DNA from: Candidatus Daviesbacteria bacterium RIFCSPLOWO2_01_FULL_39_23
GTDB lineage: Bacteria > Patescibacteriota > Microgenomatia > Daviesbacterales > UBA10151
NCBI GenBank assembly: GCA_001776935.1
Contig: MFDN01000005.1
Coordinates: forward strand, 2,505 to 66,504
Length of the DNA: 64,000 nucleotides
Reading direction: 5' to 3'
The notes below the pieces were generated by a model. That model did not search any database, was not told the origin of the DNA, and saw only the letters and a list, made by a program, of their open reading frames with translations. The translations under genes were made by a program, and so were the position numbers. Below are positions 1 to 64,000 of this stretch, piece after piece (positions within the stretch are counted from its first letter, which is position 1; each line of letters opens with the position of its first letter).

Positions 1-182
1 TTTAAAGGAAGGCTCAATTGTATTCTGTCGCAAGCTGACTGATGATTTTCTCTGGCCGGCTGAAAAAATAAATCAGGAACCTAAATATCTGGTTATTTTA
101 AAAGACCTATTCTCAGATACCCTGCAAAAATGGTCGGAGATTCAATGAATAGCTTTCAGCTTTCAGTCATCAGTCGTCAGAC

Positions 183-548
183 ATGAATACTCACAAATTC
201 AGGAAACTTACAGTATGGCAAAGATCAATACAGTTTGTCTCATTAATCTATAATATAACTTCTAGATTTCCAAAAGAAGAAAAATTCGGTTTAATAGATC
301 AAATTAGACGAGCTGCAGTCAGCATCTGTTTAAATATAGCAGAAGGCACAGGAGCCGGATCAGATGCTGAATTTATTAGATTTTTAAGGATGGCTCAACG
401 TTCTGCTTATGAGGTAATCGCAGCTTTAGAAATAGCTATCAATCTAAAAATGGCAAATTATACAAGTATAAATGACGCTATCAGCGAGGCTGATCAATTG
501 AGTGCTATGCTTAGCGGTCTTATTAAAAGTCTGAAAGCTGATAGCTGA
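183..548 (+). CDS. Four-helix-bundle protein (23S rRNA intervening-sequence protein family, Avd-like)
   Basis: 121 aa. Conserved IxQIRRAAxSIxxNIAEG and RSAxEV motifs of the PF05635/TIGR02436 family. Flanked by imperfect inverted heptamer repeats (tcagtcatcagtcgtcag / ctgacgactgacgact). Confidence 0.75.
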   Translation: MNTHKFRKLTVWQRSIQFVSLIYNITSRFPKEEKFGLIDQIRRAAVSICLNIAEGTGAGSDAEFIRFLRMAQRSAYEVIAALEIAINLKMANYTSINDAISEADQLSAMLSGLIKSLKADS

Positions 549-558
549 CGACTGACGA

Positions 559-1257
559 CTATTTACCAAAATTACGCCTTTGCTCCTGATACCAGGCAAC
601 TGCTTTTTTAAGTTCACCCGCATCAAAATCCGGCCAAAGCGTTGTAGTGAAATAGAATTCCGAATAGGCTGTTTGCCAAAGCAGAAAATTGGAAAGCCTT
701 GACCTGCCTCCTGTCCGAATTACCAATTCAGGGTCATTTTGACCATTAGTATATAAATGTCTTTCCACAATAGTTTCATTAATTTTTTTCACCTCAATAC
801 CCTCTTTAACAATATCTTTGATCGCTTCAATCAGTTCCTTTTTCCCTCCATAATTTAAAGCAATATTTAATTTGATTGACTCATTTTTAATATATGTTTT
901 TCTGATTTGATCAATCAGTTTGGTGATAGTAGCCGGGAGTCCGTGCATTTCCCCTAAAATAGTGATCCTGACTCCTTTTTGCATCATTTTCTTAAGTCTT
1001 TTATGATAGCCCCTTCTAATCAAGCTGAACAGACTTAAAACTTCTCTTTTTGCCCGCTCTTTGATATTTTCAGTAGAAAGCGCATAAACCGTAACAGTTT
1101 CCACCCCTAATTTCTCAGCCGCTTCCACCACCTTTTCTAAGGTCTCTGAGCCTTTTTCGTGCCCTTTTATATCAGGCAAACCCTTCCCTCTTGCCCATCT
1201 CCTGTTTCCATCCATAATTATGGCGATATGTTGGGGGATATTTTGTTTACTAATCAT
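559..1257 (-). CDS. uppS: Isoprenyl transferase / undecaprenyl-diphosphate synthase
   Basis: 232 aa. HIAIIMDGNRRWA N-terminal motif. cis-prenyltransferase family throughout. Confidence 0.88.
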   Translation of the reverse strand: MISKQNIPQHIAIIMDGNRRWARGKGLPDIKGHEKGSETLEKVVEAAEKLGVETVTVYALSTENIKERAKREVLSLFSLIRRGYHKRLKKMMQKGVRITILGEMHGLPATITKLIDQIRKTYIKNESIKLNIALNYGGKKELIEAIKDIVKEGIEVKKINETIVERHLYTNGQNDPELVIRTGGRSRLSNFLLWQTAYSEFYFTTTLWPDFDAGELKKAVAWYQEQRRNFGK

Positions 1258-1359
1258 ATTTTTGCTATTAGCTTTTAGCTGTTAGCTATTTGCTGCTAAA
1301 AGCGAACAGCCTGCCCGCAATGCTACGCATAGCGTCGCAGGCGGGCCAATAGCGAATAG

Positions 1360-2211
1360 CTACTTAGTCCTTTCTACTAAATACTCTGCCATCTGCTGTA
1401 ATAATTTCCTCATTTTTATATCTTTAGTAATTTCCGGCAACATTTTCTTAGTTTGACTTATATATTTATCCGCTTCATTTTGTGCCGCAGTCATCCCTCC
1501 AATCCAACCCGCCTCATTGTCTAAAATATCATCCTTTATCTGAAAAGCAATCCCGATTTTTTCCCCAAATTTAGCCAAATGTTTCAACCATTGTTCGCCT
1601 GCCCCGGCCAAAGTTGCCCCCAAAACAAGCGGCCCGGAGACAGAATACTGCGCAGTCTTGTATTTAGCAACTACCAGGCTATCCCCTTTCTCCACATCCA
1701 GCATCTGTCCTATGGCAGTATTGAGCAGGATACCGGAGAGATATTTTAAAACTTCATTCTTCTTGCTATCCGGAAACCTGCTTTCCGCAATAATTCTTGT
1801 TGCCAGGAAAAACCCCCCGTCTCCAAGACAAATAGTCCGGGATATGCCTTTATGATCAGCCCCAAGAGCCTTATAGAGCGAAGGCTTGCCCCGCCTGACT
1901 TCACTCTGATCTATAACATCATCATGAGCCAAAAATGCGCTGTGAAATATTTCATAAGCTGCAGCAATTTTAATAATAGAGCTTTCAATCTGAGGACTGA
2001 TGACTGACGACTCCTTCCCTATCTCATATCCCAAAACCACTAACATCCCTCTAATCCTCTTTCCCCCGCGGCAACTGTCAATAAATTTATCAACCAATGG
2101 TAATAAACCATTGCTGATTACGCTAATTTCTGTTCTCCAGACAGCTAAAATCTTATTCAGCTCTTCATTAATCTTTGTAATATTTTTTTGGTAAAATTCC
2201 TCAAAATCCAT
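1360..2211 (-). CDS. Polyprenyl diphosphate synthase (FPP/GGPP synthase family)
   Basis: 283 aa. Two Asp-rich motifs (FLAHDDVID and FQIKDDILD) typical of trans-prenyltransferases. Contains an in-frame ctgatgactgacgac heptamer repeat. Confidence 0.85.
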   Translation of the reverse strand: MDFEEFYQKNITKINEELNKILAVWRTEISVISNGLLPLVDKFIDSCRGGKRIRGMLVVLGYEIGKESSVISPQIESSIIKIAAAYEIFHSAFLAHDDVIDQSEVRRGKPSLYKALGADHKGISRTICLGDGGFFLATRIIAESRFPDSKKNEVLKYLSGILLNTAIGQMLDVEKGDSLVVAKYKTAQYSVSGPLVLGATLAGAGEQWLKHLAKFGEKIGIAFQIKDDILDNEAGWIGGMTAAQNEADKYISQTKKMLPEITKDIKMRKLLQQMAEYLVERTK

Positions 2212-2240
2212 TTTTCTAATTTAACACATTCCGGGTAAAA

Positions 2241-3437
2241 GTGGTAAAATCCAAGCTTATGCGCACTAAAATTAATCTTCGCGATTTTAACTCTGCCCAA
2301 AACAGGCGGGAATTTCTGGAAAAAGAACTGGATATTAGACTGGATAATATTGGCTGTTTCAGTTTTCCGGAAGATCAGGCTGTAGACAGAAACATCGAGA
2401 ACCTGATCGGAGCCACTCAAATCCCCTTGGGAGTTGCCGGACCATTATTGTTAGCGAAAAGCGAAAAGCGAAAAGCGAAAAGCTATTTTATTCCCCTTGC
2501 TACCACCGAAGGTGCCCTTGTAGCTTCGGTTTCCAGGGGATGCAAGGCAGTAAACGAGGCTGGCGGAGCAATGGTATTTGTGGAAAATACCGGGATTACG
2601 CGGGGCCCTGTTTTTAAAGCAGATAATTTAGAAAAATCCTTTAAAGCAAAAGCCTGGATCGAAAAAAATTTTAAAACCCTGGCCAAAGCAGCTGAAAGCA
2701 CTTCATCTCACCTGAAACTGCTTAAAGCAGAATACCAAATAACAGGCAGGAATTTATTTGTCAGGTTTTATTTTGATACTGCTGATGCCATGGGCATGAA
2801 TATGGCAACCATTGCCACTGGAGAAATGGTGAAAATAATTGAAAACAAAACAGGCGTCAAATGCATATCTTTATCAGGCAACTTTTGTATTGACAAAAAA
2901 CCTTCATATTTAAATTTTATTCTGGGAAGGGGCAAAAAGGTTTGGGCCGAAAGCATCTTACCTAAAAAGCTGGTTATTGATACTTTAAAAGTTACTCCTC
3001 AGGAAATTGCGGAAGTAGTTGAAAGAAAATGCCACATAGGCTCTATCATATCCGGATCTTTAGGCTACAACTCTCATTTCGCTAACATCGTTGCCGCTAT
3101 TTTTGCCGCCACCGGTCAGGACCTGGCTCATGTAGTAGAAGCAAGTATGGGAGTTACTTCAGCTGAGGTGCTGGAAAATGGGGACCTTTATTTTTCCATC
3201 TATCTCCCCTCTTTGGTAGTCGGCACTGTAGGAGGAGGCACGCATTTACCTACCCAGCAGGAAGCTTTAAAAATAATGCAGGTTTGTGATGTGCTAGAAT
3301 ATTCTCAAGTTGTCGGGGCAGCAGTATTGGCAGGCGAGCTTTCACTTTTGGCCTCACTAGCAGAAGGCTCGCTGATAAAAGCACATAGACAATTAGGAAG
3401 GAAGGAGCGAAGTCGCGAGTCAACCAAAGCAATTTGA
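2241..3437 (+). CDS. HMG-CoA reductase (class I-like)
   Basis: 398 aa. ENLIGxxQIPLGVAGPL and DAMGMN motifs. In-frame (agcgaaa)x4 repeat encoding AKSEKRKAKS at 2455-2486. Confidence 0.85.
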   Translation: MVKSKLMRTKINLRDFNSAQNRREFLEKELDIRLDNIGCFSFPEDQAVDRNIENLIGATQIPLGVAGPLLLAKSEKRKAKSYFIPLATTEGALVASVSRGCKAVNEAGGAMVFVENTGITRGPVFKADNLEKSFKAKAWIEKNFKTLAKAAESTSSHLKLLKAEYQITGRNLFVRFYFDTADAMGMNMATIATGEMVKIIENKTGVKCISLSGNFCIDKKPSYLNFILGRGKKVWAESILPKKLVIDTLKVTPQEIAEVVERKCHIGSIISGSLGYNSHFANIVAAIFAATGQDLAHVVEASMGVTSAEVLENGDLYFSIYLPSLVVGTVGGGTHLPTQQEALKIMQVCDVLEYSQVVGAAVLAGELSLLASLAEGSLIKAHRQLGRKERSRESTKAI

Positions 3438-3554
3438 GGATTTTGTGTGCAGTCCTACTTCACAAAATTCTCATATAGCAAGGCTAGAGAGAACTATCAT
3501 GTTGCAGTATTAACTAACCGAGCGGTGCTTTGTGACCGCGACGAGCGACCATCT

Positions 3555-4598
3555 ATGACTGGAATTGTTTCATACGGAGTTTACATACCAAAATACAGAA
3601 TAAAGCCCTCACAAGTGGCTCATGCCTGGGGCAAAGAAGTCAAAGGGGTAGAAAACTCTTTGGGAGTTTTTGAAAAAGCAGTAGCATCCGTAGATGAAGA
3701 TGCAGTAACTTTAGCAGTTGAGTCAAGTTTTAGAGCCTTAACAAACGGGCAAATTGAACCGGAAAAAATTGGCGCTATCACAATTGGTTCTGAATCACAC
3801 CCTTATGCTGTTAAACCCTCCTCTACCACAGTAGCCGGCATTTTAGGTATGCAGGGTGAATATCTGGCAGTTGATTTGGAATTTGCCTGTAAAGCCGGCA
3901 CTGCCGGAATACAACTCCTTTCCTCTTTGGTTGAAGCCAAAAAAGCCCAATATTGCCTGGCTATAGGTTCAGATGTGGCACAGGCCAAGCCTTCGGATGT
4001 TTTGGAATATACTGCCGGATCTGCTGCTGCAGCTTTTATCTTAGGCCGTGATAACTTGATTGCCGAGCTTTTAGATTTTACCTCTTATTCATCTGATACC
4101 CCTGATTTTTGGAGAAAAGACAACGAAAAATTCCCTTCCCATGCCGGCAGGTTTACCGGCGGTCCGGCTTATTTTGCCCATGTTGGCAAAGCCTCAGAGC
4201 TTATATTTGAAAAAACTAAAATGAAACCTTCTGATTTTGATTATGCTGTTTTTCATATGCCAAACGGAAAATTCCCCAAAGAGGCAGCCAGAAAATTAGG
4301 CTTCAGTGAACAACAGCTTAAACCAGGCTTTGTGGTACCTTTTATCGGTAACCCCTACTCTGCCTCATCAATGGTAGGACTTGCAGCTACTCTGGATATT
4401 GCCAAAAATGGTGATAAGATTTTTGTCTGTTCCTACGGCTCAGGAGCAGGTGCTGATGCTTTTGTTTTTGAAGTAACAAAAAATATTACCGCTCACCAGA
4501 CTAAAAACAAAGAAAGTGTGGCAAAACAGATTAAGAATAAACAATATATAGACTATTCATTGCTGGCTAAGAATATTATTAGCAAGTATAGGATTTAA
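3555..4598 (+). CDS. HMG-CoA synthase, archaeal type
   Basis: Starts MTGIVSYGVYIPKYRI. Thiolase-fold condensing enzyme. The ORF-track start at 3447 is a GTG inside a 150-bp interspersed repeat, so the ATG at 3555 is preferred. Confidence 0.8.
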   Translation: MTGIVSYGVYIPKYRIKPSQVAHAWGKEVKGVENSLGVFEKAVASVDEDAVTLAVESSFRALTNGQIEPEKIGAITIGSESHPYAVKPSSTTVAGILGMQGEYLAVDLEFACKAGTAGIQLLSSLVEAKKAQYCLAIGSDVAQAKPSDVLEYTAGSAAAAFILGRDNLIAELLDFTSYSSDTPDFWRKDNEKFPSHAGRFTGGPAYFAHVGKASELIFEKTKMKPSDFDYAVFHMPNGKFPKEAARKLGFSEQQLKPGFVVPFIGNPYSASSMVGLAATLDIAKNGDKIFVCSYGSGAGADAFVFEVTKNITAHQTKNKESVAKQIKNKQYIDYSLLAKNIISKYRI

Positions 4599-4742
4599 GA
4601 AGAGTCAAGAGACTAGCAACTAGAGTCAAGGAAAATAATACTTGACCCATTCGGCTTCGCCAAATCTGACTTGGCTTCGCTCAGGGTCATCCTGAGTATA
4701 GTCGAAGGATTGACTCTAGACTCTAGCGACTAGTCACTAATT

Positions 4743-5894
4743 ATGAAGATTAAAGTTTTAGGTACCGGTTTAACAAAATTTGGAGAGCTTTGGGACAAAT
4801 CACTTTTTGATTTGGCACAGGAGGCAGCTTTGGAAGCTATTGGCGATTCGCATTTAGCTGTTAACCAAATTGAAGCTGTCTTTGTGGCTAATATGTTATC
4901 CGGGAAATTATCCGGACAAGATCACCTGGGAGCAGTCGTAGCTTCTAATTTAGGCTTATCCGGCGCCTCTTTTAGAATAGAAGCAGCCTGCGCTTCCGGG
5001 GGCCTGGCAGTACACTTGGCCATCCAATCACTTCTTTCAGGCACTTATAAAAAGGTCCTGGTTGTGGGAGTGGAAAAAATGACTGATTCCCCTGCTTCAG
5101 AGATTACTTCTGCTTTAATGGGCGCTGGCTCGCAGACAGAAAGGCTGGCCGGCTTAACTTTTCCCGGCCTGTATGCTTTGATGGCCAAAGCCCATATGCA
5201 AAAATACGGCACCACCAAAAATGAACTGGCTCAGGTGGCTGTTAAAAACCACTATCATGCTTCTTTAAACGATAAAGCCCAATTTCCCTATGAAGTTACA
5301 GAAGAAAAGGTCCTGGAAAGTTCCTGTATCTGCACCCCTTTTACCCTGTTTGATGCCTCCCCTGTTTCAGACGGCGCAGGAGCTTTGGTTTTATCAGCAG
5401 ATGATGAACCTGGGAGCCTGCCGGCCGGCAGGCAGGTTTTCATCAGCGGGTCAGCTGTTGCAACCGACACCATTGACCTTGCCAACAGAAAATCATTGAC
5501 AGAAATTACAGCAACTCAAACAGCTTCTCAGAAAGCCTTAAAACAGGCAGGAGTGGAAATAAAAGATATTAAAGTGGCAGAAGTTCACGATTGCTTTACC
5601 ATCGCGGAAATTTTGGCCATGGAAGATTTGGGTTTTTGCCAAAAAGGCGAAGGAGGCAGGTTTATTGCCAAAGGCACCACTAAACTGGGAGGGAAATTAC
5701 CCGTAAACACCTCAGGAGGCTTAAAAGCCTGCGGTCATCCGGTGGGAGCTACCGGTGTTAAACAAATTGTAGAAATAACTAATCAATTAAGGGGAAATTT
5801 GGGCAAAAGGCAGGTCAAAGGAGCCAATGTCGGCCTAACTCAAAATGTGGGCGGAACAGGCGCAACAGTAGTAGTACATGTACTACAAAATTAA
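4743..5894 (+). CDS. Acetyl-CoA C-acetyltransferase (archaeal-type thiolase)
   Basis: 383 aa. Thiolase fold with catalytic Cys in the EAACASGG region. Sits next to HMG-CoA synthase and DUF35, as in archaeal mevalonate clusters. Confidence 0.8.
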   Translation: MKIKVLGTGLTKFGELWDKSLFDLAQEAALEAIGDSHLAVNQIEAVFVANMLSGKLSGQDHLGAVVASNLGLSGASFRIEAACASGGLAVHLAIQSLLSGTYKKVLVVGVEKMTDSPASEITSALMGAGSQTERLAGLTFPGLYALMAKAHMQKYGTTKNELAQVAVKNHYHASLNDKAQFPYEVTEEKVLESSCICTPFTLFDASPVSDGAGALVLSADDEPGSLPAGRQVFISGSAVATDTIDLANRKSLTEITATQTASQKALKQAGVEIKDIKVAEVHDCFTIAEILAMEDLGFCQKGEGGRFIAKGTTKLGGKLPVNTSGGLKACGHPVGATGVKQIVEITNQLRGNLGKRQVKGANVGLTQNVGGTGATVVVHVLQN

Positions 5895-5998
5895 CAATTT
5901 ACAATGTACAATTTACAATTGAATTCACAATCTATATTTTTGTTTTCTGCTTTGTACATTCTACATTTTACATTGTACATTGAAGGCAACGCCGACCT

Positions 5999-6298
5999 AT
6001 GAACAGCCCGGTACAAATTTGGAGATCGCATAAAAACTTACATAACTACCTTGGGAAACAAGGCAGGCTTTTGGTGTGGACTAAAATATTCATTGCCCCC
6101 TCCGGTTTTGAGCATCAAACTCCCTATATTGTTGGAATTGTAGAATTTGCTGACAAAGAAAAATTGCCTTTGCAGATTGTAGATTGCGAAGAAGAATCGT
6201 TAAAACCAAATCAAAAAGTTAAAGTAGTTATTAGAAAAATAGGCAAAGTAAAATCAGAAGATGTGATTGAATACGGGCTCAAAGCAAAACCTTTATGA
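5999..6298 (+). CDS. DUF35 OB-fold scaffold protein of the thiolase/HMG-CoA synthase complex
   Basis: 99 aa, OB-fold-like. Its stop overlaps the mvk start by 4 nt. Its position matches the archaeal thiolase-HMGCS-DUF35 trio. Confidence 0.55.
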   Translation: MNSPVQIWRSHKNLHNYLGKQGRLLVWTKIFIAPSGFEHQTPYIVGIVEFADKEKLPLQIVDCEEESLKPNQKVKVVIRKIGKVKSEDVIEYGLKAKPL

Positions 6299-7308
6299 AG
6301 ACCTCCGGCAGGACAATTACAGTTTCTGCCCCGGGAAAAATACACCTGCTTGGCGAACATTCTGTAGTATATGGGAAGCCTGCTTTGCTTACGGCTATAA
6401 ATCTCAGGACCAATGTCATCCTGACGGCAAAACCCGAAGGATCTCTCGCGAATGCAAGCTCCTCAGATGAACTGAGAGATTCTTCTCCGCCCACAGCTAC
6501 GCAGTTGCTGGCGGATCAGAATGACAAAATAAAGGCAATAATTGAACCTATCGTTAAAAAATATCTGAAAATAAAACAAATCCCGCCCTATAAATTGGAA
6601 ATTTCCTCAGAATTTCCTTTAGGAGCAGGGCTTGGCTCTTCTGCTGCCATATCTTCGGCATACATCGGCGCGCTCTTAACTTTTCTTAAAATTAAATGGG
6701 ACTTACACCTTATCAATAAACTTTCCTTTGAGGCTGAAAAAGCTTTTCATGGAAATCCTTCGGGCGCAGATAATGCCGCAGTAGTGTTTGGGGGCTTAAT
6801 CTGGTTTAGAAAAGAAACTACTGATTTAAAAATAATCCAACCGATTAACTCCCCTGTCCCTGCCAATATAGCTGGAAATTTTATACTGATTAACACCGGA
6901 AAACCAAAAGAAACTACCAAAGAAATGGTGGGATTAGTAAAATTAAGAGTCAAGAGTCAAGAGTCAAGAGTCAAGAAAATATTTGATCATCAGGAACAAT
7001 TAGTTAAAGAGCTTTTACTGACCATTCAATGCGGGAATGAAAAGGAATTAATCAAAATTATCAGGGCAGGAGAGAAAAACTTGGAAAAGATGGGTGTAGT
7101 TTCTTGGTATGTTCAATCTATTATCAGAAAAATAGAAAAAGCCGGAGGTGCTGCAAAAGTGTGCGGAGGAGGAGGAAAAACCAAAGCAACAGGTGTACTT
7201 TTGGCTTATCATCCGGAAAAATCAGTACTGGAAAAAATTGCAAAATCATATGATCTACCTTATTATACGGTTGTCTTGGGAGCCGAAGGCCTGCGAAAGG
7301 AAATATAA
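6295..7308 (+). CDS. mvk: Mevalonate kinase (GHMP kinase)
   Basis: N-terminal SAPGKIHLLGEHSVVYG and PLGAGLGSSAA GHMP motifs. Carries an in-frame MITE-like insertion (6414-6526) encoding ...SSPPTATQLLADQND..., and an (agagtca)x4 repeat. Confidence 0.8.
   Translation: MKTSGRTITVSAPGKIHLLGEHSVVYGKPALLTAINLRTNVILTAKPEGSLANASSSDELRDSSPPTATQLLADQNDKIKAIIEPIVKKYLKIKQIPPYKLEISSEFPLGAGLGSSAAISSAYIGALLTFLKIKWDLHLINKLSFEAEKAFHGNPSGADNAAVVFGGLIWFRKETTDLKIIQPINSPVPANIAGNFILINTGKPKETTKEMVGLVKLRVKSQESRVKKIFDHQEQLVKELLLTIQCGNEKELIKIIRAGEKNLEKMGVVSWYVQSIIRKIEKAGGAAKVCGGGGKTKATGVLLAYHPEKSVLEKIAKSYDLPYYTVVLGAEGLRKEI
6414..6526. mobile_element. MITE-like repeat (tgtcatYctga...tcaggatgaca family) inserted in-frame in mvk
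   Basis: Terminal motifs tgtcatcctgacg ... tcagaatgaca. Internal gccagcaactgcgtagctgtgggcggagaag is shared with the copies at 17271-17370 and 17685-17812. Confidence 0.7.
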
Positions 7309-7356
7309 CCACTTGATTGTACGATCGCACACTAAAATGATAAAAATGAAGCTAAA

Positions 7357-8358
7357 ATGAAAAGAGAAATAACAATATCAGCCCCCGGAAAATTAATGTT
7401 ACTTGGTGAACATGCTGTTGTTTATAACAGGCCCTGTATTGTTACAGCAGTCGGACAAAGAATGAGAGCTACAGTTGAGCTAACAGAGAAATCAACTTTC
7501 CAGCTTAATGCCCCGGATGTACAAATTGCAAATTATCAAAAGCCAATGGATCAATTAGGAATTGGCGATCTTCCCAAAGGAGCTAAATTTGTAGAAATTG
7601 CAGTGGTGAATTTCTTAAGGTCACTCCTTGAGTACTCAAGGAGTGACCTTGTAAAACCGGGAGTCAAGGTTTCTACGACCTCAGAATTTTCTTCCCAATT
7701 CGGTTTTGGCTCTTCCTCCGCCTCTACTGTTTGCGTAATTAAAGCCTTATCAGAAATTACAGAAGCAAATCTTAATAACAAAGAGATCTTTGATCTCGCG
7801 TACAAGACAGTGCTTGATATACAGGGCAAAGGTTCGGGATTTGATGCAGCAGCAGCCACCTTTGGAGGCACACTTTATTTTGTAACCGGAGGAAAAACAA
7901 TTGAACCTTTAAACATTGACTCCCTTCCTTTAATAGTTGGTTACAGCGGCATTAAAGCAGATACTGTCACCTTAATAAATCAGGTAAAAGAAAAAGCCGG
8001 GGGAAACCCCCAAGCTGTAGAAGATATTTATGACAATATTGGCAAGCTGGTAGAACAAGCCAAACTCGCTCTTTTGGGTAAAGATTGGCAAAGCTTAGGT
8101 GAGCTTATGAATGAAAACCAAAAACTACTAACCAAACTTGGAGTAAGCATAAACAAGCTTGATGATATGATTGCTGCCGCCCTTAAAGCAGGGGCATATG
8201 GGGCAAAGCTGTCCGGCGCCGGCGGCGGAGACTGTATGATAGCTTTAGCGCCGGAGGATAAGGTGCAAGCCGTCAAAGATGGAATAACCTCTGTCGGCGG
8301 CCAGATAATTGAGGTAGAAACGAATGCAGAAGGAGCTAGAATAGAGACGAGGGACTAG
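7357..8358 (+). CDS. GHMP kinase, probable phosphomevalonate kinase
   Basis: ISAPGKLMLLGEHAVVY and GFGSSSA motifs. Lies between mvk and mvd. Contains a perfect 34-bp palindrome in-frame (7617-7650). Confidence 0.65.
   Translation: MKREITISAPGKLMLLGEHAVVYNRPCIVTAVGQRMRATVELTEKSTFQLNAPDVQIANYQKPMDQLGIGDLPKGAKFVEIAVVNFLRSLLEYSRSDLVKPGVKVSTTSEFSSQFGFGSSSASTVCVIKALSEITEANLNNKEIFDLAYKTVLDIQGKGSGFDAAAATFGGTLYFVTGGKTIEPLNIDSLPLIVGYSGIKADTVTLINQVKEKAGGNPQAVEDIYDNIGKLVEQAKLALLGKDWQSLGELMNENQKLLTKLGVSINKLDDMIAAALKAGAYGAKLSGAGGGDCMIALAPEDKVQAVKDGITSVGGQIIEVETNAEGARIETRD
7617..7650. repeat. Perfect 34-bp palindrome within a coding region
   Basis: aaggtcactccttgagtactcaaggagtgacctt equals its own reverse complement. 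Encodes LRSLLEYSRSDLV in-frame, and the same peptide appears in the antisense ORF. Confidence 0.9.
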
Positions 8359-8373
8359 AGTCAAGAGACAAGT

Positions 8374-8730
8374 ATGAGAAACAACAACGGCTACAGAAAT
8401 TTAATCGCTTGGCAAAAAAGTAATCTACTAGCCCATTTTATTTATGATTTAACTGCAAAATTCCCCAAGGATGAGCTTTTTGGAATGACTTCACAAATGC
8501 GTCGCGCAGCTCTATCAGTTTGTGCTAATATTGCAGAGGGTTATAGCCGAAGAGGCTTAAAGGATAGAAGACATTTCTATCAAATGGCAATGGGATCTTT
8601 AACGGAACTGGAATTTTTTATTGATTTTGCTTATGAAAGAAAATTTATTAGTCATGTTGATTATGAGAAAATATTAGAGATACATATGGAAACAGCTCGA
8701 GTTTTAAGCGGCTTGTTAAAATCCACTTGA
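8374..8730 (+). CDS. Four-helix-bundle protein (23S rRNA IVS protein family, Avd-like), second copy
   Basis: 118 aa with QMRRAALSVCANIAEGYSR. Paralog of 183..548. Flanked by gagtcaag-family inverted repeats. Inserted between the PMK-like kinase and mvd. Confidence 0.75.
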   Translation: MRNNNGYRNLIAWQKSNLLAHFIYDLTAKFPKDELFGMTSQMRRAALSVCANIAEGYSRRGLKDRRHFYQMAMGSLTELEFFIDFAYERKFISHVDYEKILEIHMETARVLSGLLKST

Positions 8731-8758
8731 CTCTAGACTCTAGCGACTAGTCACTACT

Positions 8759-9739
8759 ATGAAAGCAACAGCCATTGCGCCGTCAAACATTGCTTTTACA
8801 AAATATTGGGGCCGCAAGGATGAAACCTTAAGATTGCCTGAAAATGGCAGCATTTGTATGTGTTTAAGCAATCTCCTGACCACTACTACTGTAGAATTTT
8901 CCCAAGGCTACCAGCAAGATGAAGTTACCATCAACGGAGGGGGGCTTGAGGCGGGTGAAGCTAAGCGGATTATCAAACATCTGGATAGAATCAGAAAACC
9001 GGCTGGCATTGACCGGAAAGCCAAAGTGGTATCAAATAATAATTTTCCCACTGGTACAGGTCTTTCTTCATCTGCTTCCGGTTTTGCCGCTTTAACTCTT
9101 GCTGCCAGCAAAGCCGCTGGTTTAGAGCTATCCGAGAAAGAATTATCAATACTGGCCCGCCAGGGCTCCGGCTCAGCTTGCAGATCTATCCCTTCAGGGT
9201 TTGTGGAATGGTTGGATGGAGACACCTCTGAGACTTCCTACGCTATCCAAATCTTCCCTCCTGGCCATTGGGCTATCATAGACATAGTGGCAGTTGTCTC
9301 AGAAGGAAAAAAAGAAGTTCCAACTTCGCAAGGAATGCAAAAAACACATTCTTCTCCATTTATGGCTGTCAGACTTTCCAAAATGAAAGAAAAAAATGAA
9401 AAAGTCAAAAAACTTATCAAAGAAAAAAATTTCAAAGAATTTGGGGAATTACTGGAACAGGAAGCCTTAGAACTTCACACCATTATGCTCACTCAAATTC
9501 CTCCGCTTATTTATTGGACTCCCGGGACTTTAAGGATAATGAAATTAACACCCTTTTGGAGACAGGAAGGAATACCTGTTTATTTTACCATCAATACCGG
9601 ACAGGATATTCACTTAATTTGTGAGTCAAAAAATGTTGAAAAAGTTAAATCCAAATTATCAGGGCTGGATTTTGTCAAAGATATTATTGTTAATGCTCCC
9701 GGAGAAGGCGCCAGACTTTCAAAAACCCACCTTTTTTAA
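8759..9739 (+). CDS. mvd: Diphosphomevalonate decarboxylase
   Basis: 326 aa. AFTKYWGRKDETLRLPENGSICM N-terminus and GTGLSSSASGFAAL GHMP motif. Confidence 0.8.
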   Translation: MKATAIAPSNIAFTKYWGRKDETLRLPENGSICMCLSNLLTTTTVEFSQGYQQDEVTINGGGLEAGEAKRIIKHLDRIRKPAGIDRKAKVVSNNNFPTGTGLSSSASGFAALTLAASKAAGLELSEKELSILARQGSGSACRSIPSGFVEWLDGDTSETSYAIQIFPPGHWAIIDIVAVVSEGKKEVPTSQGMQKTHSSPFMAVRLSKMKEKNEKVKKLIKEKNFKEFGELLEQEALELHTIMLTQIPPLIYWTPGTLRIMKLTPFWRQEGIPVYFTINTGQDIHLICESKNVEKVKSKLSGLDFVKDIIVNAPGEGARLSKTHLF

Positions 9740-10252
9740 AAGTTTCAAACCTTCCAAAGCCCATGGAGAATAGTTTTGCGGATTTTGTTCCATATCAGCA
9801 ACAACCTGCTGTTTATCCACCCATTTACATTCATAAGCTGTGTCCGGATTAAGGTCTATTTCCCCGTTATATTCCCCTACAAGCAAGGCATCATGTTCAT
9901 TTTCGCAATATTCCCCGAATTTGGCAAAATAATTAAAAAATCCCATATTCTTAAGAGGTATTTTTCCCTTAATGCCATACTCAACCTCTAAACTTCTATA
10001 TGTGGCCTCTTCCAAACTCTCACTGGTGCCGTCATTTTTGCGCAAGGGATGAGTTGAAGCTGTAAAATCCCAGATATTGTCAAAAATTTTATGCTTTCTC
10101 CTTTGCAAAAGCACTTGACCTTTGGAATTAAAAAGAAGCACGGTAATGGCCAAATGCCTTTTTCCTTCTCCGCTGTGTCCTGTCTCTTTTGGGATATATC
10201 CCAAAAAACTACCATTATCATCTACTGCTAAAATTGTTTGCCTCTTGCTCAT
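9719..10252 (-). CDS. idi: Isopentenyl-diphosphate isomerase type 1 (Nudix)
   Basis: Nudix-like hydrolase. The track ORF starts at a TTG overlapping the ZIP gene, so the ATG (MSKRQTILAV...) at 10252 is preferred. Confidence 0.65.
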   Translation of the reverse strand: MSKRQTILAVDDNGSFLGYIPKETGHSGEGKRHLAITVLLFNSKGQVLLQRRKHKIFDNIWDFTASTHPLRKNDGTSESLEEATYRSLEVEYGIKGKIPLKNMGFFNYFAKFGEYCENEHDALLVGEYNGEIDLNPDTAYECKWVDKQQVVADMEQNPQNYSPWALEGLKLLKKVGF

Positions 10253-10262
10253 GAGGAAAATT

Positions 10263-11036
10263 TTAAACCCGGCCCTCCAATAAAGATATAACCAAATATA
10301 CAACAAAAACTCCTGAAACAAGCATCACAGTTTCCCAGAAAGCAATTTTTTGGTTCTCCCGCAGATGTATTTCAGGGATCAAATTGGCAACCGCAATATA
10401 GATAAAAAATCCTGAGGTTAAAGCTAAAACTGCCGGCAATAATCCTTGTAAAAAATCTTTTGCCAAATAAGTTAATATTGCACCCCCCAAAGCTGCCGCT
10501 GCGCTGTACAAATTAATCCAAATCACCTTTTTGCGGGGAATTCCTTTATTCAACATCAATCCAAAATCTCCTATCTCCTGCGGGATTTCGTGGGTTGCAA
10601 CAGCCAAAGATGTGACTATTCCCAAAGGGATGCTTACCAGAAAAGTAGCTGCTATAGCCACTCCGTCAATGAAGTTATGCAGGCTGTCGCCAATGATCAA
10701 AAGCGGCACGACTGCTTCTTTGTGTTCATGATCTTTTCCGTGATCATGGTGATTATGATGACTATGGTGATGAATAAATCTTTCCAAAAGAAAAAATATT
10801 AAAATTCCAATTAAAGCCCAAAGGAAAATATTGGCCCCCCTTCCGTCTGCTGCTTCCTGCGCCTCCGGCAAAAGGTCAAAAAATGCGGTCCCAAGTAAAG
10901 TTCCTGCTGCAAAGGATGTTAGAAAATGGGAAATTTTAATGGTGAATTTTTCTTTAATAAGGAGCAAAACTCCCCCAATCAAAGAAACTATGCTTCCTAT
11001 TAAAGTAAAAATAATAATATATCCCAGGGTTTCCAT
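10263..11036 (-). CDS. ZIP family metal transporter (ZupT-like)
   Basis: 257 aa with multiple TM segments. His-rich loop HHHSHHNHHDHGKDHEHKE. HNFxDG-like motif. Confidence 0.8.
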   Translation of the reverse strand: METLGYIIIFTLIGSIVSLIGGVLLLIKEKFTIKISHFLTSFAAGTLLGTAFFDLLPEAQEAADGRGANIFLWALIGILIFFLLERFIHHHSHHNHHDHGKDHEHKEAVVPLLIIGDSLHNFIDGVAIAATFLVSIPLGIVTSLAVATHEIPQEIGDFGLMLNKGIPRKKVIWINLYSAAAALGGAILTYLAKDFLQGLLPAVLALTSGFFIYIAVANLIPEIHLRENQKIAFWETVMLVSGVFVVYLVISLLEGRV

Positions 11037-11102
11037 TCCTCAATGATAGATGCAACTCAGTCGCAATGCAACAGGATTAAAACTGTATAAAGGGGTAAGA
11101 AG

Positions 11103-11918
11103 TTATATTCCTAACGCGCTTTTTATTGCCGGTTCCATGTCTGCATAACTGTATGCGCCGGAAAACGGAGTTGTATTAATATAAAATCCGGGGGTTCCTG
11201 AAATGCCAAGACTTTGGGCAAGCGCTGTATCCTCTGCTAATTTACCGTCATATTTACCGCTGTCAAGACAGGCTTTCATAGCAGCCGGATCAATAGCTTC
11301 TTTCAAAAAGTCCGCAATCTCTCCTGATTTGCTTTTATCATTTTTAACAGCCGTATTTAAAACATCATACCCTTTTGAATTCATCAGTAAATCATGCACT
11401 TCCCAGAATTTACCCTTTTCAAAAGCACAATACATTGCCTTTGTTCCCATTTCTCCATTACCATGACCCGGTGTGTAAATCCAGGCAAAAGATGCTTTAC
11501 CCTCTTTAACCAGCCTTGCTATCTCAGGAACCGGGGCCACATATGTTCCCCCATCAGAAACAAGAGTAAAACGGGAGCCTATTTCTTTATTTAAGGAAGG
11601 ATTTTTTCCGGCGGCCACATGGCAAAACGGACAAGACGGATCAGCTGCTTCTATTACAATCAACTTTTTGTTGGCATCTCCAAATTTAATCAAACTTTTG
11701 GCAAACACATCTTTTACCTGTTCAATCGTGGCTTGCGGTTGCTGAGGCGCTTGCTGTTGCTGCGCAGCCGGTGAAGGCTGAACAGTATTGGTTGTTGTAT
11801 TAGTTGCCTTAGGGCCTATTTTAATTATTCCCCCGCTGATTAACACAGAAACAGCAATCAACGAACATCCTGCAATGATAGCAATCGGGGTAGTTAAAAA
11901 TGGTTTCGGATGCTCCAT
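11103..11918 (-). CDS. DsbA-like thioredoxin-fold protein (thiol:disulfide oxidoreductase)
   Basis: N-terminal TM segment, Q/P-rich linker, CPFC active-site motif, and FxxSLGISGTPGFYIN near the C-terminus. Confidence 0.65.
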   Translation of the reverse strand: MEHPKPFLTTPIAIIAGCSLIAVSVLISGGIIKIGPKATNTTTNTVQPSPAAQQQQAPQQPQATIEQVKDVFAKSLIKFGDANKKLIVIEAADPSCPFCHVAAGKNPSLNKEIGSRFTLVSDGGTYVAPVPEIARLVKEGKASFAWIYTPGHGNGEMGTKAMYCAFEKGKFWEVHDLLMNSKGYDVLNTAVKNDKSKSGEIADFLKEAIDPAAMKACLDSGKYDGKLAEDTALAQSLGISGTPGFYINTTPFSGAYSYADMEPAIKSALGI

Positions 11919-11984
11919 CAGACTTTAAGTCTAAAGATAAAAAGCAGTCTTGTCAATATTTAGAAAGGAGCGAAGTCACAAACT

Positions 11985-12059
11985 AACAAAAAAAATAAAA
12001 CACAAGCGAGTAAGTCTCTACCGTACGAGCGATTTTTTGTAGTGTGACAAGCGACACTT
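11985..12059. other. Conserved intergenic motif (copy 1 of 2)
   Basis: About 60 nt, acgagYaagtctctRccgtRcgagYgRttttttg...gacaag..cact. The second copy lies at 54440-54505 in the equivalent position, directly 3' of a minus-strand gene stop. Confidence 0.6.
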
Positions 12060-12652
12060 TAATTAAACTGCCTTTGAGCAGCTTCTAATCCCTGATCAAA
12101 TATTATTTCAATTGCTTTAAGCGCCTGTTTGATCATAGATTTAACCTCTGATTTATCTTTTGTCAAAAATTCTTCAGTAACAAAGTTTTCTGCGGAAAAA
12201 GAAATTCTCTTGTGCTCGCCACTGTGGGATTTCTCATTTCCTATCCCCAGCCTCACCCTGATAAATTGATCAGTACCAAGCGTATTAATAATTGACTCGA
12301 CTCCGTGATGTCCGGCTCCTGACCCACCCAGCCTTACTTTAATTTTTCCCAAAGGTAAATCCAAATCATCATGGATAATAATCAGATCAGTAGTATGTAT
12401 ATTGTAGTATGCAGTAAGCATCTTTACAGCTAAACCTGAGTTATTCATGTATGTTTGCGGCTTAACAAGGGTTAAGGGTGAAGCGAAAAGGGTAAAGTCT
12501 AGTAATTCAGCCTTAAATTTCTTTTCAAATTTCCAACTTTCGCCTTGCCCCTTTACCTTTTTCCCTAGCTTATCCACCACCACAAACCCCAAATTATGCC
12601 GGGTATTTTTGTATTTTTCACCCGGATTTCCCAAACCTACCACCAGTTTCAT
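12059..12652 (-). CDS. pth: Peptidyl-tRNA hydrolase
   Basis: MKLVVGLGNPGEKYKNTRHNLGF. Full-length Pth family. Confidence 0.88.
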   Translation of the reverse strand: MKLVVGLGNPGEKYKNTRHNLGFVVVDKLGKKVKGQGESWKFEKKFKAELLDFTLFASPLTLVKPQTYMNNSGLAVKMLTAYYNIHTTDLIIIHDDLDLPLGKIKVRLGGSGAGHHGVESIINTLGTDQFIRVRLGIGNEKSHSGEHKRISFSAENFVTEEFLTKDKSEVKSMIKQALKAIEIIFDQGLEAAQRQFN

Positions 12653-13425
12653 TTAAGCGCCTCCAGAATTTGGTTGTGTATTAAACCATTAGAAGCAACA
12701 ATAGACAATCTTTCTTTAGTCCAATCAGGATTATTACCTTCAAAATCTGTCACAACCCCTCCGGCTTCTCTAACTATAACCACACCTGCTGCAAAATCCC
12801 AAATCCAGGCCTGGCAGATATATGCTTCCAGCACACCCTTGCCGACTAACCCCAGCGTTGCAACCCCTGAACCAAACGAGTAAGGATAACCGACTTTATT
12901 TATGAGGGGACTTACATATCTTTCTACTTTCTCCAGTCTTTTATTTTTATGTCCGAAATCCATACTGCAAGCTGCCTCTCCAAGGGTATTTATTTTACTG
13001 ACATGGATTTTTTCTCCATTTAAATAGCTTCCCTTTCCTGCCTCTGCCCAATAAAGCTCATTAAAACTTACAATATTAATAACCCCTAAAACAGGTTTAT
13101 TGTCTTCCAGCAGGCCTATGGAAACAGAATAGTAAGGAACGCCATGCGCAAAAGAAATAGTCCCGTCCATCGGGTCAATCACCCAGGTATATTTGGAATT
13201 TTTACTGATTCTACCGCTTTCTTCTGCAACAATATTATGGTCAGGAAAATCTTTGGTTAAAATACTGATAATTTTTTCCTCTGCCTTCAAATCTGCATCT
13301 GTTGCAAAATCAGTTACATCCCCATATTTAATATTTTTCCGGTAGGTTTGGCTGGAATATTTTTGGATAATTTCCCCTGCCTCTTTAGCAGCCTGTTTTG
13401 CTATTTTTAAAAAATCATTTTCCAT
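12649..13425 (-). CDS. Inositol monophosphatase family protein
   Basis: 258 aa. DPMDGT and metal-binding motifs of the IMPase/SuhB family. Confidence 0.8.
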   Translation of the reverse strand: MENDFLKIAKQAAKEAGEIIQKYSSQTYRKNIKYGDVTDFATDADLKAEEKIISILTKDFPDHNIVAEESGRISKNSKYTWVIDPMDGTISFAHGVPYYSVSIGLLEDNKPVLGVINIVSFNELYWAEAGKGSYLNGEKIHVSKINTLGEAACSMDFGHKNKRLEKVERYVSPLINKVGYPYSFGSGVATLGLVGKGVLEAYICQAWIWDFAAGVVIVREAGGVVTDFEGNNPDWTKERLSIVASNGLIHNQILEALK

Positions 13426-13440
13426 AATCTAGTCAATCTC

Positions 13441-13592
13441 AAAAGCGAGTCGCGAGTCTATCAAAGCAATCTGAAGATTTTATGTGCAGATAATCATCAT
13501 AAAATCTCCACATAGCGAGGCTAGAGAATATTGTAAATGTTACAGATATTACTAGCCGAGCGGTGCTTTGTGACCGCGACGAGCGATCATTA
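13441..13592. repeat. About 150-bp interspersed repeat (copy 2; copy 1 at 3403-3554)
   Basis: High identity to 3403-3554 (gcgagtcgcgagtc...catagcRaggctagaga...ccgagcggtgctttgtgaccgcgacgagcga). Contains the gcggt-gctttgtg-accgc hairpin. Confidence 0.8.
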
Positions 13593-13610
13593 CTTTTGTG
13601 ACGAGCCATC

Positions 13611-14228
13611 TCAATTTAGTAATTGTATCACTTCCTCATCTTCTACAGGCTCAAATTGATAATAAAATTGGCCGACTGATTGGAAATATTCCGGTACTTC
13701 CAACACTATACACTCGCTTGCCTCATTTTGTACCTTTTCCAAAGCCTCTGTACTGGCAACAGGCAAAGCCAAGATCACCTTTGCCTCATGTCTTTTTAGG
13801 AACTTTAAAGCAGCCAAAACTGTTGCGCCGGTAGCCATACCATCATCTACTAAGATGACTGTTTTAGTGTCTATATCAAGAAATTCTTTACCTTGACGAT
13901 AAAGCTCTTCCCGTCTTTTAATCTCCTTTATTTCGTCATCAATTTTCAATTTTAAATTTTCAATTTTCAATTTAAATTGCTTTAGCAAGTCCTGATCCCA
14001 GACTGCTTCTCCCTCAGGGTCAATTGCCCCTAAAGCCAATTCCGGCTGGTCCGGTGCGCCGATTTTTCTGGTAATTAAAACATCCAAAGGTAAATTTGAT
14101 TCTTTGGCAATTTCATAAGCCACCACCACCCCGCCTCTTGGTATTCCTAAAACCAAATCGGCTCGAAAGTCTTTCAATCTGTTAGCTAATAATTTCCCTG
14201 CAGACTGCCTATCTTTGAAAAGCTTCAT
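13611..14228 (-). CDS. Predicted phosphoribosyltransferase
   Basis: 205 aa with VILVDDGMATGAT PRTase motif (COG1926-like). In-frame (aattttc)n heptamer insertion encoding KLKIENLKLKID. Confidence 0.65.
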   Translation of the reverse strand: MKLFKDRQSAGKLLANRLKDFRADLVLGIPRGGVVVAYEIAKESNLPLDVLITRKIGAPDQPELALGAIDPEGEAVWDQDLLKQFKLKIENLKLKIDDEIKEIKRREELYRQGKEFLDIDTKTVILVDDGMATGATVLAALKFLKRHEAKVILALPVASTEALEKVQNEASECIVLEVPEYFQSVGQFYYQFEPVEDEEVIQLLN

Positions 14229-14347
14229 GGATTAAATTAAAAATTAAAATTTAAAGATCAAAATGACATATTAAAATTAAAAATGTTTTCTAAATCTTTA
14301 CATTTTACATTGTCATTTTACATTTTAATTTTTGATATTTGATATTT

Positions 14348-15661
14348 CTAATCAAACAGCCCCAACTGCGGCACTCCTTCTGCTTCTTTAACCGACCCTT
14401 CTCCGTGGTTCCAGATCTTAACTACTCCATACACCCCGTCATACCCCGGATCAATCACCACCTCCCCTTTCCTTACTTTTTCCACCCCCTCTGCCACCCT
14501 GGAATCCGATACTTTTACAATTTCTGCTGTATCAACTTTGGTTAAAATCTTTATTTCCGATCCTAAAACACCAGTTAACTTTTTATATTCATTTAAGACT
14601 TTTTGGGTTGTTGGAGCAGTCCCAAAAGCTTCTGCAATCACTTGCAAAAGCGGCACTAACATTCTATATCCAGCTCTATTTGGAAAAGCTTGAGTTTTAA
14701 TTAACCCTTTGTCATTTGAAATTTGTAATTTGTCATTTCCTCGCGAAGCGAGACTTTCCACCCTTTCCATCACCCCAACAGTTAATCCCCTGCCGCAAAC
14801 AGGGCACTTGGTACCTTTTGCTTTAGTATCTTTTGGTGAGTATTTTACATTGCAATTTCTGTGCCCTGTATAATGGTATTTGCCTTCCTCAGGATGAAAT
14901 TCTATAGTACCGGCAATCTTTTGCTCTTTAATGGCTTCAAATAACCCCAAATACCCTGTTTGCACTTCTCCTCCAATTACTGTTGCTTCTCTGCCTAAAT
15001 TCGGCAAAGAATGTGCATCAGAACAGGATATTATTGACCTTTGATCCAACTCAGAAATTCTCCAGTTCATGGCCGGATCAGAAGAAAGCCCGGTTTCTAC
15101 GCCGTATATATATTCTGTTAAATCCTCAAAGCAGTCCTCCAGGCTGTCATATCCTGACTGGGAACCAAACACCCCAAACCAGGGAGTCCAAATGTGAGCC
15201 GGAATAAAAATAGCTTTTTGGTCTGTCTCAAGACACATCCTTAAAAGCTCTTTGGAAGGGATACCTACAATCGGACGTCCGTCAGAGGATAAATTGGCGT
15301 GTTTAGCAAGCAAAGCTTTTTGCAATTTTTCTGCTGACTCAAATGAGGGCAAAATTATGACATTATGAATCCGGCACCCTGCGCCTTTATGGGAATAAAT
15401 AGAAGCCACTTCCACTGTTAGGACAAACCTGACTTCATTTCCAGCCAGAGGCTGGTCGTCCTTTGGACGAAAGAATCCTGAGCCGTCTTCTTTTAACTGG
15501 CTTTTTAATTCTGCAAGCCAAAGAGGATGCAGAAAATCTCCTGTCCCCAAAACATCAATCCCCTTAAGTTTTGCCCACATGGCTAAATTAGGAACATTTA
15601 ATTGGGGTGAGCAAGCCCGGGAGAATCTGGAGTGAATATGCAAATCTGCAATATACGCCAT
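14348..15661 (-). CDS. PHP-domain nuclease, endonuclease Q-like (TIGR00375 family)
   Basis: N-terminal IADLHIHSRFSRA PHP motif. CPVCGR zinc-finger-like motif. The 437 aa length matches EndoQ. Small in-frame heptamer insertion (NDKLQISNDKG). Confidence 0.55.
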   Translation of the reverse strand: MAYIADLHIHSRFSRACSPQLNVPNLAMWAKLKGIDVLGTGDFLHPLWLAELKSQLKEDGSGFFRPKDDQPLAGNEVRFVLTVEVASIYSHKGAGCRIHNVIILPSFESAEKLQKALLAKHANLSSDGRPIVGIPSKELLRMCLETDQKAIFIPAHIWTPWFGVFGSQSGYDSLEDCFEDLTEYIYGVETGLSSDPAMNWRISELDQRSIISCSDAHSLPNLGREATVIGGEVQTGYLGLFEAIKEQKIAGTIEFHPEEGKYHYTGHRNCNVKYSPKDTKAKGTKCPVCGRGLTVGVMERVESLASRGNDKLQISNDKGLIKTQAFPNRAGYRMLVPLLQVIAEAFGTAPTTQKVLNEYKKLTGVLGSEIKILTKVDTAEIVKVSDSRVAEGVEKVRKGEVVIDPGYDGVYGVVKIWNHGEGSVKEAEGVPQLGLFD

Positions 15662-15692
15662 GGGCTGATTCTATCATACCAGTAAAAAATTA

Positions 15693-15830
15693 TGCGAGGG
15701 GTGGCAGCGAAGAGGGGATCCCGGCGCGTAGCCGGAAGAGCGAAGCGATCGAGGATGCACGACGGGAAGCCGAGCTGACAGGACCCCGAGCACATACTGT
15801 TAATGGTTTTGCGCACCGACGAGCCGCAAA
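15693..15830. repeat. GC-rich interspersed element (intergenic copy)
   Basis: cgaggggtggcagcgaagaggggatcccggcgcgtagccgg...gaggatgcacgacgg...ccgagctgacaggaccccgagc. Homologous to 43501-43642 inside polA. Roughly 60% GC in an AT-rich background. Confidence 0.7.
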
Positions 15831-15834
15831 AAAG

Positions 15835-17673
15835 CTACTTCTTGTATTGCTGCTTATACATCTCTATTAACTCTTTCACAGTTGTTGCATCCTCAGCTTT
15901 TTTGTCCGCTTCCCTAAATTGAACAAGTCTTGGAAATCTCAAAGCATAGCCGGGTTCTGTCTCTGTTTTTCCTGCAGTATGCACCGGCGAACGGGTTATT
16001 TCATCAGCCAATACCTCTATAACAAGTCTTGGCTCCACCCAAACACTGGGAATGATTAAAGAATTCACCCTGGCCGGCTTACTTTTTACTTTTAACTTTT
16101 GACTTTTTACTTCAATACCCCTCCACTCCTCATCAGAGAGTCCTGTGCCGATTTTAGAAACTGTCACAAATTCGTCTTTTTTATCATCATAAACTCCCAC
16201 CAAAAGCGACCCTGCCCCAAATCCCGATCTTTTGCCTTTACCAAAAATATATCCCAAAATTACACAATCTATAGTATCTTTTAATTCCCCTGAAGAATGC
16301 CTTTTTAGTTTAACCCAGTTAAAATTCCTGGCTCCTGCTTCATATTTTGAGTCAGGTCTTTTAACCACCAATCCCTCAAGCCCCAAAGATATTGCCTCAT
16401 CCAAAAGATCCTGCAATCTTTGCGCTTCACTCACCATCTCCCCTTCTTCCACTACTAAAGTGTCTCCATCTGCCACTACAGCTTTTAGCTCTTTTAATCT
16501 TTCAGTAAGCGGTAAATCAATTAAAGATATCCCATCTTTATATAAGATATCAAAACAAAAAGCCCTCAGAGGAATCTTTTTTGTCATTTCTGCGATTCCA
16601 TACTTTCTGCGTCTTTGTGTAGTCTCCTGAAAAGGCAAAAACTCATCCGAAGCAGGGTTATAGCCTATGGCTTCACAATCCAAGATGGCTGATTTTGCTT
16701 TAATTTGTTTTATTGCCCCTTCGGCAATTTCCGGAAACATCGGGGTAGTTTCTTCCAGGTTTCTCGAAAACAATCTTACTGTCTGATGACTGACAGCTGA
16801 CGACTGACGTCTATCTATGTGTATTTGTACCCTAAAACCATCCAATTTTCTTTGGGCATTTACTTCTCCCAGCTTTTCAATTACTGTCTTGCCGGAAGGT
16901 AATCTTTCAGCAAGCTGCGACCGAATCGGCCTGCCTACTTGTATTTCCAGCTTTTCTACAGCTTCCAATCCGCCCTGCCATAAAGTTTCTCCAATTAAGC
17001 CTAAATCAGATACCCTGTTATAGCCTCCCTCTAAAAGTTTACGCTTTGACCTGTCCCCCAGCTTTAATTTGGCAAAAGCATCCAAAATAGTCGGGTCTCC
17101 GATCCCTAAACGGGAAACTCCCAAAGGAATCCTGACTAAATGCTTTGCAGACACCGCATCCATTTGTTTTAATAGTCCTACCAAAAGTTGTTGTTTTTTC
17201 TCTACAGTTCCCTCCCCTGTTGTTTTGGCAATCTGAGTTAGAATATGAAACACCTGACTTACGTTTAATTTGTCATTCCGATCCGCCAGCAACTGCGTAG
17301 CTGTGGGCGGAGAAGAATCTCTAGATTTACTTTTTGAATCTTGAGATCCTTCGCTACGCTCAGGATGACACTTTATATCACTAAGTTGCTGGACTACTAA
17401 TCCCAAATCCCCTACTTTTCCATATTCTTTTAAAACTTCTTCCCTCCCGATGCCGTAGGCTTTGGCAATACTTGCAGCCACTGTTTTTTCTGCCATCCCC
17501 ATTTCCAAAGGTTCATAAAACGGAGCAACTCTGCCTTGAATTAAATAGGAAACTTTGCCAATTTCTTCTGTTTTAATTTCTCTAAACAACTCGGTTAAAA
17601 TATCAATCAATAAAAGCCTTGAGGAAGTTGCTTCTAGTTTTTCAAAATATTCTGCTAGTTTAGAAAATAACAT
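15835..17673 (-). CDS. ATP-dependent DNA ligase (archaeal/eukaryotic type)
   Basis: MLFSKLAEYFEKLEATSSR N-terminus, KLDGFR adenylation motif, and EGLVVK and OB-domain motifs. The track start at 17739 is a GTG inside a MITE, so the ATG at 17673 is preferred. Two in-frame repeat insertions. Confidence 0.85.
   Translation of the reverse strand: MLFSKLAEYFEKLEATSSRLLLIDILTELFREIKTEEIGKVSYLIQGRVAPFYEPLEMGMAEKTVAASIAKAYGIGREEVLKEYGKVGDLGLVVQQLSDIKCHPERSEGSQDSKSKSRDSSPPTATQLLADRNDKLNVSQVFHILTQIAKTTGEGTVEKKQQLLVGLLKQMDAVSAKHLVRIPLGVSRLGIGDPTILDAFAKLKLGDRSKRKLLEGGYNRVSDLGLIGETLWQGGLEAVEKLEIQVGRPIRSQLAERLPSGKTVIEKLGEVNAQRKLDGFRVQIHIDRRQSSAVSHQTVRLFSRNLEETTPMFPEIAEGAIKQIKAKSAILDCEAIGYNPASDEFLPFQETTQRRRKYGIAEMTKKIPLRAFCFDILYKDGISLIDLPLTERLKELKAVVADGDTLVVEEGEMVSEAQRLQDLLDEAISLGLEGLVVKRPDSKYEAGARNFNWVKLKRHSSGELKDTIDCVILGYIFGKGKRSGFGAGSLLVGVYDDKKDEFVTVSKIGTGLSDEEWRGIEVKSQKLKVKSKPARVNSLIIPSVWVEPRLVIEVLADEITRSPVHTAGKTETEPGYALRFPRLVQFREADKKAEDATTVKELIEMYKQQYKK
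17271..17370. mobile_element. MITE-like repeat inserted in-frame in the DNA ligase gene
   Basis: tgtcattccgatccgccagcaactgcgtagctgtgggcggagaagaatctctagat...gagatccttcgctacgctcaggatgaca. Encodes ...SRDSSPPTATQLLADRNDK... Confidence 0.75.
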
Positions 17674-17684
17674 AAAAACCTCTC

Positions 17685-17812
17685 TGTCATTCTGATCCGC
17701 CAGCAACTGCGTAGCTGTGGGCGGAGAAGAACCTCCCACGAATGTGGGTATTAGGTATCCAGAATAAATCTGGAGATCCTTCGTCCCGATTAAATCAGGA
17801 CTCAGGATGACA
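17685..17812. mobile_element. MITE-like repeat immediately upstream of the ligase start codon
   Basis: Same family (tgtcattctgatccgccagcaactgcgtagctgtgggcggagaaga ... ctcaggatgaca). Its end lies 11 nt from the ATG, next to a GAGAGG Shine-Dalgarno-like sequence. Confidence 0.7.
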
Positions 17813-17881
17813 TTTGCGGTATCTGGATTGTATTAAATTCAGAGAGTATTGTAAAATAAATCACAGATACTTTTAACTTAT

Positions 17882-18922
17882 ATGGCAGAAGCAGCACCAA
17901 GTCAGGAACCTTCAGGGACTCCCAAAGCACCTATTGATTCTCGAATCCCTATTTATGCAGATGAAGAATTTATGAAGTTTGCAAAAACTGATCCTAATGC
18001 TAGCCCAGAACAAGTGCACCAATATATGACTCAATCATTGACTAATGCTGAAAAAAGAGTCCGATACGAGGACTTACTTGCTCAAAATTTAAGTACAGGT
18101 GATGCAATTAAATCAGGAGAGCTTTCCCCTGAACAATTTGCAGACGAAGCAACAGAAAGACAATTAGCGCAAGAAAGAGAAATTGCTGAATTGAAAAGAG
18201 AAAAGGCCGCTATGGAACAATTAGTAGACAGGGATCCGTATAATCCTGAAGTTCTTTCGTATAATGGCTTTTACAGAGCCATGAAGATAAGATTAGCAAT
18301 CTGCAGGCGAAATAATATTCAATATATGGTGATGTACGCTATGGATATAGACGGTTTCGGAGAATACAACAATAGGAACGATACATTTGATGAAGAAGGG
18401 CAATCTGTTGTTTCCGGAAATCACGTTGAAGGAGATAAAGCGCTCGGTCTGGCCGGAGGTCTTATAAAGAACGCAGTCAGAGTAGAAGATATTGTAGCCA
18501 GATTACACGGAGATGAATATGTCGTAGTGACAAATAATATGCATCGTGACGAGAGAGTTATGGTAGCAGAAAGAATGAGAGAAGCTATTGCCGAAATGCC
18601 AACCTTGCTGGGGACACCCATACCACTCACAGCCAGCATAGGAATGATTATAATAGGTCCGGAATTGACACAGAGGAATTTCAAGTCAGATGAAGAACTC
18701 AAGGAGGCAGTCGATAAGGCGTATGCATTGGCGGATCGAGTTCAATATGTAGGAGCAAAACATGCCGGCAAAAACAGAATAGGGGTTGGGGATTACGAAA
18801 CCGGCAAAATTCAAACTGTCGTTTTTAATAAACGATTCACCTCACCGCCCTTCGACTATGAAGACCCTGCCCCTATTCCTCAATCCCGGGAAGCTATTTT
18901 AAAACATACAAGGCCTTCTTAG
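17882..18922 (+). CDS. GGDEF-domain protein with degenerate active site (HGDEY) and N-terminal coiled-coil region
   Basis: MDIDGFGEYN...GDKALGL...ARLHGDEYVVV...ASIGMII...LADRVQYVGAKHAGKNRIGV matches the GGDEF fold. The RxGGDEF motif is replaced by LHGDEY. Confidence 0.6.
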   Translation: MAEAAPSQEPSGTPKAPIDSRIPIYADEEFMKFAKTDPNASPEQVHQYMTQSLTNAEKRVRYEDLLAQNLSTGDAIKSGELSPEQFADEATERQLAQEREIAELKREKAAMEQLVDRDPYNPEVLSYNGFYRAMKIRLAICRRNNIQYMVMYAMDIDGFGEYNNRNDTFDEEGQSVVSGNHVEGDKALGLAGGLIKNAVRVEDIVARLHGDEYVVVTNNMHRDERVMVAERMREAIAEMPTLLGTPIPLTASIGMIIIGPELTQRNFKSDEELKEAVDKAYALADRVQYVGAKHAGKNRIGVGDYETGKIQTVVFNKRFTSPPFDYEDPAPIPQSREAILKHTRPS

Positions 18923-19970
18923 TGCCGCCACTCTTTTTAACTAAACCCTTTTGCCTTAGGAATTTAAGTTCACGCAAAACTGTATCATCAGAATGATCCG
19001 GAAAAATCTTCCTGAAATCTTTATTGGATAAGCCTTTGTGACGGTGAATATATTCCATAATCATCATTTGCCGCTCATTTAACATAATCTGTGACCCCAG
19101 CTTATCTTTGATCCTGGCATCCACAGAAATCCTTTGCACTTTTTCTTTGACCCTGTTTAGCTCTATTGCCACCCCTTCTGTAAAATATTCAAGCCAGGGG
19201 GTTAAATCACGCTCATGTGTATCCAGTACGAGCTGGTTTGATACAGCTTGTAGTGTTAAGTAATAGTTCATCGGATTTTCATCAAAATACTCCTCAAAAG
19301 AGAAAAACTTTCTTATATCATAGCCATCCAAAAATAAAATCAGCGTGGCAGTTGCCCTTGCTACCCTGCCATTTCCGTCCACAAAAGGGTGAATTCTTGC
19401 CAGCTCATAATGGATGATCCCTGCTTTGATAATTGGATGAATTTCTCTTGCCTCATCTGAGTTAATCCAGTTAACCAGATCCTCCACCAGATACGGCACC
19501 TCAACTGCCGGAGGAGGAGTATAGGAAATTTGTCCGGTTTTGGTATTTTTTACAACCACCTGCCTTAATCTAAACTTACCGGATGATTCAGGCGGCAAAA
19601 TCTTCTCCGTAGTCAGTTTGTGCATTTCTAAAATTGTTTCTATTGTGAAAGAGTAGCTGCCTGAGGGGCCGATTTGCGTAAACACTGCCTCAATAAACTT
19701 TAAAACATTCCGGTAATTTATAACCTCCTGCACATCTCTGTCCCGGGCAATAACTTCAGTGCCTTCTAAAACATCCCTCACTTCCTCCGAGGATAAAGGG
19801 TTTCCTTCCAGATGAGTTCCATGATGGATAGTCCGCTCAATTGCTTCTTTCCTAAACTTGGCTTCCCATGCCGGCACCAAAGGCGCATTCATGATGATTT
19901 CGCGACTGGCCTCCACTACGCCGATATCTTTTAATATCTTGTTTGTGATTGTGTATTTGGGGATAAACAT
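18894..19970 (-). CDS. Fic family protein (Fido domain) with C-terminal winged-helix domain
   Basis: HPFVDGNGRVARA Fic motif and N-terminal THLEGN-type motif. 358 aa. Confidence 0.8.
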   Translation of the reverse strand: MFIPKYTITNKILKDIGVVEASREIIMNAPLVPAWEAKFRKEAIERTIHHGTHLEGNPLSSEEVRDVLEGTEVIARDRDVQEVINYRNVLKFIEAVFTQIGPSGSYSFTIETILEMHKLTTEKILPPESSGKFRLRQVVVKNTKTGQISYTPPPAVEVPYLVEDLVNWINSDEAREIHPIIKAGIIHYELARIHPFVDGNGRVARATATLILFLDGYDIRKFFSFEEYFDENPMNYYLTLQAVSNQLVLDTHERDLTPWLEYFTEGVAIELNRVKEKVQRISVDARIKDKLGSQIMLNERQMMIMEYIHRHKGLSNKDFRKIFPDHSDDTVLRELKFLRQKGLVKKSGGTKKALYVLK

Positions 19971-20077
19971 TTTGTTAGCGTTTAGCGTATAGATAATAGC
20001 GTATAGTTGAATTTTAACTACACGCTATACGCTACCCACTATACCCTATTATTACCCATTTCCCGCAAAAAATCTAA

Positions 20078-20581
20078 TCATGTTGTAATGTCGCAGGTCA
20101 AGCGATTAATTTCCATCACGATCACCCACTTCTCTATTCCCAAATCTTTGATGTAGCTTTCTAATTTATCAAAGACACTTCTTTTACTAATCCAGACACT
20201 CTTTTGTAAATGTTTAAAACCCCATTTCTTAAGATTCCTTCTAAAAAGATTTCTTATTATTCTTTTTTCTTCCGGAATATCAAATATCACTACTCTCCAC
20301 TTCCCGTCCCATTTCTTTTCTTCAGATTGATTATCAACAAGGTCTTTTCCTGCTTCTGTTAACTTAATTAAAACATCATTTTTAAGCTTAATTTGTTCAA
20401 TTAACCCGCCTTCTCTTAATCTTTTTAATGCTTGAGACAGAGAAGATTTTTTTAAATCCGGAATACCGTGGTGATAGCGGTAATGGTGATAGGCAAAATC
20501 TTCCAAGCGGATATAACCATCTATTGTTTTTTCTAGAGCAAACAAAATTGCATTTGTTAAACTCTTTTTATAAACCCTCAT
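20078..20581 (-). CDS. PaaX-like transcriptional regulator (small, wHTH + WDGKW domain), paralog 1
   Basis: WDGKWRVVIFDIPEEKRIIRNLFRRNLKKWGFKHLQKSVWISK resembles the WDGKW region of E. coli PaaX. The N-terminus is wHTH-like. Highly similar to 34375..34893. Confidence 0.55.
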   Translation of the reverse strand: MRVYKKSLTNAILFALEKTIDGYIRLEDFAYHHYRYHHGIPDLKKSSLSQALKRLREGGLIEQIKLKNDVLIKLTEAGKDLVDNQSEEKKWDGKWRVVIFDIPEEKRIIRNLFRRNLKKWGFKHLQKSVWISKRSVFDKLESYIKDLGIEKWVIVMEINRLTCDITT

Positions 20582-20591
20582 ACCAATTCAT

Positions 20592-20605
20592 TGTACGATC
20601 GTACA
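20592..20605. promoter_or_regulatory. Perfect palindrome tgtacgatcgtaca (candidate operator)
   Basis: 14-bp perfect palindrome 11 bp upstream of the PaaX-like gene start, in the divergent intergenic region. The CACGATCG core recurs at 7318-7331, 34349-34383 and 34896-34927. Confidence 0.4.
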
Positions 20606-20742
20606 CCAAAATGTCAATAATATAGATTATATAAGACAACCCTATTTTGCAGGCAATCCCTTGTTTGTGAAGTTTTAACTTAAAAAGACCTACCCCTCAA
20701 GACTTGCCAAGCTAAATACAAAGGCTTAATATAACTATAATC

Positions 20743-21045
20743 ATGAGGATAGTACAAACAAGTGTAATTATTATTGGAAGCTTTGCAGCAACTATTCTTA
20801 GTGTCTATTCGCCTCTTAATGGCATTAAAATGCCAAATGCAATCTATTGCGGACCACCAGCAGGTCTACCTTTTGCTTTTATTTTAGCGAAATGGAAACT
20901 ACCTCCAAATACTGTAACTTGTATGGCTGTACTATCTCCTCAAATGGCTTTAATTGCGTTACTGCTGGACTTAATTATTTGGTTAATAATTCTAATAATT
21001 ATTAGTTGGGGCTTAAACCTCTTGGTGAGACTACGCAGTCATTAA
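20743..21045 (+). CDS. Hypothetical small membrane protein
   Basis: 100 aa with two hydrophobic segments, divergent from the PaaX-like gene. No recognisable family. Confidence 0.3.
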   Translation: MRIVQTSVIIIGSFAATILSVYSPLNGIKMPNAIYCGPPAGLPFAFILAKWKLPPNTVTCMAVLSPQMALIALLLDLIIWLIILIIISWGLNLLVRLRSH

Positions 21046-21152
21046 TGAACTACTCAGTAGTTACTGCCGAGTATCCCTTCGGGCAAGTTCTTCTGTAAAC
21101 TATCCATCTCCCCAGTGGCGGGAGGTATTCTGGTTCAAGAATAAACTCAATC

Positions 21153-24100
21153 CTAGTTTCCGACATACTCATCCCAACTTTTAATTTGTAGATCTTCTAC
21201 TTTTTTGCTAGCCAGGCTGGTTATTAAAAGCTCTGCTGCCTGCAGGTTAGTTATCAAAGGAATACCCAAATCCACACAATTCCTTCTTAAAATAAATCCG
21301 TCAGTTTCGCCTTTTTCCACCCCTCCCTCAGATATATTTATCACAAGATCAATCCCCTCGTTTAGAAGACTTAGCACAGAAGGTTCTCTTTTTTCTGCAA
21401 TTTTATAGATTCTGGTATTTTCAATGCCATGACTTTTTAGAAACTCTGAAGTATGGTGGGTGGCATATATTTTTAAACCTAAATTAATAAGCTGTTTTGC
21501 AGAAAGCAGCAAATCAAGTTTATTTTTATCCCCTCCCAAAGACAGCAATACTCCTTTTTTGGGTATTTTAAACCCAACAGCCAAAATGGCTTTAAGATAA
21601 GCCTCCTGCAGGTCATCCCCAAAACAAGCCACCTCCCCTGTTGAGGACATTTCCACCCGGAGTCTCGGATCCGCTCCTTTAATCCGGGAAAAAGAAAACT
21701 GCGGAGCTTTAACTCCCACATAATCTAAATCTATGGTCTTAAATCCATTGGTAAGTTTTTCTCCCATCATAACTTTTGTGGCCAATTCCACAAAGTTATA
21801 TCCTGTTACTTTGGAGACAAAAGGGAAAGACCTGGAAGCCCGGAGGTTTAATTCAATCACCTGTATTTTATTGTCTTTTGCCAAAAATTGAATATTGAAA
21901 GGGCCATTGATATTTAAAGCCTGAATAATCTTTTTGGTGGCCTCTTTTACCTTCCTGACAGTCTCAAGATAAAGCCTTTGAGGCGGCAAAACAATGGTGG
22001 CATCACCTGAGTGTACGCCGGCATTTTCCACATGTTCTGAGATGGCATAAATCAAAAGTTCCCCGCTTTGCCCTACTCCGTCAACTTCAATTTCTTTCGC
22101 CCCTTCTACAAACTTGGAAATTACCACCGGATGTTCGGGAGAAATATCCGAGGCGCTTTTTAAGTGCTTGGTTAGCTCAATAGAAGAATATGCCACATTC
22201 ATGGCAGAACCGGATAACACATAAGACGGCCTGACTAAAACCGGGTAACCGATTTTCTTGGCAAATGTTAAAGCCTCATCTACTCCTTTTAAGCTCTGCC
22301 ATCCCGGCTGTTCTATTCCTAGTGTGTCTAAAAGCTTAGAAAACTTATTACGGTCTTCTGCCCGGTCAATATTTTCAGGGGAAGTTCCCAGTATTTTATA
22401 ACCGGCCTTAAAACAAGCGATTGCCAAATTGTTGGGTACCTGTCCCCCAAAACTTAAAACAAGGTTGGCATTTTCTTCAATATCATAAATGTCACTAACT
22501 CGCTCAAAGGTCAGCTGTTCAAAATACAATTTATCCGCGCTGTCAAAATCTGTAGAAACTGTTTCCGGATTACAATTTATAATAATTGTTTCTAACCCTT
22601 TTTCCCTTAATGTTTTGGCTGCTGTTACACAGCACCAATCAAATTCCACAGAAGAACCAATCCTGTAAGGGCCGGAGCCAAGGACAATTGCTTTTTCGCT
22701 TTTCGCTATTAGCTTTTCGCTGTTAGCTTCTGATTCTTCTCCATGATATGTCAGATATAAATAATTTGTTTTAGCCGGGAATTCTCCTGCTAAAGTATCA
22801 ATATGTTTTACAACCGGTACTATGCCATGTTTCTTTCTGAATTCTCTAACTTTTTCTTGGGTGGTTTTAAATGCTTTAGCCAGTACTTTATCTGAAAAAC
22901 CTAATCTTTTTGCATCAAGAACGCTTTTCGCTGTTAACCCGCCTGCGACGCTATGCGTAGCATTGCGGGCAGGCTGTTGGCTTTTAGCTGCTAATGGCGA
23001 ATGGCCAATAGCTAATAGCTTTTTCTCAAACTCCACCATCTCTTTTATCTGATACAAAAACCATGGATCAATCCCTGTGGCCTGATAAATATCTTCTACT
23101 GATTCACCTTTACTAAGCCTTTTGGCAATGGCAAAAAGCCGCTCTGTGGTGGGCAAAAGCTGTGTATCATCTGTACCGTTTTCTAAAAGCCCATCCTGCC
23201 CTGTTTCAAGCATCCTGATGGCTTTTTGCAACACTTCCGGAAAAGATCTGCCTATTGCCATCACCTCTCCCACGCTTTTCATCTCCGAACCGATCGCTTC
23301 TTTTGCTCCCGCAAACTTTTGCAAATCCCACCTTGGAAGCTTAATCACAATATAATCCAAAGCCGGCTCAAAAAAGGCTGAAGTCGATAAAGTAACTCTA
23401 TTTTTAAGCTGCGGCAGATTGTAACCCAAGGCAATTTTGGCAGCAATATAAGCCAAAGGATAACCTGTGGCTTTAGAGGCTAAAGCTGAAGAACGCGACA
23501 ACCTGGCATTAACCTCTATCACCCGGTAATCATTATTCTCCGGATTTAGGGCAAATTGGATATTGCACTCCCCTACAATCCCCAAATACTCAATCACTTG
23601 TAGAGATAACTTGCGTAAAAAATGATACTGGTAATTATTTAAAGTTTGCGAAGGAGCTACCACAATACTCTCACCGGTATGAATCCCCAAAGGATCCATA
23701 TTTTCCATATTACAAACAGTGATTTTATTACCCTTATTATCCCGGACCACTTCATACTCCACCTCTTTCCAATGTTTTAAATATTCTTCAATAGCAATCT
23801 GCGGAGCCTGACTCAAAGCACTGGTGACCATTTTAATAAATTCCTCCTTACTTTCAACTACTCCTGAACCTAAACCTCCTAAAGAAAAACCGGATCGTAT
23901 AAGAAGCGGATACTCTAACTTCTCAGCAATTTCCAGAGCCTGATTCAAACTTTTGGCAAAACCGCCGACGGGAACTTTGACGCCAATTTTTGCAAGTTCC
24001 CCGGCAAAAAGCTCCCGGTCTTCCGTAATTTCTATACTTTTTACAGGAGTACCTAAAACCTTAACGCCATACTTTTTAAAAATCCCGTTCTTTTCCAAAG

Positions 24101-24383
24101 CCAAACCGCAATTTAAGGCAGTCTGCCCGCCAAAACTTAAAAGTATCGCATCGGGTTTTTCCTTTTTTATCACTTTTTCAACAAATAATGGAGTTACCGG
24201 TAAAAAATAAATCTTACGCGCAAGCTCTTTGGAGGTTTGAATAGTGGCAATATTAGGGTTTATTAAAACCGATTCAATGCCTTCTTCTTTTAGGGCTTTT
24301 AAAGCTTGCGAGCCTGAATAATCAAACTCGCCTGCTTCCCCGATTTTTAATGCTCCTGAACCTAAAACTAGTACTTTTTTCAT
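21153..24383 (-). CDS. carB: Carbamoyl-phosphate synthase large subunit
   Basis: 1076 aa with two ATP-grasp halves and an MGS-like C-terminal domain. In-frame repeat insertions at about 22680-22735 and 22920-23035 (encoding ...GHSPLAAKSQQPARNATHSVAGGLTA...). Confidence 0.95.
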   Translation of the reverse strand: MKKVLVLGSGALKIGEAGEFDYSGSQALKALKEEGIESVLINPNIATIQTSKELARKIYFLPVTPLFVEKVIKKEKPDAILLSFGGQTALNCGLALEKNGIFKKYGVKVLGTPVKSIEITEDRELFAGELAKIGVKVPVGGFAKSLNQALEIAEKLEYPLLIRSGFSLGGLGSGVVESKEEFIKMVTSALSQAPQIAIEEYLKHWKEVEYEVVRDNKGNKITVCNMENMDPLGIHTGESIVVAPSQTLNNYQYHFLRKLSLQVIEYLGIVGECNIQFALNPENNDYRVIEVNARLSRSSALASKATGYPLAYIAAKIALGYNLPQLKNRVTLSTSAFFEPALDYIVIKLPRWDLQKFAGAKEAIGSEMKSVGEVMAIGRSFPEVLQKAIRMLETGQDGLLENGTDDTQLLPTTERLFAIAKRLSKGESVEDIYQATGIDPWFLYQIKEMVEFEKKLLAIGHSPLAAKSQQPARNATHSVAGGLTAKSVLDAKRLGFSDKVLAKAFKTTQEKVREFRKKHGIVPVVKHIDTLAGEFPAKTNYLYLTYHGEESEANSEKLIAKSEKAIVLGSGPYRIGSSVEFDWCCVTAAKTLREKGLETIIINCNPETVSTDFDSADKLYFEQLTFERVSDIYDIEENANLVLSFGGQVPNNLAIACFKAGYKILGTSPENIDRAEDRNKFSKLLDTLGIEQPGWQSLKGVDEALTFAKKIGYPVLVRPSYVLSGSAMNVAYSSIELTKHLKSASDISPEHPVVISKFVEGAKEIEVDGVGQSGELLIYAISEHVENAGVHSGDATIVLPPQRLYLETVRKVKEATKKIIQALNINGPFNIQFLAKDNKIQVIELNLRASRSFPFVSKVTGYNFVELATKVMMGEKLTNGFKTIDLDYVGVKAPQFSFSRIKGADPRLRVEMSSTGEVACFGDDLQEAYLKAILAVGFKIPKKGVLLSLGGDKNKLDLLLSAKQLINLGLKIYATHHTSEFLKSHGIENTRIYKIAEKREPSVLSLLNEGIDLVINISEGGVEKGETDGFILRRNCVDLGIPLITNLQAAELLITSLASKKVEDLQIKSWDEYVGN

Positions 24384-24394
24384 AATGTCCCTTC

Positions 24395-24477
24395 TGTCAT
24401 TCTGAGCGTAGCGAAGAATCTCTTGACTTGTTCAAGGTTCCAAACTAGATCCTTCGGCTAATCGCCTCAGGATGACA
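24395..24477. mobile_element. MITE-like repeat filling the carA-carB intergenic region
   Basis: tgtcattctgagcgtagcgaagaatctc...gatccttcggctaatcgcctcaggatgaca. Abuts the carA stop codon and ends 11 nt from the carB start. Confidence 0.75.
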
Positions 24478-25572
24478 CTAAAGAAAGCTAATAAATTCAT
24501 CAAACAAGTATCCACCATCAACCGGCCCCGGATTTGCTTCCGGATGAAACTGCACAGCCATAAATGGTTTTTTCTTATGCCTGATCCCCTCATTCGTGCC
24601 GTCATTTAAATTCACAAACCATTCCTGCCAACCTGAACCCATAGACTTGATATCTACTGCAAAACCATGATTTTGAGAAGTAATAATAGCCTTCTTTGTA
24701 ATTTGATCTTGTATGGGTTGATTTTGGCCCCGATGGCCAAATTTCAGTTTGTATGTATTTCCACCTGCTGCTAAAGATAAAATCTGACTGCCTAAACAGA
24801 TTCCAAAAGTAGGGATATTTTTGTTTAGAATCTGCTCTACATTTTCTATGGTTTGTTTTGCCTGTTTTGGGTCTCCGGGACCATTGGAAATAAGCACCCC
24901 GTCAAAATCAATTTTTGCATCCAGTGGATTAAAATCCCAAGGCACCCGGGTAACTTTCACCCCTCTTTTCACCAAACTCCTGATGATATTTTCCTTCGCC
25001 CCGCAATCTATTAAAACAATGTTTTTCTTCCCTGATCCATAAACTTCTACCTCTTTACAGCTTACATAAGGCAGGATATTTTCTTTGTTGGGATCATAAG
25101 TAAAGTCGCCAGTCGCTAGAGTCGAGAGTCTAGACTTTGTGTTACTTGACTCTTGACTCTTGACTCTTGACTCTACCTCTATCCGGCCCAGCATCACTCC
25201 ATGTTCCCGGAGCTTTATAGTCAAAGCCCGGGTGTCAATGCCTTGCAAAGCCGGGATTTTTTCCTCTCTTAACCATTCTCCTAATGTTTTTTCACTTTCA
25301 AAATGCGACGGATGATCAATATAATTTTGCACAATCAATCCTTTTACCTGTATCTTTTTCGATTCCCAAAAATCCTTTTTTGGAACCCCGTAATTGCCTT
25401 GCAAAGGATAGGTTAAAACCAAAATCTGACCAAAATAAGAAGGATCTGTTAAAGCTTCAGGATAACCCACCATACTGGTATTAAATACCACTTCACCAGA
25501 CGTGCTGCCTTCAAATCCAAAACTTTTTCCTAAAAAAACTGTCCCATCGGACAGTGTCAGTTTACCATCCAT
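24478..25572 (-). CDS. carA: Carbamoyl-phosphate synthase small subunit (glutamine amidotransferase)
   Basis: 364 aa. GICLGSQ amidotransferase Cys motif. In-frame (gagtcaa)n insertion encoding VESRVKSQESSNTKSRLSTLA. Confidence 0.9.
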   Translation of the reverse strand: MDGKLTLSDGTVFLGKSFGFEGSTSGEVVFNTSMVGYPEALTDPSYFGQILVLTYPLQGNYGVPKKDFWESKKIQVKGLIVQNYIDHPSHFESEKTLGEWLREEKIPALQGIDTRALTIKLREHGVMLGRIEVESRVKSQESSNTKSRLSTLATGDFTYDPNKENILPYVSCKEVEVYGSGKKNIVLIDCGAKENIIRSLVKRGVKVTRVPWDFNPLDAKIDFDGVLISNGPGDPKQAKQTIENVEQILNKNIPTFGICLGSQILSLAAGGNTYKLKFGHRGQNQPIQDQITKKAIITSQNHGFAVDIKSMGSGWQEWFVNLNDGTNEGIRHKKKPFMAVQFHPEANPGPVDGGYLFDEFISFL

Positions 25573-25586
25573 AATATTTAAAATTC

Positions 25587-26519
25587 TTACAGTCTACCCA
25601 AAACTAAAGCCAATAATGCTTCCCGAATATATAAACCATTCTTTGCCTGCTTAAAATAAATGGCATTTTCATGACTATCCAAAGCCGGATCGATCTCGTT
25701 CACCCGGGGCAAAGGATGCATCAGTTTTACACCTTTATCCAGATATTTTCTAAAAGGGGCTCCCAGCACAAACAAATCTTTTACTTTTTCATACTCTTTT
25801 AAATCATCAAACCTTTCTTTTTGCACACGGGTTTGATACAAAAAATCCGCATCCAAATCATCCGGAAGTTTCTCAAATTCCTCAAACTCTACTCTTCTTT
25901 CTTTTAATATTTTTAAAAATTCCTCCGGCATTTTAAGCTTCGGGTGAGAAATAAAAATCTGCTTAACCTTAAATTGACTTAAAGCCAAAGATAACGCATG
26001 AACAGTCCTGCCATATTTTAAATCTCCCATCAAAGCTACTTTAATTCCGTCAATCTTGCCTGCTTCTTTCATAATGGTGTATAAATCCAGCATTGTTTGG
26101 GTAGGATGCTGGTTAGGCCCGTCTCCGGCATTTATCACCGGAATATCTGCCACCTCTGCTGCTTCTTTGGCAGCGCCGGACTCCGGATGCCGCATAATTA
26201 AAACATCGGCATAGGCGTTCATAATCCGAATCGTATCTCGGAAACTTTCGCCTTTATGAATAGAGGTAGATTCAGGGTCATTAAAACCGATTATTCCCAT
26301 GCCGATTTTTTGGGAAGCAGAGCGGAAAGATTGTTCTGTGCGGGTGGATTGTTCAAAAAACAAAACAGCGGCGATTTTACCCTGGGCAATTTCATAATTG
26401 GACCTGTCCCTTTTAACAAAAGTCGGATCAAATCTCTTGGCTTCAGAAAGCACGTATAATAATTCTTCCCTTGAGAAGTCGTTTATATCTATAATATCTC
26501 TGCCTTTAAATGTTTTCAT
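25587..26519 (-). CDS. pyrB: Aspartate carbamoyltransferase catalytic subunit
   Basis: STRTR and HPLP motifs. 310 aa. Confidence 0.9.
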   Translation of the reverse strand: MKTFKGRDIIDINDFSREELLYVLSEAKRFDPTFVKRDRSNYEIAQGKIAAVLFFEQSTRTEQSFRSASQKIGMGIIGFNDPESTSIHKGESFRDTIRIMNAYADVLIMRHPESGAAKEAAEVADIPVINAGDGPNQHPTQTMLDLYTIMKEAGKIDGIKVALMGDLKYGRTVHALSLALSQFKVKQIFISHPKLKMPEEFLKILKERRVEFEEFEKLPDDLDADFLYQTRVQKERFDDLKEYEKVKDLFVLGAPFRKYLDKGVKLMHPLPRVNEIDPALDSHENAIYFKQAKNGLYIREALLALVLGRL

Positions 26520-26520
26520 A

Positions 26521-26669
26521 TGTCATTCTGGCCTGTCCAGAATCCTTTCTGTCATTTTGTTGTCATTCTGATCCCGATGTATATCGGGAGAAGAATCTCT
26601 AGATTAATTCTAGATACATCTTAAACAAGTTAAGAGATCCTTCTGGTCCAATGGACCATCAGGATGACA
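26521..26669. mobile_element. Composite or nested MITE-like repeats directly upstream of the pyrB start codon
   Basis: tgtcattctggcc..., ctgtcattttg..., tgtcattctgatcccgatgt...agaagaatctctagat...gagatccttctggtccaatggaccatcaggatgaca. Begins 1 nt from the pyrB ATG. Confidence 0.7.
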
Positions 26670-26705
26670 ATTTACGTTTTAATCATTTTACGTAAATTGT
26701 CAAAA

Positions 26706-26740
26706 AAAACCGCCCCTCCAAGGCGGTGTTAAATTCTATT
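26706..26740 (-). terminator. Rho-independent terminator (minus strand)
   Basis: The minus strand reads aacaccgccttggaggggcgg followed by a T8 run. Lies downstream of orf 26876..27805. Confidence 0.55.
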
Positions 26741-26875
26741 AAACTCTACATTAAAAATGCGTTTTACCATAACTAAATACTCAAACTTATTGCTAGTTTA
26801 GGTTAAAACTCCCCTTCTGTCAATACTGAGTGAAACCGAATGTGTCAAGTTTTTAAATACGTTTGACTAATCACC

Positions 26876-27805
26876 TCATTTTAAAACTATTGGTCTGGAA
26901 GCGGGTTTTTCAACACCTGAGGGATTTGGAATTAATTTCAACTTTTGATCTTCATAATTCGTATAAAATTGAGGGTCAACCCTGCGTGCATAAAAAGTTA
27001 AGGTGTCACATTTGCGTCCATTTCGTGTTCCTGATCCATCTACCATGCCTACATGCGGCAGATTTTGGAAATTTAGTCCATAAACTAACCTTAAAGCTCT
27101 ATTGATCATTCTTGCATGTTCAATTGTTTGTTTAACAACCTCAGGTCTTTGAGCTTCAGTCATATTAGTGTAAGATTGATTTCCTCTCATGCCTATTAAC
27201 AGTTGGTCGATTCCTTTAGTATACAAACCTCCTTTATTGTTAGTTACGTCATCATCATCAGTCATATAGCGAACAACAGATAAAGCATATAAAAGCTGGC
27301 GTTGTTCTTGAGCGTTCACTGGTCTCCCCTCAGGCATAAAATCAAACCTTAACAAAGATTTTAAATCTGCAGTGCGCTTGGCAAAAAATTCCTCTGTTCC
27401 GCGCGTATAATCAATATCCGGCTGTTCTTCCAATATTTTTACTATATTTGCCACTACTTGAGGCATAAGCTCTTTTAAAATAAAACCAGCCTCTTTAACC
27501 ACTAAATCCCGGCTATATGGATCTTCTCCCAACCGGATGGTACCCGGATCTAGCGTTGGTCTCCCTCCAAATTCTTTTCCTTTGCGTTCTTCAACAGCTT
27601 TTCCCCATTGCTCCCACTTAGCTTCTACCGGTTCATAATAATCTCTTAGTTGCTTGCGTTCCTCTAAAGAAGGTAGCTCAAGAGTATCAAGAAATCTCTC
27701 TAACCCTGATCTTTTTTGTTCGGCTGAAGGCGGAATATCCTTTTGCAACCCTGTATGTCCAGCTGATAGCTGTATACCTAATTCAATTGCATTTGAATCA
27801 TTCAT
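26876..27805 (-). CDS. Hypothetical protein (309 aa), third gene of the mntA-hepT operon
   Basis: No recognisable motif. Start lies 3 nt after the hepT stop. Contains a DDDD run. Followed by an intrinsic terminator. Confidence 0.5.
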   Translation of the reverse strand: MNDSNAIELGIQLSAGHTGLQKDIPPSAEQKRSGLERFLDTLELPSLEERKQLRDYYEPVEAKWEQWGKAVEERKGKEFGGRPTLDPGTIRLGEDPYSRDLVVKEAGFILKELMPQVVANIVKILEEQPDIDYTRGTEEFFAKRTADLKSLLRFDFMPEGRPVNAQEQRQLLYALSVVRYMTDDDDVTNNKGGLYTKGIDQLLIGMRGNQSYTNMTEAQRPEVVKQTIEHARMINRALRLVYGLNFQNLPHVGMVDGSGTRNGRKCDTLTFYARRVDPQFYTNYEDQKLKLIPNPSGVEKPASRPIVLK

Positions 27806-27808
27806 ATT

Positions 27809-28153
27809 TTAAGTATACTCTTTTAACATTTCTTTAATTTGCTTCCTAAGAAACGGTAAATCTTCCTGTATGGTTTTCCATAGTATTTCCAAATCAACTC
27901 CAAAATACTCATGAAGCACTTTATTTCTCATACTAATCATCCTGCTCCAGGGAATATCCGGATATTCCTCTACAAGTTCTTCCGGCATATTCCGGGCTGC
28001 TTCACCCAAAATTTCCAAATTTCTCACCACCGCATCTATTGTTTTCCAGTCATCATTAAGATCATCAAAAGACAAATTTCTAGTATAATCTTCAATCCTT
28101 AAAAGCGAGGTTAGAATATCCTGAAGATACAAAAGCGGCTTTCTTTTAGACAT
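27809..28153 (-). CDS. hepT: HepT-like toxin (DUF86, HEPN fold)
   Basis: 114 aa. RNKVLHEY equals the Rx4HxY HEPN motif. Overlaps mntA by 8 nt. Confidence 0.75.
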   Translation of the reverse strand: MSKRKPLLYLQDILTSLLRIEDYTRNLSFDDLNDDWKTIDAVVRNLEILGEAARNMPEELVEEYPDIPWSRMISMRNKVLHEYFGVDLEILWKTIQEDLPFLRKQIKEMLKEYT

Positions 28154-28436
28154 AACTTACTTCTTGCAATATTTCATTCTTAATAGCTGGCTTTAATGCC
28201 TTTTTGGTCACCAGATCTACTTTTTTGCCGGTTAACTTACCTAAGAATTCTTCCAACTCAATAAATTTGAAAAACCCCACTGGTTTTGAGAACTCCACCA
28301 GCATATCAATATCGCTGCCCCCTCTTTCATCCCCTCTGCTAAATGACCCGAAAACGCCAATAGTTTTTACTCCATACTGGCTTTTTAAAATGTCCATATT
28401 TTTCTGTAAAACACCTTTAATTTGATTGATTTTCAT
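28146..28436 (-). CDS. mntA: MntA-like nucleotidyltransferase antitoxin
   Basis: 96 aa. GSFSRGDERGGSDIDMLV minimal nucleotidyltransferase motif. Confidence 0.8.
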   Translation of the reverse strand: MKINQIKGVLQKNMDILKSQYGVKTIGVFGSFSRGDERGGSDIDMLVEFSKPVGFFKFIELEEFLGKLTGKKVDLVTKKALKPAIKNEILQEVSYV

Positions 28437-28443
28437 ACAAATA

Positions 28444-29526
28444 TTATATCACCTTTCCATATGGGCCGAAGATGTTTTGGCCATCGTATACCAGCTGCTC
28501 CCTTAGCACTACTTTTTTCACCCTGCCGGTAACTTCCATGCCGTTAAAGGGAGTCCAGCCGCATTTGGTAAATAAGCGTTCAGCGTTTAGCGTATAGCGT
28601 ATAGCTGGATCAACTTCTACAAAGGTATTTTCCTGCTCAGGTAAAGAAAAGATTCTTTTTGGATTTGTGTGTGTCAATTCAATTAATCTGTCTAAACTCA
28701 ACCTGCCATCATTTACAGCTGTTAAAAGCAGCGGTAATGTAGTTTCAAGTCCCGGCACCCCAAACATTGGTTTTTCTCCCATCTTTTCCTCTCTAGTGTG
28801 AGGCGCATGATCAGAAGCTACTATATCTATAGTTCCATCAATGACTGCCTGCCACAGCACTTCCTGATCCTCTTTGCTTTCAAGAGGCGGTTTCATCATG
28901 CCATATGATCCCAGCCTTTCAACATCAGTATCTTTTAAAAACAAATGATGGCAAGCCACTTCACAGCTTATTTTCATACCCTCTGCTTTGGCGGCTTTGA
29001 TCAATTCAATTTCTCTTTTTAAGGACACATGACAAACATGCAGTTTAAGATCTCCAGATCGCAAGCTTTGCTTATTTCCAAACCTTTTAGCCAAACTTAT
29101 GGCTTTTTCTAAAGTCTCCCCTTCTGCATGCACCATTAATACTTTTTCTTTTGGCCAGGAAGAAAAAACTTTCTCTAAAACCTGATCATCGCTCATCAAT
29201 AAATCCCCGGTGGTTTGATTCATATAAACTTTCAGTCCAAAAACTTGCTCTGCCACCTGAGGAAAGTATTGGACACTGCTTTCACTGGCCCCAAAATGAA
29301 ATCCAATATCACAATACACCCTACCCTCAGCCAGTTTCTTTTTCGATGATAAAGCTTCCGGGTTAATTGTGGCAATTGGATTATTGGGCATATCCAAAAC
29401 TTGGGTAAAACCGCCGGCAATAGCTGCTTTGGTGCCTGTTTGAAAATCCTCTTTTTGGGTGGCTCCCGGTTCCCGTAGGTGTACATGAGTATCAATAAGG
29501 CCGGGCAAAGTAATTATCTTTGACAT
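28444..29526 (-). CDS. pyrC: Dihydroorotase
   Basis: PGLIDTHVHLREPG metal-binding N-terminus. Amidohydrolase fold. In-frame agcgtat heptamer insertion near the C-terminus. Confidence 0.8.
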   Translation of the reverse strand: MSKIITLPGLIDTHVHLREPGATQKEDFQTGTKAAIAGGFTQVLDMPNNPIATINPEALSSKKKLAEGRVYCDIGFHFGASESSVQYFPQVAEQVFGLKVYMNQTTGDLLMSDDQVLEKVFSSWPKEKVLMVHAEGETLEKAISLAKRFGNKQSLRSGDLKLHVCHVSLKREIELIKAAKAEGMKISCEVACHHLFLKDTDVERLGSYGMMKPPLESKEDQEVLWQAVIDGTIDIVASDHAPHTREEKMGEKPMFGVPGLETTLPLLLTAVNDGRLSLDRLIELTHTNPKRIFSLPEQENTFVEVDPAIRYTLNAERLFTKCGWTPFNGMEVTGRVKKVVLREQLVYDGQNIFGPYGKVI

Positions 29527-29560
29527 AAAGATAATTATACATGTATATTAAGTAGGCACA

Positions 29561-29830
29561 ATGACTGAATCTAAACAACAAGAAAGAAAGTTTCATCAAG
29601 AACTTCTCCAGCAACTTGTAACTTTATCCACCTCTGGTTTTGGTCTGGTGGCAGCATTAGCCTGGAATGAAGCCATCCAAAGCTTTGTCAAGGTCAATAT
29701 TGAACCATACTTTCCTTCCCAAACCGGCGTGATTTCCAAATTCTTTTATGCTCTTTTAATTACCTTTTTTGCAGTCTTAATTACCTATCAGCTCTCCCGT
29801 TTAGCCTCCCGCTGGGGAATTAAGAAGTAA
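29561..29830 (+). CDS. Hypothetical small membrane protein
   Basis: 89 aa with two hydrophobic helices. Confidence 0.35.
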   Translation: MTESKQQERKFHQELLQQLVTLSTSGFGLVAALAWNEAIQSFVKVNIEPYFPSQTGVISKFFYALLITFFAVLITYQLSRLASRWGIKK

Positions 29831-30875
29831 TTTGCCCATCCTCTACTTTTAATATCCTGGCTGAATCTAAAAATTCCTGCGGGATGTGTTCAAGCTCCAC
29901 TGTCGCAATCACTGTTTGCTGTTTTGAGACCACTTCCACTACGTGCGCCCTGTGCGCAGCGTCCAGTTCTGAGAAAACATCATCAAGTAAAAGTATCGGC
30001 CTTTTGCCCATTATCTTGGCCATATATTCAAGCTGGGCAAGCTTAAAAGCCAAAGTTGCCGTCCTTTGCTCCCCTCTGGAGCCGAAACGAGCAATATTAC
30101 GGTCTTCCAGAAAAAATGAAAAATCATCCCTGTGAGGTCCTATCATGGTTGCAGCTGCAGCAACTTCCCTGCCGTTTGTCTCCGCCAGCCTTTTTTCACT
30201 TACTGCACTGGGCTTATATTCAAATATAAATTCTCCCAGCGGCTTTTCCAAAACATTGATAAATTCAAAAAAACTTTGCCTTTTATCAGTTATTTTCAGC
30301 CCCTGCGCTATTAAACCATCTGTCCAAAAAGTAAGCTCGGAAAGCTTGCCATGCCCCTCCCTTATGCTTTTTAAAACCCTGTTTCTGGCTGTTAAGAACT
30401 GTTCGTAAGCAGTCAAAACCTTTTTATAATTCACATCAATTTGGGCAAGGCACAAATCCAAATGCCATCTCCTAAGTGTTGGCGGGCCGCTTACCATATT
30501 TATATCAGAAGGGTAAAAAATAACTGCAGGTAAGTTGCCAATAAAATCTGCAGCTCTGCGGGGAATCCCGTTAACAAGCACTTTCTTTTTAAAAAAAACT
30601 TCTTCTGTAGGTTTGTTTATAATCACCAAAAGCTCACTGTCTCCCCCGTTTGTTAGGAATCCTTCAACCCTTGCAAAATCTGTATCTTTTTTTATTAGTT
30701 CATCCTCTGTCTCAGCCCGTAATGATTTTGTGGTGGAAAGAAGATATATAGCCTCCAGCAAATTAGATTTACCGGCAGCATTGTTGCCGATTAAAAGCGT
30801 TGGGCGCTGGTCGAATTGTAACTCCAGCTGTGAATAATTCCGAAAGTTTGTTAAATTAATTTGCTTAAGAAACAT
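29820..30875 (-). CDS. recF: DNA replication and repair protein RecF
   Basis: MFLKQINLTNFRNY N-terminus. Walker A GNNAAGKSN. SMC-like signature LLLDDVFSELD. Confidence 0.85.
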   Translation of the reverse strand: MFLKQINLTNFRNYSQLELQFDQRPTLLIGNNAAGKSNLLEAIYLLSTTKSLRAETEDELIKKDTDFARVEGFLTNGGDSELLVIINKPTEEVFFKKKVLVNGIPRRAADFIGNLPAVIFYPSDINMVSGPPTLRRWHLDLCLAQIDVNYKKVLTAYEQFLTARNRVLKSIREGHGKLSELTFWTDGLIAQGLKITDKRQSFFEFINVLEKPLGEFIFEYKPSAVSEKRLAETNGREVAAAATMIGPHRDDFSFFLEDRNIARFGSRGEQRTATLAFKLAQLEYMAKIMGKRPILLLDDVFSELDAAHRAHVVEVVSKQQTVIATVELEHIPQEFLDSARILKVEDGQITS

Positions 30876-30960
30876 CCCTTAGTAAGTATTAAGTAGTATG
30901 TAGTAGGTATTATGGGTAAAAAGCATTAAACCCTTAATACATTCTACTTGATACTGAATA

Positions 30961-32334
30961 CTATTTCCCCTCCCAATGCCCTAGTCCTAAAAACTCTCTG
31001 ACTTTGTAGGACAGATCTTCTTTCTTGAAAAAAAGGCTTGGCTTTAACCCAAACATTCCCACCACTATTATTACCAATCCTAACGCAATAAAAATTGGAG
31101 TTGTCCCAAAAATATCAGCTAAAATACCTGTTAAAAAAATCGGGATCAAAGATAAGCCGGACATAGCCACCCCGAGCACTGAAAATACTTTTCCCCTGTC
31201 CTCTTCCGGAGTGTTTTCCTGCAGGACTGTTTGCGAGGGAATTAAAATTGAAACCAAAGCTACTCCCATTAAAAATGATCCTACAATCAGTACCTTTGAA
31301 AGCGGCAGTTGATACAAAAAAGGTACCGGCCTGGGATTGCCAAAATAATGAACTGCGGGAGATATAAGCGGAGCAACACCCACTAAAAGAAGCAGTAATC
31401 CTGCAAAAAGGATTGCCCTAGAAACCAACCTTCTTTTAATTAAACTGCTGCCAAACTTGCCTAGAACTACGCCTCCTATGACAATTCCAAGCCCCAAAGG
31501 TATAACCAATACATAAGAGGCGTCTGTTGCCTTAATCTGCAATGATTTTTCCAAAAATCCCGGAGCAAGCACTGCCATAATGCCTATTCCCATCTGCACC
31601 CCTGCCAAAATGACTATGGATGATAAAACAAGCAGCTTACCTCTTATAAGTCCTATCGTTTCTTTAATCTCAAAAACTCCTATCCTCCACATCCTTGAAT
31701 ATTTCTTGTGTACAAGAGCCCAGATCAATTCCTTGCCTTGCGCATCAGGAGTAGATTTTATTGAAGGAAACATTAAAGAAAACAAGAATGCTATTGCAAG
31801 GAATACTCCTCCCAAACCAAATACAAAATTAATACCTACATGATTAATTAAAGGCCCTGCTAGTCCAAATCCCAGTAAAAAGCAGGAATAGAGTGTTGCA
31901 GAAAATAAAGAATTTGCAGCAAGCAGTTGATTTTTCTTAACAACAATAGGGATAGCAGAAGCCTCAGCTGGTGCATAAAATTGGGCCAATGCATTAATCA
32001 GAAAAGTAACCCCTAAGATTGCAGGAAAACTGCCTTTTAGAAAAATCAGGCTGAAAAATAGCAAACAAAGGAAAAAATCTATCATCATGATAATTTTGCG
32101 CCGGTCTGTAATATCCACCAGCACTCCGCTGAATAAACCCAAAATAACTGCCGGAAGATAGATTGCAAAGATTAAAAAAGACACTGCAGTATTGGAGTCT
32201 GTTAATTTAAAAACCCAAATTATAAGGGCAAAATTTAACGAATTAAAAGATAATTGAACTAAAAATTGATTGAACCACAGATTTAAAAAACCCCGATTTC
32301 TTACAACCGAGGCAAATGTAGATTTTTCAGCCAT
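30961..32334 (-). CDS. MFS transporter
   Basis: 457 aa with about 12 predicted TM helices. GxLxDRxGRR-like motif (DITDRRKI). Confidence 0.75.
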   Translation of the reverse strand: MAEKSTFASVVRNRGFLNLWFNQFLVQLSFNSLNFALIIWVFKLTDSNTAVSFLIFAIYLPAVILGLFSGVLVDITDRRKIIMMIDFFLCLLFFSLIFLKGSFPAILGVTFLINALAQFYAPAEASAIPIVVKKNQLLAANSLFSATLYSCFLLGFGLAGPLINHVGINFVFGLGGVFLAIAFLFSLMFPSIKSTPDAQGKELIWALVHKKYSRMWRIGVFEIKETIGLIRGKLLVLSSIVILAGVQMGIGIMAVLAPGFLEKSLQIKATDASYVLVIPLGLGIVIGGVVLGKFGSSLIKRRLVSRAILFAGLLLLLVGVAPLISPAVHYFGNPRPVPFLYQLPLSKVLIVGSFLMGVALVSILIPSQTVLQENTPEEDRGKVFSVLGVAMSGLSLIPIFLTGILADIFGTTPIFIALGLVIIVVGMFGLKPSLFFKKEDLSYKVREFLGLGHWEGK

Positions 32335-32376
32335 AATACAACGCTTTGTATGATTATTATAGCAGTTTCAGAAAGT

Positions 32377-33321
32377 TCACTTTTGACAATGGAGACAAAA
32401 GTATGTGCCGCGGCCTGCTAAGGCAATTTTTTTAATTTCTGTTTTGCACATTTTGCAAGGATGTTTGTCCCGCCAATACACATAGGCGTAATCTAAAAAA
32501 TAGCCTTTGTGGCCTTCCGGATCTACAAAATGCGCCCGGGTGGACCCGCCGCGTTTTATCCCCTCTTTTAAAGCTTTAATAATGCCCTCAAAAAGTGATT
32601 TAAACTGTTTATCAGTTAAATCCCCGACTTTTGTTCGCGGATCAATTTTAGCATTAAAACAAGCTTCATTTGAATAAATATTCCCTATTCCGGAAACAGC
32701 ACTTTGATCCATAATCGCCACCTTAACCGGCATAGATTTATGCCTTAATAAATTCTGTTTCAAAACCTCCCAGGTAAATCCTTTTTCCAACGGCTCAGGT
32801 CCTAAATTTTTCAGAGAATTGTCAATTGCCAATTGTCCATTGTCAATTACCTTCACCCATCCAAAACGACGCTGGTCATTAAAATAAAGATGGGAGTTAT
32901 TCGAAAACGTAAATATAACTCTAGTGTGAGGATTCGGCATAGTTCCCAGCATATCTTCTGTGGGGTGCCCACCTATAAAACGCTTTTCGCTACTGGCTAT
33001 TCGCTTTTCGCTTGGAATATAAATAAGTTGGCCGGACATTTTTAGATGGAATAGAAGAGTTATTTGCTGTTCGCTATTGGCTGTTAGCTTTTTGCTTTTG
33101 GCTATTAGCGAACGGCGAATAGCTAATAGCTTTTCCCCTACGAGGTCTATACCGAGCAGTTTAGCTCTTCTCCATATTTTGAGTACATTTTTACCCTGGG
33201 CTAAATTAGGGTTCCCGATAAAGGATTTAGGAGAAAGAATTTGGATTTTTTGGATTTTCAACCCGATGATTTTTTTGGTCAACCCCAAACGGATAACTTC
33301 CACTTCCGGTAATTCAGGCAT
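32377..33321 (-). CDS. mutM: Formamidopyrimidine-DNA glycosylase (Fpg/Nei family)
   Basis: MPELPEVE N-terminus, H2TH region, and C-terminal C4 zinc finger (CKMCKTEIKK...CLHCQK). Several in-frame heptamer-repeat insertions (PSEKRIASSEKRF etc.) lengthen it to 314 aa. Confidence 0.8.
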   Translation of the reverse strand: MPELPEVEVIRLGLTKKIIGLKIQKIQILSPKSFIGNPNLAQGKNVLKIWRRAKLLGIDLVGEKLLAIRRSLIAKSKKLTANSEQQITLLFHLKMSGQLIYIPSEKRIASSEKRFIGGHPTEDMLGTMPNPHTRVIFTFSNNSHLYFNDQRRFGWVKVIDNGQLAIDNSLKNLGPEPLEKGFTWEVLKQNLLRHKSMPVKVAIMDQSAVSGIGNIYSNEACFNAKIDPRTKVGDLTDKQFKSLFEGIIKALKEGIKRGGSTRAHFVDPEGHKGYFLDYAYVYWRDKHPCKMCKTEIKKIALAGRGTYFCLHCQK

Positions 33322-33349
33322 ATTAGTATTTTAACATTTATACATTAGC

Positions 33350-34306
33350 TCAAGCTTTACTGGATAGTAAAAATTCCTTAAGACCAATAGCAGATTCATA
33401 ATCTCCAATCCAATACCCCCTCACTTCTTTATTTATCCACCTTAAAAGTCTCGTCAAAACAGGCTCCGGTCCAAATTCCAAGAAATTCCTAATTCCAGAA
33501 TTAATCATTAATTCCACCTCTTTCTGCCAGTAAACGGGTTTTCTAATTTGCTCCCTTAAACTTTGCTGTATTTCTGATCCTAATTTGGAAAATCTCGGCT
33601 CTTCACCATTAATAACGAAAGGCACTTCAGAATCCATGAATTCTATATTAGATAATTCTTTCTCATCAAACTTATCCGAGGCAACTGCCATCAGTTTTGG
33701 ATGATGAGCAGCTAAAGGTACTGCAATTGCTGTTGCCCTTGCTCCAACTTTAGGCGCTTCAGCTATGACTAGTTTGATTTCTTCTTGGCTACCACTGAAA
33801 ACTGTTTGTTTCGAACTGTTAAAATTTACCGGCACAGCATTTGACCTGCGATGAAGTTCTTCAATAACTTGCGGATCTCTATATCCCATTACAACTGCCA
33901 TTCCACCCACTCCGCCAAATTTCTCCATTATCTCCCCTCTTCGTCGAACCAAATAAATTACATCTTCCAACCTTACCTTCCTTGCTGCTGCGGAAGCAGC
34001 ATATTTCCCCAAACTATGTCCTGTTGCTGCATCAGGATCTTCTGCAAAAAATTCCCCATACATCTCTTTAGCAGCAGCTAGAGCTGCAATGCTGTAAACT
34101 CCAGTATAAAGTTGTATCTTGCTGGATTTTGCCAAATCTTCTACCGGACCATCTTTCACTAAACCCGAAAAAGAATAGCCTAACACTTTATCTGCCTTTG
34201 CAAAAACCTTCTGAGCTGCCGGAGACCAGGCTAATTTATCCCACAGACCAATTTGCGGCTCTAATCCTTGACCGGGAAATATATATGCGACCTTCATTCT
34301 CTCCAT
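33350..34306 (-). CDS. Malonyl-CoA:ACP transacylase-like acyltransferase (FabD family)
   Basis: IFPGQG N-terminus and GHSLG active-site motif. 318 aa. Confidence 0.7.
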   Translation of the reverse strand: MERMKVAYIFPGQGLEPQIGLWDKLAWSPAAQKVFAKADKVLGYSFSGLVKDGPVEDLAKSSKIQLYTGVYSIAALAAAKEMYGEFFAEDPDAATGHSLGKYAASAAARKVRLEDVIYLVRRRGEIMEKFGGVGGMAVVMGYRDPQVIEELHRRSNAVPVNFNSSKQTVFSGSQEEIKLVIAEAPKVGARATAIAVPLAAHHPKLMAVASDKFDEKELSNIEFMDSEVPFVINGEEPRFSKLGSEIQQSLREQIRKPVYWQKEVELMINSGIRNFLEFGPEPVLTRLLRWINKEVRGYWIGDYESAIGLKEFLLSSKA

Positions 34307-34374
34307 ACCGGCTATCTTATAGCAGAATTAAAGATGCTAAGTCAATTCATCTGACAAAATATGTCACGATCGTA

Positions 34375-34893
34375 TCATATTTTGTCGCTGGGGCCATACT
34401 TATCTGATTCAAAAACCCAAACCCACTTCTCTACCCCCAAATCTTTAATGTAAGCAAATAATTTATCCGTAATATTTTTTTTAGAAATCCAGACACTTTT
34501 TTGGAAGTGCTTAAAACCCCACTTTTTGAGATTCCTTCTAAACAAATCCCTTATTAATCTTTTTTGTTCCGGAATATCAAAAATAACTACCCGCCACTTG
34601 CCATCCCACTGATCAGTCTCAACGTCAGAAAAAAGTATTTGAGTTCTACCTTCATCTGTTAATTTTAAAATAATCTCTCCGGAATTAATTTTCTCTTCCT
34701 TAATATAACCCTTTTCTCTTAATCTTTTGATTGCTATTGATAATGATGATTTGTTTAAAGGATATTCCCAGCCGCTGCCATCGTAGTAGTAATGAGTATT
34801 AAACATAACATCCTCAAACCTGATATAACCATCCGCCGCTTTTTCTAAAGCCAACAGCACCCACCAACCGGCACTCTTCTTTTGCAATCCCAT
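34375..34893 (-). CDS. PaaX-like transcriptional regulator, paralog 2
   Basis: WDGKWRVVIFDIPEQKRLIRDLFRRNLKKWGFKHFQKSVWISK, near-identical core to 20078..20581. The track start at 34899 is a TTG, so the ATG at 34893 is preferred. Flanked on both sides by CACGATCG-core palindromes. Confidence 0.55.
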   Translation of the reverse strand: MGLQKKSAGWWVLLALEKAADGYIRFEDVMFNTHYYYDGSGWEYPLNKSSLSIAIKRLREKGYIKEEKINSGEIILKLTDEGRTQILFSDVETDQWDGKWRVVIFDIPEQKRLIRDLFRRNLKKWGFKHFQKSVWISKKNITDKLFAYIKDLGVEKWVWVFESDKYGPSDKI

Positions 34894-34895
34894 GC

Positions 34896-34927
34896 ACAAA
34901 ACATTACACGATCGTTGAATGTTTTGT
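34896..34927. promoter_or_regulatory. Inverted repeat acaaaacatt-acacgatcgttg-aatgttttgt (candidate operator)
   Basis: 10-bp perfect arms around a CACGATCG core. Overlaps the start region of PaaX-like paralog 2. A related IR gacaaaatatg-tcacgatcgtatc-catattttgtc lies at 34349-34383. Confidence 0.4.
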
Positions 34928-35005
34928 CAATTAGTCAGCCTGAGGGAATTGATTAGATTCTTTATCGACTTAATTGTTTATCAAAAGTGATGCTATACTC
35001 AAAGC

Positions 35006-35593
35006 ATGATCAATGAAAACTTTGTAATATTGGGCATTTTGATACAAATACTCGGCAGCCTAAAGTATCTAATCGAAACTATCCAGGGAAAAATAAAACC
35101 TAATAGAGTGACATTCTTCCTGTGGACTTTGGCACCCCTCATTGCTTTTGCTGCCCAGGTTACGCAAGGCGTCGGGATGTCATCACTGATCACTTTTGGT
35201 TTTGGATTTTCTCCCCTGCTGATTCTTATAGCCTCTTTTGTTAGCAAAAAAGCATACTGGAAGCTTGGCTTATTTGATTTTACCTGTGGCTTTCTGTCTG
35301 TATTAGGCTTACTCTTGTGGTATCTGACACAAGTAGGGAATATTGCCATAATATTTGCCATTCTGGCAGACGCGCTGGCAGCCTTACCGACTATGGTGAA
35401 AGCTTTTAAGTACCCTGAGACTGAAGATGGATGGTATTATATGGCTTTTGCTGTTAGTATAATTTTGAGCTTATTAACCATCAAAACTTGGGATTTTGCG
35501 CACCTAGGTTTCCCTGTTTATGGATTAGCACTTGATTTGACCATTTTCTCGTTTGCTTATTTTAAATTGGGAAAACTTCTTAAATCAGCTTAA
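35006..35593 (+). CDS. Hypothetical integral membrane protein
   Basis: 195 aa with about 6 TM helices, divergent from PaaX-like paralog 2. Confidence 0.4.
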   Translation: MINENFVILGILIQILGSLKYLIETIQGKIKPNRVTFFLWTLAPLIAFAAQVTQGVGMSSLITFGFGFSPLLILIASFVSKKAYWKLGLFDFTCGFLSVLGLLLWYLTQVGNIAIIFAILADALAALPTMVKAFKYPETEDGWYYMAFAVSIILSLLTIKTWDFAHLGFPVYGLALDLTIFSFAYFKLGKLLKSA

Positions 35594-36362
35594 CTAATCT
35601 CCCGCTTTTCAGGGCTTTTTTCAACGTAAAGGCAAAAAAGACAACCGAGGCAGAAAAATAAACAATATTTAAAACAAGTGCCACCCAAAAAGAGTTCACA
35701 TCAAATTGTCCGGTTTTTAGGGCATACCTCATCCCCTCAAAAACATGCGAGATAGGGATAAAAAAGGCAATTTTTTGGAAAAACGGCGGTAAAATACTAA
35801 TCGGATAAAATACAGCGGCAAAAGGCTGAACAAAAAACGGCAATATCCAGGTTAAGGGCCCAATGGAGTGACCATATTTTAAGACCAAAGAGACATTAAA
35901 AATCCCAAAGCTGGCTGCAAAAATAAACAAATTAATCCAAAGCAAAGCCAACCCAAACCCCAAAGCAGTAATCTGAAAATGATAAAAGATGCCTGCCATA
36001 AGTATCATAGAAGTAAAAGCGATTAAGATTTTTACTAAGCTAATACCAATAAGTGCCCCTAAGTATTCTGCAAATGTGATCGGAGATGCCAAAAGATTGA
36101 TGATATTACGGTCCCACACCTCATACATAAAATTAACCCCGATGTCGGTACTGACTTTTTCAAAAATTACCCACAACATCATCCCCCCGAGCAAAAATGC
36201 CGCCAGAGTTTGAGACTGGATATTTTGAACATATTGCGACAAAAATCCCCACAAAACTAACACCAGTATTGGCGAGATAATCACATCAAAAAACCTTTCC
36301 AGCTGATGCATGGTTGTAAAAATATGCCTTAAAATTATTGCAAAAACGCGGTTAAAATTCAT
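35580..36362 (-). CDS. ABC-2 type transporter permease
   Basis: 260 aa with 6 TM helices. Its start overlaps the ATPase gene stop. Confidence 0.7.
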   Translation of the reverse strand: MNFNRVFAIILRHIFTTMHQLERFFDVIISPILVLVLWGFLSQYVQNIQSQTLAAFLLGGMMLWVIFEKVSTDIGVNFMYEVWDRNIINLLASPITFAEYLGALIGISLVKILIAFTSMILMAGIFYHFQITALGFGLALLWINLFIFAASFGIFNVSLVLKYGHSIGPLTWILPFFVQPFAAVFYPISILPPFFQKIAFFIPISHVFEGMRYALKTGQFDVNSFWVALVLNIVYFSASVVFFAFTLKKALKSGRLVKLI

Positions 36363-37105
36363 ACTCCTCCTCTTGATAAATGGATAAACACATCCCGTAA
36401 ATTGGCCTCCCCGGCTTCCAAATTCAACACTTTTTGGGTCAGTTCTAAAGGGCTGCCCTGGGCAATAATTTTTCCGTGATTAATAAAAATCACATTACCA
36501 GCTATTTCTTCTATCTCCCACATATTATGCGAGGTATAAAGAATCGTCATCCCTTCTTTTTTTTGAATCTGTTTTAACAAACGAATCCCTTTATCAACCA
36601 CATCAGGATCCATGGAAGCCATAGGCTCATCCAGCAACAAGAGTTTGGGTTTATTCAGCAGCGCCTTACAAAGATTAACCCGGGCCCGCTGGCCGGTAGA
36701 AAGATCACGGATGAGCTTATTTTTTACATCAGTCATCTCAAAAATTTCCAGCAGTTCTGTAATCCTTTTTTTATCATTCAACACTTCATATAATTTGGCA
36801 TAAACCAGTAAATTTTCCCAAATAGACAAAGTCCAGGGTAGATTAAAATCTGCCGAAGCATAATTTACATCTTTAAAAATCTCACTCCTGCCTTTTGCCA
36901 CATTTGTGCCGAAAATATTTATTTGGCCCCGGTCAGGACTGATCAGGCCTAAAATACAATAAATTGTGGTTGATTTGCCTGCTCCGTTAGGACCCAAAAA
37001 CCCCATGATCTGCCCTTCTTCAACAGAGAAAGAAATATCTTTGATTGCTTCAAAACCATTAAACTTTTTGGCCAGATTTTTAACTTCTAAAATGACATTA
37101 CTCAT
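36359..37105 (-). CDS. ABC transporter ATP-binding protein
   Basis: Walker A GPNGAGKST, signature LSTGQRARV, and Walker B LLLLDEP. Confidence 0.88.
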   Translation of the reverse strand: MSNVILEVKNLAKKFNGFEAIKDISFSVEEGQIMGFLGPNGAGKSTTIYCILGLISPDRGQINIFGTNVAKGRSEIFKDVNYASADFNLPWTLSIWENLLVYAKLYEVLNDKKRITELLEIFEMTDVKNKLIRDLSTGQRARVNLCKALLNKPKLLLLDEPMASMDPDVVDKGIRLLKQIQKKEGMTILYTSHNMWEIEEIAGNVIFINHGKIIAQGSPLELTQKVLNLEAGEANLRDVFIHLSRGGV

Positions 37106-37126
37106 ACTTCTCTAATATCATCCTGA

Positions 37127-37242
37127 TAGTCCATTGGACCAGAAGGATCTCTCAACCCGCCGAAGGCGAGGCTCGCCTCTGGCGGCTTATTTGAGATACT
37201 ACTGACATTCGTCAGAGATTCTTCGCTACGCTCAGAATGACA
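37127..37242. mobile_element. MITE-like repeat (intergenic, between ABC ATPase and aldolase)
   Basis: tcatcctgatag...ggaccagaaggatctctc...ccgccgaaggcgaggctcgcctctggcgg...cttcgctacgctcagaatgaca. Internal GC-rich hairpin. Confidence 0.7.
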
Positions 37243-37274
37243 ATTAATATTGTAGATTAATTTGAGGCTAAATA

Positions 37275-38276
37275 CTAGACAGATTTTGCAGAGCGTGCAG
37301 AAGAAACTTTTCTAAGTCTTTCCAAAAATACTTTTTGGGCCTCTAAAACATTTTCTTCTTTTCCTGCCCATACCTTTAATGCTTCATCCTGCAAAGCCCG
37401 GCCATAGGAAAAGCTTAATTGCCATCCGCCGGCTGGCGGACTAATCTTATTAATAGCAGCCAGATTTACCGTGGCTTCATCAGGGGTTTGGCCGCCGGAG
37501 AGGAAAACTATTCCCGGCACCTCTTTTGGTACCGCTTCCAAAAATGTTTCTACTGTGGCTTTGGCAATCTCTTGCGGATTAGCTTTCACTGCAAAATCTT
37601 TACCGGAAATCACCATATTAGGTTTTAAGAGCATTCCTTCTAACGCAACTCTATGTGCTTCTAATTTCTCAAAAACTATTTTCAAAGTTTTGGTTGTGAC
37701 TTCCCGACATTTTTCAAGATCGTGTTCTCCGTCCATCAGAACTTCCGGCTCCACAATCGGCACAATATCCTGTTCCTGACACAAAGCAGCATATTGGGCT
37801 AAGCTTTCAGCGTTGGCTTCGATACAAATATCTGTTGGAATATTTTCCCCAATTGTAATGACTGCCCTCCATTTGGCAAACTTTGCTCCCAATTCTTTGT
37901 ATTCTTTAAGGCGTTCTTCTAACCCTTCCATGCCTTTCGTAATCTTTTCTCCCGGACTATTTGGCAAGTCTTCTGTTCCCTGATCAACTTTTATCCCCGG
38001 CAAGATTCCTCTGTCTTCCAGATACTTAGGAATTGTCACACCATCAATAGATTGCCTGATTGTTTCATCATATAAAATCACCCCTGATAAAAATTCTTCT
38101 ATTCCCGGAGTGGTAAAAAGCATTTTTCTGTAAGCCAGATTAGTTTCAGGCACAGACTGTAAATTTATTTTATCAAACCGTTTTTGAATGGTTTTAGAAG
38201 ATTCATCAGCTGCCAGGATTCCTTTTCCCGGCGCTACCAAGGTTTGTGCTGTTTGTTTTAATAAAATAATATCCAT
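37275..38276 (-). CDS. Fructose-bisphosphate aldolase class I
   Basis: GKGILAADES motif and conserved Schiff-base Lys region. 333 aa. Confidence 0.8.
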   Translation of the reverse strand: MDIILLKQTAQTLVAPGKGILAADESSKTIQKRFDKINLQSVPETNLAYRKMLFTTPGIEEFLSGVILYDETIRQSIDGVTIPKYLEDRGILPGIKVDQGTEDLPNSPGEKITKGMEGLEERLKEYKELGAKFAKWRAVITIGENIPTDICIEANAESLAQYAALCQEQDIVPIVEPEVLMDGEHDLEKCREVTTKTLKIVFEKLEAHRVALEGMLLKPNMVISGKDFAVKANPQEIAKATVETFLEAVPKEVPGIVFLSGGQTPDEATVNLAAINKISPPAGGWQLSFSYGRALQDEALKVWAGKEENVLEAQKVFLERLRKVSSARSAKSV

Positions 38277-38306
38277 TATATCGGGACTTGTCGCCTCAGA
38301 ATAACA

Positions 38307-39293
38307 CTAATGGTGAACCCGTTTCTCTATCTTTACACCCATATCCGATACTGTCAAGGTAGTCACCTCATAACCTTCAGGCGTTAATCTTACTTTAGGC
38401 AGATTGAACCAAGTATCCTCTGTTATAGCAGAAATTGACACCAGACACTCTTCTCTCTTTCCGGAAATAAGTTCATCCAAACTCCAAAAGCTTGAATATT
38501 TTTTGTTTGTTTCCAAGTCTGCAGACCAACCTCTCCCTTCACCTACAGCTCCCAAAGCTTTGGCGGCCACAGCAGAAAGTATTCCTTCTTCAAATCCGCC
38601 AATACCCATTACTAAAAATATTCCCTTTTTATGCTTAATAGGATCTGTACAAGCCAATACAGCCGGCATAAGATCGCCTGCCTTAATAAGTATCAGCTTA
38701 ACCCCGAATCTTTGACAAGCATTGATCAAATGCGCATTTCTATCACGATCCATCACCACGACATTTATTTTGGAAGGTTTAACCCCGAAAGTAATCACAA
38801 CCTGCATTAAATTCTCCTCAATGCTTTTTTGAAAAGAAATTTTCCCCCTAAGCTGCGGGGGGCCAAATAATTTATCCATGTAGTCGATATCTTTGGGTGT
38901 CGCCATCAGACCCTTATCAGAACTTACTGCAATTATAGAAACTGCTCCCGGAGAATTTAACTTAGCAGCTTTTGATCCTTCTACCACATCGTTAACCATA
39001 TCCATCTTACGACTGCCTGATCCGAATACTCCCTCCAGGGTCGGCAAAGCCTCGCCGTATTGATGAACATGTTTTCTGCCTTCTGACCCCACTACTTTTA
39101 AAGTAAATGGAATATCAGTCAAAGCAGCGCGCATAGTGTCTGCGCCTGTTTGATCAATCAGCTTTTCGCGACTCTTTGACTCTTCTTCTGTTAAAAGGTC
39201 AGTTGAAGCAAATCTTTTTTCCACAATCAGTTTCCAAACATTTATGGCAGTCAATTCAGTTGCGCGAATAATATAGTCTCTAACTTTTACCAT
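38307..39293 (-). CDS. glpX: Fructose-1,6-bisphosphatase class II (GlpX family)
   Basis: 328 aa. FLVMGIGGFEEGILSAVA aligns with E. coli GlpX LYGIGGAPEGVVSAVA, plus other GlpX motifs. Confidence 0.7.
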   Translation of the reverse strand: MVKVRDYIIRATELTAINVWKLIVEKRFASTDLLTEEESKSREKLIDQTGADTMRAALTDIPFTLKVVGSEGRKHVHQYGEALPTLEGVFGSGSRKMDMVNDVVEGSKAAKLNSPGAVSIIAVSSDKGLMATPKDIDYMDKLFGPPQLRGKISFQKSIEENLMQVVITFGVKPSKINVVVMDRDRNAHLINACQRFGVKLILIKAGDLMPAVLACTDPIKHKKGIFLVMGIGGFEEGILSAVAAKALGAVGEGRGWSADLETNKKYSSFWSLDELISGKREECLVSISAITEDTWFNLPKVRLTPEGYEVTTLTVSDMGVKIEKRVHH

Positions 39294-40437
39294 AATGATT
39301 TTTTACCAATTCTAAAATCTCTTTTTTGAATCTTTCTTTGGAAAACTTTTCAGCATTTTTTATACAGTCTTCCGGATCCCATCCAGAGGATGGTCCGCCT
39401 TGGGCGGAAAATTTTTGTAAAGCTTCCATTAAATCATCTGCTGTTGCTACACCAGGACCTCCATATAAAACGCCTGTTTTACCATCAATAACAGTTTCCA
39501 AAAAACCCCCTGAGGCAGGCGCTATTACCGGCGTACCAACAGCTTGTGCCTCAATTGAGGTAATCCCAAAATCCTCATCTTCTGCCGCGACTATCAGGGC
39601 TTTGGCATTTTGCAAAAGTTGAATTCTTTCTTCATCGCTCACCCATCCCAGAAATTCAGTGCTTTTAGCTTTTAGCTTTTCACTATTAGCTTTTAGCTCA
39701 TCTAATTGCGGACCTGTGCCAGCCACCTTAAGCGGCAAGCCCAACTTTCCGCAAGCCTCCACTACCACCTCCACTCCTTTCCCTCTTACCAGTCTACTCA
39801 ATACCAAAAAATAGCTTTTCGCTGCTAATGGCGAATGGCCAACAGCGAATAGCTCTAAATCCACTGGCGGGTAAATCACCACACTATCTCTTCTGTAGAA
39901 CTTTTTAATCCTTGCGGCGATATTTTTGGAATTGGCTATTAAAATATCCGGCCGCTGGGAAACTTCAAAATCATAAATCCGCATAAAATGATTAATAATC
40001 TCCCCACTTATTCTGGTCCACCAGTGTTTTTTGTAATTAAAGCTTGTGACGTAACCATACAAAAATCTGGGAGGGGTATGAATGTAACTTAAATGCAGAG
40101 TTTCGGGCTTGGTGATAACAGCTTTAGCTAAGTGAGTAGCAGATGAAGATGAAATCACCAAGTCGTATTCTGACAAATCAAAGCTTTCAAACATCATCGG
40201 TCCAAAAATCCGGAAAGGAGAAAGTAACCGGTTGGCAAAAGGAAATTTCTGAAACCAGGAAGTTCTAATGTCCCAACCTGCAAATCTTTTTCCATTTTCT
40301 CCCAGTTTCTCAGGATTATAATAAGCAGTAAAAAGGGGTGCCTGGGGAAAAATTTCATGCAAAACCTCCAAGACTCTTTCTGCTCCGCCGTACTCCCTTA
40401 AATAATCATGCACTAAAGCAACTTTTAAATTTTTCAT
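39280..40437 (-). CDS. Glycosyltransferase family 4
   Basis: GT-B fold with C-terminal E-x7-E region (EDFGITSIEAQAVGTPVIA). In-frame heptamer insertions encoding GHSPLAAKS and ELKANSEKLKAKS. Confidence 0.75.
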   Translation of the reverse strand: MKNLKVALVHDYLREYGGAERVLEVLHEIFPQAPLFTAYYNPEKLGENGKRFAGWDIRTSWFQKFPFANRLLSPFRIFGPMMFESFDLSEYDLVISSSSATHLAKAVITKPETLHLSYIHTPPRFLYGYVTSFNYKKHWWTRISGEIINHFMRIYDFEVSQRPDILIANSKNIAARIKKFYRRDSVVIYPPVDLELFAVGHSPLAAKSYFLVLSRLVRGKGVEVVVEACGKLGLPLKVAGTGPQLDELKANSEKLKAKSTEFLGWVSDEERIQLLQNAKALIVAAEDEDFGITSIEAQAVGTPVIAPASGGFLETVIDGKTGVLYGGPGVATADDLMEALQKFSAQGGPSSGWDPEDCIKNAEKFSKERFKKEILELVKNHYGKS

Positions 40438-40470
40438 AAATTTACCCTGAGCGTAGTCGAAGGGCTACCA

Positions 40471-41286
40471 TCATATTGCTTTAGCTGCTTCAATCAACTC
40501 GTCAAAACTTAATTTGGTGGGTTTACTGTCCGGGGCAGAAGCAGAACCGCAAATAACCATATGATGGGATTGATGCAAAAACCAGGAAGCGTCAGGATCC
40601 AAAGCTTTCACTTTGTCATAAATCGGTTCTAAATCAATCTCAAAAGAAGGAGTAAAAAATTGCACCCCGTGGTGTTTAGGGTGGTATATTAAGAATAAAT
40701 CCCCTTCCTGTTCCCTGCAGAACTCCCTATCTACAGTTTCTGAAACTACTGCAAAAGATTTACCTAATTTGGTTTGAAACTCAACTTTCTTTTCCCAATC
40801 TATAACAGATTGCTGTTTTCTTTTTAAAACGGATAAAATCCTGTCTAAAATCACAATCCCTAAATCAACTGATTTTTGGGAATTTTCTGCTGTTGAATCT
40901 TTACACCTGATAAAAGCCTGCACGCTAAATTCATCAAACTGGCTGTCCGGCGCCCTGCCTGTATCAATTAACCGGTTCCACTCCGTTAACGTGTCTAAAG
41001 CAGCTCTTAAGATTTCATCTTTGGGGATATAATTTTTCTTTTTTAAGTATTCATAAACCAGGGTTCCTGCACAGGTATTATCAAGATCTTCTTTGTGCTC
41101 ATCAAATTTGCCTCCGCCTGTACCTAAAAAAATTTTATCTTCATTTTCTTCCTTTTGGGCAGCATCACGGGAGGCGGATATAAACTCAATCTTCGCATCT
41201 TTAAAATCAGGATGATATTTTTTAAAAAGCCAGATGGCAGCAATATCATCCAGGTGCGGGTTTATATGCGTGACTAATGTTTTCAT
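40471..41286 (-). CDS. Metal-dependent hydrolase-like protein (MYG1/UPF0160-like?)
   Basis: THINPHLDDIAA resembles the His/Asp-rich N-terminal metal motif of UPF0160. Assignment is tentative. The ATG at 41286 is preferred over the longer track ORF. Confidence 0.35.
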   Translation of the reverse strand: MKTLVTHINPHLDDIAAIWLFKKYHPDFKDAKIEFISASRDAAQKEENEDKIFLGTGGGKFDEHKEDLDNTCAGTLVYEYLKKKNYIPKDEILRAALDTLTEWNRLIDTGRAPDSQFDEFSVQAFIRCKDSTAENSQKSVDLGIVILDRILSVLKRKQQSVIDWEKKVEFQTKLGKSFAVVSETVDREFCREQEGDLFLIYHPKHHGVQFFTPSFEIDLEPIYDKVKALDPDASWFLHQSHHMVICGSASAPDSKPTKLSFDELIEAAKAI

Positions 41287-41302
41287 GTATAATGATTCTA
41301 CC

Positions 41303-42235
41303 ATGATCATGCTTAAAAAACTTACTTTTGCCCCTTTTTTCCTGATAGCTTTTTCTTTACTGATCCCGCAGATTAATTCCCTTCTTGCTTCTTATGATTT
41401 TATTTTTTCCTTATCAGCAAACAGTTTAATTCAGCTTATTAAAATTGCCTTTCTCATATCCCTTGCCTGTTTATTCTTTTCCCTGTTTGTTACTTTGGCA
41501 TCAGACTTAAAAATAATCCTTCCAGTCATTATTCTGTCTGCTCTTTTACCGTTACTTTTCCTAAATACCAGCCTTGCTATTATTTTAGTTGTAACCATAA
41601 CAATTAGTTTATTTCTGACTTATCTGTCTCTTCAAAGCACGCTAAAAAGCTATCTGACATTTCAACCTGCTGCTCTTTTAGGGCCGGCTGTCAGGCATTT
41701 ATCAGGCTTTTTAATCTTATCTTTTTGTTTAATCTATTTTTTCTCAAGCAGTAAAATTATCGCCCAAAACGGCTTTCAAATCCCTGATTCATTAATTGAT
41801 ACAGCCCTCAAAATGACTCCTCTTCCGGCCCAGAACCAATCAGGACAAACGGAACAAACCCAATTGCCTGCCATTTCCTCTGATCAAATCAAACTGCTGA
41901 AAAACAACCCTGAATTGTTAAAACAATCAGGCATCGACCCAAAACTGCTGGATAGTTTATCTGTTCCCCAAGAAGCTATTGAAGCGCCGGCAGATTTAAT
42001 TAAAGACACCATCAAACAAACAGTCAAAGACCAGGTTCAAAATTTTATTAAACCCTATGCCTCTTTTATTCCGGCTGTTCTAACCGTGCTTTTATTTATT
42101 ACCCTGCAATCTATTACTTCTTTTATCAATCTATTAATCTATCCCTTGATTTGGTTAACTTTTTTGATTTTGGAAAAAGTAGGCTTTACAAAATTCACAA
42201 CAGAAATGAGGCCGGTAAAAAAACTTATGGTTTAA
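41303..42235 (+). CDS. Hypothetical polytopic membrane protein
   Basis: Multiple TM helices plus a hydrophilic Q/P-rich segment. The start was chosen to avoid overlap with the divergent gene. Confidence 0.4.
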   Translation: MIMLKKLTFAPFFLIAFSLLIPQINSLLASYDFIFSLSANSLIQLIKIAFLISLACLFFSLFVTLASDLKIILPVIILSALLPLLFLNTSLAIILVVTITISLFLTYLSLQSTLKSYLTFQPAALLGPAVRHLSGFLILSFCLIYFFSSSKIIAQNGFQIPDSLIDTALKMTPLPAQNQSGQTEQTQLPAISSDQIKLLKNNPELLKQSGIDPKLLDSLSVPQEAIEAPADLIKDTIKQTVKDQVQNFIKPYASFIPAVLTVLLFITLQSITSFINLLIYPLIWLTFLILEKVGFTKFTTEMRPVKKLMV

Positions 42236-44532
42236 ATTTTCAGAAGCTTCATTTCTCCCCAGTTTGGGCCGACTTTTAAATCAACAACCACCGGCACAGA
42301 CAACTTTAAAGCATCTTCCATTCTACCTTTAACCATTTTGGCTACATCCTCAACGCATTTTGGATCACATTCAAACAAAAGCTCATCATGAACCTGCAAA
42401 ATTAGTCGGCAGCTTTTAGCTATTGGCTGTTGGATATTAGCTGCCAATTGCGAACCGCTAACAGCTAACAGCTCCTTATCTATCTCCACCATTGCCTTTT
42501 TAATCATATCCGCCGCCGTACCCTGTACCGGATGATTAACAGCTGCCCGCTCGCCTGCTGATTTAATCATCCTGTTGTCTGCTTTCAGTTCCGGAATATA
42601 CCTTTTCCTGCCCCAGATTGTCTCAACAAAACCTCTTTCATATCCAAATGCCAAAGTTTGCTCCATCCACTCCTTAACTTTTGGAAATTGCGCAAAATAT
42701 TCTAAAATATATTGCTGGGCAATCTCAAACGGGACACTTAATTGCCTGGATAGCGCCCGCGGGCCCTGACCGTAAAGGGTGGCAAAATTTATGGTTTTAC
42801 CAACCATCCTTTGTTCTTTTGTCACCTTGCCCAAAGGGATGCTGAAAACTTTAGAAGCTGTGGCAGTATGTATATCCACTCCTTTTTTGAAAGCTTCTTT
42901 TAAACCCGGGTCATCTGCCAAATGCGCCATTATCCGGAGCTCTATCTGCGAATAATCAGCTGCCAGTAAAATTTTACCTTTGGGAGCAATGAAAGCTTTG
43001 CGTATTTCCGAACCAGCTTCGCCTTTAACCGGGATATTTTGTAAATTTGGATCTTTGGAAGAAATCCTGCCTGTAGCAGCTCCTTCCACATTAAAGGTGG
43101 AATGAATCCGTCCATCTTCCGCCACTGCTTTTGGCAAAGCATCAATATATGTGGAAACCAGTTTAAAAAGCTGCCGGTATTGGAGCAGTAACGATATTGC
43201 AGGATGAGCAGATGAAAGTTCGCGCAAAGTATCTTCATCAGTGGAACGGCCGGTTTTAGTTTTTCTGACAACCGGCAACTTTAATTCATCAAAAAGCACC
43301 TCAGAAAGTTGTTTTGGACTGTTCAGATTTATCTCATGCCCTATTTCTGAGTAAATATTCTCCTCAAGCTTTGACAATTTGGCTTTCAGTTCCTTGCCAA
43401 ACTTATTTAAAAACTTAAGATCAACCAACACTCCGGCTTTTGACATTTTTTGCAGAACTTGCCCAACTTCCTTATCCAAATCGGTTGTAGTTTCATTCTG
43501 CATCGCTCGGGGGCCTGTCAGCTCGGTTAGGGAGTCGTTTAGACTCCCGCTCGCCGTATTCCGCGAGCCCCGCCGTGCATCCTCGTTCGTTTCACTCACT
43601 GCGGCTACGCGTCGGGATCCCTCCTCGCTGCCACCCCTCGCTACTCCATCCAGTCTTCCTATCAGGCTCTTAAACTCCAATTCTTCAAATAGTTGAACAA
43701 CTTTTTCCCTGTCAAAATCATGCACCTTGCATTTCCCCAGGTCGAGCTTAATCGGAGCCTTCAGATCTAGAGTAGCCAGTTTTTTACTCATCACGGCAGA
43801 TTCTGCGCCTTCGGCGAGTAAAGCCTGGGTTCGGGCGGGCAGAGTTTTTAAATTTTCCGGTTTGTATATCCCTTCAATTGTTTCAAATTGATGGATCAAT
43901 TTAGTAGCTGTAACATCCCCAATCCCTGCAACCCCCGGGATATTATCCGATGCATCCCCTGCCAAACCCTTATAATCAGTAAGTTGCGCCGGATAAAAAC
44001 CATACTTTGCTACAAATTCCTCAACTCCATATAAACCCACATCAGCAATGGTTTTTTTAGGCATAAAAATTTTGGTGCGCTCATCAATAAGCTGCATAAT
44101 ATCTCTATCCCCTGTCACGATAATAATTTCCAATTTACAATCCGCCAGCTGGCGGACAATTTTCAATTTTCTTGCCTGCACAGTCAGGGTGCCAATCAAA
44201 TCATCTGCTTCATATCCGGATAATCTAAACTCCGGAATATTGAAAGCATGAACCACCTCGTGAACCCTTTTATATTGGCCGGATAAACCGTCATCAGCAG
44301 GCCCCCGGGTGGCTTTATATTGGGTATAGGCCTGGTGCCGGAACGTCGGACCCTTTTCATCCCAGGCAACAGCGATAAACTGCGGCACAAGCTCTGAAAT
44401 TGCTTTTAAAATCATTGAAGAAAATCCATAAACTGCATTAACCAGCTCACCCTTTGAGGTGGTGAAAGGAGGAACAGCATGATAGGCCCTATGAAGCAAA
44501 GCATTACCGTCAACCAAAACCAATCGTTTCAT
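42232..44532 (-). CDS. polA: DNA polymerase I (5'-3' exonuclease + polymerase domains, no 3'-5' exonuclease domain)
   Basis: The 5'-nuclease N-terminus (LVDGNALLHRAYHA, GDRD) is followed directly by the polymerase domain (RSTDEDTLREL, HTATAS, QVHDEL). A 47-aa in-frame GC-rich repeat insertion lies at the domain junction. A heptamer insert lies near the C-terminus. Confidence 0.9.
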   Translation of the reverse strand: MKRLVLVDGNALLHRAYHAVPPFTTSKGELVNAVYGFSSMILKAISELVPQFIAVAWDEKGPTFRHQAYTQYKATRGPADDGLSGQYKRVHEVVHAFNIPEFRLSGYEADDLIGTLTVQARKLKIVRQLADCKLEIIIVTGDRDIMQLIDERTKIFMPKKTIADVGLYGVEEFVAKYGFYPAQLTDYKGLAGDASDNIPGVAGIGDVTATKLIHQFETIEGIYKPENLKTLPARTQALLAEGAESAVMSKKLATLDLKAPIKLDLGKCKVHDFDREKVVQLFEELEFKSLIGRLDGVARGGSEEGSRRVAAVSETNEDARRGSRNTASGSLNDSLTELTGPRAMQNETTTDLDKEVGQVLQKMSKAGVLVDLKFLNKFGKELKAKLSKLEENIYSEIGHEINLNSPKQLSEVLFDELKLPVVRKTKTGRSTDEDTLRELSSAHPAISLLLQYRQLFKLVSTYIDALPKAVAEDGRIHSTFNVEGAATGRISSKDPNLQNIPVKGEAGSEIRKAFIAPKGKILLAADYSQIELRIMAHLADDPGLKEAFKKGVDIHTATASKVFSIPLGKVTKEQRMVGKTINFATLYGQGPRALSRQLSVPFEIAQQYILEYFAQFPKVKEWMEQTLAFGYERGFVETIWGRKRYIPELKADNRMIKSAGERAAVNHPVQGTAADMIKKAMVEIDKELLAVSGSQLAANIQQPIAKSCRLILQVHDELLFECDPKCVEDVAKMVKGRMEDALKLSVPVVVDLKVGPNWGEMKLLKI
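43501..43642. repeat. GC-rich interspersed element inserted in-frame in polA
   Basis: Reverse-complement homolog of 15693-15830 with an extra internal segment. Encodes GVARGGSEEGSRRVAAVSETNEDARRGSRNTASGSLNDSLTELTGPRA. Confidence 0.75.
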
Positions 44533-44552
44533 GATGGAGAAATTTTAGCATA

Positions 44553-45575
44553 TTACTTAAACAAAGTTTTGGCATAATTTAAATACTCCGGATGGCCATT
44601 TTCAGCCATGAAATACCACCACTCGACCCCCCAAAGATAAGCCTCATCAAAGCCGGTTTTTTGAAAAAAATTAATGTAATTTTTTAAATCTTTGGTTGTA
44701 AAAAATTGCGCCTGTTGCACAGGTGGAATAAATTTGCCGTGTGCAAGCCATGGTTCAGCCTGCAGTTCCACCACAATAGTTTTTTTGTTACCGGGAGCAA
44801 AAAATTTCCTTATAAGAACTGACTTGATATTGTAAAGATATGGCGGTATCGGATAAGTTGCATACCTCAAAAACCTATCGTATACTTGCCTGTACAAAGT
44901 TGTCCCAAATACATCCGAAAGACGCATGGATGTAACCCAAAGGCCCAGTTCCCCTGAATCTGTTAAAATAACAGTCTTATCGCTAAGACTTCTGACAAGC
45001 TCAACCTCTTCTCTTAAAAAGTTTTTATCCGGTTGATCGCAACCCTCCCCAAAAACCTGCAAAAGCGGTTCATTCTCTACCTGCCAGGCTGCTATTGCAG
45101 GATTATTTTCGTATCTTTCCACCACAGTGCGGACCAACTGCAAAAGCTCCTTTTTTCTGCTCTCAACGCTTAATTTTTTTGCCCAGGAAGGAATATGGCA
45201 TTCAGGCCAGCGCGGCTGCCTGGCGCCTACTACTAAAATCACCTCTGCGCCCTTTTCCTCAGCCTCCTTCAGCATAAAATCTGTCTCTGAAAAGTTATAT
45301 TCAGAAGGTGCAGGCTCCAAAATCTCCCAATAAGTTGGGATTCTTATCCTGCTTACTTTAAGCTCATCTAAAATCCTAATATAAGTTTTTTGCCAATCAA
45401 GCTTTAAATATTTTGCATATTTTGGAGAAAATGTGACTCCTAAATTGACCTCAGTTGGAAAACTATAAAATTTTTCAAACGCCATCTCCCCCACCAGTAT
45501 TACCACCAAAATAACTAATAAACTAATTACGGCAATAATAGTTGGTAATTTAAGATGCAGGAAAAATTTATCCAC
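44553..45575 (-). CDS. Membrane-anchored glycoside hydrolase (clan GH-A, TIM barrel)
   Basis: N-terminal TM helix. VENEP catalytic acid/base motif typical of GH5/GH113-like enzymes. Confidence 0.5.
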   Translation of the reverse strand: MDKFFLHLKLPTIIAVISLLVILVVILVGEMAFEKFYSFPTEVNLGVTFSPKYAKYLKLDWQKTYIRILDELKVSRIRIPTYWEILEPAPSEYNFSETDFMLKEAEEKGAEVILVVGARQPRWPECHIPSWAKKLSVESRKKELLQLVRTVVERYENNPAIAAWQVENEPLLQVFGEGCDQPDKNFLREEVELVRSLSDKTVILTDSGELGLWVTSMRLSDVFGTTLYRQVYDRFLRYATYPIPPYLYNIKSVLIRKFFAPGNKKTIVVELQAEPWLAHGKFIPPVQQAQFFTTKDLKNYINFFQKTGFDEAYLWGVEWWYFMAENGHPEYLNYAKTLFK

Positions 45576-46358
45576 ATTCTAACTATATCTTATTGTATAA
45601 TCGAATCAAATATGTACGCTAAAAAACTTAAAATAGCTTCAATTATTGTGACATACAACCGGGTTGAAGAAGCAAAAGCCCAAATGGATATCATACGCGA
45701 GCTATGGCAGCCAATGTTTGAAAGCGTTGATATCTACCATGAATTCAACGGCGAAAAGCTCTGGCACCCTCAAAAGTATAAGGAAGATTTCCTTCACCGC
45801 CACAAGCCGATGCCTCATTTTGTAGGCGCAAATCATATGTTAAATCAGGGTATTAAGCATGTTTTAGAATCGGGTAACAAATATGATTATATTATTGCCA
45901 GTTCAGCTGATGTATGGTTTTATGATCCGAAAAAAATCAAAGAAGTTATTTTAAAATGCCATAAAAAACAATCACAGCTTGCAACATCATTATGGTTTGG
46001 AGTAATTTTATCTACGGAATTTTTTATCATTACGCCGAATCTGGCTAAAAGAGTTTTCCCTTTGCACTTTACAAATATTATTAATAAATATAAACCTTTA
46101 AAATGGGCTTACTCCAAAGTCTCCATCTTTGAAAATATCTTCACCCTACAGGTGATGCGGATGCTAAAAAATCCCGCTAAAATTTACCTTATCCCGGGAA
46201 GAAGAACTATCTGGCCTCAAAACAGATATTCTTCTGCCAATTTTTATGCCTCCCATCACGACCGGAATCAGAGAAAAAGAGATATTTCTATAAAAATGAA
46301 AGATATCCTGGGAAATAAAATTAAAAATATGCCAAGCTTAACTAAGTTTCTGAGTTAA
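45555..46358 (+). CDS. Glycosyltransferase family 2-like protein
   Basis: IASIIVTYNR N-terminal GT-A motif. An alternative start at 45609 would avoid the divergent overlap. Confidence 0.4.
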   Translation: MQEKFIHILTISYCIIESNMYAKKLKIASIIVTYNRVEEAKAQMDIIRELWQPMFESVDIYHEFNGEKLWHPQKYKEDFLHRHKPMPHFVGANHMLNQGIKHVLESGNKYDYIIASSADVWFYDPKKIKEVILKCHKKQSQLATSLWFGVILSTEFFIITPNLAKRVFPLHFTNIINKYKPLKWAYSKVSIFENIFTLQVMRMLKNPAKIYLIPGRRTIWPQNRYSSANFYASHHDRNQRKRDISIKMKDILGNKIKNMPSLTKFLS

Positions 46359-47097
46359 AATGCCCAAACTCATATTCAACTTTGCTTTTCCTACGGCCCC
46401 AAAGCAAAATTTTCAACCCAAAAAGAAGCATTTTTAAAACATATTTTCTCCTGCCCTCATGTTTTATTCTTCTGACAGATGTATGCATCCTGACATTTTT
46501 AAGCCAAATCAGCTTACCGCCCTTTTTGATAATCCGATGTACCAAATCCTGGTCCTCCGCCACAATCACAGTTTCATCAAAGCCTCCTGCTTTTTCAAAA
46601 ATTTCCCGTCTTATACATAAATTCCGGGCCGGGATCACAGGCCAGATGTATTGAGAAAGCTTAAACCCTAAATCTTCCGCTTTAAAATATAAAATATCTT
46701 TCCAGTAGTTTGAATCAGGCACGGAGCTGGCTGCAGCTACATCCGGCTTCCTGATAAGAATATCTGCAAAATATTTTTCTAAAGTATCTGGCTGCCCCAA
46801 AATCATGTCAGCATCCAGAAATAACAGGTGTCCCGAGGTAGTTTTTTTGACTCCTAAATTACGCTGCCTGGAAATGGTGGATTTGGGGATACGAAAATAA
46901 CGCAGTCCGGCAAACTGCTTTTGTCTCTTTTTAACCTCTTCAATTGTTTTATCTTTTGAGAATGCATCAACTACTACCAGCTCTTTTGGCCGAACTGTCT
47001 GTTTGATAAGTGAATCCAGCAGCCTCCCGATGAAATGTTCTTCGTTTAATGTGGGTATGATAATAGCCAAATCAACTACTGCTTTACCGTCTGACAT
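46342..47097 (-). CDS. Glycosyltransferase family 2
   Basis: LAIIIPTLNEE...VVVDAFSKDKT...FLDADM (DxD) motifs. Confidence 0.75.
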   Translation of the reverse strand: MSDGKAVVDLAIIIPTLNEEHFIGRLLDSLIKQTVRPKELVVVDAFSKDKTIEEVKKRQKQFAGLRYFRIPKSTISRQRNLGVKKTTSGHLLFLDADMILGQPDTLEKYFADILIRKPDVAAASSVPDSNYWKDILYFKAEDLGFKLSQYIWPVIPARNLCIRREIFEKAGGFDETVIVAEDQDLVHRIIKKGGKLIWLKNVRMHTSVRRIKHEGRRKYVLKMLLFGLKILLWGRRKSKVEYEFGHFNSET

Positions 47098-47738
47098 TTT
47101 TGAGCCCTTTCCGAATAAACCATTCTTTCAACTTCATTCAAAGCCGAAGAGCTGGCTTCTTTTGATAAAAATGTACATGCAGAAAGCTTTGATATATTAA
47201 GCTCATTAGCAACAAGAGGATGCATCTGGCTAATTTTATCAATAAATTTACCTTCCCACTCTGACAATCTGCTTATCGCAAGCCTGATAGACATACGCGC
47301 ATTTGGATTTGAAATTTGATCATAAACTGTTTGCAAAGTGCTCATCTGCAAGACAATTTCACCAGCGGCCTTCCCTGCAAAACCGCTATCTAAGGGACTC
47401 AGTAAATTGGCAATTTCCTGTAAATGCCAACTGTATCTTTCCAAGGTGGGCAGAATTAAATCCGCGCGGGATACAGAAACTAAGCTCTTCACTTCTCTTA
47501 TCCTTCGGGTTGAAAACTCTATCTGTCTTAGAGCCTTTATGTTTGTGGTACCGGCAAACTTAAGTTCCAAATTTTCCCGGATTGATTTCAAAAAGTACAA
47601 AGGCGAAGCCGGATGAATCCTAGCCTGCCCAATGGCATCAGCTTGGGCATAGGCAGGAAAAATGTAAAATGTAAAATGTAAAATGTAAAATGTAAAAAGC
47701 AGAAGAATCAATCTAATTGTAAATTGTACATTGTACAT
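47076..47738 (-). CDS. Hypothetical secreted protein
   Basis: Predicted signal peptide (MYNVQFTIRLILLLFTFYILHFTFYIFPAYAQA) partly encoded by the aatgtaa heptamer repeat. The track ORF extends further from a GTG. Confidence 0.3.
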   Translation of the reverse strand: MYNVQFTIRLILLLFTFYILHFTFYIFPAYAQADAIGQARIHPASPLYFLKSIRENLELKFAGTTNIKALRQIEFSTRRIREVKSLVSVSRADLILPTLERYSWHLQEIANLLSPLDSGFAGKAAGEIVLQMSTLQTVYDQISNPNARMSIRLAISRLSEWEGKFIDKISQMHPLVANELNISKLSACTFLSKEASSSALNEVERMVYSERAQKCQTVKQ

Positions 47739-47775
47739 TGTAAATTTCCTTACCGTCTTATTATATAATACTCCA

Positions 47776-50109
47776 ATGACACCCTGGGATTTAGAAAAAA
47801 ACGGACAAAAAACAGAGTTTGATCCGCCTTTTCCTTCTGCTTTTGCTTTGCTTGCACATTTTGCCAAAACAACAGGCGGAAAAGAGGCGGTAATATTTGA
47901 TGATTTTGATAACGGAAATACTATTTCCCTCACCTATCTATCCCTTCTGAACTTAGTAAAACAAACTGCCGATTTTTTGACAAAACAATTAGGTGTTGAA
48001 AAAACATTTGCCTACGCTTTTACCAATAGGCCGGAAATAATAGTTTTGAATTTGGCAGCGATGATTGCCGGCAAAATCTTTGTTCCTTTAGATGTGAAGA
48101 GAGATAGTCTTGAGCAAAAAGCCTACAAACTTAAACTGGCGAACGCAAAACTGTTAATATTACCCTCCGCCGGTCAGGAAGAAGCGCAAAAACTTCAGAA
48201 CCTTCTGCCTAAGCTGCAGGTGGTTGAAATAGAAAATTTTGCTGATTTTCAGAAAAAGATCGAAACCTTTCCCGCAGGCGCCCTGCACAATCCCAAACTT
48301 GAAGAGGACTGCTTAATCCTGTTTACTTCCGGCACCACCAGCCTGCCAAAGGGAGTCAGGCTTACTGCTAAAAGCCTGCTTGCAAACGCTGATTCAATTG
48401 CCAAGTGGCTTGAGTTTAACGAAAATGACCGCTTTAACATATTATTGCCGCTTCATCACATTAATTCCACCACATTTTCCTTAACCACCCTGCTTTGCGG
48501 CGCCACCATTGTTCTTTCTCCCCGCTACTCCAAATCCAATTTTTGGAAAACCTTGGCAAATTACTTCTGCACCGGAGCCTCAATCGTTCCCACAATTGCC
48601 TATGATTTATTATCCGAAACAGAAAATTTCCAAATACACAAAAACAAATTAAAAGAGGTCCGCAGGTTTCAAATAGGATCTGCGCCTGTTAATCCGTCAA
48701 TCGCTAAAAAGTTTATTGATCAATACGGAATCCCCCTGATACAGGGTTATGGTCAAACTGAAACATCGCTTCGTTCTGCCGGCGTCCCAATGGATTTACC
48801 AAAAGATGAGTACCGGAAAATAATTGACCTTAATAGTGTTGGCACAGAACTGAAATGGACTAATGTCACAATATTAAAAGAAGACGGCACCGAATGCGCG
48901 GAAGAAGAAAACGGAGAAATATGCGTTCGCGGCCCGGTTATTACCCCCGGGTATTTAGATAATCCAAACGAGAACAAAAAAGCCTTTGCCTATAACTGGT
49001 TTCATTCAGGCGACCGCGGATATTTTAAAATGCTTTTTGGCAAAAAATACTTCTTTCTAACAGGCAGAATGGCGGAAATTATCAAAAAAGGAGGAGTCTT
49101 AATTTCTCCAACCGCCATAGAAAATACTCTTTTAAAAAACTATCCTGATCTTAAACAAGTTTTTGTTGTAGGCTTTCCTGATCCCAGGTTCGGAGAAGAA
49201 GTTGGATTTGTGTCAATATCTTCAGAAAGCATGGTGGGAAAAGTTTTGGAAGATGCAAAAATGGGAAAAATTAAAGGCCTTTCTGCATACGAAACACCAA
49301 AAGCCGGTCTCGCAATATCTGAAAATGATCTTCCTAAAACCTCAACCGGCAAAATTATACGGACAAAAATTAAGGAAATTTTTGGGCAAAAGCTTTGGGA
49401 AAACTCCCACACCGTTTTCTCCGCCGCAGATTTTGACTTTAAAATAATATCTCCTGAGGAAACTGAATTATTAAAACAGGCAACCCAAATAAACAACCTT
49501 GCCTGGGGCAAAAACATGGAAAGCAGTCTGGATGAATTTACATCCCGTGCAGGAAACGGGATTTTAATTGGAGCAGTTGATCATGGAGGCAAACTGCAAG
49601 GCTCAATCAGCGCCTTAAAAACTACCAAAGAAGAGCTTGAAAAATATCCGAGTTATCAAGAAACAACCGGAAATGGTACTTTAAAAACCCACAACCGCAA
49701 AGGGGATATCTTAATCTGCGTAGCCATTTCCACTCCCCCTGCAAAAACCCATGAAGCAAATAGCATCGTCAGGGAAAAATTAACACCGGAAGGATTCGAA
49801 AATTATATTAACTCCTTAAAAGATTATGTTATCCGTTTTCACTCAAAACCTAAAGGAGGATTTGAAAAAGGAGCAGAGGTTATTAAAATCTTGCCTGACT
49901 TCCGTCCCCAGGATCAGGATGCTTTAGGGTTCAATGTCTTAATGAAATACCCAACCTTAAGCCAAAAGCCGGCGATCAACCCGGATGCATCCACAGGCAC
50001 TCAGCTCATTGAAGCAGCATTATTGTATGCATATTATCAGAAAATTAAAGACGTTTATGTGCTGACCCGCCCTGCCCAGGCTTCAGAGTATTTTGAAAAG
50101 TCAACTTAA
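47776..50109 (+). CDS. ANL-superfamily adenylate-forming enzyme (acyl-CoA synthetase-like) fused to a C-terminal domain of unknown function
   Basis: LFTSGTTSLPKGV AMP-binding motif, GYGQTE, and GDRGYF. A 240-aa C-terminal extension is possibly GNAT-like. The ATG at 47776 is preferred over the track TTG at 47731. Confidence 0.7.
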   Translation: MTPWDLEKNGQKTEFDPPFPSAFALLAHFAKTTGGKEAVIFDDFDNGNTISLTYLSLLNLVKQTADFLTKQLGVEKTFAYAFTNRPEIIVLNLAAMIAGKIFVPLDVKRDSLEQKAYKLKLANAKLLILPSAGQEEAQKLQNLLPKLQVVEIENFADFQKKIETFPAGALHNPKLEEDCLILFTSGTTSLPKGVRLTAKSLLANADSIAKWLEFNENDRFNILLPLHHINSTTFSLTTLLCGATIVLSPRYSKSNFWKTLANYFCTGASIVPTIAYDLLSETENFQIHKNKLKEVRRFQIGSAPVNPSIAKKFIDQYGIPLIQGYGQTETSLRSAGVPMDLPKDEYRKIIDLNSVGTELKWTNVTILKEDGTECAEEENGEICVRGPVITPGYLDNPNENKKAFAYNWFHSGDRGYFKMLFGKKYFFLTGRMAEIIKKGGVLISPTAIENTLLKNYPDLKQVFVVGFPDPRFGEEVGFVSISSESMVGKVLEDAKMGKIKGLSAYETPKAGLAISENDLPKTSTGKIIRTKIKEIFGQKLWENSHTVFSAADFDFKIISPEETELLKQATQINNLAWGKNMESSLDEFTSRAGNGILIGAVDHGGKLQGSISALKTTKEELEKYPSYQETTGNGTLKTHNRKGDILICVAISTPPAKTHEANSIVREKLTPEGFENYINSLKDYVIRFHSKPKGGFEKGAEVIKILPDFRPQDQDALGFNVLMKYPTLSQKPAINPDASTGTQLIEAALLYAYYQKIKDVYVLTRPAQASEYFEKST

Positions 50110-50489
50110 GATCCAAAAACTTTAGCCAACTTTATATCAAAAGTTTTAAAATCTTGCGCCCCTTTTGCCCTGGCAATAGTCAAATTATAACAGTCTTCTA
50201 AACTTAAGTTTATCTGTTTAAACAGATGGACACTTTCCGCTAAAAATTGATGTTGGTCAAATACAATATTTAAACCCAGTATCATCTCTAATTTCTCAAC
50301 CAGCGCCTGTTTATCTTTTTTATATGTTGAACGCAATACCCAGAAAATCTCAAAAAACACAACTGTTGAGCTGAAAAGCTTTGTTTCTCCTCTTACGGCC
50401 TGTAGAAAAAGTTTTTTTGCGTCTTGATATTGATTTTCCACATCTTTGAGAAGAAAGCGTAGAAAGTAGTTAGTATCGACAAAAATCAT
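50106..50489 (-). CDS. vapC: PIN-domain toxin VapC
   Basis: MIFVDTNYFLRFL N-terminus with conserved acidic residues. 127 aa. Overlaps vapB by 4 nt. Confidence 0.75.
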   Translation of the reverse strand: MIFVDTNYFLRFLLKDVENQYQDAKKLFLQAVRGETKLFSSTVVFFEIFWVLRSTYKKDKQALVEKLEMILGLNIVFDQHQFLAESVHLFKQINLSLEDCYNLTIARAKGAQDFKTFDIKLAKVFGS

Positions 50490-50746
50490 TTCAAATTATA
50501 CTTTTTTGAAAAATATTCGTCTTTGACCTGCTCAATAATAGTGTCTATGCTTTTGCCTTTCCATTCTTTGGGGCGAGGCACAGATCCTGCCAGCTCCATA
50601 ACCAGTTTTTCGGCAGGGGTAAGTATCAATCGGCCATTATCTTCTGAAACTATGACTTTTTGACCAATCTTAAGTCCTGCCTTGCGGAAAATCTCCGCCG
50701 GCAGAGTGAGTTGTTTTTTGCTGGTAATGGTAGCCATTTGTGTCAT
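50486..50746 (-). CDS. vapB: AbrB/MazE/SpoVT-type antitoxin VapB
   Basis: 86 aa with swapped-hairpin-like N-terminus (KQLTLPAEIFRKAGLKIGQKVIV). Confidence 0.65.
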   Translation of the reverse strand: MTQMATITSKKQLTLPAEIFRKAGLKIGQKVIVSEDNGRLILTPAEKLVMELAGSVPRPKEWKGKSIDTIIEQVKDEYFSKKYNLK

Positions 50747-50799
50747 ACAAGGATATTATACCATATACAAGGAAGGTTTTTAAAAACAAGGAGAAATCT

Positions 50800-53700
50800 T
50801 TAACTTCTCTTTTTCCCTACAATGCTTTCGAATTCATCCCCTTCCAAAGTCTCTTTCTCAAGTAATGCTTTGGCAACTTTGTCAAGCTTTACTTTATTTT
50901 TCTTTAAAAGATCTTGCGCTTCTTTATAACAGGCATCCATTATCTTTTTTATTTCCGCATCCACCGCATCATGCAGCTTTGGCGACAGACCTTCTCCTTC
51001 TTCCATCCCCCGCCAAACTCCAAACATGGGGCGGGGATTTATACTTAAAGGCCCAAGCGAAGACATGCCGTATTGGGTCACCATCGCCCTGGCAATATTG
51101 GTGGCAACTTCAATATCAGAAGCTGCGCCTGTTGAAATATCACGGAAGACCAATTCTTCCGCTGCTTGTCCGCCCAAAGCCGCAGTTATTTGTTCTAAAA
51201 GACGGGACTTGCTTTCATTTGACCTGTCTTCTGTCGGAGGAAATAAAGTATGCCCCCCGGACATACCTCTTGAGACAATTGAAATTCTGTGTACCGGATC
51301 TACCTTTTTCAGGAAATGTCCCACAATTGCATGACCTGCTTCATGATAAGCCGCCAGCTTCCTGTCATGTTCTGATTGCATTCTTTTCCTTTGCGGCCCT
51401 AATTTTTCTTTGGTGGCTGCTTCCTCCAAATCCTTGCTGTCTATGGCAGTTTTACCCTCTCTGGCAGCCAGAATGGCTGCTTCATTTAACATATTTGCCA
51501 AATCCGCTCCGGAAAACCCAACCGTACGCCGGGCCAGCTTTTCGATTGACACATCTTTGACAAAAGGCTTGCCTTTCATATGAAGTTCAATGATGGCTTT
51601 TCTTTCTTCCAAATCAGGAAGGGACAAAACCACCCGTCTGTCAAAACGTCCCGGCCGAACCAGGGCCGCATCCAAAAGATCAGGCCTGTTAGTCGCTGCC
51701 AGCACGATGACATGATCAGTCTGTGTAAAACCATCCATCTCCACTAAAATTTGATTTAAGGTTTGCTCTCTTTCATCATGACCTCCGGAAATTCCCATTC
51801 CCCGTTGCCTGCCGATTGATTCAATCTCATCTACAAAAATTATGGCCGGGGCTGCTTTTTTTGCCTGGGCAAACATATCCCGCACTCTTGCTGCACCCAC
51901 ACCCACCAGCATTTCCATAAATTCCGAACCGGCTATAGAGAAAAACGGCACTCCTGCTTCTCCTGCCACTGCGCGGGAAAGTAAAGTATTGTGATTAATA
52001 AAACCATTTCCCAAAAAACTATGTGTTTCAGGCACAGTGAAATCATATACATTAGCCTGACCCTCGGTTTTCTTAACTACTCTGGAGAAAAAAAGATTAG
52101 CTTCCAATAAGCTACGCAAATATTCCAAATGCGGAATTTCCACTTCAAGCAAACCGACATACTTCAAATACTCTTTTAGAGTTTCTCTGGTAACCCTACC
52201 TCTTCTTTTTACCTTATCAATAGTTTTTGATAATTTCTCATTACTTAATTTTTTTAAAGAAATAACCTTCCAAGATTCTACTACTATGCTGGCTATCAGA
52301 GGAATCACATCAATGTTTGTATTGACTCTGCCCATTCGTTTTGTATGAGCTTTAAGCAATCTTTGTTTTCTACTAAGACGGAAACCAACTATGTTGCTAA
52401 AGTTAACTAAAGATGAACCAGTCATAGTCAATCTATATACTGGACGATAATATCCATTTTCGGTTGTTCCTTTTACATTAAGACTTGCCACAACCCCTAA
52501 ATTTAAAAGCATCATTTGTACTTGTGTTACGATCTTTTTGCTAACTGTAGTATATTCGAACTCTGCCCGAGCCTTACCAACAGAAGCATCCGTATCAAAA
52601 AGTCCCTGCAGAAACGCTATTTGCACATTTCCCGGAGCTTGTAGAATAGTTGGGGGAATTGTTTTGTCGTATGATAATAAATACGACATACCCAATTGGT
52701 ACAATTGCTTCTTAAAATCCCAATTCGAGACAAGGAAAGACTGACCGTTAGCGCTGGTAGATATCATTCCTTTTGGATAATGAGTTGCAAGATACTTCTT
52801 ATAAAAGTCAATAGTTTCCGGCTCAACATTGGTAAGCCCCACTCTGGAAGCGTGGCTTAAATTACCATCACCCGTGAGAAGACCCATGAGGTATGCTGTT
52901 TCCTCATCTACTAAATCTAGGTCGCCAAAGATTCTTCTTCCGAACTGAATTGCTACATAATCCCCTTCTTGTAAGTGCTCAATCTTGCGGAAACGCAATT
53001 TACCAGTACTATCCATTACTACTACCGGATGTTCCGGTGTTCCTTCCAGAGAAAATCCCTGTGCCAGGCTAACCTTAATAGTTTTCTGCTCTCCTAAATT
53101 GAACCAATGGGAAGCAAAATTCTTGTTGGAAATTACGTCATCTGTACTAAACCCCGGCAACTGTGCCCCATAGACCTGATGAGATTTTGGATCAACATAG
53201 TAGTAACGCGGCACCTCCCGGATTTCCATTAATCCTTTATTAGTCCAAATGATAGTATCCCCGGTCACGCATTTCCCTGTTCCGGCAGGGCCAACCATCA
53301 GCACCCCTTTGGGAATCCTTGCCCCCAATGCCTTAAATTTTTCAGGGGTTTTGAGAAATTCCACAACTTCGGAAAGCTCTCTTTTTGCCTCTTCTGCCCC
53401 TGCCACATCTGTAAATTTGATTTGCGGCTGATCCTTGGTAAAAAGCCTTGCCCGGGATTGAGCAAAAGAAAATATTCCCTGCCCTGCGTCTCTGGCATTC
53501 TTAAACAGAAAAAACATTAGTCCAACCAGAAGCAGTATAGGCAAAACTGCTGACAGGATACCCACCCAAGCCTGCTGTATAGACAAATCTCTCACTTCAA
53601 TAGTAACTGTTTTAGGGTCTACGCCGGATGATTCCAGTATTTTATAGATGGACTCTCCTGCTTCTTTATGAGAAGTGAGCTTTTGGTCGGAATTTTTGAT

Positions 53701-53928
53701 CTCGGCAGTAACTTTATCGCCTTCCAAAGAAATTTTTTGGATTTTTCCATCTTTTACGTCATTTACAATTTGTGAAATAGGCACATCATTTGCAGAAGTC
53801 TGAGGTCCGCCGGAAACCTGATAGAAAAAAATCAACGCTGCTAAAGCAATTAGAATATAGACAAGTAAACCCTTAAACAAACCAAAGAATTTTTTATTTA
53901 TATTAACTTTTCTTTTACCATTTGCCAT
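50800..53928 (-). CDS. ftsH: ATP-dependent zinc metalloprotease FtsH, interrupted by an intein
   Basis: TM region and Walker A split as GPAGTGK | intein | TLLSRAVAGEAGVPFF. Walker B IIFVDEIE, SRH region and HEAGHA zinc motif are present. The extein totals about 614 aa. Confidence 0.9.
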   Translation of the reverse strand: MANGKRKVNINKKFFGLFKGLLVYILIALAALIFFYQVSGGPQTSANDVPISQIVNDVKDGKIQKISLEGDKVTAEIKNSDQKLTSHKEAGESIYKILESSGVDPKTVTIEVRDLSIQQAWVGILSAVLPILLLVGLMFFLFKNARDAGQGIFSFAQSRARLFTKDQPQIKFTDVAGAEEAKRELSEVVEFLKTPEKFKALGARIPKGVLMVGPAGTGKCVTGDTIIWTNKGLMEIREVPRYYYVDPKSHQVYGAQLPGFSTDDVISNKNFASHWFNLGEQKTIKVSLAQGFSLEGTPEHPVVVMDSTGKLRFRKIEHLQEGDYVAIQFGRRIFGDLDLVDEETAYLMGLLTGDGNLSHASRVGLTNVEPETIDFYKKYLATHYPKGMISTSANGQSFLVSNWDFKKQLYQLGMSYLLSYDKTIPPTILQAPGNVQIAFLQGLFDTDASVGKARAEFEYTTVSKKIVTQVQMMLLNLGVVASLNVKGTTENGYYRPVYRLTMTGSSLVNFSNIVGFRLSRKQRLLKAHTKRMGRVNTNIDVIPLIASIVVESWKVISLKKLSNEKLSKTIDKVKRRGRVTRETLKEYLKYVGLLEVEIPHLEYLRSLLEANLFFSRVVKKTEGQANVYDFTVPETHSFLGNGFINHNTLLSRAVAGEAGVPFFSIAGSEFMEMLVGVGAARVRDMFAQAKKAAPAIIFVDEIESIGRQRGMGISGGHDEREQTLNQILVEMDGFTQTDHVIVLAATNRPDLLDAALVRPGRFDRRVVLSLPDLEERKAIIELHMKGKPFVKDVSIEKLARRTVGFSGADLANMLNEAAILAAREGKTAIDSKDLEEAATKEKLGPQRKRMQSEHDRKLAAYHEAGHAIVGHFLKKVDPVHRISIVSRGMSGGHTLFPPTEDRSNESKSRLLEQITAALGGQAAEELVFRDISTGAASDIEVATNIARAMVTQYGMSSLGPLSINPRPMFGVWRGMEEGEGLSPKLHDAVDAEIKKIMDACYKEAQDLLKKNKVKLDKVAKALLEKETLEGDEFESIVGKKRS
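51988..53271 (-). mobile_element. Intein with LAGLIDADG homing endonuclease (in ftsH P-loop)
   Basis: 428 aa. N-terminal Cys (CVTGDTIIW), C-terminal ...GFINHN followed by a +1 Thr. Two LAGLIDADG-like motifs (YLMGLLTGDGN and AFLQGLFDTDASV). Confidence 0.8.
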
Positions 53929-53996
53929 ACAATTATGGGAATTTTAGCACAAGTGGCCTGAAATTGCCAGCTCAATAAATCAGGATGACAATTATT

Positions 53997-54347
53997 TTAA
54001 CGGATTTTTGATCCCGGAGGAACTTTTACTGAAGGTTTTAAAGGAATCGGTTTTCCTTGCCCTGAGCCTGTCGAAGGGTTACCATCGGCACACATAATCA
54101 TGCCATTTGATTCCAGGCCCATCATTACTCTTGGCTCTAAATTTGTCACAAAAACAAACTGTTTGCCAACTAATTTTTCAGGCTTGTACCATTCTTTTAT
54201 ACCCGAAAGAATTTGTCTTGGTTTTTCTTCTCCCAGATCTACCAGCAGTTTCAGTAATTTATCAGCTCCCAGAACTTCCTCTGCATTAAGCACAGTACCT
54301 ATTTTTATTTCAATCTTCGCAAAATCATCTATATATATCATAGTCAC
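53997..54347 (-). CDS. tRNA-binding domain protein (CsaA/Trbp111-like)
   Basis: 116 aa. OB-fold tRNA-binding motif IKIGTVLNAEEV...KLLKLLVDLGEE. Confidence 0.7.
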   Translation of the reverse strand: MTMIYIDDFAKIEIKIGTVLNAEEVLGADKLLKLLVDLGEEKPRQILSGIKEWYKPEKLVGKQFVFVTNLEPRVMMGLESNGMIMCADGNPSTGSGQGKPIPLKPSVKVPPGSKIR

Positions 54348-54439
54348 TTTTAAAAGGCAGCTAAGTCTGAGTCAGTCAAAAAATGTTGTTTGTTTTGTGC
54401 AGACTGATTTAAAAGTCAGTTTGACACTTAATCACAAAA

Positions 54440-54505
54440 CAAACACCAAACGAGCAAGTCTCTGCCGTGCGAGTGGTTTTTTGCGACCAGACAAGCTGCA
54501 CTATT
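54440..54505. other. Conserved intergenic motif (copy 2 of 2)
   Basis: aaacaccaaacgagcaagtctctgccgtgcgagtggttttttgcgaccagacaagctgcact. Related to 11985-12059 and in the same position relative to the flanking genes. Confidence 0.6.
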
Positions 54506-55496
54506 CAAAATAATCCAACTTCATAGCCTTTTTAACTTCATTTAATGTCTTTTGGGCTTCCTCCCTCATCTTTCGGGTGCCTTCTTTTAGAATACTATCC
54601 ACCAGTTCTGGTTTGCCTTCATATTCTGCCCTTTTTTGCCTGATCGGATCCAGGAAATTATTTAAAATCCCAGCCAAGTACTTTTTTACCTCAATATCAC
54701 CCACCTGGCCTTTTGCATATTGATCCTTGTGCTTTGCAACTTGCAACTTATCACTTTCTGTACCAAAGGCATCCAAATAAATAAATACCGGGTTACCCTC
54801 TACTCTTCCCGGATCTGTTGCATGTATTCTATTTGGATCTGTATACATACTCATGACCTTTTTCTCCACTTCCTCCTGCGAATCTGTTAAAAAAATGGCA
54901 TTGCCGGAAGACTTCCCCATCTTGGCCTGCCCGTCTATGCCGGGCAAAGTCGGCACTTCCCCTATTAAAGGCTCCGGTATTGGAAAAACCTGGCCAAATA
55001 AATTATTAAATTTAATGGCAATATCGCGGGCAAATTCAACGTGTGATTTTTGATCCTTGCCAACCGGTACCAGGTTTGCTCTTGGGGATAAAATATCTGC
55101 AGCCATCAGGATCGGATAATAGAATAAACCTACTGTATCCTGAGCCCCTGAGTCCAGCTTGTCTTTCAAAGCAGGCTGTCTGGCAATTAAGGGGCGCGAA
55201 GTCAAAACGCTTAAATAATAGGCAATTTCTGTAATTTCAGAAATCTTAGACTGCAGGAAAAAAGTCACTTTTTTAGGATCAAGGCCAACTGATAAATAAC
55301 CCAGCATCAATCCCCGGATATTTTTCTCCAAATCTTCGGTCTTATCAAAATGGGTAGTTAAAGCATGCAAATCTGCAATAAACACAAATGTGTCATATTC
55401 ATCCTGTAATTTAACCCTGTTTTTTAAGGAACCAATATAGTTTCCCAAATGAAAACTGTCAGAAGTTGGCCTGTCCCCAGTTAAGATTCGTTTCAT
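54501..55496 (-). CDS. trpS: Tryptophanyl-tRNA synthetase
   Basis: TGDRPTSDSFHLGNY (HIGH-like) and KMGKS (KMSKS) motifs. The 331 aa length is typical of TrpS. Confidence 0.85.
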   Translation of the reverse strand: MKRILTGDRPTSDSFHLGNYIGSLKNRVKLQDEYDTFVFIADLHALTTHFDKTEDLEKNIRGLMLGYLSVGLDPKKVTFFLQSKISEITEIAYYLSVLTSRPLIARQPALKDKLDSGAQDTVGLFYYPILMAADILSPRANLVPVGKDQKSHVEFARDIAIKFNNLFGQVFPIPEPLIGEVPTLPGIDGQAKMGKSSGNAIFLTDSQEEVEKKVMSMYTDPNRIHATDPGRVEGNPVFIYLDAFGTESDKLQVAKHKDQYAKGQVGDIEVKKYLAGILNNFLDPIRQKRAEYEGKPELVDSILKEGTRKMREEAQKTLNEVKKAMKLDYFE

Positions 55497-55519
55497 CGGT
55501 TAGATCATATAATATTTTC

Positions 55520-55780
55520 TTAATAAGTGGTAGTTCTTCGAAAATCAATGTCCTCCACTGAGACTTGATGTGAATTTGTATCTAATTGGTAGATGACTCT
55601 GATTTCACTTATCCTTAATCTGTAGCTTCTTTGAGTGCCTGCTAATTTTTTAATATCCAAACCGGCTTGAAACGGATCGCTTTCTAATTTTCTTAAGCCT
55701 TTTAAAACCCTTTCCTGTAACTTTTGTGGTAATTTCGCAAAATGTTTCTCTGCCCTGGGGCGGATGATTAAATTGTACAT
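55520..55780 (-). CDS. RelE/ParE family toxin
   Basis: 86 aa. C-terminal YRLRISEIRVIYQLD pattern. Confidence 0.65.
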   Translation of the reverse strand: MYNLIIRPRAEKHFAKLPQKLQERVLKGLRKLESDPFQAGLDIKKLAGTQRSYRLRISEIRVIYQLDTNSHQVSVEDIDFRRTTTY

Positions 55781-56056
55781 TTAGACGCTGAGGCGATATT
55801 TTTTCGCCAATTGCTCCAAGGCTATTCCACCTTTTTGGGGATTTTCTTCCAATTCTTTACCTTTTAAGCTGTCAAAATAATCTTCCAGCATTTCCATCAT
55901 ATTGGAATATTCTTCAATAGAAAGCATCACGGCTTTAGGCTTGCTGTGATGAAAAATGAAAGTGGGGCCGGATTTTTTTGTATCCTCCAAAAGCTCTATT
56001 GCTTTTTCCCTAAGGTCTGTAATGGTTTTGGTATTTTTAGCAGTCGGTATGATCAT
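55781..56056 (-). CDS. Phd/YefM family antitoxin
   Basis: 91 aa. N-terminal ITDLREKAIELLEDTKKSGPTFIFHHSKPKAVMLSIEEY. Directly abuts the toxin gene. Confidence 0.7.
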   Translation of the reverse strand: MIIPTAKNTKTITDLREKAIELLEDTKKSGPTFIFHHSKPKAVMLSIEEYSNMMEMLEDYFDSLKGKELEENPQKGGIALEQLAKKYRLSV

Positions 56057-56091
56057 AGTAAGATTTTTCTAAGATTATTCTAATCTTTTTC

Positions 56092-56295
56092 TTAGGATTT
56101 GTCAACACCCGGTAAGTTCGGAAAAAATAACATTTCAGGTTCAGGATCCTGTAATGCTCTCTGAATAACTTCCTTGCCCCCGGGAAAAGTCTTAATAACA
56201 GCCTCTATATCACCTGATGTAATAGAAGAACCATCTCCGCTTAAAAGCTCTCTTCTAATATTCTTAATATCCTTTTCTACCATTATTTTTGCCAC
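56092..56295 (-). CDS. Hypothetical protein (67 aa)
   Basis: Tightly packed in a minus-strand operon. No recognisable family. Confidence 0.3.
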   Translation of the reverse strand: MAKIMVEKDIKNIRRELLSGDGSSITSGDIEAVIKTFPGGKEVIQRALQDPEPEMLFFPNLPGVDKS

Positions 56296-56335
56296 AGAAA
56301 AGACACCTCAAAGGGTATCAAAAATGGAACAAAAA

Positions 56336-56530
56336 TCAGCTTATCACGCTAATAGGCACCATCAATCCATTTTTACCTCTTGGTATTATAGTCCTAATCA
56401 TTGCTGTACCTGTAGTTGCATCTACTGAACCAAGCCAACCCACAACACCTCTTCCGTCTGGAAAGTTCACCTCAACAATCCCTTTATCAGAAACAGGCGT
56501 CACTATTACATTTCGTTCAATGTTAGCCAT
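56336..56530 (-). CDS. Hypothetical protein (64 aa)
   Basis: Gly-rich small ORF. Operon context only. Overlapping plus-strand ORFs are judged less likely. Confidence 0.25.
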   Translation of the reverse strand: MANIERNVIVTPVSDKGIVEVNFPDGRGVVGWLGSVDATTGTAMIRTIIPRGKNGLMVPISVIS

Positions 56531-56552
56531 TTTTTAAAAAATCCACCTCCCT

Positions 56553-58094
56553 TCAGATTCCTAATCCATACATGAAAATAGGATTATTCTCTATTGCTAA
56601 ACTCTCTTCTTGAGTTGATTCATCATCTTTATAAGGAGAAGGAAATATTCTTTTTTCTAAACCTAATAAAAGAGCATGCTTATAAGAACTGGCTTTCACG
56701 GATTCTGCAATATTAATACCAAAAGTTTCCGCATCCCAAAACCCGTCTGCTACAGCTACTACTTGCTCAAGTTTATAAAAAGCATGCCCTCTCCCGTCAT
56801 GTCTACCCAAAACCGGATCAAATTTGCCTACTTCGTACTCTGTAGAGATATAATCTGCCAGTGTCAGTGCCCGCATCTCAATAGGCCTTTTTAAGCCTTT
56901 AATAGATATTTTCCTGCCCCTTTGAGGAAACCTGTCAGGCTTACCGTTGCCATTAGTCGGATCAACTTGATCATCTGGTTCAACCTTGTAGCGCTCGCTC
57001 CGCTCGCGCATAACCCGGTCAAACTCGGCAGTAACTTCATCCCTTAAACGTTTTCCTTCTTCCGGATCATTACCTGTATACATAACGACCAGCCTAAAAC
57101 GGTCTTTATCTTCACCGTAAGGCGTAGTTTCTATACGGCTGTCAGGGTGAAATCCGTTTGCTTTTCTTGATCTTTGCATTCCTTTTATAACTCTGGCTCC
57201 GAATTCTTTCCTATCTTGATCATATAAAACTTTTACTGTCTCTACCACGTTCCCTTCCTTGTCTTTAATTCCTACCACTCTTACCGGATATTCAATGTAT
57301 TTTACCCATAATCCTTCTGCAAAGTCTGTATCCAGGTATTGACTACTTAAACCAACCAATTCATTTGTTCTTGGTTTATGATAGGAATATATCGGCATAT
57401 CTATAGGATCGCCTTCTTTCCCTATAAAGAAATTCTTTTCCAAATAGTCATTCATGTCCTCAAGGGCTCCGGTAACCGCCTCGTCGTTATCTACATCTTC
57501 TTTCATCTCGTCTGCACACAATAATCCGACTGCCAATCTTCTGTATTGCTCTGATCTTAATCTGTTACCTATTTTATTCGCCGGTTTAGTTAATCTTTCT
57601 AATATCGAAGAGGGCGTTCTTCTATCCCAATAAGAGTTACCCGTTAATGCCGCTTTTCTATCCTGATCTGCAAAAAGTATTCCGCGTGCAACCCCCACTG
57701 TCTCATCGGCCATCAGCATAACCTGTTTCCAGAATCTTCTTCTCCCCCGCTCTTCGATTCCGTATTCATTTCCCACCTTCTCGTAAATTTCCTGATTTAC
57801 CCGCCTTTTTGCCTCCCGACGTGTTTCTCCTCTTTCGTGACCATCTTTATCAATATACACGAACTCCCCGGTTTTATTTGCCCTTCTAAATTCTTCGTAA
57901 TTCTCCCAGCCAAAAAAATCTCTAATCTCTCCCACCACACCTCTTATACCCATTCCCTTGGCTGTCATTTTGGCAAAATTTACCTCCCATTTTCGTCTTT
58001 CAGGCACTATTTCTCCACCCAATGTTTCACTAGGAAACGGCGCAATGTCTGCTATTGATACTTCTGATATCTCTGATGCTTCAATGTTAATCAT
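56553..58094 (-). CDS. Hypothetical protein (513 aa, highly charged)
   Basis: Long ORF without recognisable motifs. Preceded by a structured leader and terminator. Confidence 0.5.
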   Translation of the reverse strand: MINIEASEISEVSIADIAPFPSETLGGEIVPERRKWEVNFAKMTAKGMGIRGVVGEIRDFFGWENYEEFRRANKTGEFVYIDKDGHERGETRREAKRRVNQEIYEKVGNEYGIEERGRRRFWKQVMLMADETVGVARGILFADQDRKAALTGNSYWDRRTPSSILERLTKPANKIGNRLRSEQYRRLAVGLLCADEMKEDVDNDEAVTGALEDMNDYLEKNFFIGKEGDPIDMPIYSYHKPRTNELVGLSSQYLDTDFAEGLWVKYIEYPVRVVGIKDKEGNVVETVKVLYDQDRKEFGARVIKGMQRSRKANGFHPDSRIETTPYGEDKDRFRLVVMYTGNDPEEGKRLRDEVTAEFDRVMRERSERYKVEPDDQVDPTNGNGKPDRFPQRGRKISIKGLKRPIEMRALTLADYISTEYEVGKFDPVLGRHDGRGHAFYKLEQVVAVADGFWDAETFGINIAESVKASSYKHALLLGLEKRIFPSPYKDDESTQEESLAIENNPIFMYGLGI

Positions 58095-58096
58095 AT

Positions 58097-58140
58097 CTTC
58101 CTTTCCTACAAAAAAAACCGCGCCCGTTTTTGGGTGCGGT
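58097..58140 (-). terminator. Intrinsic terminator or attenuator 15 nt upstream of the orf513 start
   Basis: The minus strand reads accgcacccaaaaacgggcgcgg followed by a T8 run. Confidence 0.5.
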
Positions 58141-58280
58141 TTGTGCAGGATTTATTCCCTTTGTCCGGGATTATCTCCTCCACCACCGCTCCCCCACATG
58201 AGGGGACGATAGCAAATAATAAGTTTTGATACAAATAAGCTCTTCATAAATTAAAAATCCCGGAAAGGGATATTACCTAA

Positions 58281-58310
58281 ATTGTAAACACCCTTTAAGA
58301 TTCTTGTCAA
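58281..58310 (-). promoter_or_regulatory. Sigma70-like promoter (TTGACA-N18-TACAAT) for the leader upstream of orf513
   Basis: The minus strand reads ttgacaagaatcttaaagggtgtttacaat. Confidence 0.35.
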
Positions 58311-58369
58311 GCAGTATTCTACTATGGGGTACAGAAAAAATCAAGCCTGGTTCAAAAATTCTTCCGGGG

Positions 58370-59656
58370 TCAATGCTTCAGCTTGTCCCTGAATTGATCG
58401 TAGGTTGTAGCAGCAGATTCATAATCCTGTTCCTGATATGATTCTTCTTTAATGGTAATCTTTCTTTTTTCCTTTAAGTCTTTTCTTAAAACTACTCCTG
58501 GACCAATAAGCGAATTACCGCCTACCCTGACACCGGGCATAGTCGAAGCATTTACACCCACCCTTACTCCCTGGCCTGCAATCAAACCCAATTTTTCTCT
58601 TTCGCTGTCTAATTTCTCTTCTCCCACCTTAATCGTCTGGTTATCTAATCTTAGATTTGCCAAAACTGCACCTGACCCTGCCCCAAAATCTCCTTCTAAG
58701 ACTGAGTCACCAATATAATTGGTATGAAACCAGGAATTGGCGCCAATATAGGATCTGGTAATGTCAGAAGAAAAACCGGTGACGCAGCCTTCCTCTAAAT
58801 TTGATTCCCTAATCATAGAGTTATTTCCCACAATGCAGTTTTTACCGATATGGCAGGGGCCTTTAATGCAAGCTCCCTCAAACACCTTCACCCCTTCCTC
58901 AATTACCACATTTCCCTCTATAATGGCCTTTTCAGACAATTTTGCAGCCGGGGAAATTTGTTGCTCAAGCTTGGATAAAAAATAAGCTGTAATATCCAAA
59001 ATATGCCAGGGGTATTTAAGCGGAATCCAGACTCCCTCATACCTGGCAAGTCTTATGTTTATTCCATCGGAAATCATTTGGCTTAAAGCCACCTCATAAA
59101 TATCATCCCTTTCAGATTTTGCTTTTTCCAGATATCCGATCAGCTTTTGGCCATCCTTAAAATAATCTGCTACTAATTTAACCATATCTGACGGTTCGTT
59201 GCCTTCCCCCGGCTTCTCAACTATTCCCTTTACGCTTTCTCCTTCTACCTTTATGTACCCTCCGGGGAAGTATTTATCAACTTTTATCCCTGTTAGCATT
59301 ACATCACCCTCATAATTATTTTGAAATACGCTTGCATCCAAAATATCTTCTGCATTAACGATTAATATTTCCCCTGCTATTAAATGTTTGGCAGATAAAA
59401 TTGCATCAGCCATGCCGCTGGGCTCATTTTGTATAACAATTTTATAATCCAATTTTAGTTCTTCTGCTACTTTTTCAACTCCGTCTTTAGTTTGCGGGCT
59501 CGCCACAATTATGAATTCCACACCTGGAAGGCGAGCATTGATTTTTTTTAAATTATGATACAAGAGCGACTTTCCCAAAAAAGGAATCAGACACTTATCC
59601 GTATTAATCGGCCACATCCTTTTGCCTTCACCGCCAGCCAGTACGATTATTTTCAT
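58370..59656 (-). CDS. Sugar-phosphate nucleotidyltransferase with C-terminal left-handed beta-helix domain
   Basis: MKIIVLAGGEGKRMWP NTP-transferase motif. Hexapeptide repeats in the C-terminal third. 428 aa. Confidence 0.75.
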   Translation of the reverse strand: MKIIVLAGGEGKRMWPINTDKCLIPFLGKSLLYHNLKKINARLPGVEFIIVASPQTKDGVEKVAEELKLDYKIVIQNEPSGMADAILSAKHLIAGEILIVNAEDILDASVFQNNYEGDVMLTGIKVDKYFPGGYIKVEGESVKGIVEKPGEGNEPSDMVKLVADYFKDGQKLIGYLEKAKSERDDIYEVALSQMISDGINIRLARYEGVWIPLKYPWHILDITAYFLSKLEQQISPAAKLSEKAIIEGNVVIEEGVKVFEGACIKGPCHIGKNCIVGNNSMIRESNLEEGCVTGFSSDITRSYIGANSWFHTNYIGDSVLEGDFGAGSGAVLANLRLDNQTIKVGEEKLDSEREKLGLIAGQGVRVGVNASTMPGVRVGGNSLIGPGVVLRKDLKEKRKITIKEESYQEQDYESAATTYDQFRDKLKH

Positions 59657-59685
59657 ATAAATTTATATTACTACAAACTAATTAG

Positions 59686-59758
59686 TAGCAGCGATTGGAA
59701 TCGGACCAATGACCTATCGCTTATGAAACGATTGCTCTGCCATTGAGCTACGCTGCCA
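59686..59758 (-). tRNA. tRNA with CAU anticodon (elongator Met or Ile2-type)
   Basis: The minus strand reads GGCAGCG TA GCTC AATGGCA GAGC A ATCGT TTCATAA GCGAT AGGTC ATTGG TCCGATT CCAAT CGCTGCT A. Cloverleaf with U33 and A37. The T-loop is atypical (C at position 55) and 1-72 is a G-U pair. No encoded CCA. Confidence 0.5.
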
Positions 59759-59819
59759 TTCCCACAAATTGTACCAAAAAAGGACAATTTTTGCCTGATT
59801 ATAGTACAATATAGGTTTA

Positions 59820-62048
59820 ATGAAACAAGTTATCATCGCCATTTTGGTAATAGTGACCATCGTCAGTCTTATTGTCATATCTTTTACCGTCAATCAGGTA
59901 GCACAGGAAGAGGTGAGACTCAAAAGCGATATGCAATACCGTTCAACGCTTTTGGCAGACAGCTTAAAAGAAACTGTGGAGCCAAATTTCATCAATAAAT
60001 CCGATGCAAATTTGCAAAATATTGTCAATAGATTTGAAGACAGGGAAAGGCTTGCAGGAATTGCAATTTATGACAATAAAGGAAATACTACGGCTGTTTC
60101 TTCCACTATCCCCCAGGACATCACCCAATCCCAAAAAATTGCCGCAGATGCTATGGATGCAGACAAAACAACCGGAGACTTTATCAGCTTACAAAATTCC
60201 AAATATTATGTTCTAGCCATACCTTTGCATGATGACAAAAGCGTTGTTGGTGCTTTAACTATAGTGCAAAATGCCGGTTATATCGATGCCCGGCTATACG
60301 AGATATGGAGGAATAATTTACTCCGGCTGCTGATTCAGGCCTCCTTAATTTCATTTGCCATGGTTTTGCTTTTGCGCTGGATTATTTATGTGCCGATTAA
60401 AAGTCTTGTTGAATCACTGCAATCAGCAAGGGCCGGCCAGCAAACCTCTAAAAATTTAACAAATTCCCTGCTTTTTAAACCCCTTATTAATGAAGTATCA
60501 AACATCAGGAGAAGTTTGTTTGAGGCAAGGTCTCAAGCCTCCGAGGAAGCCAGGATGAGGCTCGAGGAGCTGGAATCCCCGTGGACTGCCGAAAGACTAA
60601 AAGAATCTTTAAAAGATATCTTAAAAGGCCGGACTCTTTTCATGGTTTCCAACCGGGAACCTTACATTCATACCAAAAATAACGGGAAAATCAGTTATTT
60701 TTTGCCGGCCAGCGGTCCGGTAACAGCAATAGAACCCGTAATGCGATCCTGCGGCGGAGTCTGGATTGCCCACGGCTCAGGTAATGCTGATAAACTGGTT
60801 GTAAATAGAAAAGACAAAATCCAGGTACCGCCCGAGGAACCTAAATATACCCTCCGCCGTATTTGGCTATCTGAAAAGGAAGAACAGGGTTATTATTATG
60901 GTTTTTCCAATGAGGGAATTTGGCCGCTTTGCCATATAGCTCATAACCGGCCAACTTTCAGAAAAGAAGACTGGGAAGAATATGTAAAAGTGAACCAAAA
61001 ATTTGCCGATGCAGTTTTATCAGAGATTAAAAATGAAGAAAAACCGATTGTTTTAGTACAGGATTTTCAACTTGCCTTAGCCCCAAGGATGATAAAATCC
61101 CAAAGACCAGGTGCGCTTGTCGGGATTTTCTGGCATATTCCATGGCCAAACCCCGAATCTTTTTCTATTTGTCCATGGAAAAAAGAAATTTTAGACGGCA
61201 TGCTTGGCGCAGATCTGATCGGTTTCCAAACTCAACTTTACTGCAATAATTTCATCGAAACTGTGGGCAGAGAATTGGAATCACTGATAGATTTTGAACG
61301 GTTTACCATCACTAAAAATAACCATGTCTCTTATATTAAACCCTTCCCTATTTCCATTGCCTTCCCGAACGGTTTTGACCAATCGGAAAATGAAAATGAT
61401 CGTAGCGATAAGGAGAAGCTTTTAAAGAGCTTAAATGTTAAAACCAGATATATCGGATTGGGAATTGAAAGACTTGATTACACCAAAGGCATACTGGAAC
61501 GATTAAAAGCTATCGAAATATTCCTTGACAGGTTTCCTGCATATTGCGGCAATTTTACATTCATCCAAATAGCTGCACCATCAAGGACCAAAATAAAAAA
61601 ATACCAGGATTTTGCCAAAGAAGTGGAAAACGAAGTTGAGAGAATTAATTCTTTATTTAAAAGTAAAAATTGGAAGCCTGTTGTATTTTTGAAAAAACAC
61701 CATAACCACAAAGAAATTCAAATATTTTATAAACTGGCGGATTTTATGCTGGTAACATCTTTGCATGACGGCATGAATTTAGTGGCAAAAGAATTTGTGG
61801 CATCAAGATACGACGAAAAAGGAGTGTTAATTCTTTCTCAATTCACAGGAGCTGCAAGAGAGCTTAAAAAAGCTTTAATTGTTAATCCTTACAACGGCGA
61901 ACAAACAGCAGATGCCATCAAAGAAGCTTTAGAGATGAAACCTTCCGAACAGACAAAAAGGATGCGCAATATGAGAGAAGTCATTAAAAATTATAATGTT
62001 TACCGCTGGTCTGCAGAACTTTTGAAAAGTATAATTAATCTGGGATGA
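59820..62048 (+). CDS. otsA: Trehalose-6-phosphate synthase (GT20) fused to an N-terminal two-TM sensor-like domain
   Basis: The C-terminal 480 aa hold OtsA motifs (FLHIPWP-like HIPWPNPE, LVQDFQLAL, MNLVAKEF). The N-terminus has two hydrophobic helices flanking a roughly 150-aa extracytoplasmic segment and a HAMP-like linker. Confidence 0.8.
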   Translation: MKQVIIAILVIVTIVSLIVISFTVNQVAQEEVRLKSDMQYRSTLLADSLKETVEPNFINKSDANLQNIVNRFEDRERLAGIAIYDNKGNTTAVSSTIPQDITQSQKIAADAMDADKTTGDFISLQNSKYYVLAIPLHDDKSVVGALTIVQNAGYIDARLYEIWRNNLLRLLIQASLISFAMVLLLRWIIYVPIKSLVESLQSARAGQQTSKNLTNSLLFKPLINEVSNIRRSLFEARSQASEEARMRLEELESPWTAERLKESLKDILKGRTLFMVSNREPYIHTKNNGKISYFLPASGPVTAIEPVMRSCGGVWIAHGSGNADKLVVNRKDKIQVPPEEPKYTLRRIWLSEKEEQGYYYGFSNEGIWPLCHIAHNRPTFRKEDWEEYVKVNQKFADAVLSEIKNEEKPIVLVQDFQLALAPRMIKSQRPGALVGIFWHIPWPNPESFSICPWKKEILDGMLGADLIGFQTQLYCNNFIETVGRELESLIDFERFTITKNNHVSYIKPFPISIAFPNGFDQSENENDRSDKEKLLKSLNVKTRYIGLGIERLDYTKGILERLKAIEIFLDRFPAYCGNFTFIQIAAPSRTKIKKYQDFAKEVENEVERINSLFKSKNWKPVVFLKKHHNHKEIQIFYKLADFMLVTSLHDGMNLVAKEFVASRYDEKGVLILSQFTGAARELKKALIVNPYNGEQTADAIKEALEMKPSEQTKRMRNMREVIKNYNVYRWSAELLKSIINLG

Positions 62049-62833
62049 TGCAATATCTATGGCAAGATCCGGATAAAATAATTTCATCGCTAAAAAAATA
62101 CCATCTTAAGCTATTAATCCTGGATTTTGACGGCACCCTGACGCCAATTGCTAAAGCTCCGGAAAAAGCAATACTATCAGAAAGCATTAAGGATTTATTA
62201 CGCCAACTTAGTCAAAAACCAAATTACTTCGTAGCTATATCAAGCGGCAGAGAGTTGGGAGATTTAAAAGCAAAAGTTGGACTGACCAGTATTATTTATG
62301 GTGCAAATCACGGGTTTGAGGGAGAAGTCTTTGGTAAAAAATATTCTTATCCTCTCAATAATAAAACACTTAAAATTTTACAGGAAATCCGCAGACAGCT
62401 TGAAAATAAACTGAGTCAATTTAAAGGAGTATTCATCGAGGACAAAGGCCTAACTTTAAGTTTGCATTACAGATTGGCACATTCAAAACAAATTCATAAG
62501 ATTAAAGCCCTTGCGAAGATAACACTGGATGAATTTATTAAAGATGGAGTTATTTTTACTATTTCGGGGAAGATGGTGATCGATATACTTCCAAAAACAG
62601 ACTGGAACAAAGGTCGTTTCGCTGATTTTATTGTTAAAAGCGTTGCCTCCCAAAATAAATCCCGGCCCCTGATTATCGCTATTGGCGATGATAAAACAGA
62701 TGAGGATACTTTTAATAATTTAAAAAACGGGATTACCATCAAAGTCGGGGGAAAAAATCAGTCCAATGCTAAATATTATGTTAAAAGCACAAAAGAAGTA
62801 ATTCAGTTTCTAAAAACTCTGGTATCATGTTGA
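62045..62833 (+). CDS. otsB: Trehalose-6-phosphate phosphatase (HAD family)
   Basis: LILDFDGTLTP HAD motif I and GDDKTDED motif. Start overlaps the otsA stop (ATGA). Confidence 0.8.
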   Translation: MMQYLWQDPDKIISSLKKYHLKLLILDFDGTLTPIAKAPEKAILSESIKDLLRQLSQKPNYFVAISSGRELGDLKAKVGLTSIIYGANHGFEGEVFGKKYSYPLNNKTLKILQEIRRQLENKLSQFKGVFIEDKGLTLSLHYRLAHSKQIHKIKALAKITLDEFIKDGVIFTISGKMVIDILPKTDWNKGRFADFIVKSVASQNKSRPLIIAIGDDKTDEDTFNNLKNGITIKVGGKNQSNAKYYVKSTKEVIQFLKTLVSC

Positions 62834-62834
62834 T

Positions 62835-64000
62835 ATGCTGAAAAAACTTACAAATGAATACCAAAAACTGCTTCTAAATAACCGAAGGCAGACTGACGGT
62901 TTTTCTTATACCATTCCCTCTCCTGATACATATCCCTATCAATGGCTTTGGGATTCGTGCTTTCATGCCATTATTCTTTCCGGTCTTAATATTGAAGATG
63001 CCAAAGCCGAAATTCTTTCCCTGCTTTCACAACAATTTCAAAACGGCATGATTCCGCATATGATTTATTGGGAAAATCACGAAAAAGTAACTTTTCCCAA
63101 AATCCAATGGGGCAAAGACGTCACAAGTACAATCACCCAGCCGCCGATGATTGCCTATGCAATTTGGCAGATCTTCCAAAAGGATAAAGAGGTGGATTTC
63201 CTAAAAAACACTTACCGCCATCTTTATCACTTTTACCGGTATTTACTTAACGAACGCGATCCCCACGAAAAACACCTCATCGGGATTATGAACCCGGATG
63301 AATCAGGCGAAGATAACTCTCCCAGATTTGATCTGCCTTTAGGCTTGCCACCACAGCATACTTTTGAAGAAAATATTCAAAAAAGACTTAATCTTGTTGC
63401 TCAAAATATAGAATGCAAATTCGATGCCCCGTTTTGCATGAGAAATTTCTTCTGGGTTAAAGATGTCCCTTTCAATGCAATAATGGTGGAAAATCTCCGG
63501 ATTCTTTCTCAAATTGCCTCAAAATTAGACTTTGGCGAAGATGCTTCTTTTTTTGCAGCTGAGGCAGAAAAGATAGTTTTGGCAATGAGAAAGTATATGT
63601 TTGAGGATAATCTTTTCTGGCCTACTTTCGGGGAAAACTATCAAAAAATTAAAATAAAAACCTGGGCAATTTTTGCTCCCCTGTTTGCCCAAATCCTCAC
63701 TAAAAAAGAAGCGGAAGATTTGGTGGAAAAACATTTGCTTAATCCTCGTGAGTTTTGGACTGAGTATAAAATTCCCACAGTTTCAATTGATGAGCCTTCT
63801 TTTGATCCTAAAAGCCTTTGGAGAGGGCCGGTTTGGATTGGAACTAATTGGTTTATCTATAAAGGACTGAAAAATTATGGTTTTTTAGAGATTGCCCAAC
63901 AAATTAAAGACTCTTCGCTTAAACTGCTTTCCAATTCAGGCTTTCGTGAATATTTTAATCCCCAAACAGGTGAAGGGTTGGGAGCCAAAAATTTTACGTG
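62835..64000 (+). CDS. Glycoside hydrolase with (alpha/alpha)6-barrel, GH63/GH15/trehalase-like, partial (runs off window)
   Basis: Open reading frame from the ATG at 62835 to the window end. WLWDSCFHAI and EYFNPQTGEG motifs typical of GH63/glucoamylase-like enzymes. Lies downstream of otsAB. Confidence 0.55.
   Translation, partial: MLKKLTNEYQKLLLNNRRQTDGFSYTIPSPDTYPYQWLWDSCFHAIILSGLNIEDAKAEILSLLSQQFQNGMIPHMIYWENHEKVTFPKIQWGKDVTSTITQPPMIAYAIWQIFQKDKEVDFLKNTYRHLYHFYRYLLNERDPHEKHLIGIMNPDESGEDNSPRFDLPLGLPPQHTFEENIQKRLNLVAQNIECKFDAPFCMRNFFWVKDVPFNAIMVENLRILSQIASKLDFGEDASFFAAEAEKIVLAMRKYMFEDNLFWPTFGENYQKIKIKTWAIFAPLFAQILTKKEAEDLVEKHLLNPREFWTEYKIPTVSIDEPSFDPKSLWRGPVWIGTNWFIYKGLKNYGFLEIAQQIKDSSLKLLSNSGFREYFNPQTGEGLGAKNFT

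Follow-up and report, generated by a model that had tools for sequence, protein, structure and literature searches.

A 36-nt imperfect palindrome, here termed E, lies both in the spacer upstream of uppS and in frame within carB of a Daviesbacteria genome, and it is probably a selfish, non-autonomous, REP/RPE-like protein-coding palindrome that is kept in genes only where it is translated as a harmless loop. The window, i.e., the whole 64-kb stretch of DNA that was analyzed, holds two copies, and the phenomenon extends far beyond this one genome. E was found in at least 119 metagenome contigs, which come from many dozens of datasets, and the named hosts include both Patescibacteria and Kiritimatiellota.

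Two copies of a palindromic core in the window

A sequence-only reading of the window had described a composite repeat whose palindromic core lies between uppS and a prenyl synthase gene and recurs, in reverse orientation, as an in-frame insert in carB. Both loci were indeed present. A repeat search of the 64-kb window returned an inverted repeat of 97 nt (1264–1360 against 22923–23019, 87% complementary). Upon pairwise alignment, the two copies had an identical 41-nt centre, AACAGCCTGCCCGCAATGCTACGCATAGCGTCGCAGGCGGG, with diverged AGCNNTT/AANNGCT heptamers on either side, and these flanks were only ~80% alike compared with the 100% identical core. The 36-nt core was matched exactly twice (Table 1). 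Allowing up to 11 mismatches revealed no third copy in the window, and zero matches were expected from shuffled windows (n = 100), even at 3 mismatches.

The intergenic copy and its flanks occupy the entire 102-nt spacer (1258–1359) from the stop codon of the polyprenyl synthetase gene to the start codon of uppS. The heptamer array on one side adjoins the uppS start codon (1255–1257), and the two heptamer units on the other side adjoin the polyprenyl synthetase stop codon (1360–1362). The carB ORF reads ...LLAIGHSPLAAKSQQPARNATHSVAGGLTAKS..., as had been claimed. The codons over E are CCT GCC CGC AAT GCT ACG CAT AGC GTC GCA GGC GGG, which encode PARNATHSVAGG (CarB residues 471–482) within the longer reading ...KLLAIGHSPLAAKSQQ-PARNATHSVAGG-LTAKS.... 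The similar heptamer context and the same register of both window copies also fit gene conversion for this pair.

Table 1. Coordinates of E, the heptamer repeats, and their host or neighboring genes in the window
Feature	Position	Strand and sequence	Evidence
E, intergenic copy	1310–1345	(−) carries consensus F strand CCCGCCTGCGACGCTATGCGTAGCATTGCGGGCAGG	Exact pattern match; 1/36 off the metagenome consensus
Heptamer array beside E, TTTTAGC/AGCNNTT units passing into AANAGCN units	1259–1309		TRF period 7/14 at 1259–1295; sequence
Two heptamer units on the other side of E	1346–1359	CCAATAG CGAATAG	Sequence; alignment to carB copy
uppS, undecaprenyl diphosphate synthase, downstream neighbor of the intergenic copy	559–1257	(−)	Pfam PF01255, E = 2e-76
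Polyprenyl synthetase gene, upstream neighbor of the intergenic copy	1360–2211	(−)	Pfam PF00348, E = 8e-41
carB, carbamoyl-phosphate synthase large subunit, 1076 aa, host gene	21153–24383	(−)	ORF, orthologs, structure alignments, AlphaFold2 model
E within carB	22938–22973	F strand (+); carB reads the complement	Exact match; absent in orthologs L002 and L003
Heptamer module encoding K-LLAIGHSPLAAKSQQ, CarB residues 455–470	22974–23020	(−)	TRF period 7 at 22990–23020; orthologous module in L002 and L003
Heptamer units encoding LTAKS, CarB residues 483–487	22923–22937	(−)	Alignments
Second heptamer array in carB, encoding ...EANSEKLIAKSEKAIV..., linker before the second ATP-grasp half	22683–22743	(−)	Repeat search; TRF
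E-free sister of the carB heptamer module, translated in frame as LFAVGHSPLAAKS within a GT4 glycosyltransferase gene	39814–39854	(−)	93% identity to the carB module
Predicted junction peptides across E in CarB and, outside the window, in BipA of Kiritimatiellota		CarB SQQPARNATHSVAGGLTAK; BipA EELPARNATHSVAGGPEG	

The description of the repeat as composite held in that the core has heptamer flanks, but the two do not form a single unit. As the core occurs with unrelated flanks in the metagenome contigs and the glycosyltransferase gene holds a core-free heptamer module, there are two independent, nested repeat families. Tandem Repeats Finder (TRF) detected period-7 arrays at 1259–1295, 22693–22729, and 22990–23020, along with dozens more in the window. 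Many of them, arranged as inverted half-arrays, lie in frame within CarA, CarB, Fpg, PolA, HMG-CoA reductase, thiolase, and a glycosyltransferase. The module is read in an identical frame in several window proteins, namely CarB, GT4, Fpg, and PolA. Its similarity to the intergenic array is only ~80%, compared with 93% for the GT4 copy. The heptamer flanks thus belong to a repeat family of their own, which is older than E.

The carB insert in orthologs and in the CarB structure

Together, E and the heptamer flanks add about 19–24 residues to CarB, at a site between ...EFEKxL and ...AKKLGFSDK that is hypervariable and usually holds 8–10 residues among 120 Daviesbacteria/Patescibacteria orthologs. 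Rather than being conserved in orthologs from genomes without the repeat, PARNATHSVAGG was found at this loop only in the protein of the window among these 120. The CarB relatives also place the source genome in Candidatus Daviesbacteria (Patescibacteria/CPR). In the two closest orthologs compared as DNA (L002 and L003, 81–82% identity), a CTATTGG CCATTTG CCATTAG CAGCTAA AAGCCAA ... module occupied the same place, without E. Exact removal of the 36 nt from the carB gene of the window gave KSQQ/LTAKS, which aligned with KSQK/LTANS of the ortholog. These CarB proteins are roughly equidistant (80–85% pairwise identity), so a single gain of the core is a simpler explanation than its repeated loss. 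The insertion in carB has two layers, an older heptamer module and then E. Protein alignment also revealed CHS...RMT inserts at the same loop in other Daviesbacteria, and the DNA of one of them (L124) confirmed a different hairpin repeat (TGTCATTCTGAG...CTCAGGATGACA; TTGTCATTCTGAGGCGAAGCCGAAGAAT...CTCAGGATGACAA). Because other repeat families sit there too, the loop is a recurrent landing site.

Mapped onto a CarB structure, as the sequence-only reading had proposed, the insert fell as a 19-residue gap between T482 and G483 of Escherichia coli CarB (1BXR), and an equivalent gap was present in human CPS1. This point lies within the oligomerization domain, residues 404–553 of E. coli CarB. In an AlphaFold2 model of CarB (60 orthologs, pTM 0.83), residues 461–481 were predicted to be coil with pLDDT < 50 (~35 in the segment), lying between helices 440–461 and 485–493. 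The second heptamer-coded stretch, residues 550–560, was also modeled with pLDDT < 50. The CarB insert sits in a hypervariable, low-confidence loop of the oligomerization domain, where the fold tolerates it.

Sequence, spread, and boundaries of E

The metagenome contigs were searched with a degenerate 26-mer, and the number that matched is a lower bound. The consensus of E is CCCGCCTGCAACGCTATGCGTAGCATTGCGGGCAGG, an imperfect palindrome with sharp limits. In 116 unique contexts among the matches listed, all 36 positions were 92–100% conserved, including the ten positions left free by the search pattern (92–99%), and conservation stopped abruptly at both ends. The flanks were unrelated across contigs, and the GC content of the hosts ranged from 0.34 to 0.65 among these matches. 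The hairpin has 16 pairing positions, with two transition mismatches and two wobbles per strand, and its stability as RNA is −19 to −23.5 kcal/mol. Per genome, E seems sparse: there are two copies in the 64-kb window and usually one per recovered contig among the matches listed. About two thirds of these copies lie outside long ORFs.

Over 860 kb of retrieved DNA, 92 copies had 0 mismatches to the consensus, 18 had 1, 6 had 2, and 14 had 3–9, a count skewed to intact copies as the contigs were retrieved by pattern search. A master sequence that was active recently would be expected to leave such a pattern of divergence. Both window copies have a G at position 10, as does one Paceibacterota copy (L001), whose contig was the single match when genome contigs were scanned with this variant.

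Insertion left no recognizable duplication of the target: 111 of the 116 copies had no abutting direct repeat, a frequency equal to that in shuffled controls, and the few repeats observed trace to tandem-repeat contexts. A weak but significant and asymmetric flank preference was found, 5ʹ-YYNS^E^T, with A rarely following (p from 1e-3 to 6e-10 per position). The flanking bases at −1 and +1 do not act as an extra hairpin pair, as they showed no covariation. Several copies are nested in the loop of a GTCATTCCCGC...GCGGGAATCC hairpin. Insertion aimed at hairpin-prone DNA was rejected, since the flanks after deletion of E folded at a mean of −5.09 kcal/mol compared with a mean of −5.16 kcal/mol for random sites on the same contigs (p = 0.9). 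Insertion into tRNA genes was rejected likewise: two flanks looked tRNA-like by eye, and after deletion of E, ARAGORN returned no tRNA spanning the junction, one tRNA lying 13 nt away. Among the 13 GCGTAGC sites of the window, 10 are apexes of four different palindromic repeat families, and in one of these families the core, 'D4', agrees with E at 26 of 30 aligned positions. The common GCGTAGC apex hints at a shared recognition feature.

For the intragenomic step alone, the carB copy could have arisen by gene conversion or homologous recombination between heptamer arrays, with the core carried passively, which we regard as unlikely. The two window copies have the position-10 variant and the register in common, along with 17 of 19 nt on the left flank of E and 11 of 15 nt on its right flank, and the near-identical modules (93%) of unlinked genes suggest exchange or copying among arrays. 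The homology tracts are nevertheless short and less similar than the core they would have carried. Moreover, the exact boundaries and unrelated flanks in the 116 other contexts imply that E moves without flanking homology, and heptamer arrays adjoin only ~8% of E copies, compared with 2% of random positions.

Reading frame of E inside genes

When E was deleted in silico, 20 copies among the matches listed lay within long ORFs, defined as at least 60 codons on each side of E and at least 200 in total. Seventeen of them are read in the PARNATHSVAGG frame, two in the opposite orientation at phase 0, and one in another open phase; none of the 20 is in a stop phase. The favored frame has 12 codons without a stop and gives a hydrophilic, Pro/Gly-capped peptide, and the opposite phase-0 reading, PACNAMRSIAGR, is a fairly similar peptide. 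The 17:2 excess over the latter is stronger than a simple hydrophobicity argument predicts.

Ten of the in-gene hosts were confirmed by Pfam as true housekeeping proteins. One of these, a pseudouridine synthase, holds E in the opposite orientation, and the other nine read it in the PARNATHSVAGG frame: alanyl-tRNA synthetase, CTP synthase, BipA/TypA, tRNA-guanine transglycosylase (Tgt), thymidylate kinase, ornithine carbamoyltransferase, a class-III aminotransferase, agmatine deiminase, and ribosomal protein L10. In Kiritimatiellota, BipA and PBP2 each have an exact 12-aa insertion that orthologs of 593 and 601 aa lack, with no other difference. The nearest named relatives of these two proteins belong to Kiritimatiellia/Kiritimatiellota and Verrucomicrobiota.

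Between co-directional genes, intergenic copies had the two orientations in a ratio of 13:12 among the matches listed. Insertion is therefore probably orientation-neutral, and the bias inside genes would reflect selection on the translated product. Avoidance of mRNA structure does not account for the bias, since the favored sense folds better (−23.5 compared with −19.5 kcal/mol). E was also rejected as a removed intervening sequence (intron, bypass element, or intein) given its concentration in one open phase; the lack of stop-phase copies disfavors removal at the RNA or protein level.

The dominance of a single frame might instead mark an adaptive protein module, with PARNATHSVAGG and the heptamer-coded LLAIGHSPLAAKS serving as linker, tag, or interaction site. 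The peptide has an N-X-T motif with Pro and Gly-Gly caps, and the heptamer module also keeps one frame in CarB, GT4, Fpg, and PolA. We consider such a role very improbable, as most copies lie outside genes, the proteins that carry E have unrelated functions, close orthologs manage without the insert, and the CarB segment is predicted to be disordered. The frame bias is itself the expected product of purifying selection acting on a random inserter.

Slightly less remote, though still improbable in our view, is that E is a selected functional nucleic-acid element, such as a protein-binding DNA hairpin, an RNA processing or stability signal, or an attenuator, in which case the copy in the spacer would control uppS expression and the one in carB would be incidental. 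Its conservation in unrelated hosts is extreme and includes the fixed transition asymmetries of the palindrome; E folds into a stable hairpin as RNA, four palindrome families of the window have the same apex, and the intergenic copy fills its whole intercistronic spacer. On the other hand, intergenic copies have no preferred orientation, neither a T-tract nor a terminator call was found at E, and E is commoner between divergent genes (10 copies) than between convergent genes (2 copies) among the matches listed. No Rfam family was matched, the best score being 16.5 bits for CRISPR-DR20 against a threshold of 42 bits, with the pairs broken. The host genes and neighbors are unrelated, and the copy number is low. 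The neutral orientation, the unrelated neighbors, and the lack of an Rfam match make a functional RNA or DNA role unlikely.

When the same short sequence turns up in many unrelated metagenome assemblies, it looks at first sight like a contaminant, and an adaptor, a spike-in, or an assembly chimera had to be weighed. We give this explanation hardly any credence. The carB insert was identical in an independent ENA assembly, and the BipA insertion was identical in two independent JGI samples. In-gene copies show phase selection, and variant and decayed copies exist. E was absent from 28 Gb of E. coli genomes, and searches of PLSDB plasmids, GenBank phages, and IMG/VR gave no match either, which argues against an adaptor or vector artefact; the latter searches also yielded no vector for the cross-phylum spread.

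Mobilization and significance

The preferred reading, a selfish palindrome filtered by translation, suggests the following course. In the Daviesbacteria lineage, E would have inserted precisely, at a codon boundary, into an older heptamer module that already occupied a permissive surface loop of the CarB oligomerization domain. A sibling with the same private one-base variant would have settled in the spacer upstream of uppS, in a similar heptamer array. Within carB, E would simply be translated, lengthening a disordered loop in a tolerated manner. Insertion itself may be blind to orientation and phase, with purifying selection presumably removing in-gene copies in the other five states, and the mobilizing activity would be supplied in trans.

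The missing duplication and the weak, asymmetric target preference fit a single-strand hairpin mechanism of the HUH/tyrosine-transposase type. In the 64 kb of genome in the window, Pfam found no transposase, RAYT, TnpB, or Y1 domain in ~50 ORFs. A candidate composite transposon on one contig (L037), with two inverted E copies in 124-nt inverted repeats around 6.2 kb, was rejected, as the genes between the repeats code for TPR, methyltransferase, P-type ATPase, and ABC/FtsX proteins, with no transposase among them. We infer that E is currently mobile. To our knowledge, no transposing unit is as small as a single 36-nt hairpin, and REP singlets are generally considered immobile without a partner. 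A purely neutral parasite would hardly stay almost identical in Patescibacteria and Kiritimatiellota, as E does, unless it had spread recently or the mobilizing machinery tightly constrained its sequence.

A bolder version of the preferred reading, which we put forward tentatively and think rather doubtful, is that E is the smallest known horizontally spreading mobile DNA. A 36-bp hairpin would then be held nearly constant across at least two unrelated phyla through recognition in trans by a widely shared activity, possibly a housekeeping enzyme, and would have evolved compatibility with translation in one frame, so that it persists in essential genes and seeds new loops. A dedicated or universal mobilizing mechanism, if true, would make E a considerably more interesting finding.

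Rickettsia offers the best-known examples of palindromic repeats lying in frame in housekeeping genes, scattered REP cases being known elsewhere, and the same process is now seen in streamlined Candidate Phyla Radiation (CPR) genomes and in Kiritimatiellota. E is unusual in its size of 36 bp, its near-identity across phyla, and its use of almost always one of six readings. E offers a natural experiment on insertion-tolerant loops, as in CarB, AlaRS, CTP synthase, BipA, PBP2, and ribosomal protein L10. In practice, knowledge of E allows unexplained 12-residue inserts and PARNATHSVAGG-like peptides in proteins from metagenomes to be recognized as repeat-derived. The question raised is what moves a single 36-bp hairpin between distant lineages.

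Comparison with known systems

Full-text searches for the DNA of E and for four peptide strings, and for palindromic, MITE, or in-frame repeats in CPR/Patescibacteria, found no published description of E. E is not a MITE, as it lacks a target-site duplication and measures 36 bp compared with about 70–300 bp, and it is not a CRISPR repeat, as its copies are solitary and the CRISPR-DR20 score is far below threshold.

Mobile GC clusters of yeast mitochondria and the 'byp' elements derived from them are GC-rich palindromes of ~30–50 bp that insert in protein-coding genes, and byp elements are skipped by the ribosome. E is likewise a very short GC-rich palindrome within protein-coding genes, but those elements are organellar and eukaryotic, and byp elements are skipped, whereas the phase filter on E indicates translation. 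IS200/IS605-type and RAYT systems use 'peel and paste' single-strand transposition, which requires a left end distinct from the right end and a Y1 transposase that is encoded or linked. With these systems E has in common the lack of target-site duplication, a hairpin substrate, and a weak asymmetric preference at one end. Unlike IS200/IS605 (PATE-like) elements, E as a whole is one hairpin, without distinct subterminal hairpins at the left and right ends and without a linked enzyme.

The heptamer family has its own parallels. Cyanobacterial STRR heptanucleotide repeats are mainly intergenic. The TAACTGA repeats of Beggiatoaceae are also described as intergenic (PMC4679880). The heptamers are likewise tandem heptanucleotide arrays, abundant across the window; unlike both, they are often in frame inside genes and form inverted half-arrays.

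REPs tagged with GTAG/CGTC have also been found within genes, among them those that encode DNA repair enzymes, tRNA synthetases, and pseudouridine synthases (Di Nocera et al. 2013, PMC3733652). Some REP families occur in distant species, and the RAYT hypothesis is cited in the same work (PMC3733652). E resembles REPs as an imperfect GC-rich palindrome in the 20–40 bp range, with distant hosts and a similar list of host genes. It differs in having no unpaired terminal GTAG/CGTC tag: conservation runs from CCCGCC... at one end to ...GGCAGG at the other and stops there, and the only GTAG is at the apex. Furthermore, the E copies seen are single units and apparently few per genome, whereas many REPs form close dimers or clusters.

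The closest counterparts are the RPEs of Rickettsia (Ogata et al. 2000, 2002), palindromes that occur both in intergenic regions and in frame in housekeeping genes and are regarded as selfish DNA, as summarized in PMC10969869 and PMC3733652. The first-described RPEs are about 150 bp long and confined to Rickettsia (PMC10969869). E has the RPE-type features of one repeat occurring both between genes and in frame in conserved genes, with the insert in a tolerant loop or linker, and its hosts are unrelated, functional housekeeping genes in which the peptide lies where the fold tolerates it. Compared by description rather than by sequence, E is unlike RPEs in being 36 bp long, near-identical in Patescibacteria and Kiritimatiellota, and low in copy number.

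Repeat-derived loops in coding sequences

In this Daviesbacteria organism, loops encoded in frame by repeats seem to be habitual throughout the genome. Heptamer arrays, the period-7 tandem repeats that form a family separate from the 36-nt imperfect palindrome E, were found to be translated in the CarA, Fpg (twice), PolA, thiolase, HMG-CoA reductase, polyprenyl synthetase and GT4 glycosyltransferase genes of the window. The second hairpin family, TGTCATTCTGAGCGTAGCGAAGAATCTC, has two intergenic copies in the window and one within the DNA ligase gene, where its translation is CHPERSEGSQ. In other Daviesbacteria, the CarB loop that holds E here, the hypervariable loop of the oligomerisation domain, is filled by relatives of this family, as CHS...RMT inserts in six related proteins, and an insert of this type was confirmed at the DNA level in another contig, L124.

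The third palindrome, D4 (TGTCATTCYGATCCGCCAGCAACTGCGTAGCTGTGGGCGGAGAAGAAT), has three in-frame copies, one in the mevalonate kinase gene and two in that of the ATP-dependent DNA ligase, with a reading, ...SSPPTATQLLAD(Q/R)ND..., that is constant across its copies. When its inner core was aligned with E, 26 of 30 positions matched, and this inner part resembles an E-like core embedded within the GTCATTC hairpin. Further, a GC-rich palindromic repeat occurs as a pair, with one copy intergenic and the other in frame in the DNA polymerase I gene, in the stretch from the 5'-3' exonuclease domain to the polymerase domain, where it translates as ARGGSEEGSRRVAAVSETNEDARRG.

Positions of the repeats and genes described (window, unless another contig or protein is named)
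Feature	Position	Remark
GC-rich palindromic pair	15694-15766, 43569-43641
TGTCATTCTGAGCGTAGCGAAGAATCTC hairpin family	24395-24423, 37214-37242, 17343-17370	3 copies
D4 palindrome	6473-6538, 17259-17322, 17685-17738
In-frame heptamer arrays	25104-25176, 33061-33131, 32981-33013, 42411-42473, 4835-4867, 2446-2488, 1981-2017, 39660-39706
CHS...RMT inserts	P0013, P0014, P0016, P0030, P0054, P0103	CarB loop
Inverted repeat containing E	L037 1336-1459, 7677-7800	124 nt, 95% complementary
PF05635 gene	183-548	arrays at 151-184 and 526-560
PF05635 gene	8359-8730	arrays at 8335-8372 and 8726-8768
PaaX/Cas2-like gene	20078-20581	directly downstream of carB
PaaX/Cas2-like gene	34375-34926
54-nt direct repeat ATGTTGCAGTATTAACTAACCGAGCGGTGCTTTGTGACCGCGACGAGCGACCAT	3499-3552, 13537-13590	87% identity
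Mevalonate-pathway cluster	2241-9739
FtsH gene	50800-53943

Copies of E outside the window

L081 is a contig with E inside a PBP2 gene of Kiritimatiellota affinity. In the alignment with its 79%-identical ortholog, the Kiritimatiellota-like PBP2 P0255, exactly the same site reads PARNATHSVAGG in L081 and NAMQSSAGK in P0255. By its sequence, NAMQSSAGK resembles a decayed copy of E in the opposite orientation (compare NAMRSIAGR), which suggests either that insertions recurred at one position or that a copy acquired long ago has diverged since then. In L037, another contig compared, E is contained in an inverted repeat that encloses 6.2 kb of ordinary genes. No transposase was found among the genes of this interior, and the structure may be an inverted duplication and not a transposon.

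Other genes and repeats of the window

The two small genes for '23S rRNA intervening sequence proteins' (PF05635, bAvd-like) each have heptamer arrays on either side, and may be mobile cassettes tied to these repeats. One of them interrupts the mevalonate-pathway cluster of this CPR genome, which comprises HMG-CoA reductase, an HMG-CoA synthase-like gene, thiolase, two GHMP kinases and diphosphomevalonate decarboxylase, and adjoins uppS and the polyprenyl synthetase gene. The HMG-CoA synthase-like gene has one copy of the 54-nt direct repeat at its start, and the other copy is in an intergenic spacer. The two PaaX/Cas2-like paralogs share a 188-nt stretch with 80% identity, and the placement of one of them next to carB recurs in the independent contig L123. 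In the FtsH gene, the AAA domain is interrupted by an intein that includes a LAGLIDADG homing-endonuclease domain.

Apexes of the palindromes

Across the window (1-64000), GCGTAGC/GCTACGC forms the apex of palindromic repeats at 10 of 13 sites, belonging to four families. C-GNA-G triloops are known as DNA mini-hairpins of unusual stability.

Follow-up and report, generated by a model that had tools for sequence, protein, structure and literature searches.

Heptanucleotide hairpin arrays and PF05635 genes in a Candidatus Daviesbacteria genome: a probable REPIN-like repeat system

Tandem repeats of seven nucleotides are known from bacteria as STRR elements and long SSRs, with GGGAATC units in Xanthomonas and GGGGA(T/C)T units in Nostoc (PMC4692102) and TAACTGA units in Beggiatoaceae (PMC4679880). 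Their origin by slippage is not a new idea, being credited to Mrazek et al. 2007 in PMC4679880 and PMC4692102; the former also attributes to Mrazek the finding that repeats with unit lengths divisible by three are those most frequent in coding regions. The period-7 arrays in a 64-kb stretch of the CPR bacterium Candidatus Daviesbacteria (hereafter, the window) resemble these repeats in their tandem 7-nt units, with 2 to about 6 copies and several families per genome, in a period 7 far above every other period, and in their heterogeneity at fixed unit positions ([TGC]AA[ATC]AGC here, (GGGANTN)n in Xanthomonas). The Xanthomonas long SSRs likewise include convergent inverted pairs, and the Beggiatoaceae arrays also lie directly upstream of start codons. 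The parallel with cyanobacterial STRR drawn in the original prediction holds for the kind of repeat but not for the host, a CPR bacterium. Neither canonical STRR units nor any other published unit occur as tandems in the window, and about two thirds of its arrays lie in frame within conserved genes.

Other systems share further parts of this anatomy. REPIN-RAYT systems (PMC3116915) likewise combine short repeats in hairpin-forming inverted doublets, many dispersed ORF-less copies and a small associated gene flanked by inverted repeats, and their repeat families differ with the gene paralogue, as CAG and GAGTC units do here with the paralogues IVP1 and IVP2. Unlike in those systems, the flanked gene in the window encodes a four-helix-bundle protein where a RAYT gene encodes a Y1/HUH transposase, each arm consists of a tandem 7-nt array in place of a single REP of 20-40 nt, and mobility and dependence on the protein are putative. 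Rickettsia palindromic elements (RPEs), which Ogata et al. reportedly described in 2000 as selfish DNA within protein-coding genes, are similar in that palindromic elements lie in frame in conserved genes, where they occupy loops or linkers at the protein surface and add translated peptide segments, with intergenic copies as well. RPEs are 100-150 bp long, are not tandem heptamers and belong to another phylum; we know of no gene associated with them. Those intervening sequences of 23S rRNA that carry a PF05635 (S23p) ORF have it between inverted flanks able to form a long stem; bioRxiv 10.1101/2024.02.27.582315 mentions a CPR case. The cassettes described here differ in adjoining protein-coding genes, not lying in an rRNA helix, and in having stems made of tandem 7-8 nt repeats. 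Avd, the accessory protein of diversity-generating retroelements and a pentameric, basic, nucleic-acid-binding barrel, has a homologous fold and belongs to the same family; no reverse transcriptase and no template/variable repeat pair were found in the window. Borg tandem repeats (PMC9879509) are also fast-evolving and give proteins additional stretches of disordered peptide; in contrast, their coding-repeat units are divisible by three, they belong to archaeal extrachromosomal elements, and no hairpin pairing is described for them.

The original prediction proposed autocorrelation as a check for a 7-nt signal and named a lack of period-7 excess in Tandem Repeats Finder output as its refutation. 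When periods 2 to 30 were scored by an autocorrelation-type lag-k local method, with 30 dinucleotide-preserving shuffles of the window as the null, 22 strong period-7 arrays (661 nt) were found against 0.1 expected. Every other period gave 0 or 1 array, with the exception of 14, a multiple of 7, and none was enriched. Tandem Repeats Finder assigns period 7 to 38 of its 69 rows and period 14 or 21 to 6 further rows, and any other period to at most about 6. Period 7 has 35 exact tandem duplications, compared with 24 for period 6 and a single one for period 8, and exact runs of at least 3 copies occur at period 7 only. Every place where an array had been predicted holds one. Strong arrays reach a density of ~34 per 100 kb in the window and are confined to 1-48 kb. 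Arrays that the prediction had not included lie at 151-166, 526-548, 8343-8372, 14708-14738, 16079-16112, 30934-30961 and 32817-32848.

Roughly 30 array loci are present, about 14 of which consist of two inverted arrays folding into a hairpin, and most hairpins have folding-energy z-scores of -3.5 to -7.6 (Table 1). Single arms without a partner array also occur within genes. The arrays had been taken for many unrelated families without common ancestry; the number of distinct unit families is about four. Several of the supposed families are two arms of one hairpin (agagtca / gactctt, for example) and others lie one base apart (TATTAGC and TATCAGC), and some copies are demonstrably of shared descent. 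A 97-nt composite hairpin occurs both in an intergenic spacer (1264-1360) and inside carB (22923-23019) with 87% identity and an identical 35-nt core, the AT-rich copies at 5888-5981 and 47661-47747 resemble each other, and the 30-nt right arms at 4710-4739 and 8727-8756 are identical.

Table 1. Heptanucleotide arrays, hairpins and PF05635 genes of the window. Positions are those of the window; in-frame marks arrays lying in frame in a gene.
Positions	Strand	Feature	Details
146..182	+	IVP1 hairpin left arm	CTTTCAG CTTTCAG TCATCAG TCGTCAG; ends 2 nt before ATG
183..548	+	IVP1 gene, 121 aa	PF05635 23S_rRNA_IVP / TIGR02436 four helix bundle protein, Avd-like
526..564	+	IVP1 hairpin right arm	CTGAAAG CTGATAG CTGACGA CTGACGA; overlaps IVP1 stop codon
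1259..1360	+	Composite ORF-less hairpin, AGC family	(GCTNTTN)n / (NAANAGC)n; z -4.0
1990..2012	-	Single-arm array, polyprenyl synthase gene, in-frame	Sense strand TCGTCAG TCATCAG TCCTCAG
2453..2483	+	Perfect (AGCGAAA)4.4, HMG-CoA reductase loop, in-frame	
4599..4742	+	ORF-less hairpin, GAGTC family	Left arm 4600-4630, right arm 4710-4739; z -3.7
5889..5982	+	AT-rich hairpin	(AATTTAC)n / (TACATTG)n; between two operon genes
6945..6976	+	Perfect (AAGAGTC)4.6, mevalonate kinase, in-frame	
8328..8373	+	IVP2 hairpin left arm	AGAGACG AGGGACT AGAGTCA AGAGACA
8374..8730	+	IVP2 gene, 118 aa	PF05635; sub-threshold bAvd-like match
8722..8760	+	IVP2 hairpin right arm	TTGACTCTAGACTCTAGCGACTAGTCACTA; ends 2 nt before next gene's ATG
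13939..13973	-	(AAATTGA)5, phosphoribosyltransferase, in-frame	Same length as non-periodic L001 orthologue
14234..14347	.	AT-rich inverted array pair	Fills whole intergenic spacer
16079..16112	-	(AAAAGTN)5, ATP-dependent DNA ligase, in-frame	Length-neutral vs L001
16783..16809	-	(NNGTCAG)4, ligase, in-frame	24-nt insertion vs L001
19975..20048	-	Hairpin (TAGCGTA)n / (TACGCTA)n	Ends 4 nt before Fic gene start; z -5.5
22693..22729	-	AGC-family array, linker between CarB halves, in-frame	
22923..23039	-	Composite AGC-family hairpin, CarB, in-frame	35-nt core 22938-22972; lineage-specific insertion
25095..25180	-	GAGTC-family hairpin, CarA interdomain linker	Perfect (GAGTCAA)4 + inverted arm; 51-nt in-frame insertion
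28575..28605	-	(GCTATAC)4.4, dihydroorotase, in-frame	Length-neutral vs L001
30882..30961	.	Inverted array pair NNNNGTA / NNNNTAC	Fills recF-MFS spacer
32817..32848	-	(CAATTGA)4.6, Fpg, in-frame	L001 has (CAAGTGA)2.5 at same site
32989..33013	-	AGC-family array, Fpg, in-frame	Insertion vs L001 and MutM
33058..33131	-	AGC-family hairpin, Fpg, in-frame	z -4.2; L001 orthologue has CAG-family hairpin
39661..39698	-	AGC-family array, glycosyltransferase, in-frame	
39814..39854	-	AGC-family hairpin, same glycosyltransferase, in-frame	
42411..42492	-	AGC-family hairpin, DNA polymerase I	In-frame insertion of ~15 aa just before QVHDE motif
47659..47746	-	Perfect (ACATTTT)5.6 + (TACAATN)4.6, DUF5667 protein gene	

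Both PF05635 genes of the window (2/2; IVP genes) are enclosed by heptamer hairpins. The IVP1 arms pair with a dG of -30 kcal/mol (z -5.7) and those of IVP2 with about -30 kcal/mol (z -6.0). The two proteins are 35% identical, and each comes with its own unit family, CAG for IVP1 and GAGTC for IVP2, of which ORF-less copies lie elsewhere. The IVP2 right arm is also present in L164, where it adjoins an IVP2-like gene whose surrounding genes differ from those in the window. PDB relatives of IVP1 (2GSC and 2RLD) were both deposited with five chains. The NCBIfam Avd model and Pfam bAvd match the IVPs only weakly, with Avd model scores of 23.8 and 28.8 bits against a cut-off of 80.

The arrays inside ORFs are in frame and occupy loops or linkers of housekeeping enzymes, including CarA, CarB, Fpg, PolA, HMGR, MVK and ligase. 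All host ORFs are intact. The positions of the in-gene insertions were judged against homologues and solved structures; HMG-CoA reductase, for example, is 2 aa longer than its solved homologue at the AGCGAAA array. In-gene hairpins are translated in both orientations, and the arrays at 47659..47746 overlap the start codon of the DUF5667 protein and encode its signal-peptide-like N-terminus. The same unit families also occur between genes, where they are about four times as dense as in coding sequence. The genome is 90% coding, with very short intergenic spacers. Intergenic hairpins mostly reach from a stop codon to 1-6 nt before the next start codon: the element at 4599..4742 ends 3 nt before the next ATG, while that at 5889-5982 stops 16 nt short of its start codon. 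The hairpin at 1259..1360 has a GC-rich 35-nt core at 1311-1345 and occupies the spacer between two minus-strand genes.

Comparison with relatives shows arrays that change in units while keeping their period. Strain L082 differs from window positions 1-17003 by 2 mismatches and one gap of exactly 7 nt, which is one unit fewer in the perfect mevalonate kinase array and frameshifts the gene; this difference could itself be an assembly error. The independent assembly L081 shows 1 mismatch and 0 gaps over 20.9 kb. At three sites orthologous between the window and L001 (Fpg, upstream of Fic and the CarA linker), period and position are kept and units differ. The fold-back is kept in both species at Fpg, where the hairpin and its counterpart have the common loop AAAAGCAAAAA, and at Fic, where the L001 hairpin belongs to another unit family; the CarA linker of L001 has a single arm.

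The association between IVP genes and arrays extends well beyond the window. A set of 80 metagenomic IVP loci contains 103 period-7 arrays, of which 80 are at most 150 nt from the IVP ORF. Among 61 non-redundant loci, an array is found upstream in 30 and downstream in 39, and the best period (upstream + downstream) is 7 in 22 + 22, 8 in 4 + 10, and 14 or 15 in 3 + 7; about half of these unrelated loci show the hairpin-array arrangement. Arrays occur in only 1.8% of random windows, and in 45 of 103 intergenic segments adjoining an IVP gene vs 7 of 60 (12%) elsewhere in the same loci. The enrichment at PF05635 genes is about 25-fold over random windows and, over other intergenic segments, about 4-fold per segment and 8-fold per nucleotide. 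In 22 loci the upstream and downstream arrays share a period; their units are reverse-complementary in 15 of these pairs and directly repeated in 2. The association spans organisms of GC 31 to 68%. Unit sequences vary between loci while the period stays 7, sometimes 8, and it is only where the proteins are more than about 75% identical that similar IVPs go with similar units, which fits shared descent as well as specific recognition.

The arrangement is also present in other Daviesbacteria, and IVP genes with arrays occur in Nostoc punctiforme, Trichormus variabilis, Nostoc PCC 7120, Calothrix, Pseudanabaena, Riemerella and Gemmatirosa, the last with 8-nt units. Arrays enclosing the gene are seen in Gemmatirosa and in Nostoc, Trichormus, Calothrix and Riemerella plasmids. 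On Nostoc punctiforme pNPUN01, the first 50 kb hold 9 arrays above threshold at period 7 and 1 at any other period tested (4-12), mostly as inverted pairs; one pair encloses an IVP gene, and a neighbouring ORF-less pair has the same unit as that pair. In Xanthomonas, the IVP homologue XCC0516 (PDB 2GSC) has an array on one side only, and the GGGAATC repeat listed by Rehm et al. overlaps its annotated start. The papers that we read or searched make no mention of a link between heptamer repeats and PF05635 genes.

With a probability of roughly 55%, we read the arrays as copies of a hairpin-forming repeat element with 7-nt units that is physically tied to PF05635 genes, a REPIN-like system with slippage. 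Its full form would be an IVP gene between two inverted, pairing arrays, of which the window holds two. ORF-less copies, as hairpins or single arms, would have spread in the manner of MITEs or REPINs, both into very short intergenic spacers and into those parts of housekeeping enzymes that form surface loops or link domains, and in genes only frame-keeping copies without stop codons would survive. Arrays, once present, would gain or lose whole units by slipped-strand mispairing and hairpin arms would change in concert; units would therefore turn over fast while period and fold-back persist. The ORF-less copies probably derive from, or depend on, IVP cassettes. We infer a causal role of IVP, which would bind, process or mobilise the repeats, and, likewise, some factor that would set the period at 7 nt. 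The relation could also run in reverse, with IVP cassettes inserting into, or needing, pre-existing hairpins. Several observations count against this reading. About half of the metagenomic IVP loci have no array at the thresholds used, the window has about 30 array loci but IVP genes at just 2 of them, and the two largest families (AGC and the AT-rich TGTA) have no IVP partner within the 64 kb. No transposase, reverse transcriptase or recombinase was found beside the window arrays, and to our knowledge IVP, a small helical protein, has no established catalytic activity. Three in-gene arrays are length-neutral replacements of orthologous sequence, which neither insertion nor slippage predicts, and degenerate in-gene arrays are stable within protein clusters of roughly 90% identity. 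Hairpins of this kind enclose IVP genes in many bacterial phyla and so suggest a testable route to explaining the abundance of heptamer repeats in bacteria.

The original prediction reasoned that a constant period with freely varying unit sequence reflects a constraint at the level of mechanism, which our data support, and gave 7-nt polymerase slippage as an example of that mechanism. Slippage by whole units is seen directly in the strain indel at 6945-6976. That slippage alone accounts for the arrays, with a replicative or repair polymerase slipping preferentially by 7 nt and leaving independent by-products with no associated gene, we consider unlikely. Such a process would explain one period across many unit sequences, and it fits both the higher density of period-7 arrays in CPR-titled carB loci than in the other loci (10.3 vs 2.1 per 100 kb) and a PolA with 5'-3' exonuclease and polymerase domains only, in which Pfam found no 3'-5' exonuclease domain. 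Paired +7 and -7 slips could even yield the length-neutral arrays. However, in-gene arrays cannot arise stepwise, since each +7 or -7 step would shift the reading frame of an essential gene, and slippage leaves in-frame block insertions and length-neutral replacement unexplained. Nor does it predict inverted pairing with concerted arms at orthologous sites, or a composite copy dispersed to two sites. Several CPR relatives lack arrays altogether, and the PF05635 enrichment spans GC contents, and hence replication machineries, that are very different, with periods of 8 and 14-15 among them.

PF05635 ORFs were first found in 23S rRNA intervening sequences, which are excised by RNase III, and this favours a view of the hairpins as selected cis-acting RNA stems (RNase III sites, operon-internal terminators or stabilisers, or start-codon occluders), with IVP as one cargo and the period a by-product of stem growth. 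Intergenic hairpins lie so close to the next start that a Shine-Dalgarno sequence has no room, a placement similar to that of the TAACTGA repeats in Beggiatoaceae (MacGregor, PMC4679880); hairpins persist at orthologous sites despite different units, and at each of the two IVP genes the flanking arms are able to pair. This account is nonetheless rather improbable: most arrays, including partnerless arms, lie inside ORFs, where processing would destroy the mRNA, frameshift-prone perfect arrays sit in essential genes, and a regulatory stem needs no tandem 7-nt periodicity. Selection at the protein level for 7-aa heptads, coiled-coil-like or disordered, draws on the fact that three 7-nt units make 21 nt, or 7 aa, on in-gene arrays that read as K/S/E/A/L-rich heptads and on the hydrophobic N-terminus encoded by one array. 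It is very hard to credit, being contradicted by the denser intergenic copies of the same families, by a period of 7 and not 21 nt, by translation of hairpins in both orientations and by insertions that are lineage-specific loop additions to conserved enzymes. The source is a metagenome assembly, and error may underlie the L082 difference; an assembly or sequencing artefact as the origin of the arrays is already contradicted and close to excluded, because the arrays recur in independent assemblies and NCBI records, in related species and in Nostoc, Trichormus and Riemerella, cultured organisms whose genomes are finished, and the host ORFs of the arrays are undamaged.

All period-7 arrays listed in the original prediction are present in the window, and the excess of such arrays over other periods, whose absence from tandem-repeat output was the prediction's own test of failure, holds up. 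Tandem Repeats Finder reports period 7 in 38 of 69 rows for the window, with period 14 or 21 in six further rows. Of the exact duplications, 35 have period 7, 24 have period 6 and one has period 8, and exact runs of at least three copies occur at period 7 only. With a lag-k local score, controlled by 30 dinucleotide-preserving shuffles, period 7 yields 22 arrays (661 nt) where 0.1 would be expected; the remaining periods between 2 and 30 yield zero or one array each, 14 excepted. On the strength of these three counts, the 7-nt excess is real, large and specific to 7 nt; strong arrays reach a density of about 34 per 100 kb.

The unit families, initially described as unrelated, reduce to about four in all, several of those listed being the two arms of one inverted pair. 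Read on the sense or right-arm strand, the units are [TGC]AA[ATC]AGC, NNGAGTC, NNNTCAG and AT-rich NNNNTAC / NNNNGTA, each family combining invariant core positions with variable ones. About 14 array loci within 48 kb consist of an array followed by its own reverse complement 10 to 130 nt away, and most of these pairs have folding energies far under those of shuffled controls (z of -3.5 to -5.5 in the window, and -7.6 for a hairpin in L001, a syntenic locus from a Daviesbacteria relative). Per nucleotide, intergenic DNA carries about four times as many arrays as coding DNA; despite this enrichment, 22 of 35 lie wholly within ORFs. Intergenic pairs occupy the entire spacer, mostly extending from the upstream stop codon to 1-6 nt before the next start codon. 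One 30-nt right arm, TTGACTCTAGACTCTAGCGACTAGTCACTA, is common to two sites in the window and one in L164, a locus from another Daviesbacteria genome; the ATG of three unrelated downstream genes begins 2-3 nt after it, where a Shine-Dalgarno sequence cannot fit, and signals for starting translation may be provided or limited by the element. A promoter role for the conserved right arm (TTGACT...) is unlikely, since on inspection its spacing does not suit sigma-70.

PF05635 proteins (named 23S rRNA IVS protein, here IVP, or four helix bundle protein) are free-standing, Avd-like, pentameric four-helix bundles first found in rRNA intervening sequences; structures have been solved, and we know of no function for them outside DGRs. 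The family is very large, with more than 7,800 matches at E <= 1e-10 among those listed. Both of its genes in the window (IVP1 and IVP2; PF05635 / TIGR02436; mutual identity 35%) are enclosed by an upstream array and its downstream reverse complement. The arms pair at about -30 kcal/mol (z of -5.7 and -6.0), and their unit families, CAG and GAGTC, match ORF-less arrays elsewhere in the window. The setting of these cassettes is the mevalonate operon and the vicinity of isoprenoid genes. Other Daviesbacteria show the same array-enclosed arrangement, and among them an identical 30-nt right arm accompanies an IVP2-like gene whose neighbours are different. At the second IVP gene of L164 and at ORF-less sites, the units are of the TAGGGTA / CCCTAAA type, as in the plant telomere motif. 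No IVP genes were found in 80 carB loci.

Scanning metagenome contigs with both window IVP proteins gave 80 loci with a GC content of 31 to 68%, chosen by similarity to the Daviesbacteria IVPs, taxonomically unassigned and scored with array thresholds of our own. In these loci, 80 of 103 period-7 arrays lie within 150 nt of the IVP ORF. An array is found upstream in 30 and downstream in 39 of 61 non-redundant IVP loci, with a best period (upstream + downstream) of 7 in 22 + 22, 8 in 4 + 10 and 14-15 in 3 + 7. Random 130-nt windows from IVP loci hold an array in 1.8% of cases, and arrays occur in 45 of 103 IVP-adjacent intergenic segments against 7 of 60 others in those loci. Same-period pairs around an IVP have reverse-complementary units in 15 of 22 cases and direct units in 2 of 22. 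Units are diverse (41 distinct canonical units among 49 IVP loci) and co-vary with IVP sequence only above about 75% identity, so that recognition and shared descent are not separated.

A tblastn survey of 72,556 plasmids identified IVP homologues in 31 records, mainly from Nostocales. Among eight flanks examined, inverted heptamer arrays occur in Nostoc punctiforme, Trichormus variabilis, Calothrix and Riemerella, a downstream-only array in Nostoc PCC 7120 alpha and gamma, an inverted 8-nt array in Gemmatirosa and very long arrays in Pseudanabaena. The first 50 kb of N. punctiforme pNPUN01 contains nine above-threshold arrays at period 7 and only one at the other periods tested (4-12). These arrays are mainly inverted pairs, one of which encloses the IVP gene and is adjoined by an ORF-less pair with identical units. 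On Pseudanabaena galeata pPg_01, the IVP gene lies between cas6 and cas4, flanked by (AAAAGCT)15 and (AAAAGCC)n; this position could explain the listing of '23S rRNA IVP' with CRISPR-associated domains in PMC10910872. The solved structure closest to the IVP profile is XCC0516 from Xanthomonas campestris ATCC 33913 (2GSC, five chains), and GGGAATC repeat number 15 in the supplementary table of Rehm et al. overlaps its annotated start; the Xanthomonas support is this one gene, whose array is one-sided.

Alignment to homologues and solved structures places the in-gene copies in lineage-specific segments within loops or linkers: at two sites in CarB, in the interdomain linker of CarA (17 aa), at two insertions and a third array site in Fpg, ahead of the QVHDE motif in PolA and in a loop of HMG-CoA reductase. 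All keep the reading frame with zero stop codons and are therefore translated. Three in-gene arrays (phosphoribosyltransferase, ligase and dihydroorotase) are precisely as long as the non-periodic sequence at the orthologous position. In CPR biology, such elements reshape loops of essential enzymes (CarA, CarB, PolA, Fpg and ligase) in a 90%-coding genome. Arrays also overlap the start codon of a gene for a DUF5667 protein and encode its hydrophobic, signal-peptide-like N-terminus, MYNVQFTIRLILLLFTFYILHFTFYIFPAYA.

Comparison of window positions 1-17003 with a near-identical strain revealed two mismatches and one 7-nt gap. The gap, seen in a single assembly, falls in the perfect (AAGAGTC)4.6 array within the gene for mevalonate kinase, shifting the frame and splitting the gene. 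For a phase-variable contingency locus, in which a coding SSR with a unit not divisible by 3 switches the frame through copy-number polymorphism, this one variant is what was observed, and the gene concerned is a housekeeping gene and neither a surface nor a virulence gene. Barring assembly error, this is direct evidence of whole-unit slippage, and it shows the price of slippage within a gene. Since one 7-nt step splits the gene, it is implausible that arrays arose within essential genes through single steps of +7. With the same proviso, one-unit shifts in perfect arrays can inactivate genes, which bears on annotation and pseudogene calls in metagenome-assembled genomes. In protein clusters at 90% identity, degenerate in-gene arrays are invariant, and only the perfect mevalonate kinase array varies. 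Further perfect arrays lie at 2453-2483, 25145-25174 and 47659-47697. Two candidate copy-number variants were rejected: a 371-aa CarA has its 7-aa insert elsewhere, and a 320-aa Fpg differs at the N-terminus. The CarA cluster variant P0005 carries seven extra residues (RESSGLS, 21 nt) near the N-terminus, distant from the array.

Copying in blocks is evident for at least one element. The 97-nt composite hairpin of carB has an intergenic counterpart with 87% identity; the heptamer arms contain all of the differences and the 35-nt GC-rich core none, which indicates that this element was copied as a block. In two AGC-family hairpins this identical 35-nt hairpin, CTGCCCGCAATGCTACGCATAGCGTCGCAGGCGGG, sits where one unit meets the next, and it may be a separate small element targeting arrays. 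Bearing on possible replicative spread are one dispersed composite copy and one cassette in two gene neighbourhoods. In L001, whose orthologues are 60-91% identical, three orthologous sites carry arrays in both genomes with differing units: one inside Fpg (same loop, AAAAGCAAAAA), one immediately before the start codon of Fic and one in the linker of CarA. Both genomes have hairpins at the first two, and L001 has a single arm at the third. Some unit differences consist of one base repeated across all units (TATTAGC vs TATCAGC, CAATTGA vs CAAGTGA); the arms therefore evolve in concert.

Taking the observed anatomy, IVP association and array dynamics together, the best reading, to which we assign a probability of about 0.55, is that the arrays belong to a hairpin repeat element linked with IVP genes. 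In its complete form the cassette would be an IVP ORF between inverted arrays, and ORF-less hairpins and single arms would be its derivatives, spread into spacers. Derivatives would also have entered protein loops, filtered for frame, absence of stops and tolerated positions. Slippage would alter copy number, and the two arms of a hairpin would be homogenised jointly. Whereas anatomy, association and dynamics are observed, it is a matter of inference which of IVP and repeat depends on the other, whether IVP binds or mobilises repeats and why the unit is 7 nt. The shared generator originally proposed, polymerase slippage, accounts for the 7-nt indel and for the diversity of units, and to that extent it stands; as the only source of the arrays it is unlikely, leaving inverted pairing, block insertion, dispersal and the IVP link unaccounted for. 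Slightly less probable again is that the arrays are selected RNA stems for processing or translational control, which would explain start-codon placement and lasting hairpins but neither the single arms within genes nor the tandem periodicity; this explanation is compatible with an IVP-linked element. Protein-level heptads and assembly artefact are excluded.

In cyanobacteria, tandem repeats of heptanucleotides have been recognised from about 1990 onwards. Their class features are all present in the window: head-to-tail 7-nt units, a period excess over chance and over other periods, and several unit families dispersed within one genome. The cyanobacterial STRR parallel drawn initially is sound at this level and fails for strict STRR membership because host and units both differ: the host is Candidatus Daviesbacteria rather than a (heterocystous) cyanobacterium, and neither the canonical STRR units CCCCAGT, TTGGTCA and CAACAGT nor the Beggiatoa and Xanthomonas units occur in tandem in the window. 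In-frame palindromic repeats at permissive sites of conserved genes, another feature of the window, have their likeness in Rickettsia palindromic elements, which are set apart, by description only, by a host of a different phylum and a different architecture. The arrays are heptanucleotide tandem repeats akin to cyanobacterial STRR and to the Xanthomonas and Beggiatoaceae repeats (PMC4692102, PMC4679880). A 2007 survey, as relayed in PMC4679880 and PMC4692102, ranked heptanucleotide repeats as the most abundant long-SSR class in bacteria, and the sole explanation offered in these two papers is polymerase slippage, untested there. In architecture, the system resembles REPIN-RAYT (PMC3116915), with inverted doublets forming hairpins, many dispersed copies and an associated gene flanked by inverted repeats; the gene differs, being PF05635 / TIGR02436 rather than a RAYT (IS200/IS605-like Y1 transposase). 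A PF05635 ORF inside inverted flanks is shared with the 23S rRNA intervening sequence encoding S23p; the window contains no rRNA, so its cassettes lie outside any 23S/16S helix. Unlike DGRs, which combine a reverse transcriptase and a template/variable repeat pair with Avd, the window has no reverse transcriptase, and its IVP genes score 23.8 and 28.8 bits with the Avd model against a cut-off of 80.

More tentatively, and with doubt prevailing, PF05635 proteins could be the trans-acting partners of heptamer hairpins, each paralogue binding or processing arrays of its own 7-8-nt unit, perhaps with one unit per subunit. Gene and repeats would then form a self-propagating, REPIN-RAYT-like system in Cyanobacteria, Bacteroidota, Xanthomonas, Gemmatimonadota and CPR. 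If so, the bacterial excess of 7-nt repeats (STRR) would be owed to a dedicated protein-repeat partnership and not to a polymerase property, and the entry of repeats into coding sequence as blocks or length-neutral patches would be accounted for. Judged from sequence, the cross-phylum link may offer a candidate partner for repeats that have lacked an explanation for decades and, for the first time, place PF05635 in a functional context, two old loose ends that become jointly testable. The literature searched contained no paper tying PF05635 to tandem or heptamer repeats and none on heptamer repeats in CPR/Patescibacteria; earlier descriptions of either are possible.

A cyanobacterial origin of the window (40% GC) is out: its CarB shares 78% identity with the CarB of a Candidatus Daviesbacteria MAG, the closest carB relative, and exact protein matches are to Candidatus Daviesbacteria GW2011 genomes from the Rifle aquifer (CPR, Microgenomates). 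Its genes are common housekeeping ones, including a mevalonate pathway operon, carA, carB, pyrB, dihydroorotase, recF, fpg, fabD, ATP-dependent ligase, polA, ftsH and trpS. Among them lie toxin-antitoxin genes (a HepT/MNT pair, a PIN domain protein and a Phd/YefM antitoxin). The FtsH gene contains an intein with a LAGLIDADG endonuclease domain ahead of the AAA domain. DNA polymerase I is just 766 aa long; Pfam detects its 5'-3' exonuclease and polymerase domains and no 3'-5' exonuclease domain.

Coordinates of features in the window and, where named, in related loci
Feature	Position	Strand
IVP1 gene	183-548	+
IVP2 gene	8374-8730	+
Perfect mevalonate kinase array	6945-6976	
97-nt composite hairpin, carB copy	22923-23019	
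97-nt composite hairpin, intergenic copy	1264-1360	
35-nt GC-rich hairpin	1311-1345; 22938-22972	
30-nt right arm, window	4710-4742; 8727-8761	
30-nt right arm, L164	10356-10390	
Telomere-like units, L164	8228-8259; 8747-8779; 10690-10719; 20309-20339	
IVP locus, P. galeata pPg_01	45877-47018	
Arrays at DUF5667 start codon	47659-47746	
DUF5667 protein gene	47076-47738	-
CarA gene	24478-25572	
DNA polymerase I gene	42232-44532	-
FtsH gene	50800-53928	-
Toxin-antitoxin genes	27809-28436; 50106-50489; 55781-56056	
Small GC-rich hairpins, first group	6473-6533; 17264-17322; 17685-17738	
Small GC-rich hairpins, second group	17345-17370; 24395-24420; 37217-37242	
Small GC-rich hairpins, third group	26633-26667; 37118-37152	
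74-nt GC-rich repeat	15694-15766; 43569-43641	
~147-nt element	3406-3552; 13444-13590	

The window also holds dispersed elements of other kinds, and tRNA-Met is the sole Rfam match across its length. Among the small GC-rich hairpins, which are not built of heptamers, are an element of 44-59 nt, TTCTCCGCCCACAGCTACGCAGTTGCTGGCGGATCAGAATGACA, and a relative of 26 nt, GATTCTTCGCTACGCTCAGAATGACA. Of these hairpins, several lie in frame in the mevalonate kinase and ligase genes, and insertions in L001 orthologues are marked by the similar peptides SLRSG and AQNDR. An element of about 147 nt, without an Rfam match at E <= 1, occurs in two copies that are 80% identical; it opens with GCGAGTC GCGAGTC, and its structure comprises a long terminal stem plus an inner hairpin in which two pairs are compensatory. 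A 74-nt GC-rich repeat is likewise present twice (86% identity), one copy being intergenic and the other in frame within DNA polymerase I, where it lies between the domain for 5'-exonuclease and that for polymerase.

Follow-up and report, generated by a model that had tools for sequence, protein, structure and literature searches.

The 113-bp element E1, which lies inside the mevalonate kinase gene (mvk), is very probably a non-autonomous REP-type palindromic repeat, an old and translated resident of one loop of the enzyme, to which a nested 30-nt hairpin, termed X, was added later. The repeat is built at three levels. Two hairpin units of the CGTC/TGTC-tagged REP kind form the first. At the second, the units are joined head to head as a heterodimer, one with an ATCCT and one with an ATTCT stem, with a two-hairpin spacer between them, and at the third, one of the units holds X in its apical loop. 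The window, i.e. the whole 64-kb stretch of DNA that was analysed, shows the element and its host gene at these positions:

6414–6526, unstranded: E1, composite head-to-head REP heterodimer of 113 bp, inside mvk
6295–7308, plus strand: mvk, mevalonate kinase, 337 aa, assigned from homologs and Foldseek PDB matches, with every invariant GHMP-kinase position retained

The original prediction had described a 113-bp element with two inverted termini that sits in frame within mvk, and it is present exactly as described. The termini, TGTCATCCTGA and TCAGAATGACA, are complementary at 10/11 positions, and the open reading frame runs through the element with every position that is invariant across 120 MVK orthologs kept. 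E1 begins at position 3 of codon 40 and ends at position 1 of codon 78, and its coding content is V41–D77 (37 whole codons) plus two split codons. The proposed addition of about 38 aa needs correction, since 113 is not a multiple of 3 and the net gain relative to insert-free orthologs is about 25–27 residues. The distance from LR to IIEPI is 43 residues in the window MVK and approximately 15 in the insert-free orthologs. The gain is smaller than the coding content because one end of E1 now codes for the close of a beta-strand and the other for the beginning of a helix.

The closest homologs of the open reading frame are annotated as mevalonate kinase in Candidatus Daviesbacteria, the best Foldseek PDB matches of the model are mevalonate kinases, and the gene is located in a complete mevalonate operon. 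Deposits for the ACD_38 and GW2011_GWC2_40_12 assemblies include an identical protein, which is present on 28 contigs. The AF2 model has a mean pLDDT of 92 and keeps the fold despite the insert. Around E1 it displays a strand at residues 29–45, a coil at 46–67 (pLDDT 54–70) and a helix at 68–91. The first residues encoded by E1 (VILTA) prolong the strand and the last (ATQLLADQND) start the helix. In the model, the middle part of E1 is thus a floppy loop and its ends replace native secondary structure.

Exact excision of the 113 bp leads to a stop six codons further on. A functional MVK therefore requires that E1 be translated, and the element is probably transcribed and translated as MVK residues 41–77. 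An empty site was not found within the species, as a length of 337 aa is common to every full-length member of the 90% cluster. Peptides expected across the mvk junctions when E1 is read through include TNVILTAKPEGSLANASSSDELR and DSSPPTATQLLADQNDK.

E1 is a repeat. Its 46-nt right half is found three times with at most one mismatch, the recurrences being at 17271–17316 and 17685–17730, and is absent from shuffled sequences; the terminal 11-mer occurs 19 times in the window versus 1.8 expected. The two recurrences belong to the DNA ligase locus, one within the gene and one intergenic, and the identity with the mvk copy is 94–96% over 54–64 nt. The parts of E1 are as follows:

6414–6445, plus strand: B unit, with TGTC tag, stem ATCCT/AGGAT, tandem GA/GA, inner hairpin CGGCAAAACCCG and tail CTC
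6445–6458, plus strand: spacer hairpin H2, CTCGC-GAAT-GCAAG, whose stem has a single mismatch in the E1 copy
6462–6476, plus strand: spacer hairpin H3, CTCAG-ATGAA-CTGAG
6476–6526, minus strand: A unit, with TGTC tag, stem ATTCT/AGAAT, GA/GA, X in the apical loop and tail CTC
6486–6515, plus strand: X, the nested 30-nt hairpin TCCGCCCACAGCTACGCAGTTGCTGGCGGA, which encodes (S)PPTATQLLAD

The units follow the plan TGTC-AT(Y)CT-GA-(apical hairpin)-GA-AG(R)AT-CTC. Window units show a 5-bp basal stem, the tandem GA/GA and an inner stem of 2–7 bp, with loops that range from 3 nt up to the nested 30-nt hairpin. The stem begins with AT...AT in every window unit, and with AC...GT in a minority of relatives (L002, L067). 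The 3-nt tail is conserved and reads CTC, versus the CCA consensus published for CGTC-tagged REPs. The commonest apical loops are GCGNAGC, which are the classic ultra-stable DNA mini-hairpins. As judged from the sequence, a unit can be read without stop codons in four of its six frames. Both small spacer hairpins are present in the longer dimers. In nine other copies H2 has a perfect 5-bp stem around GAAT with seven different stem sequences, i.e. compensatory changes, and the H3 counterpart is CTCAA-ATAAA-TTGAG, giving a general form CTCAR-N5-YTGAG.

The variable Y/R position of the basal stem is T-A in 24 units and C-G in 23, with no discordant pair among the 47 units; in an independent set from viral contigs, 171 of 172 are standard pairs. 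This covariation within the unit indicates that the pairing conserved is that of the local hairpin of each unit. In addition, 20 of the 21 dimers from the CPR and metagenome loci and the window are heterodimers with one ATCCT and one ATTCT unit, a make-up by which neither strand forms the long palindrome without a mismatch. Each strand shows a single mismatch and a single wobble in its long-range fold. As single strands the elements fold much better than shuffled sequences (DNA z = −2.5 to −5.3; RNA z = −3.9 to −6.7); the values for E1 are −3.9 as RNA and −2.5 and −2.8 as DNA.

The window contains six composite elements of 83–128 bp bounded by TGTCATYCTGA...TCAGRATGACA, and two single units. 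All six dimers are arranged head to head with the tags outward. The tag is TGTC in 11 of their 12 units and TATC in the twelfth, which belongs to E6. In addition to E1 and the two copies at the ligase locus, the following were found:

24395–24477, unstranded: E4, 83-bp head-to-head dimer that fills the carA–carB gap, beginning at the stop codon and ending 11 nt short of the following start
26561–26669, unstranded: E5, 109-bp head-to-head dimer, intergenic, upstream of pyrB
26521–26546: single unit of the ATTCTGG family, adjoining E5
37116–37242, unstranded: E6, 127-bp head-to-head dimer, intergenic between aldolase and ABC-ATPase genes
4685–4712, plus strand: solitary degenerate unit with tag GGTC, upstream of a thiolase gene

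No target-site duplication flanks any of the six copies. The approximately 50 open reading frames of the window contain no transposase domain, that of Y1 transposases included. In an Rfam scan the sole match in the window was a tRNA-Met and the elements were unmatched; thus no described RNA family explains them.

The second host gene is an ATP-dependent DNA ligase, which carries one element in frame and has another beside its start:

15835–17670, minus strand: ATP-dependent DNA ligase, whose start codon agrees with that of its orthologs
17271–17370, unstranded: E2, 100-bp head-to-head dimer in frame in the ligase, encoding CHPERSEGSQDSKSKSRDSSPPTATQLLADRND, with X at 17282–17311
17685–17812, unstranded: E3, head-to-head dimer of 128 bp in the gap that separates the ligase start codon from a divergent GGDEF gene, with X at 17696–17725

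The same element had been reported in mvk and in the ligase, and this holds for one half of it. What E1 shares with the ligase-locus copies is the right-hand unit with X, about 51–54 nt (6473–6526), the A unit being 94–96% identical to 17271–17321 and 17685–17735. The left-hand unit and the spacer differ between E1, E2 and E3, which are thus mosaics. X is the source of the peptide SSPPTATQLLAD[QR]ND that is common to the mvk and ligase loci, and its arrival in the loops of mvk and of both ligase-locus copies gives the shared sequence. Of the two peptide versions that the original prediction placed inside the ligase, the one from E2 is in frame, but the Q version comes from E3 and is probably not translated, since E3 is situated upstream of the start codon used in ligase orthologs and in the annotated 612-aa protein. 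The relative L146 has a 50-nt intergenic region without E3. A 12-nt likeness of the mvk and ligase flanks beyond the element (9/12 matches) was judged insignificant.

Most ligase orthologs have a 9-residue linker and a subset carries a dimer. Exact excision of E2 (100 bp) shifts the ligase frame. E2 has collinear counterparts in L146 and L147, and both relatives display the canonical CGTC tag. These relatives have GCAAGC or GCAGGC where E2 has the 30-nt X, a net difference of +24 nt or eight codons, and the apical loop is the only large difference between E2 and the orthologous copies. The basal stem of E2 is mismatched (ATTCC with AGAAT), which could reflect either the boundary of a gene-conversion tract or a single point mutation.

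A finder for head-to-head dimers was run on 80 Microgenomates loci (1.3 Mb) with reversed sequences as the control, and yielded 77 dimers versus 13 in the control. After filtering, 28 of 58 dimers are inside long open reading frames in this sample, which is biased toward the surroundings of mvk; when the mvk site is excluded, our own count for the same loci is about 18 of 47. A generic finder for single units (tag plus any 5-bp stem) gave 479 hits versus 423 in the control and was dropped because of this noise.

The alignment of the 120 MVK orthologs agrees with the proposal of an insertion in a loop. The shortest orthologs have no insert, and many others display repeat-derived peptides at the same loop. 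Orthologs free of the repeat do not share the segment; they are short at the position of E1. Occupants of the loop include TGTCAT...ATGACA elements with stem families ATYCTGA, ACCCTGA, ATTGCGAG, ATTCTGG and ATTCCCGC, as well as an unrelated palindrome, CACCTCCGAGGTG. The Gottesmanbacteria loci L047 and L048 carry TGTC-ATTCCCGC-GAAA-GCGGGAAT-CCA, a canonical unit with an 8-bp stem. The peptides encoded at the mvk loop of relatives read SFPRKRES or VIPAKAGI.

The distance from the right-hand end of the occupant to the EP codons falls into three classes of 9, 14 or 17 nt. The element types are scattered on a neighbor-joining MVK tree, which is poorly resolved. The scattered types and the three distance classes indicate that some occupants of the mvk loop are independent insertions; the resolution of the tree was too poor for counting insertion events, and it was rejected for that use. 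The closest relatives (L145, L144, L007, L067 and L002) have a dimer of the same type as E1, in the same orientation and at the same place before the IIEPI codons. Wherever measured in these, the right-hand distance is 17 nt, as in the window, and the apical hairpin of the right unit differs in each.

By these sequence comparisons, the dimer is an old resident of the mvk and ligase loops that is common to other Daviesbacteria species. Rather than arising from one recent 113-bp insertion, E1 goes back to a long-settled dimer in which a later exchange affected the apical hairpin. The scaffold of the dimer is 94–95% identical between species in the ligase and up to 90–91% identical in mvk, compared with 68–75% and 64–75%, respectively, for the flanking coding DNA. 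A scaffold that is better kept than the essential gene that hosts it is not explained by passive inheritance. Gene conversion or re-copying from other copies, or selection at the level of the sequence, is the likely reason for the high conservation.

The apical hairpin X has a distribution of its own. A search of metagenome contigs for the exact 28-nt core gave 64 matches in 63 stretches, on contigs with a GC content of 32–66%. There are 48 distinct flanking contexts, the three of the window included. TGTC units account for no more than three of the metagenome matches, and the rest cap unrelated hairpins. All 28 core positions are identical across CPR-like genomes, and the sequence examined shows only two near-identical variants as other forms. 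A shorter relative of X, TCCGCC-AGCT-GGCGGA, and other GC-rich mini-hairpins, e.g. CCCGATTAAATCGGG, also recur in several loci. IMG/VR viral contigs contain no match to X, unlike the basic unit, which is common there, and thus there is no sign that X is carried by phage.

Several of the contexts are structured RNAs. By alignment, X forms P3 of RNase P RNA in L127 and L143, and the context in L088 and L105, ending GAGGAAAGTCC, looks like RNase P P3 as well. X is also found in peripheral hairpins of the group I introns of L119, beside the intron-like motif GTCTCTACGGGGTC in the rRNA-gene loci L096, L125 and L084, and inside a glmS ribozyme match in L098. In RecJ and arginyl-tRNA synthetase (ArgRS) genes it is nested in other palindromic inserts, and it is antisense in RecJ and in L131. 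In structured RNAs, the strand transcribed has G.U rather than A.C in the stem of X in five of six distinct contexts. As identical copies cap many unrelated hairpins, X appears to be a module in its own right, which gets copied into the tips of hairpins. One may go further and speculate that it is a self-propagating 30-nt cassette written into the apical loops of any hairpin, possibly the smallest copy-and-paste DNA module described; this extension is tentative, and we hold it to be somewhat less probable than its opposite. If true, it would imply a loop-targeting mechanism of a new kind or a conserved binding partner of X.

A history that fits these observations would begin with a dimer that settled long ago in the mvk and ligase loops, where its nucleotide sequence has been kept near the family consensus. 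The most likely cause of this upkeep would be gene conversion or re-copying by way of single-strand hairpin intermediates. The spread and homogenizing of the repeats may have proceeded through transposition by some enzyme or through gene conversion between copies, and coding copies would survive where the encoded peptide is tolerated. Hairpin tips may be preferred points of entry, for which IS1397 and ISKpn1, which insert specifically into REP units, are a precedent. In a lineage-specific step, X would then have entered the apical loops of the mvk copy and of both copies at the ligase locus.

Other explanations were weighed against this one. E1, or at least X, might be a functional RNA structure that is kept at the RNA level, with the coding position secondary. 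This reading is compatible with the REP-type explanation, and we consider it unlikely. Strong predicted RNA folds (z = −3.9 to −6.7), a scaffold far better conserved than the flanking codons, the presence of X in RNase P P3, group I introns and the glmS ribozyme, and the mild strand preference of X (G.U strand in 5/6 structured-RNA contexts) all speak for it. However, no Rfam family matches the elements, and copies are found in both orientations relative to genes, e.g. E6 and the antisense X in RecJ and L131. The commonest loops are of the GCGNAGC type, the ultra-stable DNA mini-hairpins, and with one wobble and one mismatch per strand, neither strand is clearly favored.

The original prediction called the element MITE-like, a description that is loosely apt with respect to its 11-nt terminal inverted repeats, its size (83–128 bp among the copies) and the presence of several copies. 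A classical MITE in the strict sense, a deletion derivative of a DDE-type IS moved in trans by way of its terminal inverted repeats, is nevertheless very improbable. Target-site duplications are seen at none of the six copies, the copies are mosaics with only half-units in common, and the 64-kb window has neither a transposase nor a parent IS with the same termini. Moreover, the apparent terminal repeats consist of the tag and basal stem of two hairpins, which covary locally and not with each other. Less probable still, with next to no weight left to it, is the view that the segment is an ordinary variable loop of MVK or an assembly artefact and that the likeness to the ligase arose by chance or by convergent selection on the peptide. 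The loop does vary in length among MVK orthologs, but unrelated genes and an intergenic copy are 94–96% identical in nucleotide sequence over 54–64 nt, three further intergenic copies exist, the identical MVK protein occurs on 28 independent contigs, and other species have orthologous elements. Chance, a native loop and an assembly artefact are thus excluded.

In-frame REPs and RPEs (Rickettsia palindromic elements) are already known. What is new is the variant architecture of the units, the fact that identical surface loops of two essential enzymes (mevalonate kinase and DNA ligase) are occupied time and again in different species, a scaffold that is better conserved than its host gene, and an ultra-conserved nested X that is also present in catalytic RNAs. 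Until now, coding palindromes have counted as an oddity of Rickettsia and a handful of other lineages, and the same super-family is seen here in essential genes of CPR bacteria, hosts with tiny genomes and little spare DNA (here an ultra-small groundwater bacterium). In MVK, regular secondary structure is now supplied in part by the repeat, and the mvk and ligase loops offer a natural test of selfish or semi-domesticated DNA as a source of added protein sequence. The occurrence of X in dozens of unrelated contexts points to an unrecognized route by which very short hairpins are copied into hairpin tips. On the practical side, repeats of this type give rise to spurious "domain" similarities, to breaks in the assembly of CPR genomes and to over-extended open reading frames, e.g. 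a 634-aa ligase call.

A literature search on the unit sequences, on X and on palindromic coding repeats in CPR gave nothing relevant, and no report of in-frame REPs or RPEs in CPR was found, the comparison covering part of the published phylum list for CGTC-tagged REPs. Among known systems, the REPINs and BIMEs of E. coli and Pseudomonas are similar in being inverted doublets of REP hairpins with a spacer and two unit types. In BIMEs these are the Y and Z units, and REPINs and BIMEs are mosaic and long-lived within lineages. They differ in the tag, which is GTAG there and CGTC/TGTC here, and in that they flank a gene for a RAYT (Y1 transposase), of which the 64-kb window has none. REPINs are also almost entirely extragenic. 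With respect to X only, there is a likeness to the mobile G+C-rich clusters of yeast mitochondria and the double-hairpin elements of chytrid mitochondria, which are tiny palindromes in AT-rich, compact genomes: in each case a GC-rich palindromic cassette is found in coding regions, introns and RNA genes. The sequences are unrelated, however, the hosts are different, and X is specific to the tips of existing hairpins.

RPEs are portrayed in the published descriptions as palindromic repeats of 100–150 bp that keep the frame of the various unrelated housekeeping genes they enter, are translated, and are tolerated at sites where the protein fold allows it (Ogata et al., 2000, Science 290:347; Ogata et al., 2002, Genome Res 12:808; summarized in PMC10969869). 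Judged by those descriptions, the window elements are similar in that they are in frame in the unrelated mvk and ligase genes and that the MVK fold is kept in the model. The comparison with RPE-1, which is by description only, also gives a difference, in that the peptide encoded by RPE-1 is conserved whereas the window elements are read in different frames (VILTAKPEGS in mvk, CHPERSEGS in the ligase).

The closest likeness is to the CGTC-tagged REPs (PMC3733652; BMC Genomics 14:522). These carry an unpaired CGTC tag, which is often TGTC with CCTC variants allowed, a stem of 8–9 bp that begins A-T, T-A, a loop of 4–5 nt and an unpaired 3-nt tail with the consensus CCA. They are mainly head-to-head dimers, often heterodimers, with structured spacers of 20–100 bp, and they have no linked transposase; in-frame intragenic copies are found, e.g. 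in replication and repair genes and in DNA ligase (PMC3733652). In Rickettsia conorii, CGTC-1 is the same as RPE-6 and CGTC-4 the same as RPE-4 (Di Nocera, De Gregorio & Rocco, 2013; PMC3733652). The resemblance to Rickettsia palindromic elements noted in the original prediction is thus closer than an analogy: features of CGTC-tagged REPs are present, and the link to RPEs consists of this published equivalence together with shared peptides in relatives. The tag, the stem starting with AT, the head-to-head heterodimers, the spacers and the in-frame copies all recur in the window elements. The mvk and ligase relatives encode the published SFPRKRES and VIPAKAGI, which are the same as peptides listed for R. 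conorii CGTC-1 copies, and HPELVSGS, which is like the published RHSELVSGS. The differences are the CPR host, the basal stem of only 5 bp, which is followed by tandem G.A and an inner hairpin that varies, the tail CTC instead of CCA, loops that extend from 3 nt to the nested 30 nt, and an intragenic position for roughly half of the dimers found in the loci sampled. Because the lengths of stem and loop depart from those of the published CGTC families, the window units are rated as a variant of the CGTC-tagged REP super-family.

In other genomes, the open reading frame directly downstream of mvk (the mevalonate kinase gene) has a site of its own that is repeatedly occupied by head-to-head dimers, i.e. 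pairs of REP hairpin units with their tags outward. An example at this site is CHPERSEGSLANASQNKSGDSSAMPQNDK. By synteny with the window, this open reading frame is probably a second GHMP kinase. The window copy (7357-8358) was found to carry no head-to-head dimer.

Head-to-head dimers in the open reading frame downstream of mvk, other genomes
L005, 11638-11722
L010, 11767-11827
L011, 11238-11301
L025, 11189-11281
L041, 11676-11763

Within the window, the carA-carB intergenic space (24384-24477) is entirely occupied by the dimer E4, which directly adjoins the carA stop codon and at its other end stops 11 nt before the carB start; thus the carB ribosome-binding region consists in part of E4 sequence. 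E3, the dimer next to the DNA ligase start, is intergenic, and the ligase is annotated in two versions. The longer is found in some database entries:

15835-17739, minus strand, DNA ligase, 634 aa

This version starts at a GTG at 17739, and intergenic E3 is therefore read as an N-terminal extension (MGGSSPPTATQLLADQND...). The ligase start in orthologs, as well as in the 612 aa entry, is MLFSKL.

X, the 30-nt hairpin nested at the tip of a dimer unit, is also present in other hosts. In metagenome contigs, RecJ and arginyl-tRNA synthetase carry different palindromic inserts (CCCGCCTGC... and CACCTGGAAGG...), in frame and with X nested at each tip. X is found in structured RNAs as well: it makes up P3 of an RNase P RNA, and is located within a group I intron and within a glmS ribozyme, and also in an intron-like insertion of a 16S rRNA gene.

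Loci with X
RecJ / arginyl-tRNA synthetase: L093, 866-3043, and L111, 1266-3440, both minus strand
RNase P RNA, group I intron, glmS, 16S insertion: L127, 992-1506; L119, 1917-2134; L098, 1238-1448; L096, 990-4521

In protein P0245 (87 aa, from a 2-kb contig), ...LLADQND continues straight into RVFTRAGLIL. This alternative junction represents either one more X-bearing unit in the genome or a chimera produced by assembly at the repeat.

Among other window genes, the open reading frame at 183-548 (plus strand) is a member of PF05635, the family named "23S rRNA intervening sequence protein". The FtsH gene (50800-53928, minus strand) contains an intein: between its FtsH_ext and AAA domains lie LAGLIDADG and intein-splicing domains. 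Two small paralogous open reading frames with a PaaX central/Cas2-like domain (20078-20581 and 34375-34899, both minus strand) have a 188-nt repeat in common, with 80% identity.

Period-7 tandem repeats are found inside mvk (6945-6976) and at 16 or more further window sites, intergenic as well as within open reading frames. The units differ by site, while total length is almost constant at about 30-38 nt (4.3-5.6 copies).

Period-7 arrays, example sites
2453-2483, 5889-5920, 5952-5982, 13939-13973, 14708-14738, 16079-16112
22693-22729, 25145-25174, 32817-32848, 33061-33109, 39661-39698, 47659-47697

Two heptamer arrays, 32817-32848 and 33061-33109, fall within one gene:

32377-33321, minus strand, Fpg/Nei glycosylase, N-terminal domain matched to profile

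This N-terminal domain is 155 residues long, compared with 117 positions in the profile, which looks like a second type of in-frame insert derived from repeats. A different assembly from this species has a frameshift in mvk, exactly at the (AAGAGTC)n array, which divides the gene into two open reading frames of 233 aa and 72 aa. This could be an assembly error, or else slippage resembling that of phase variation.
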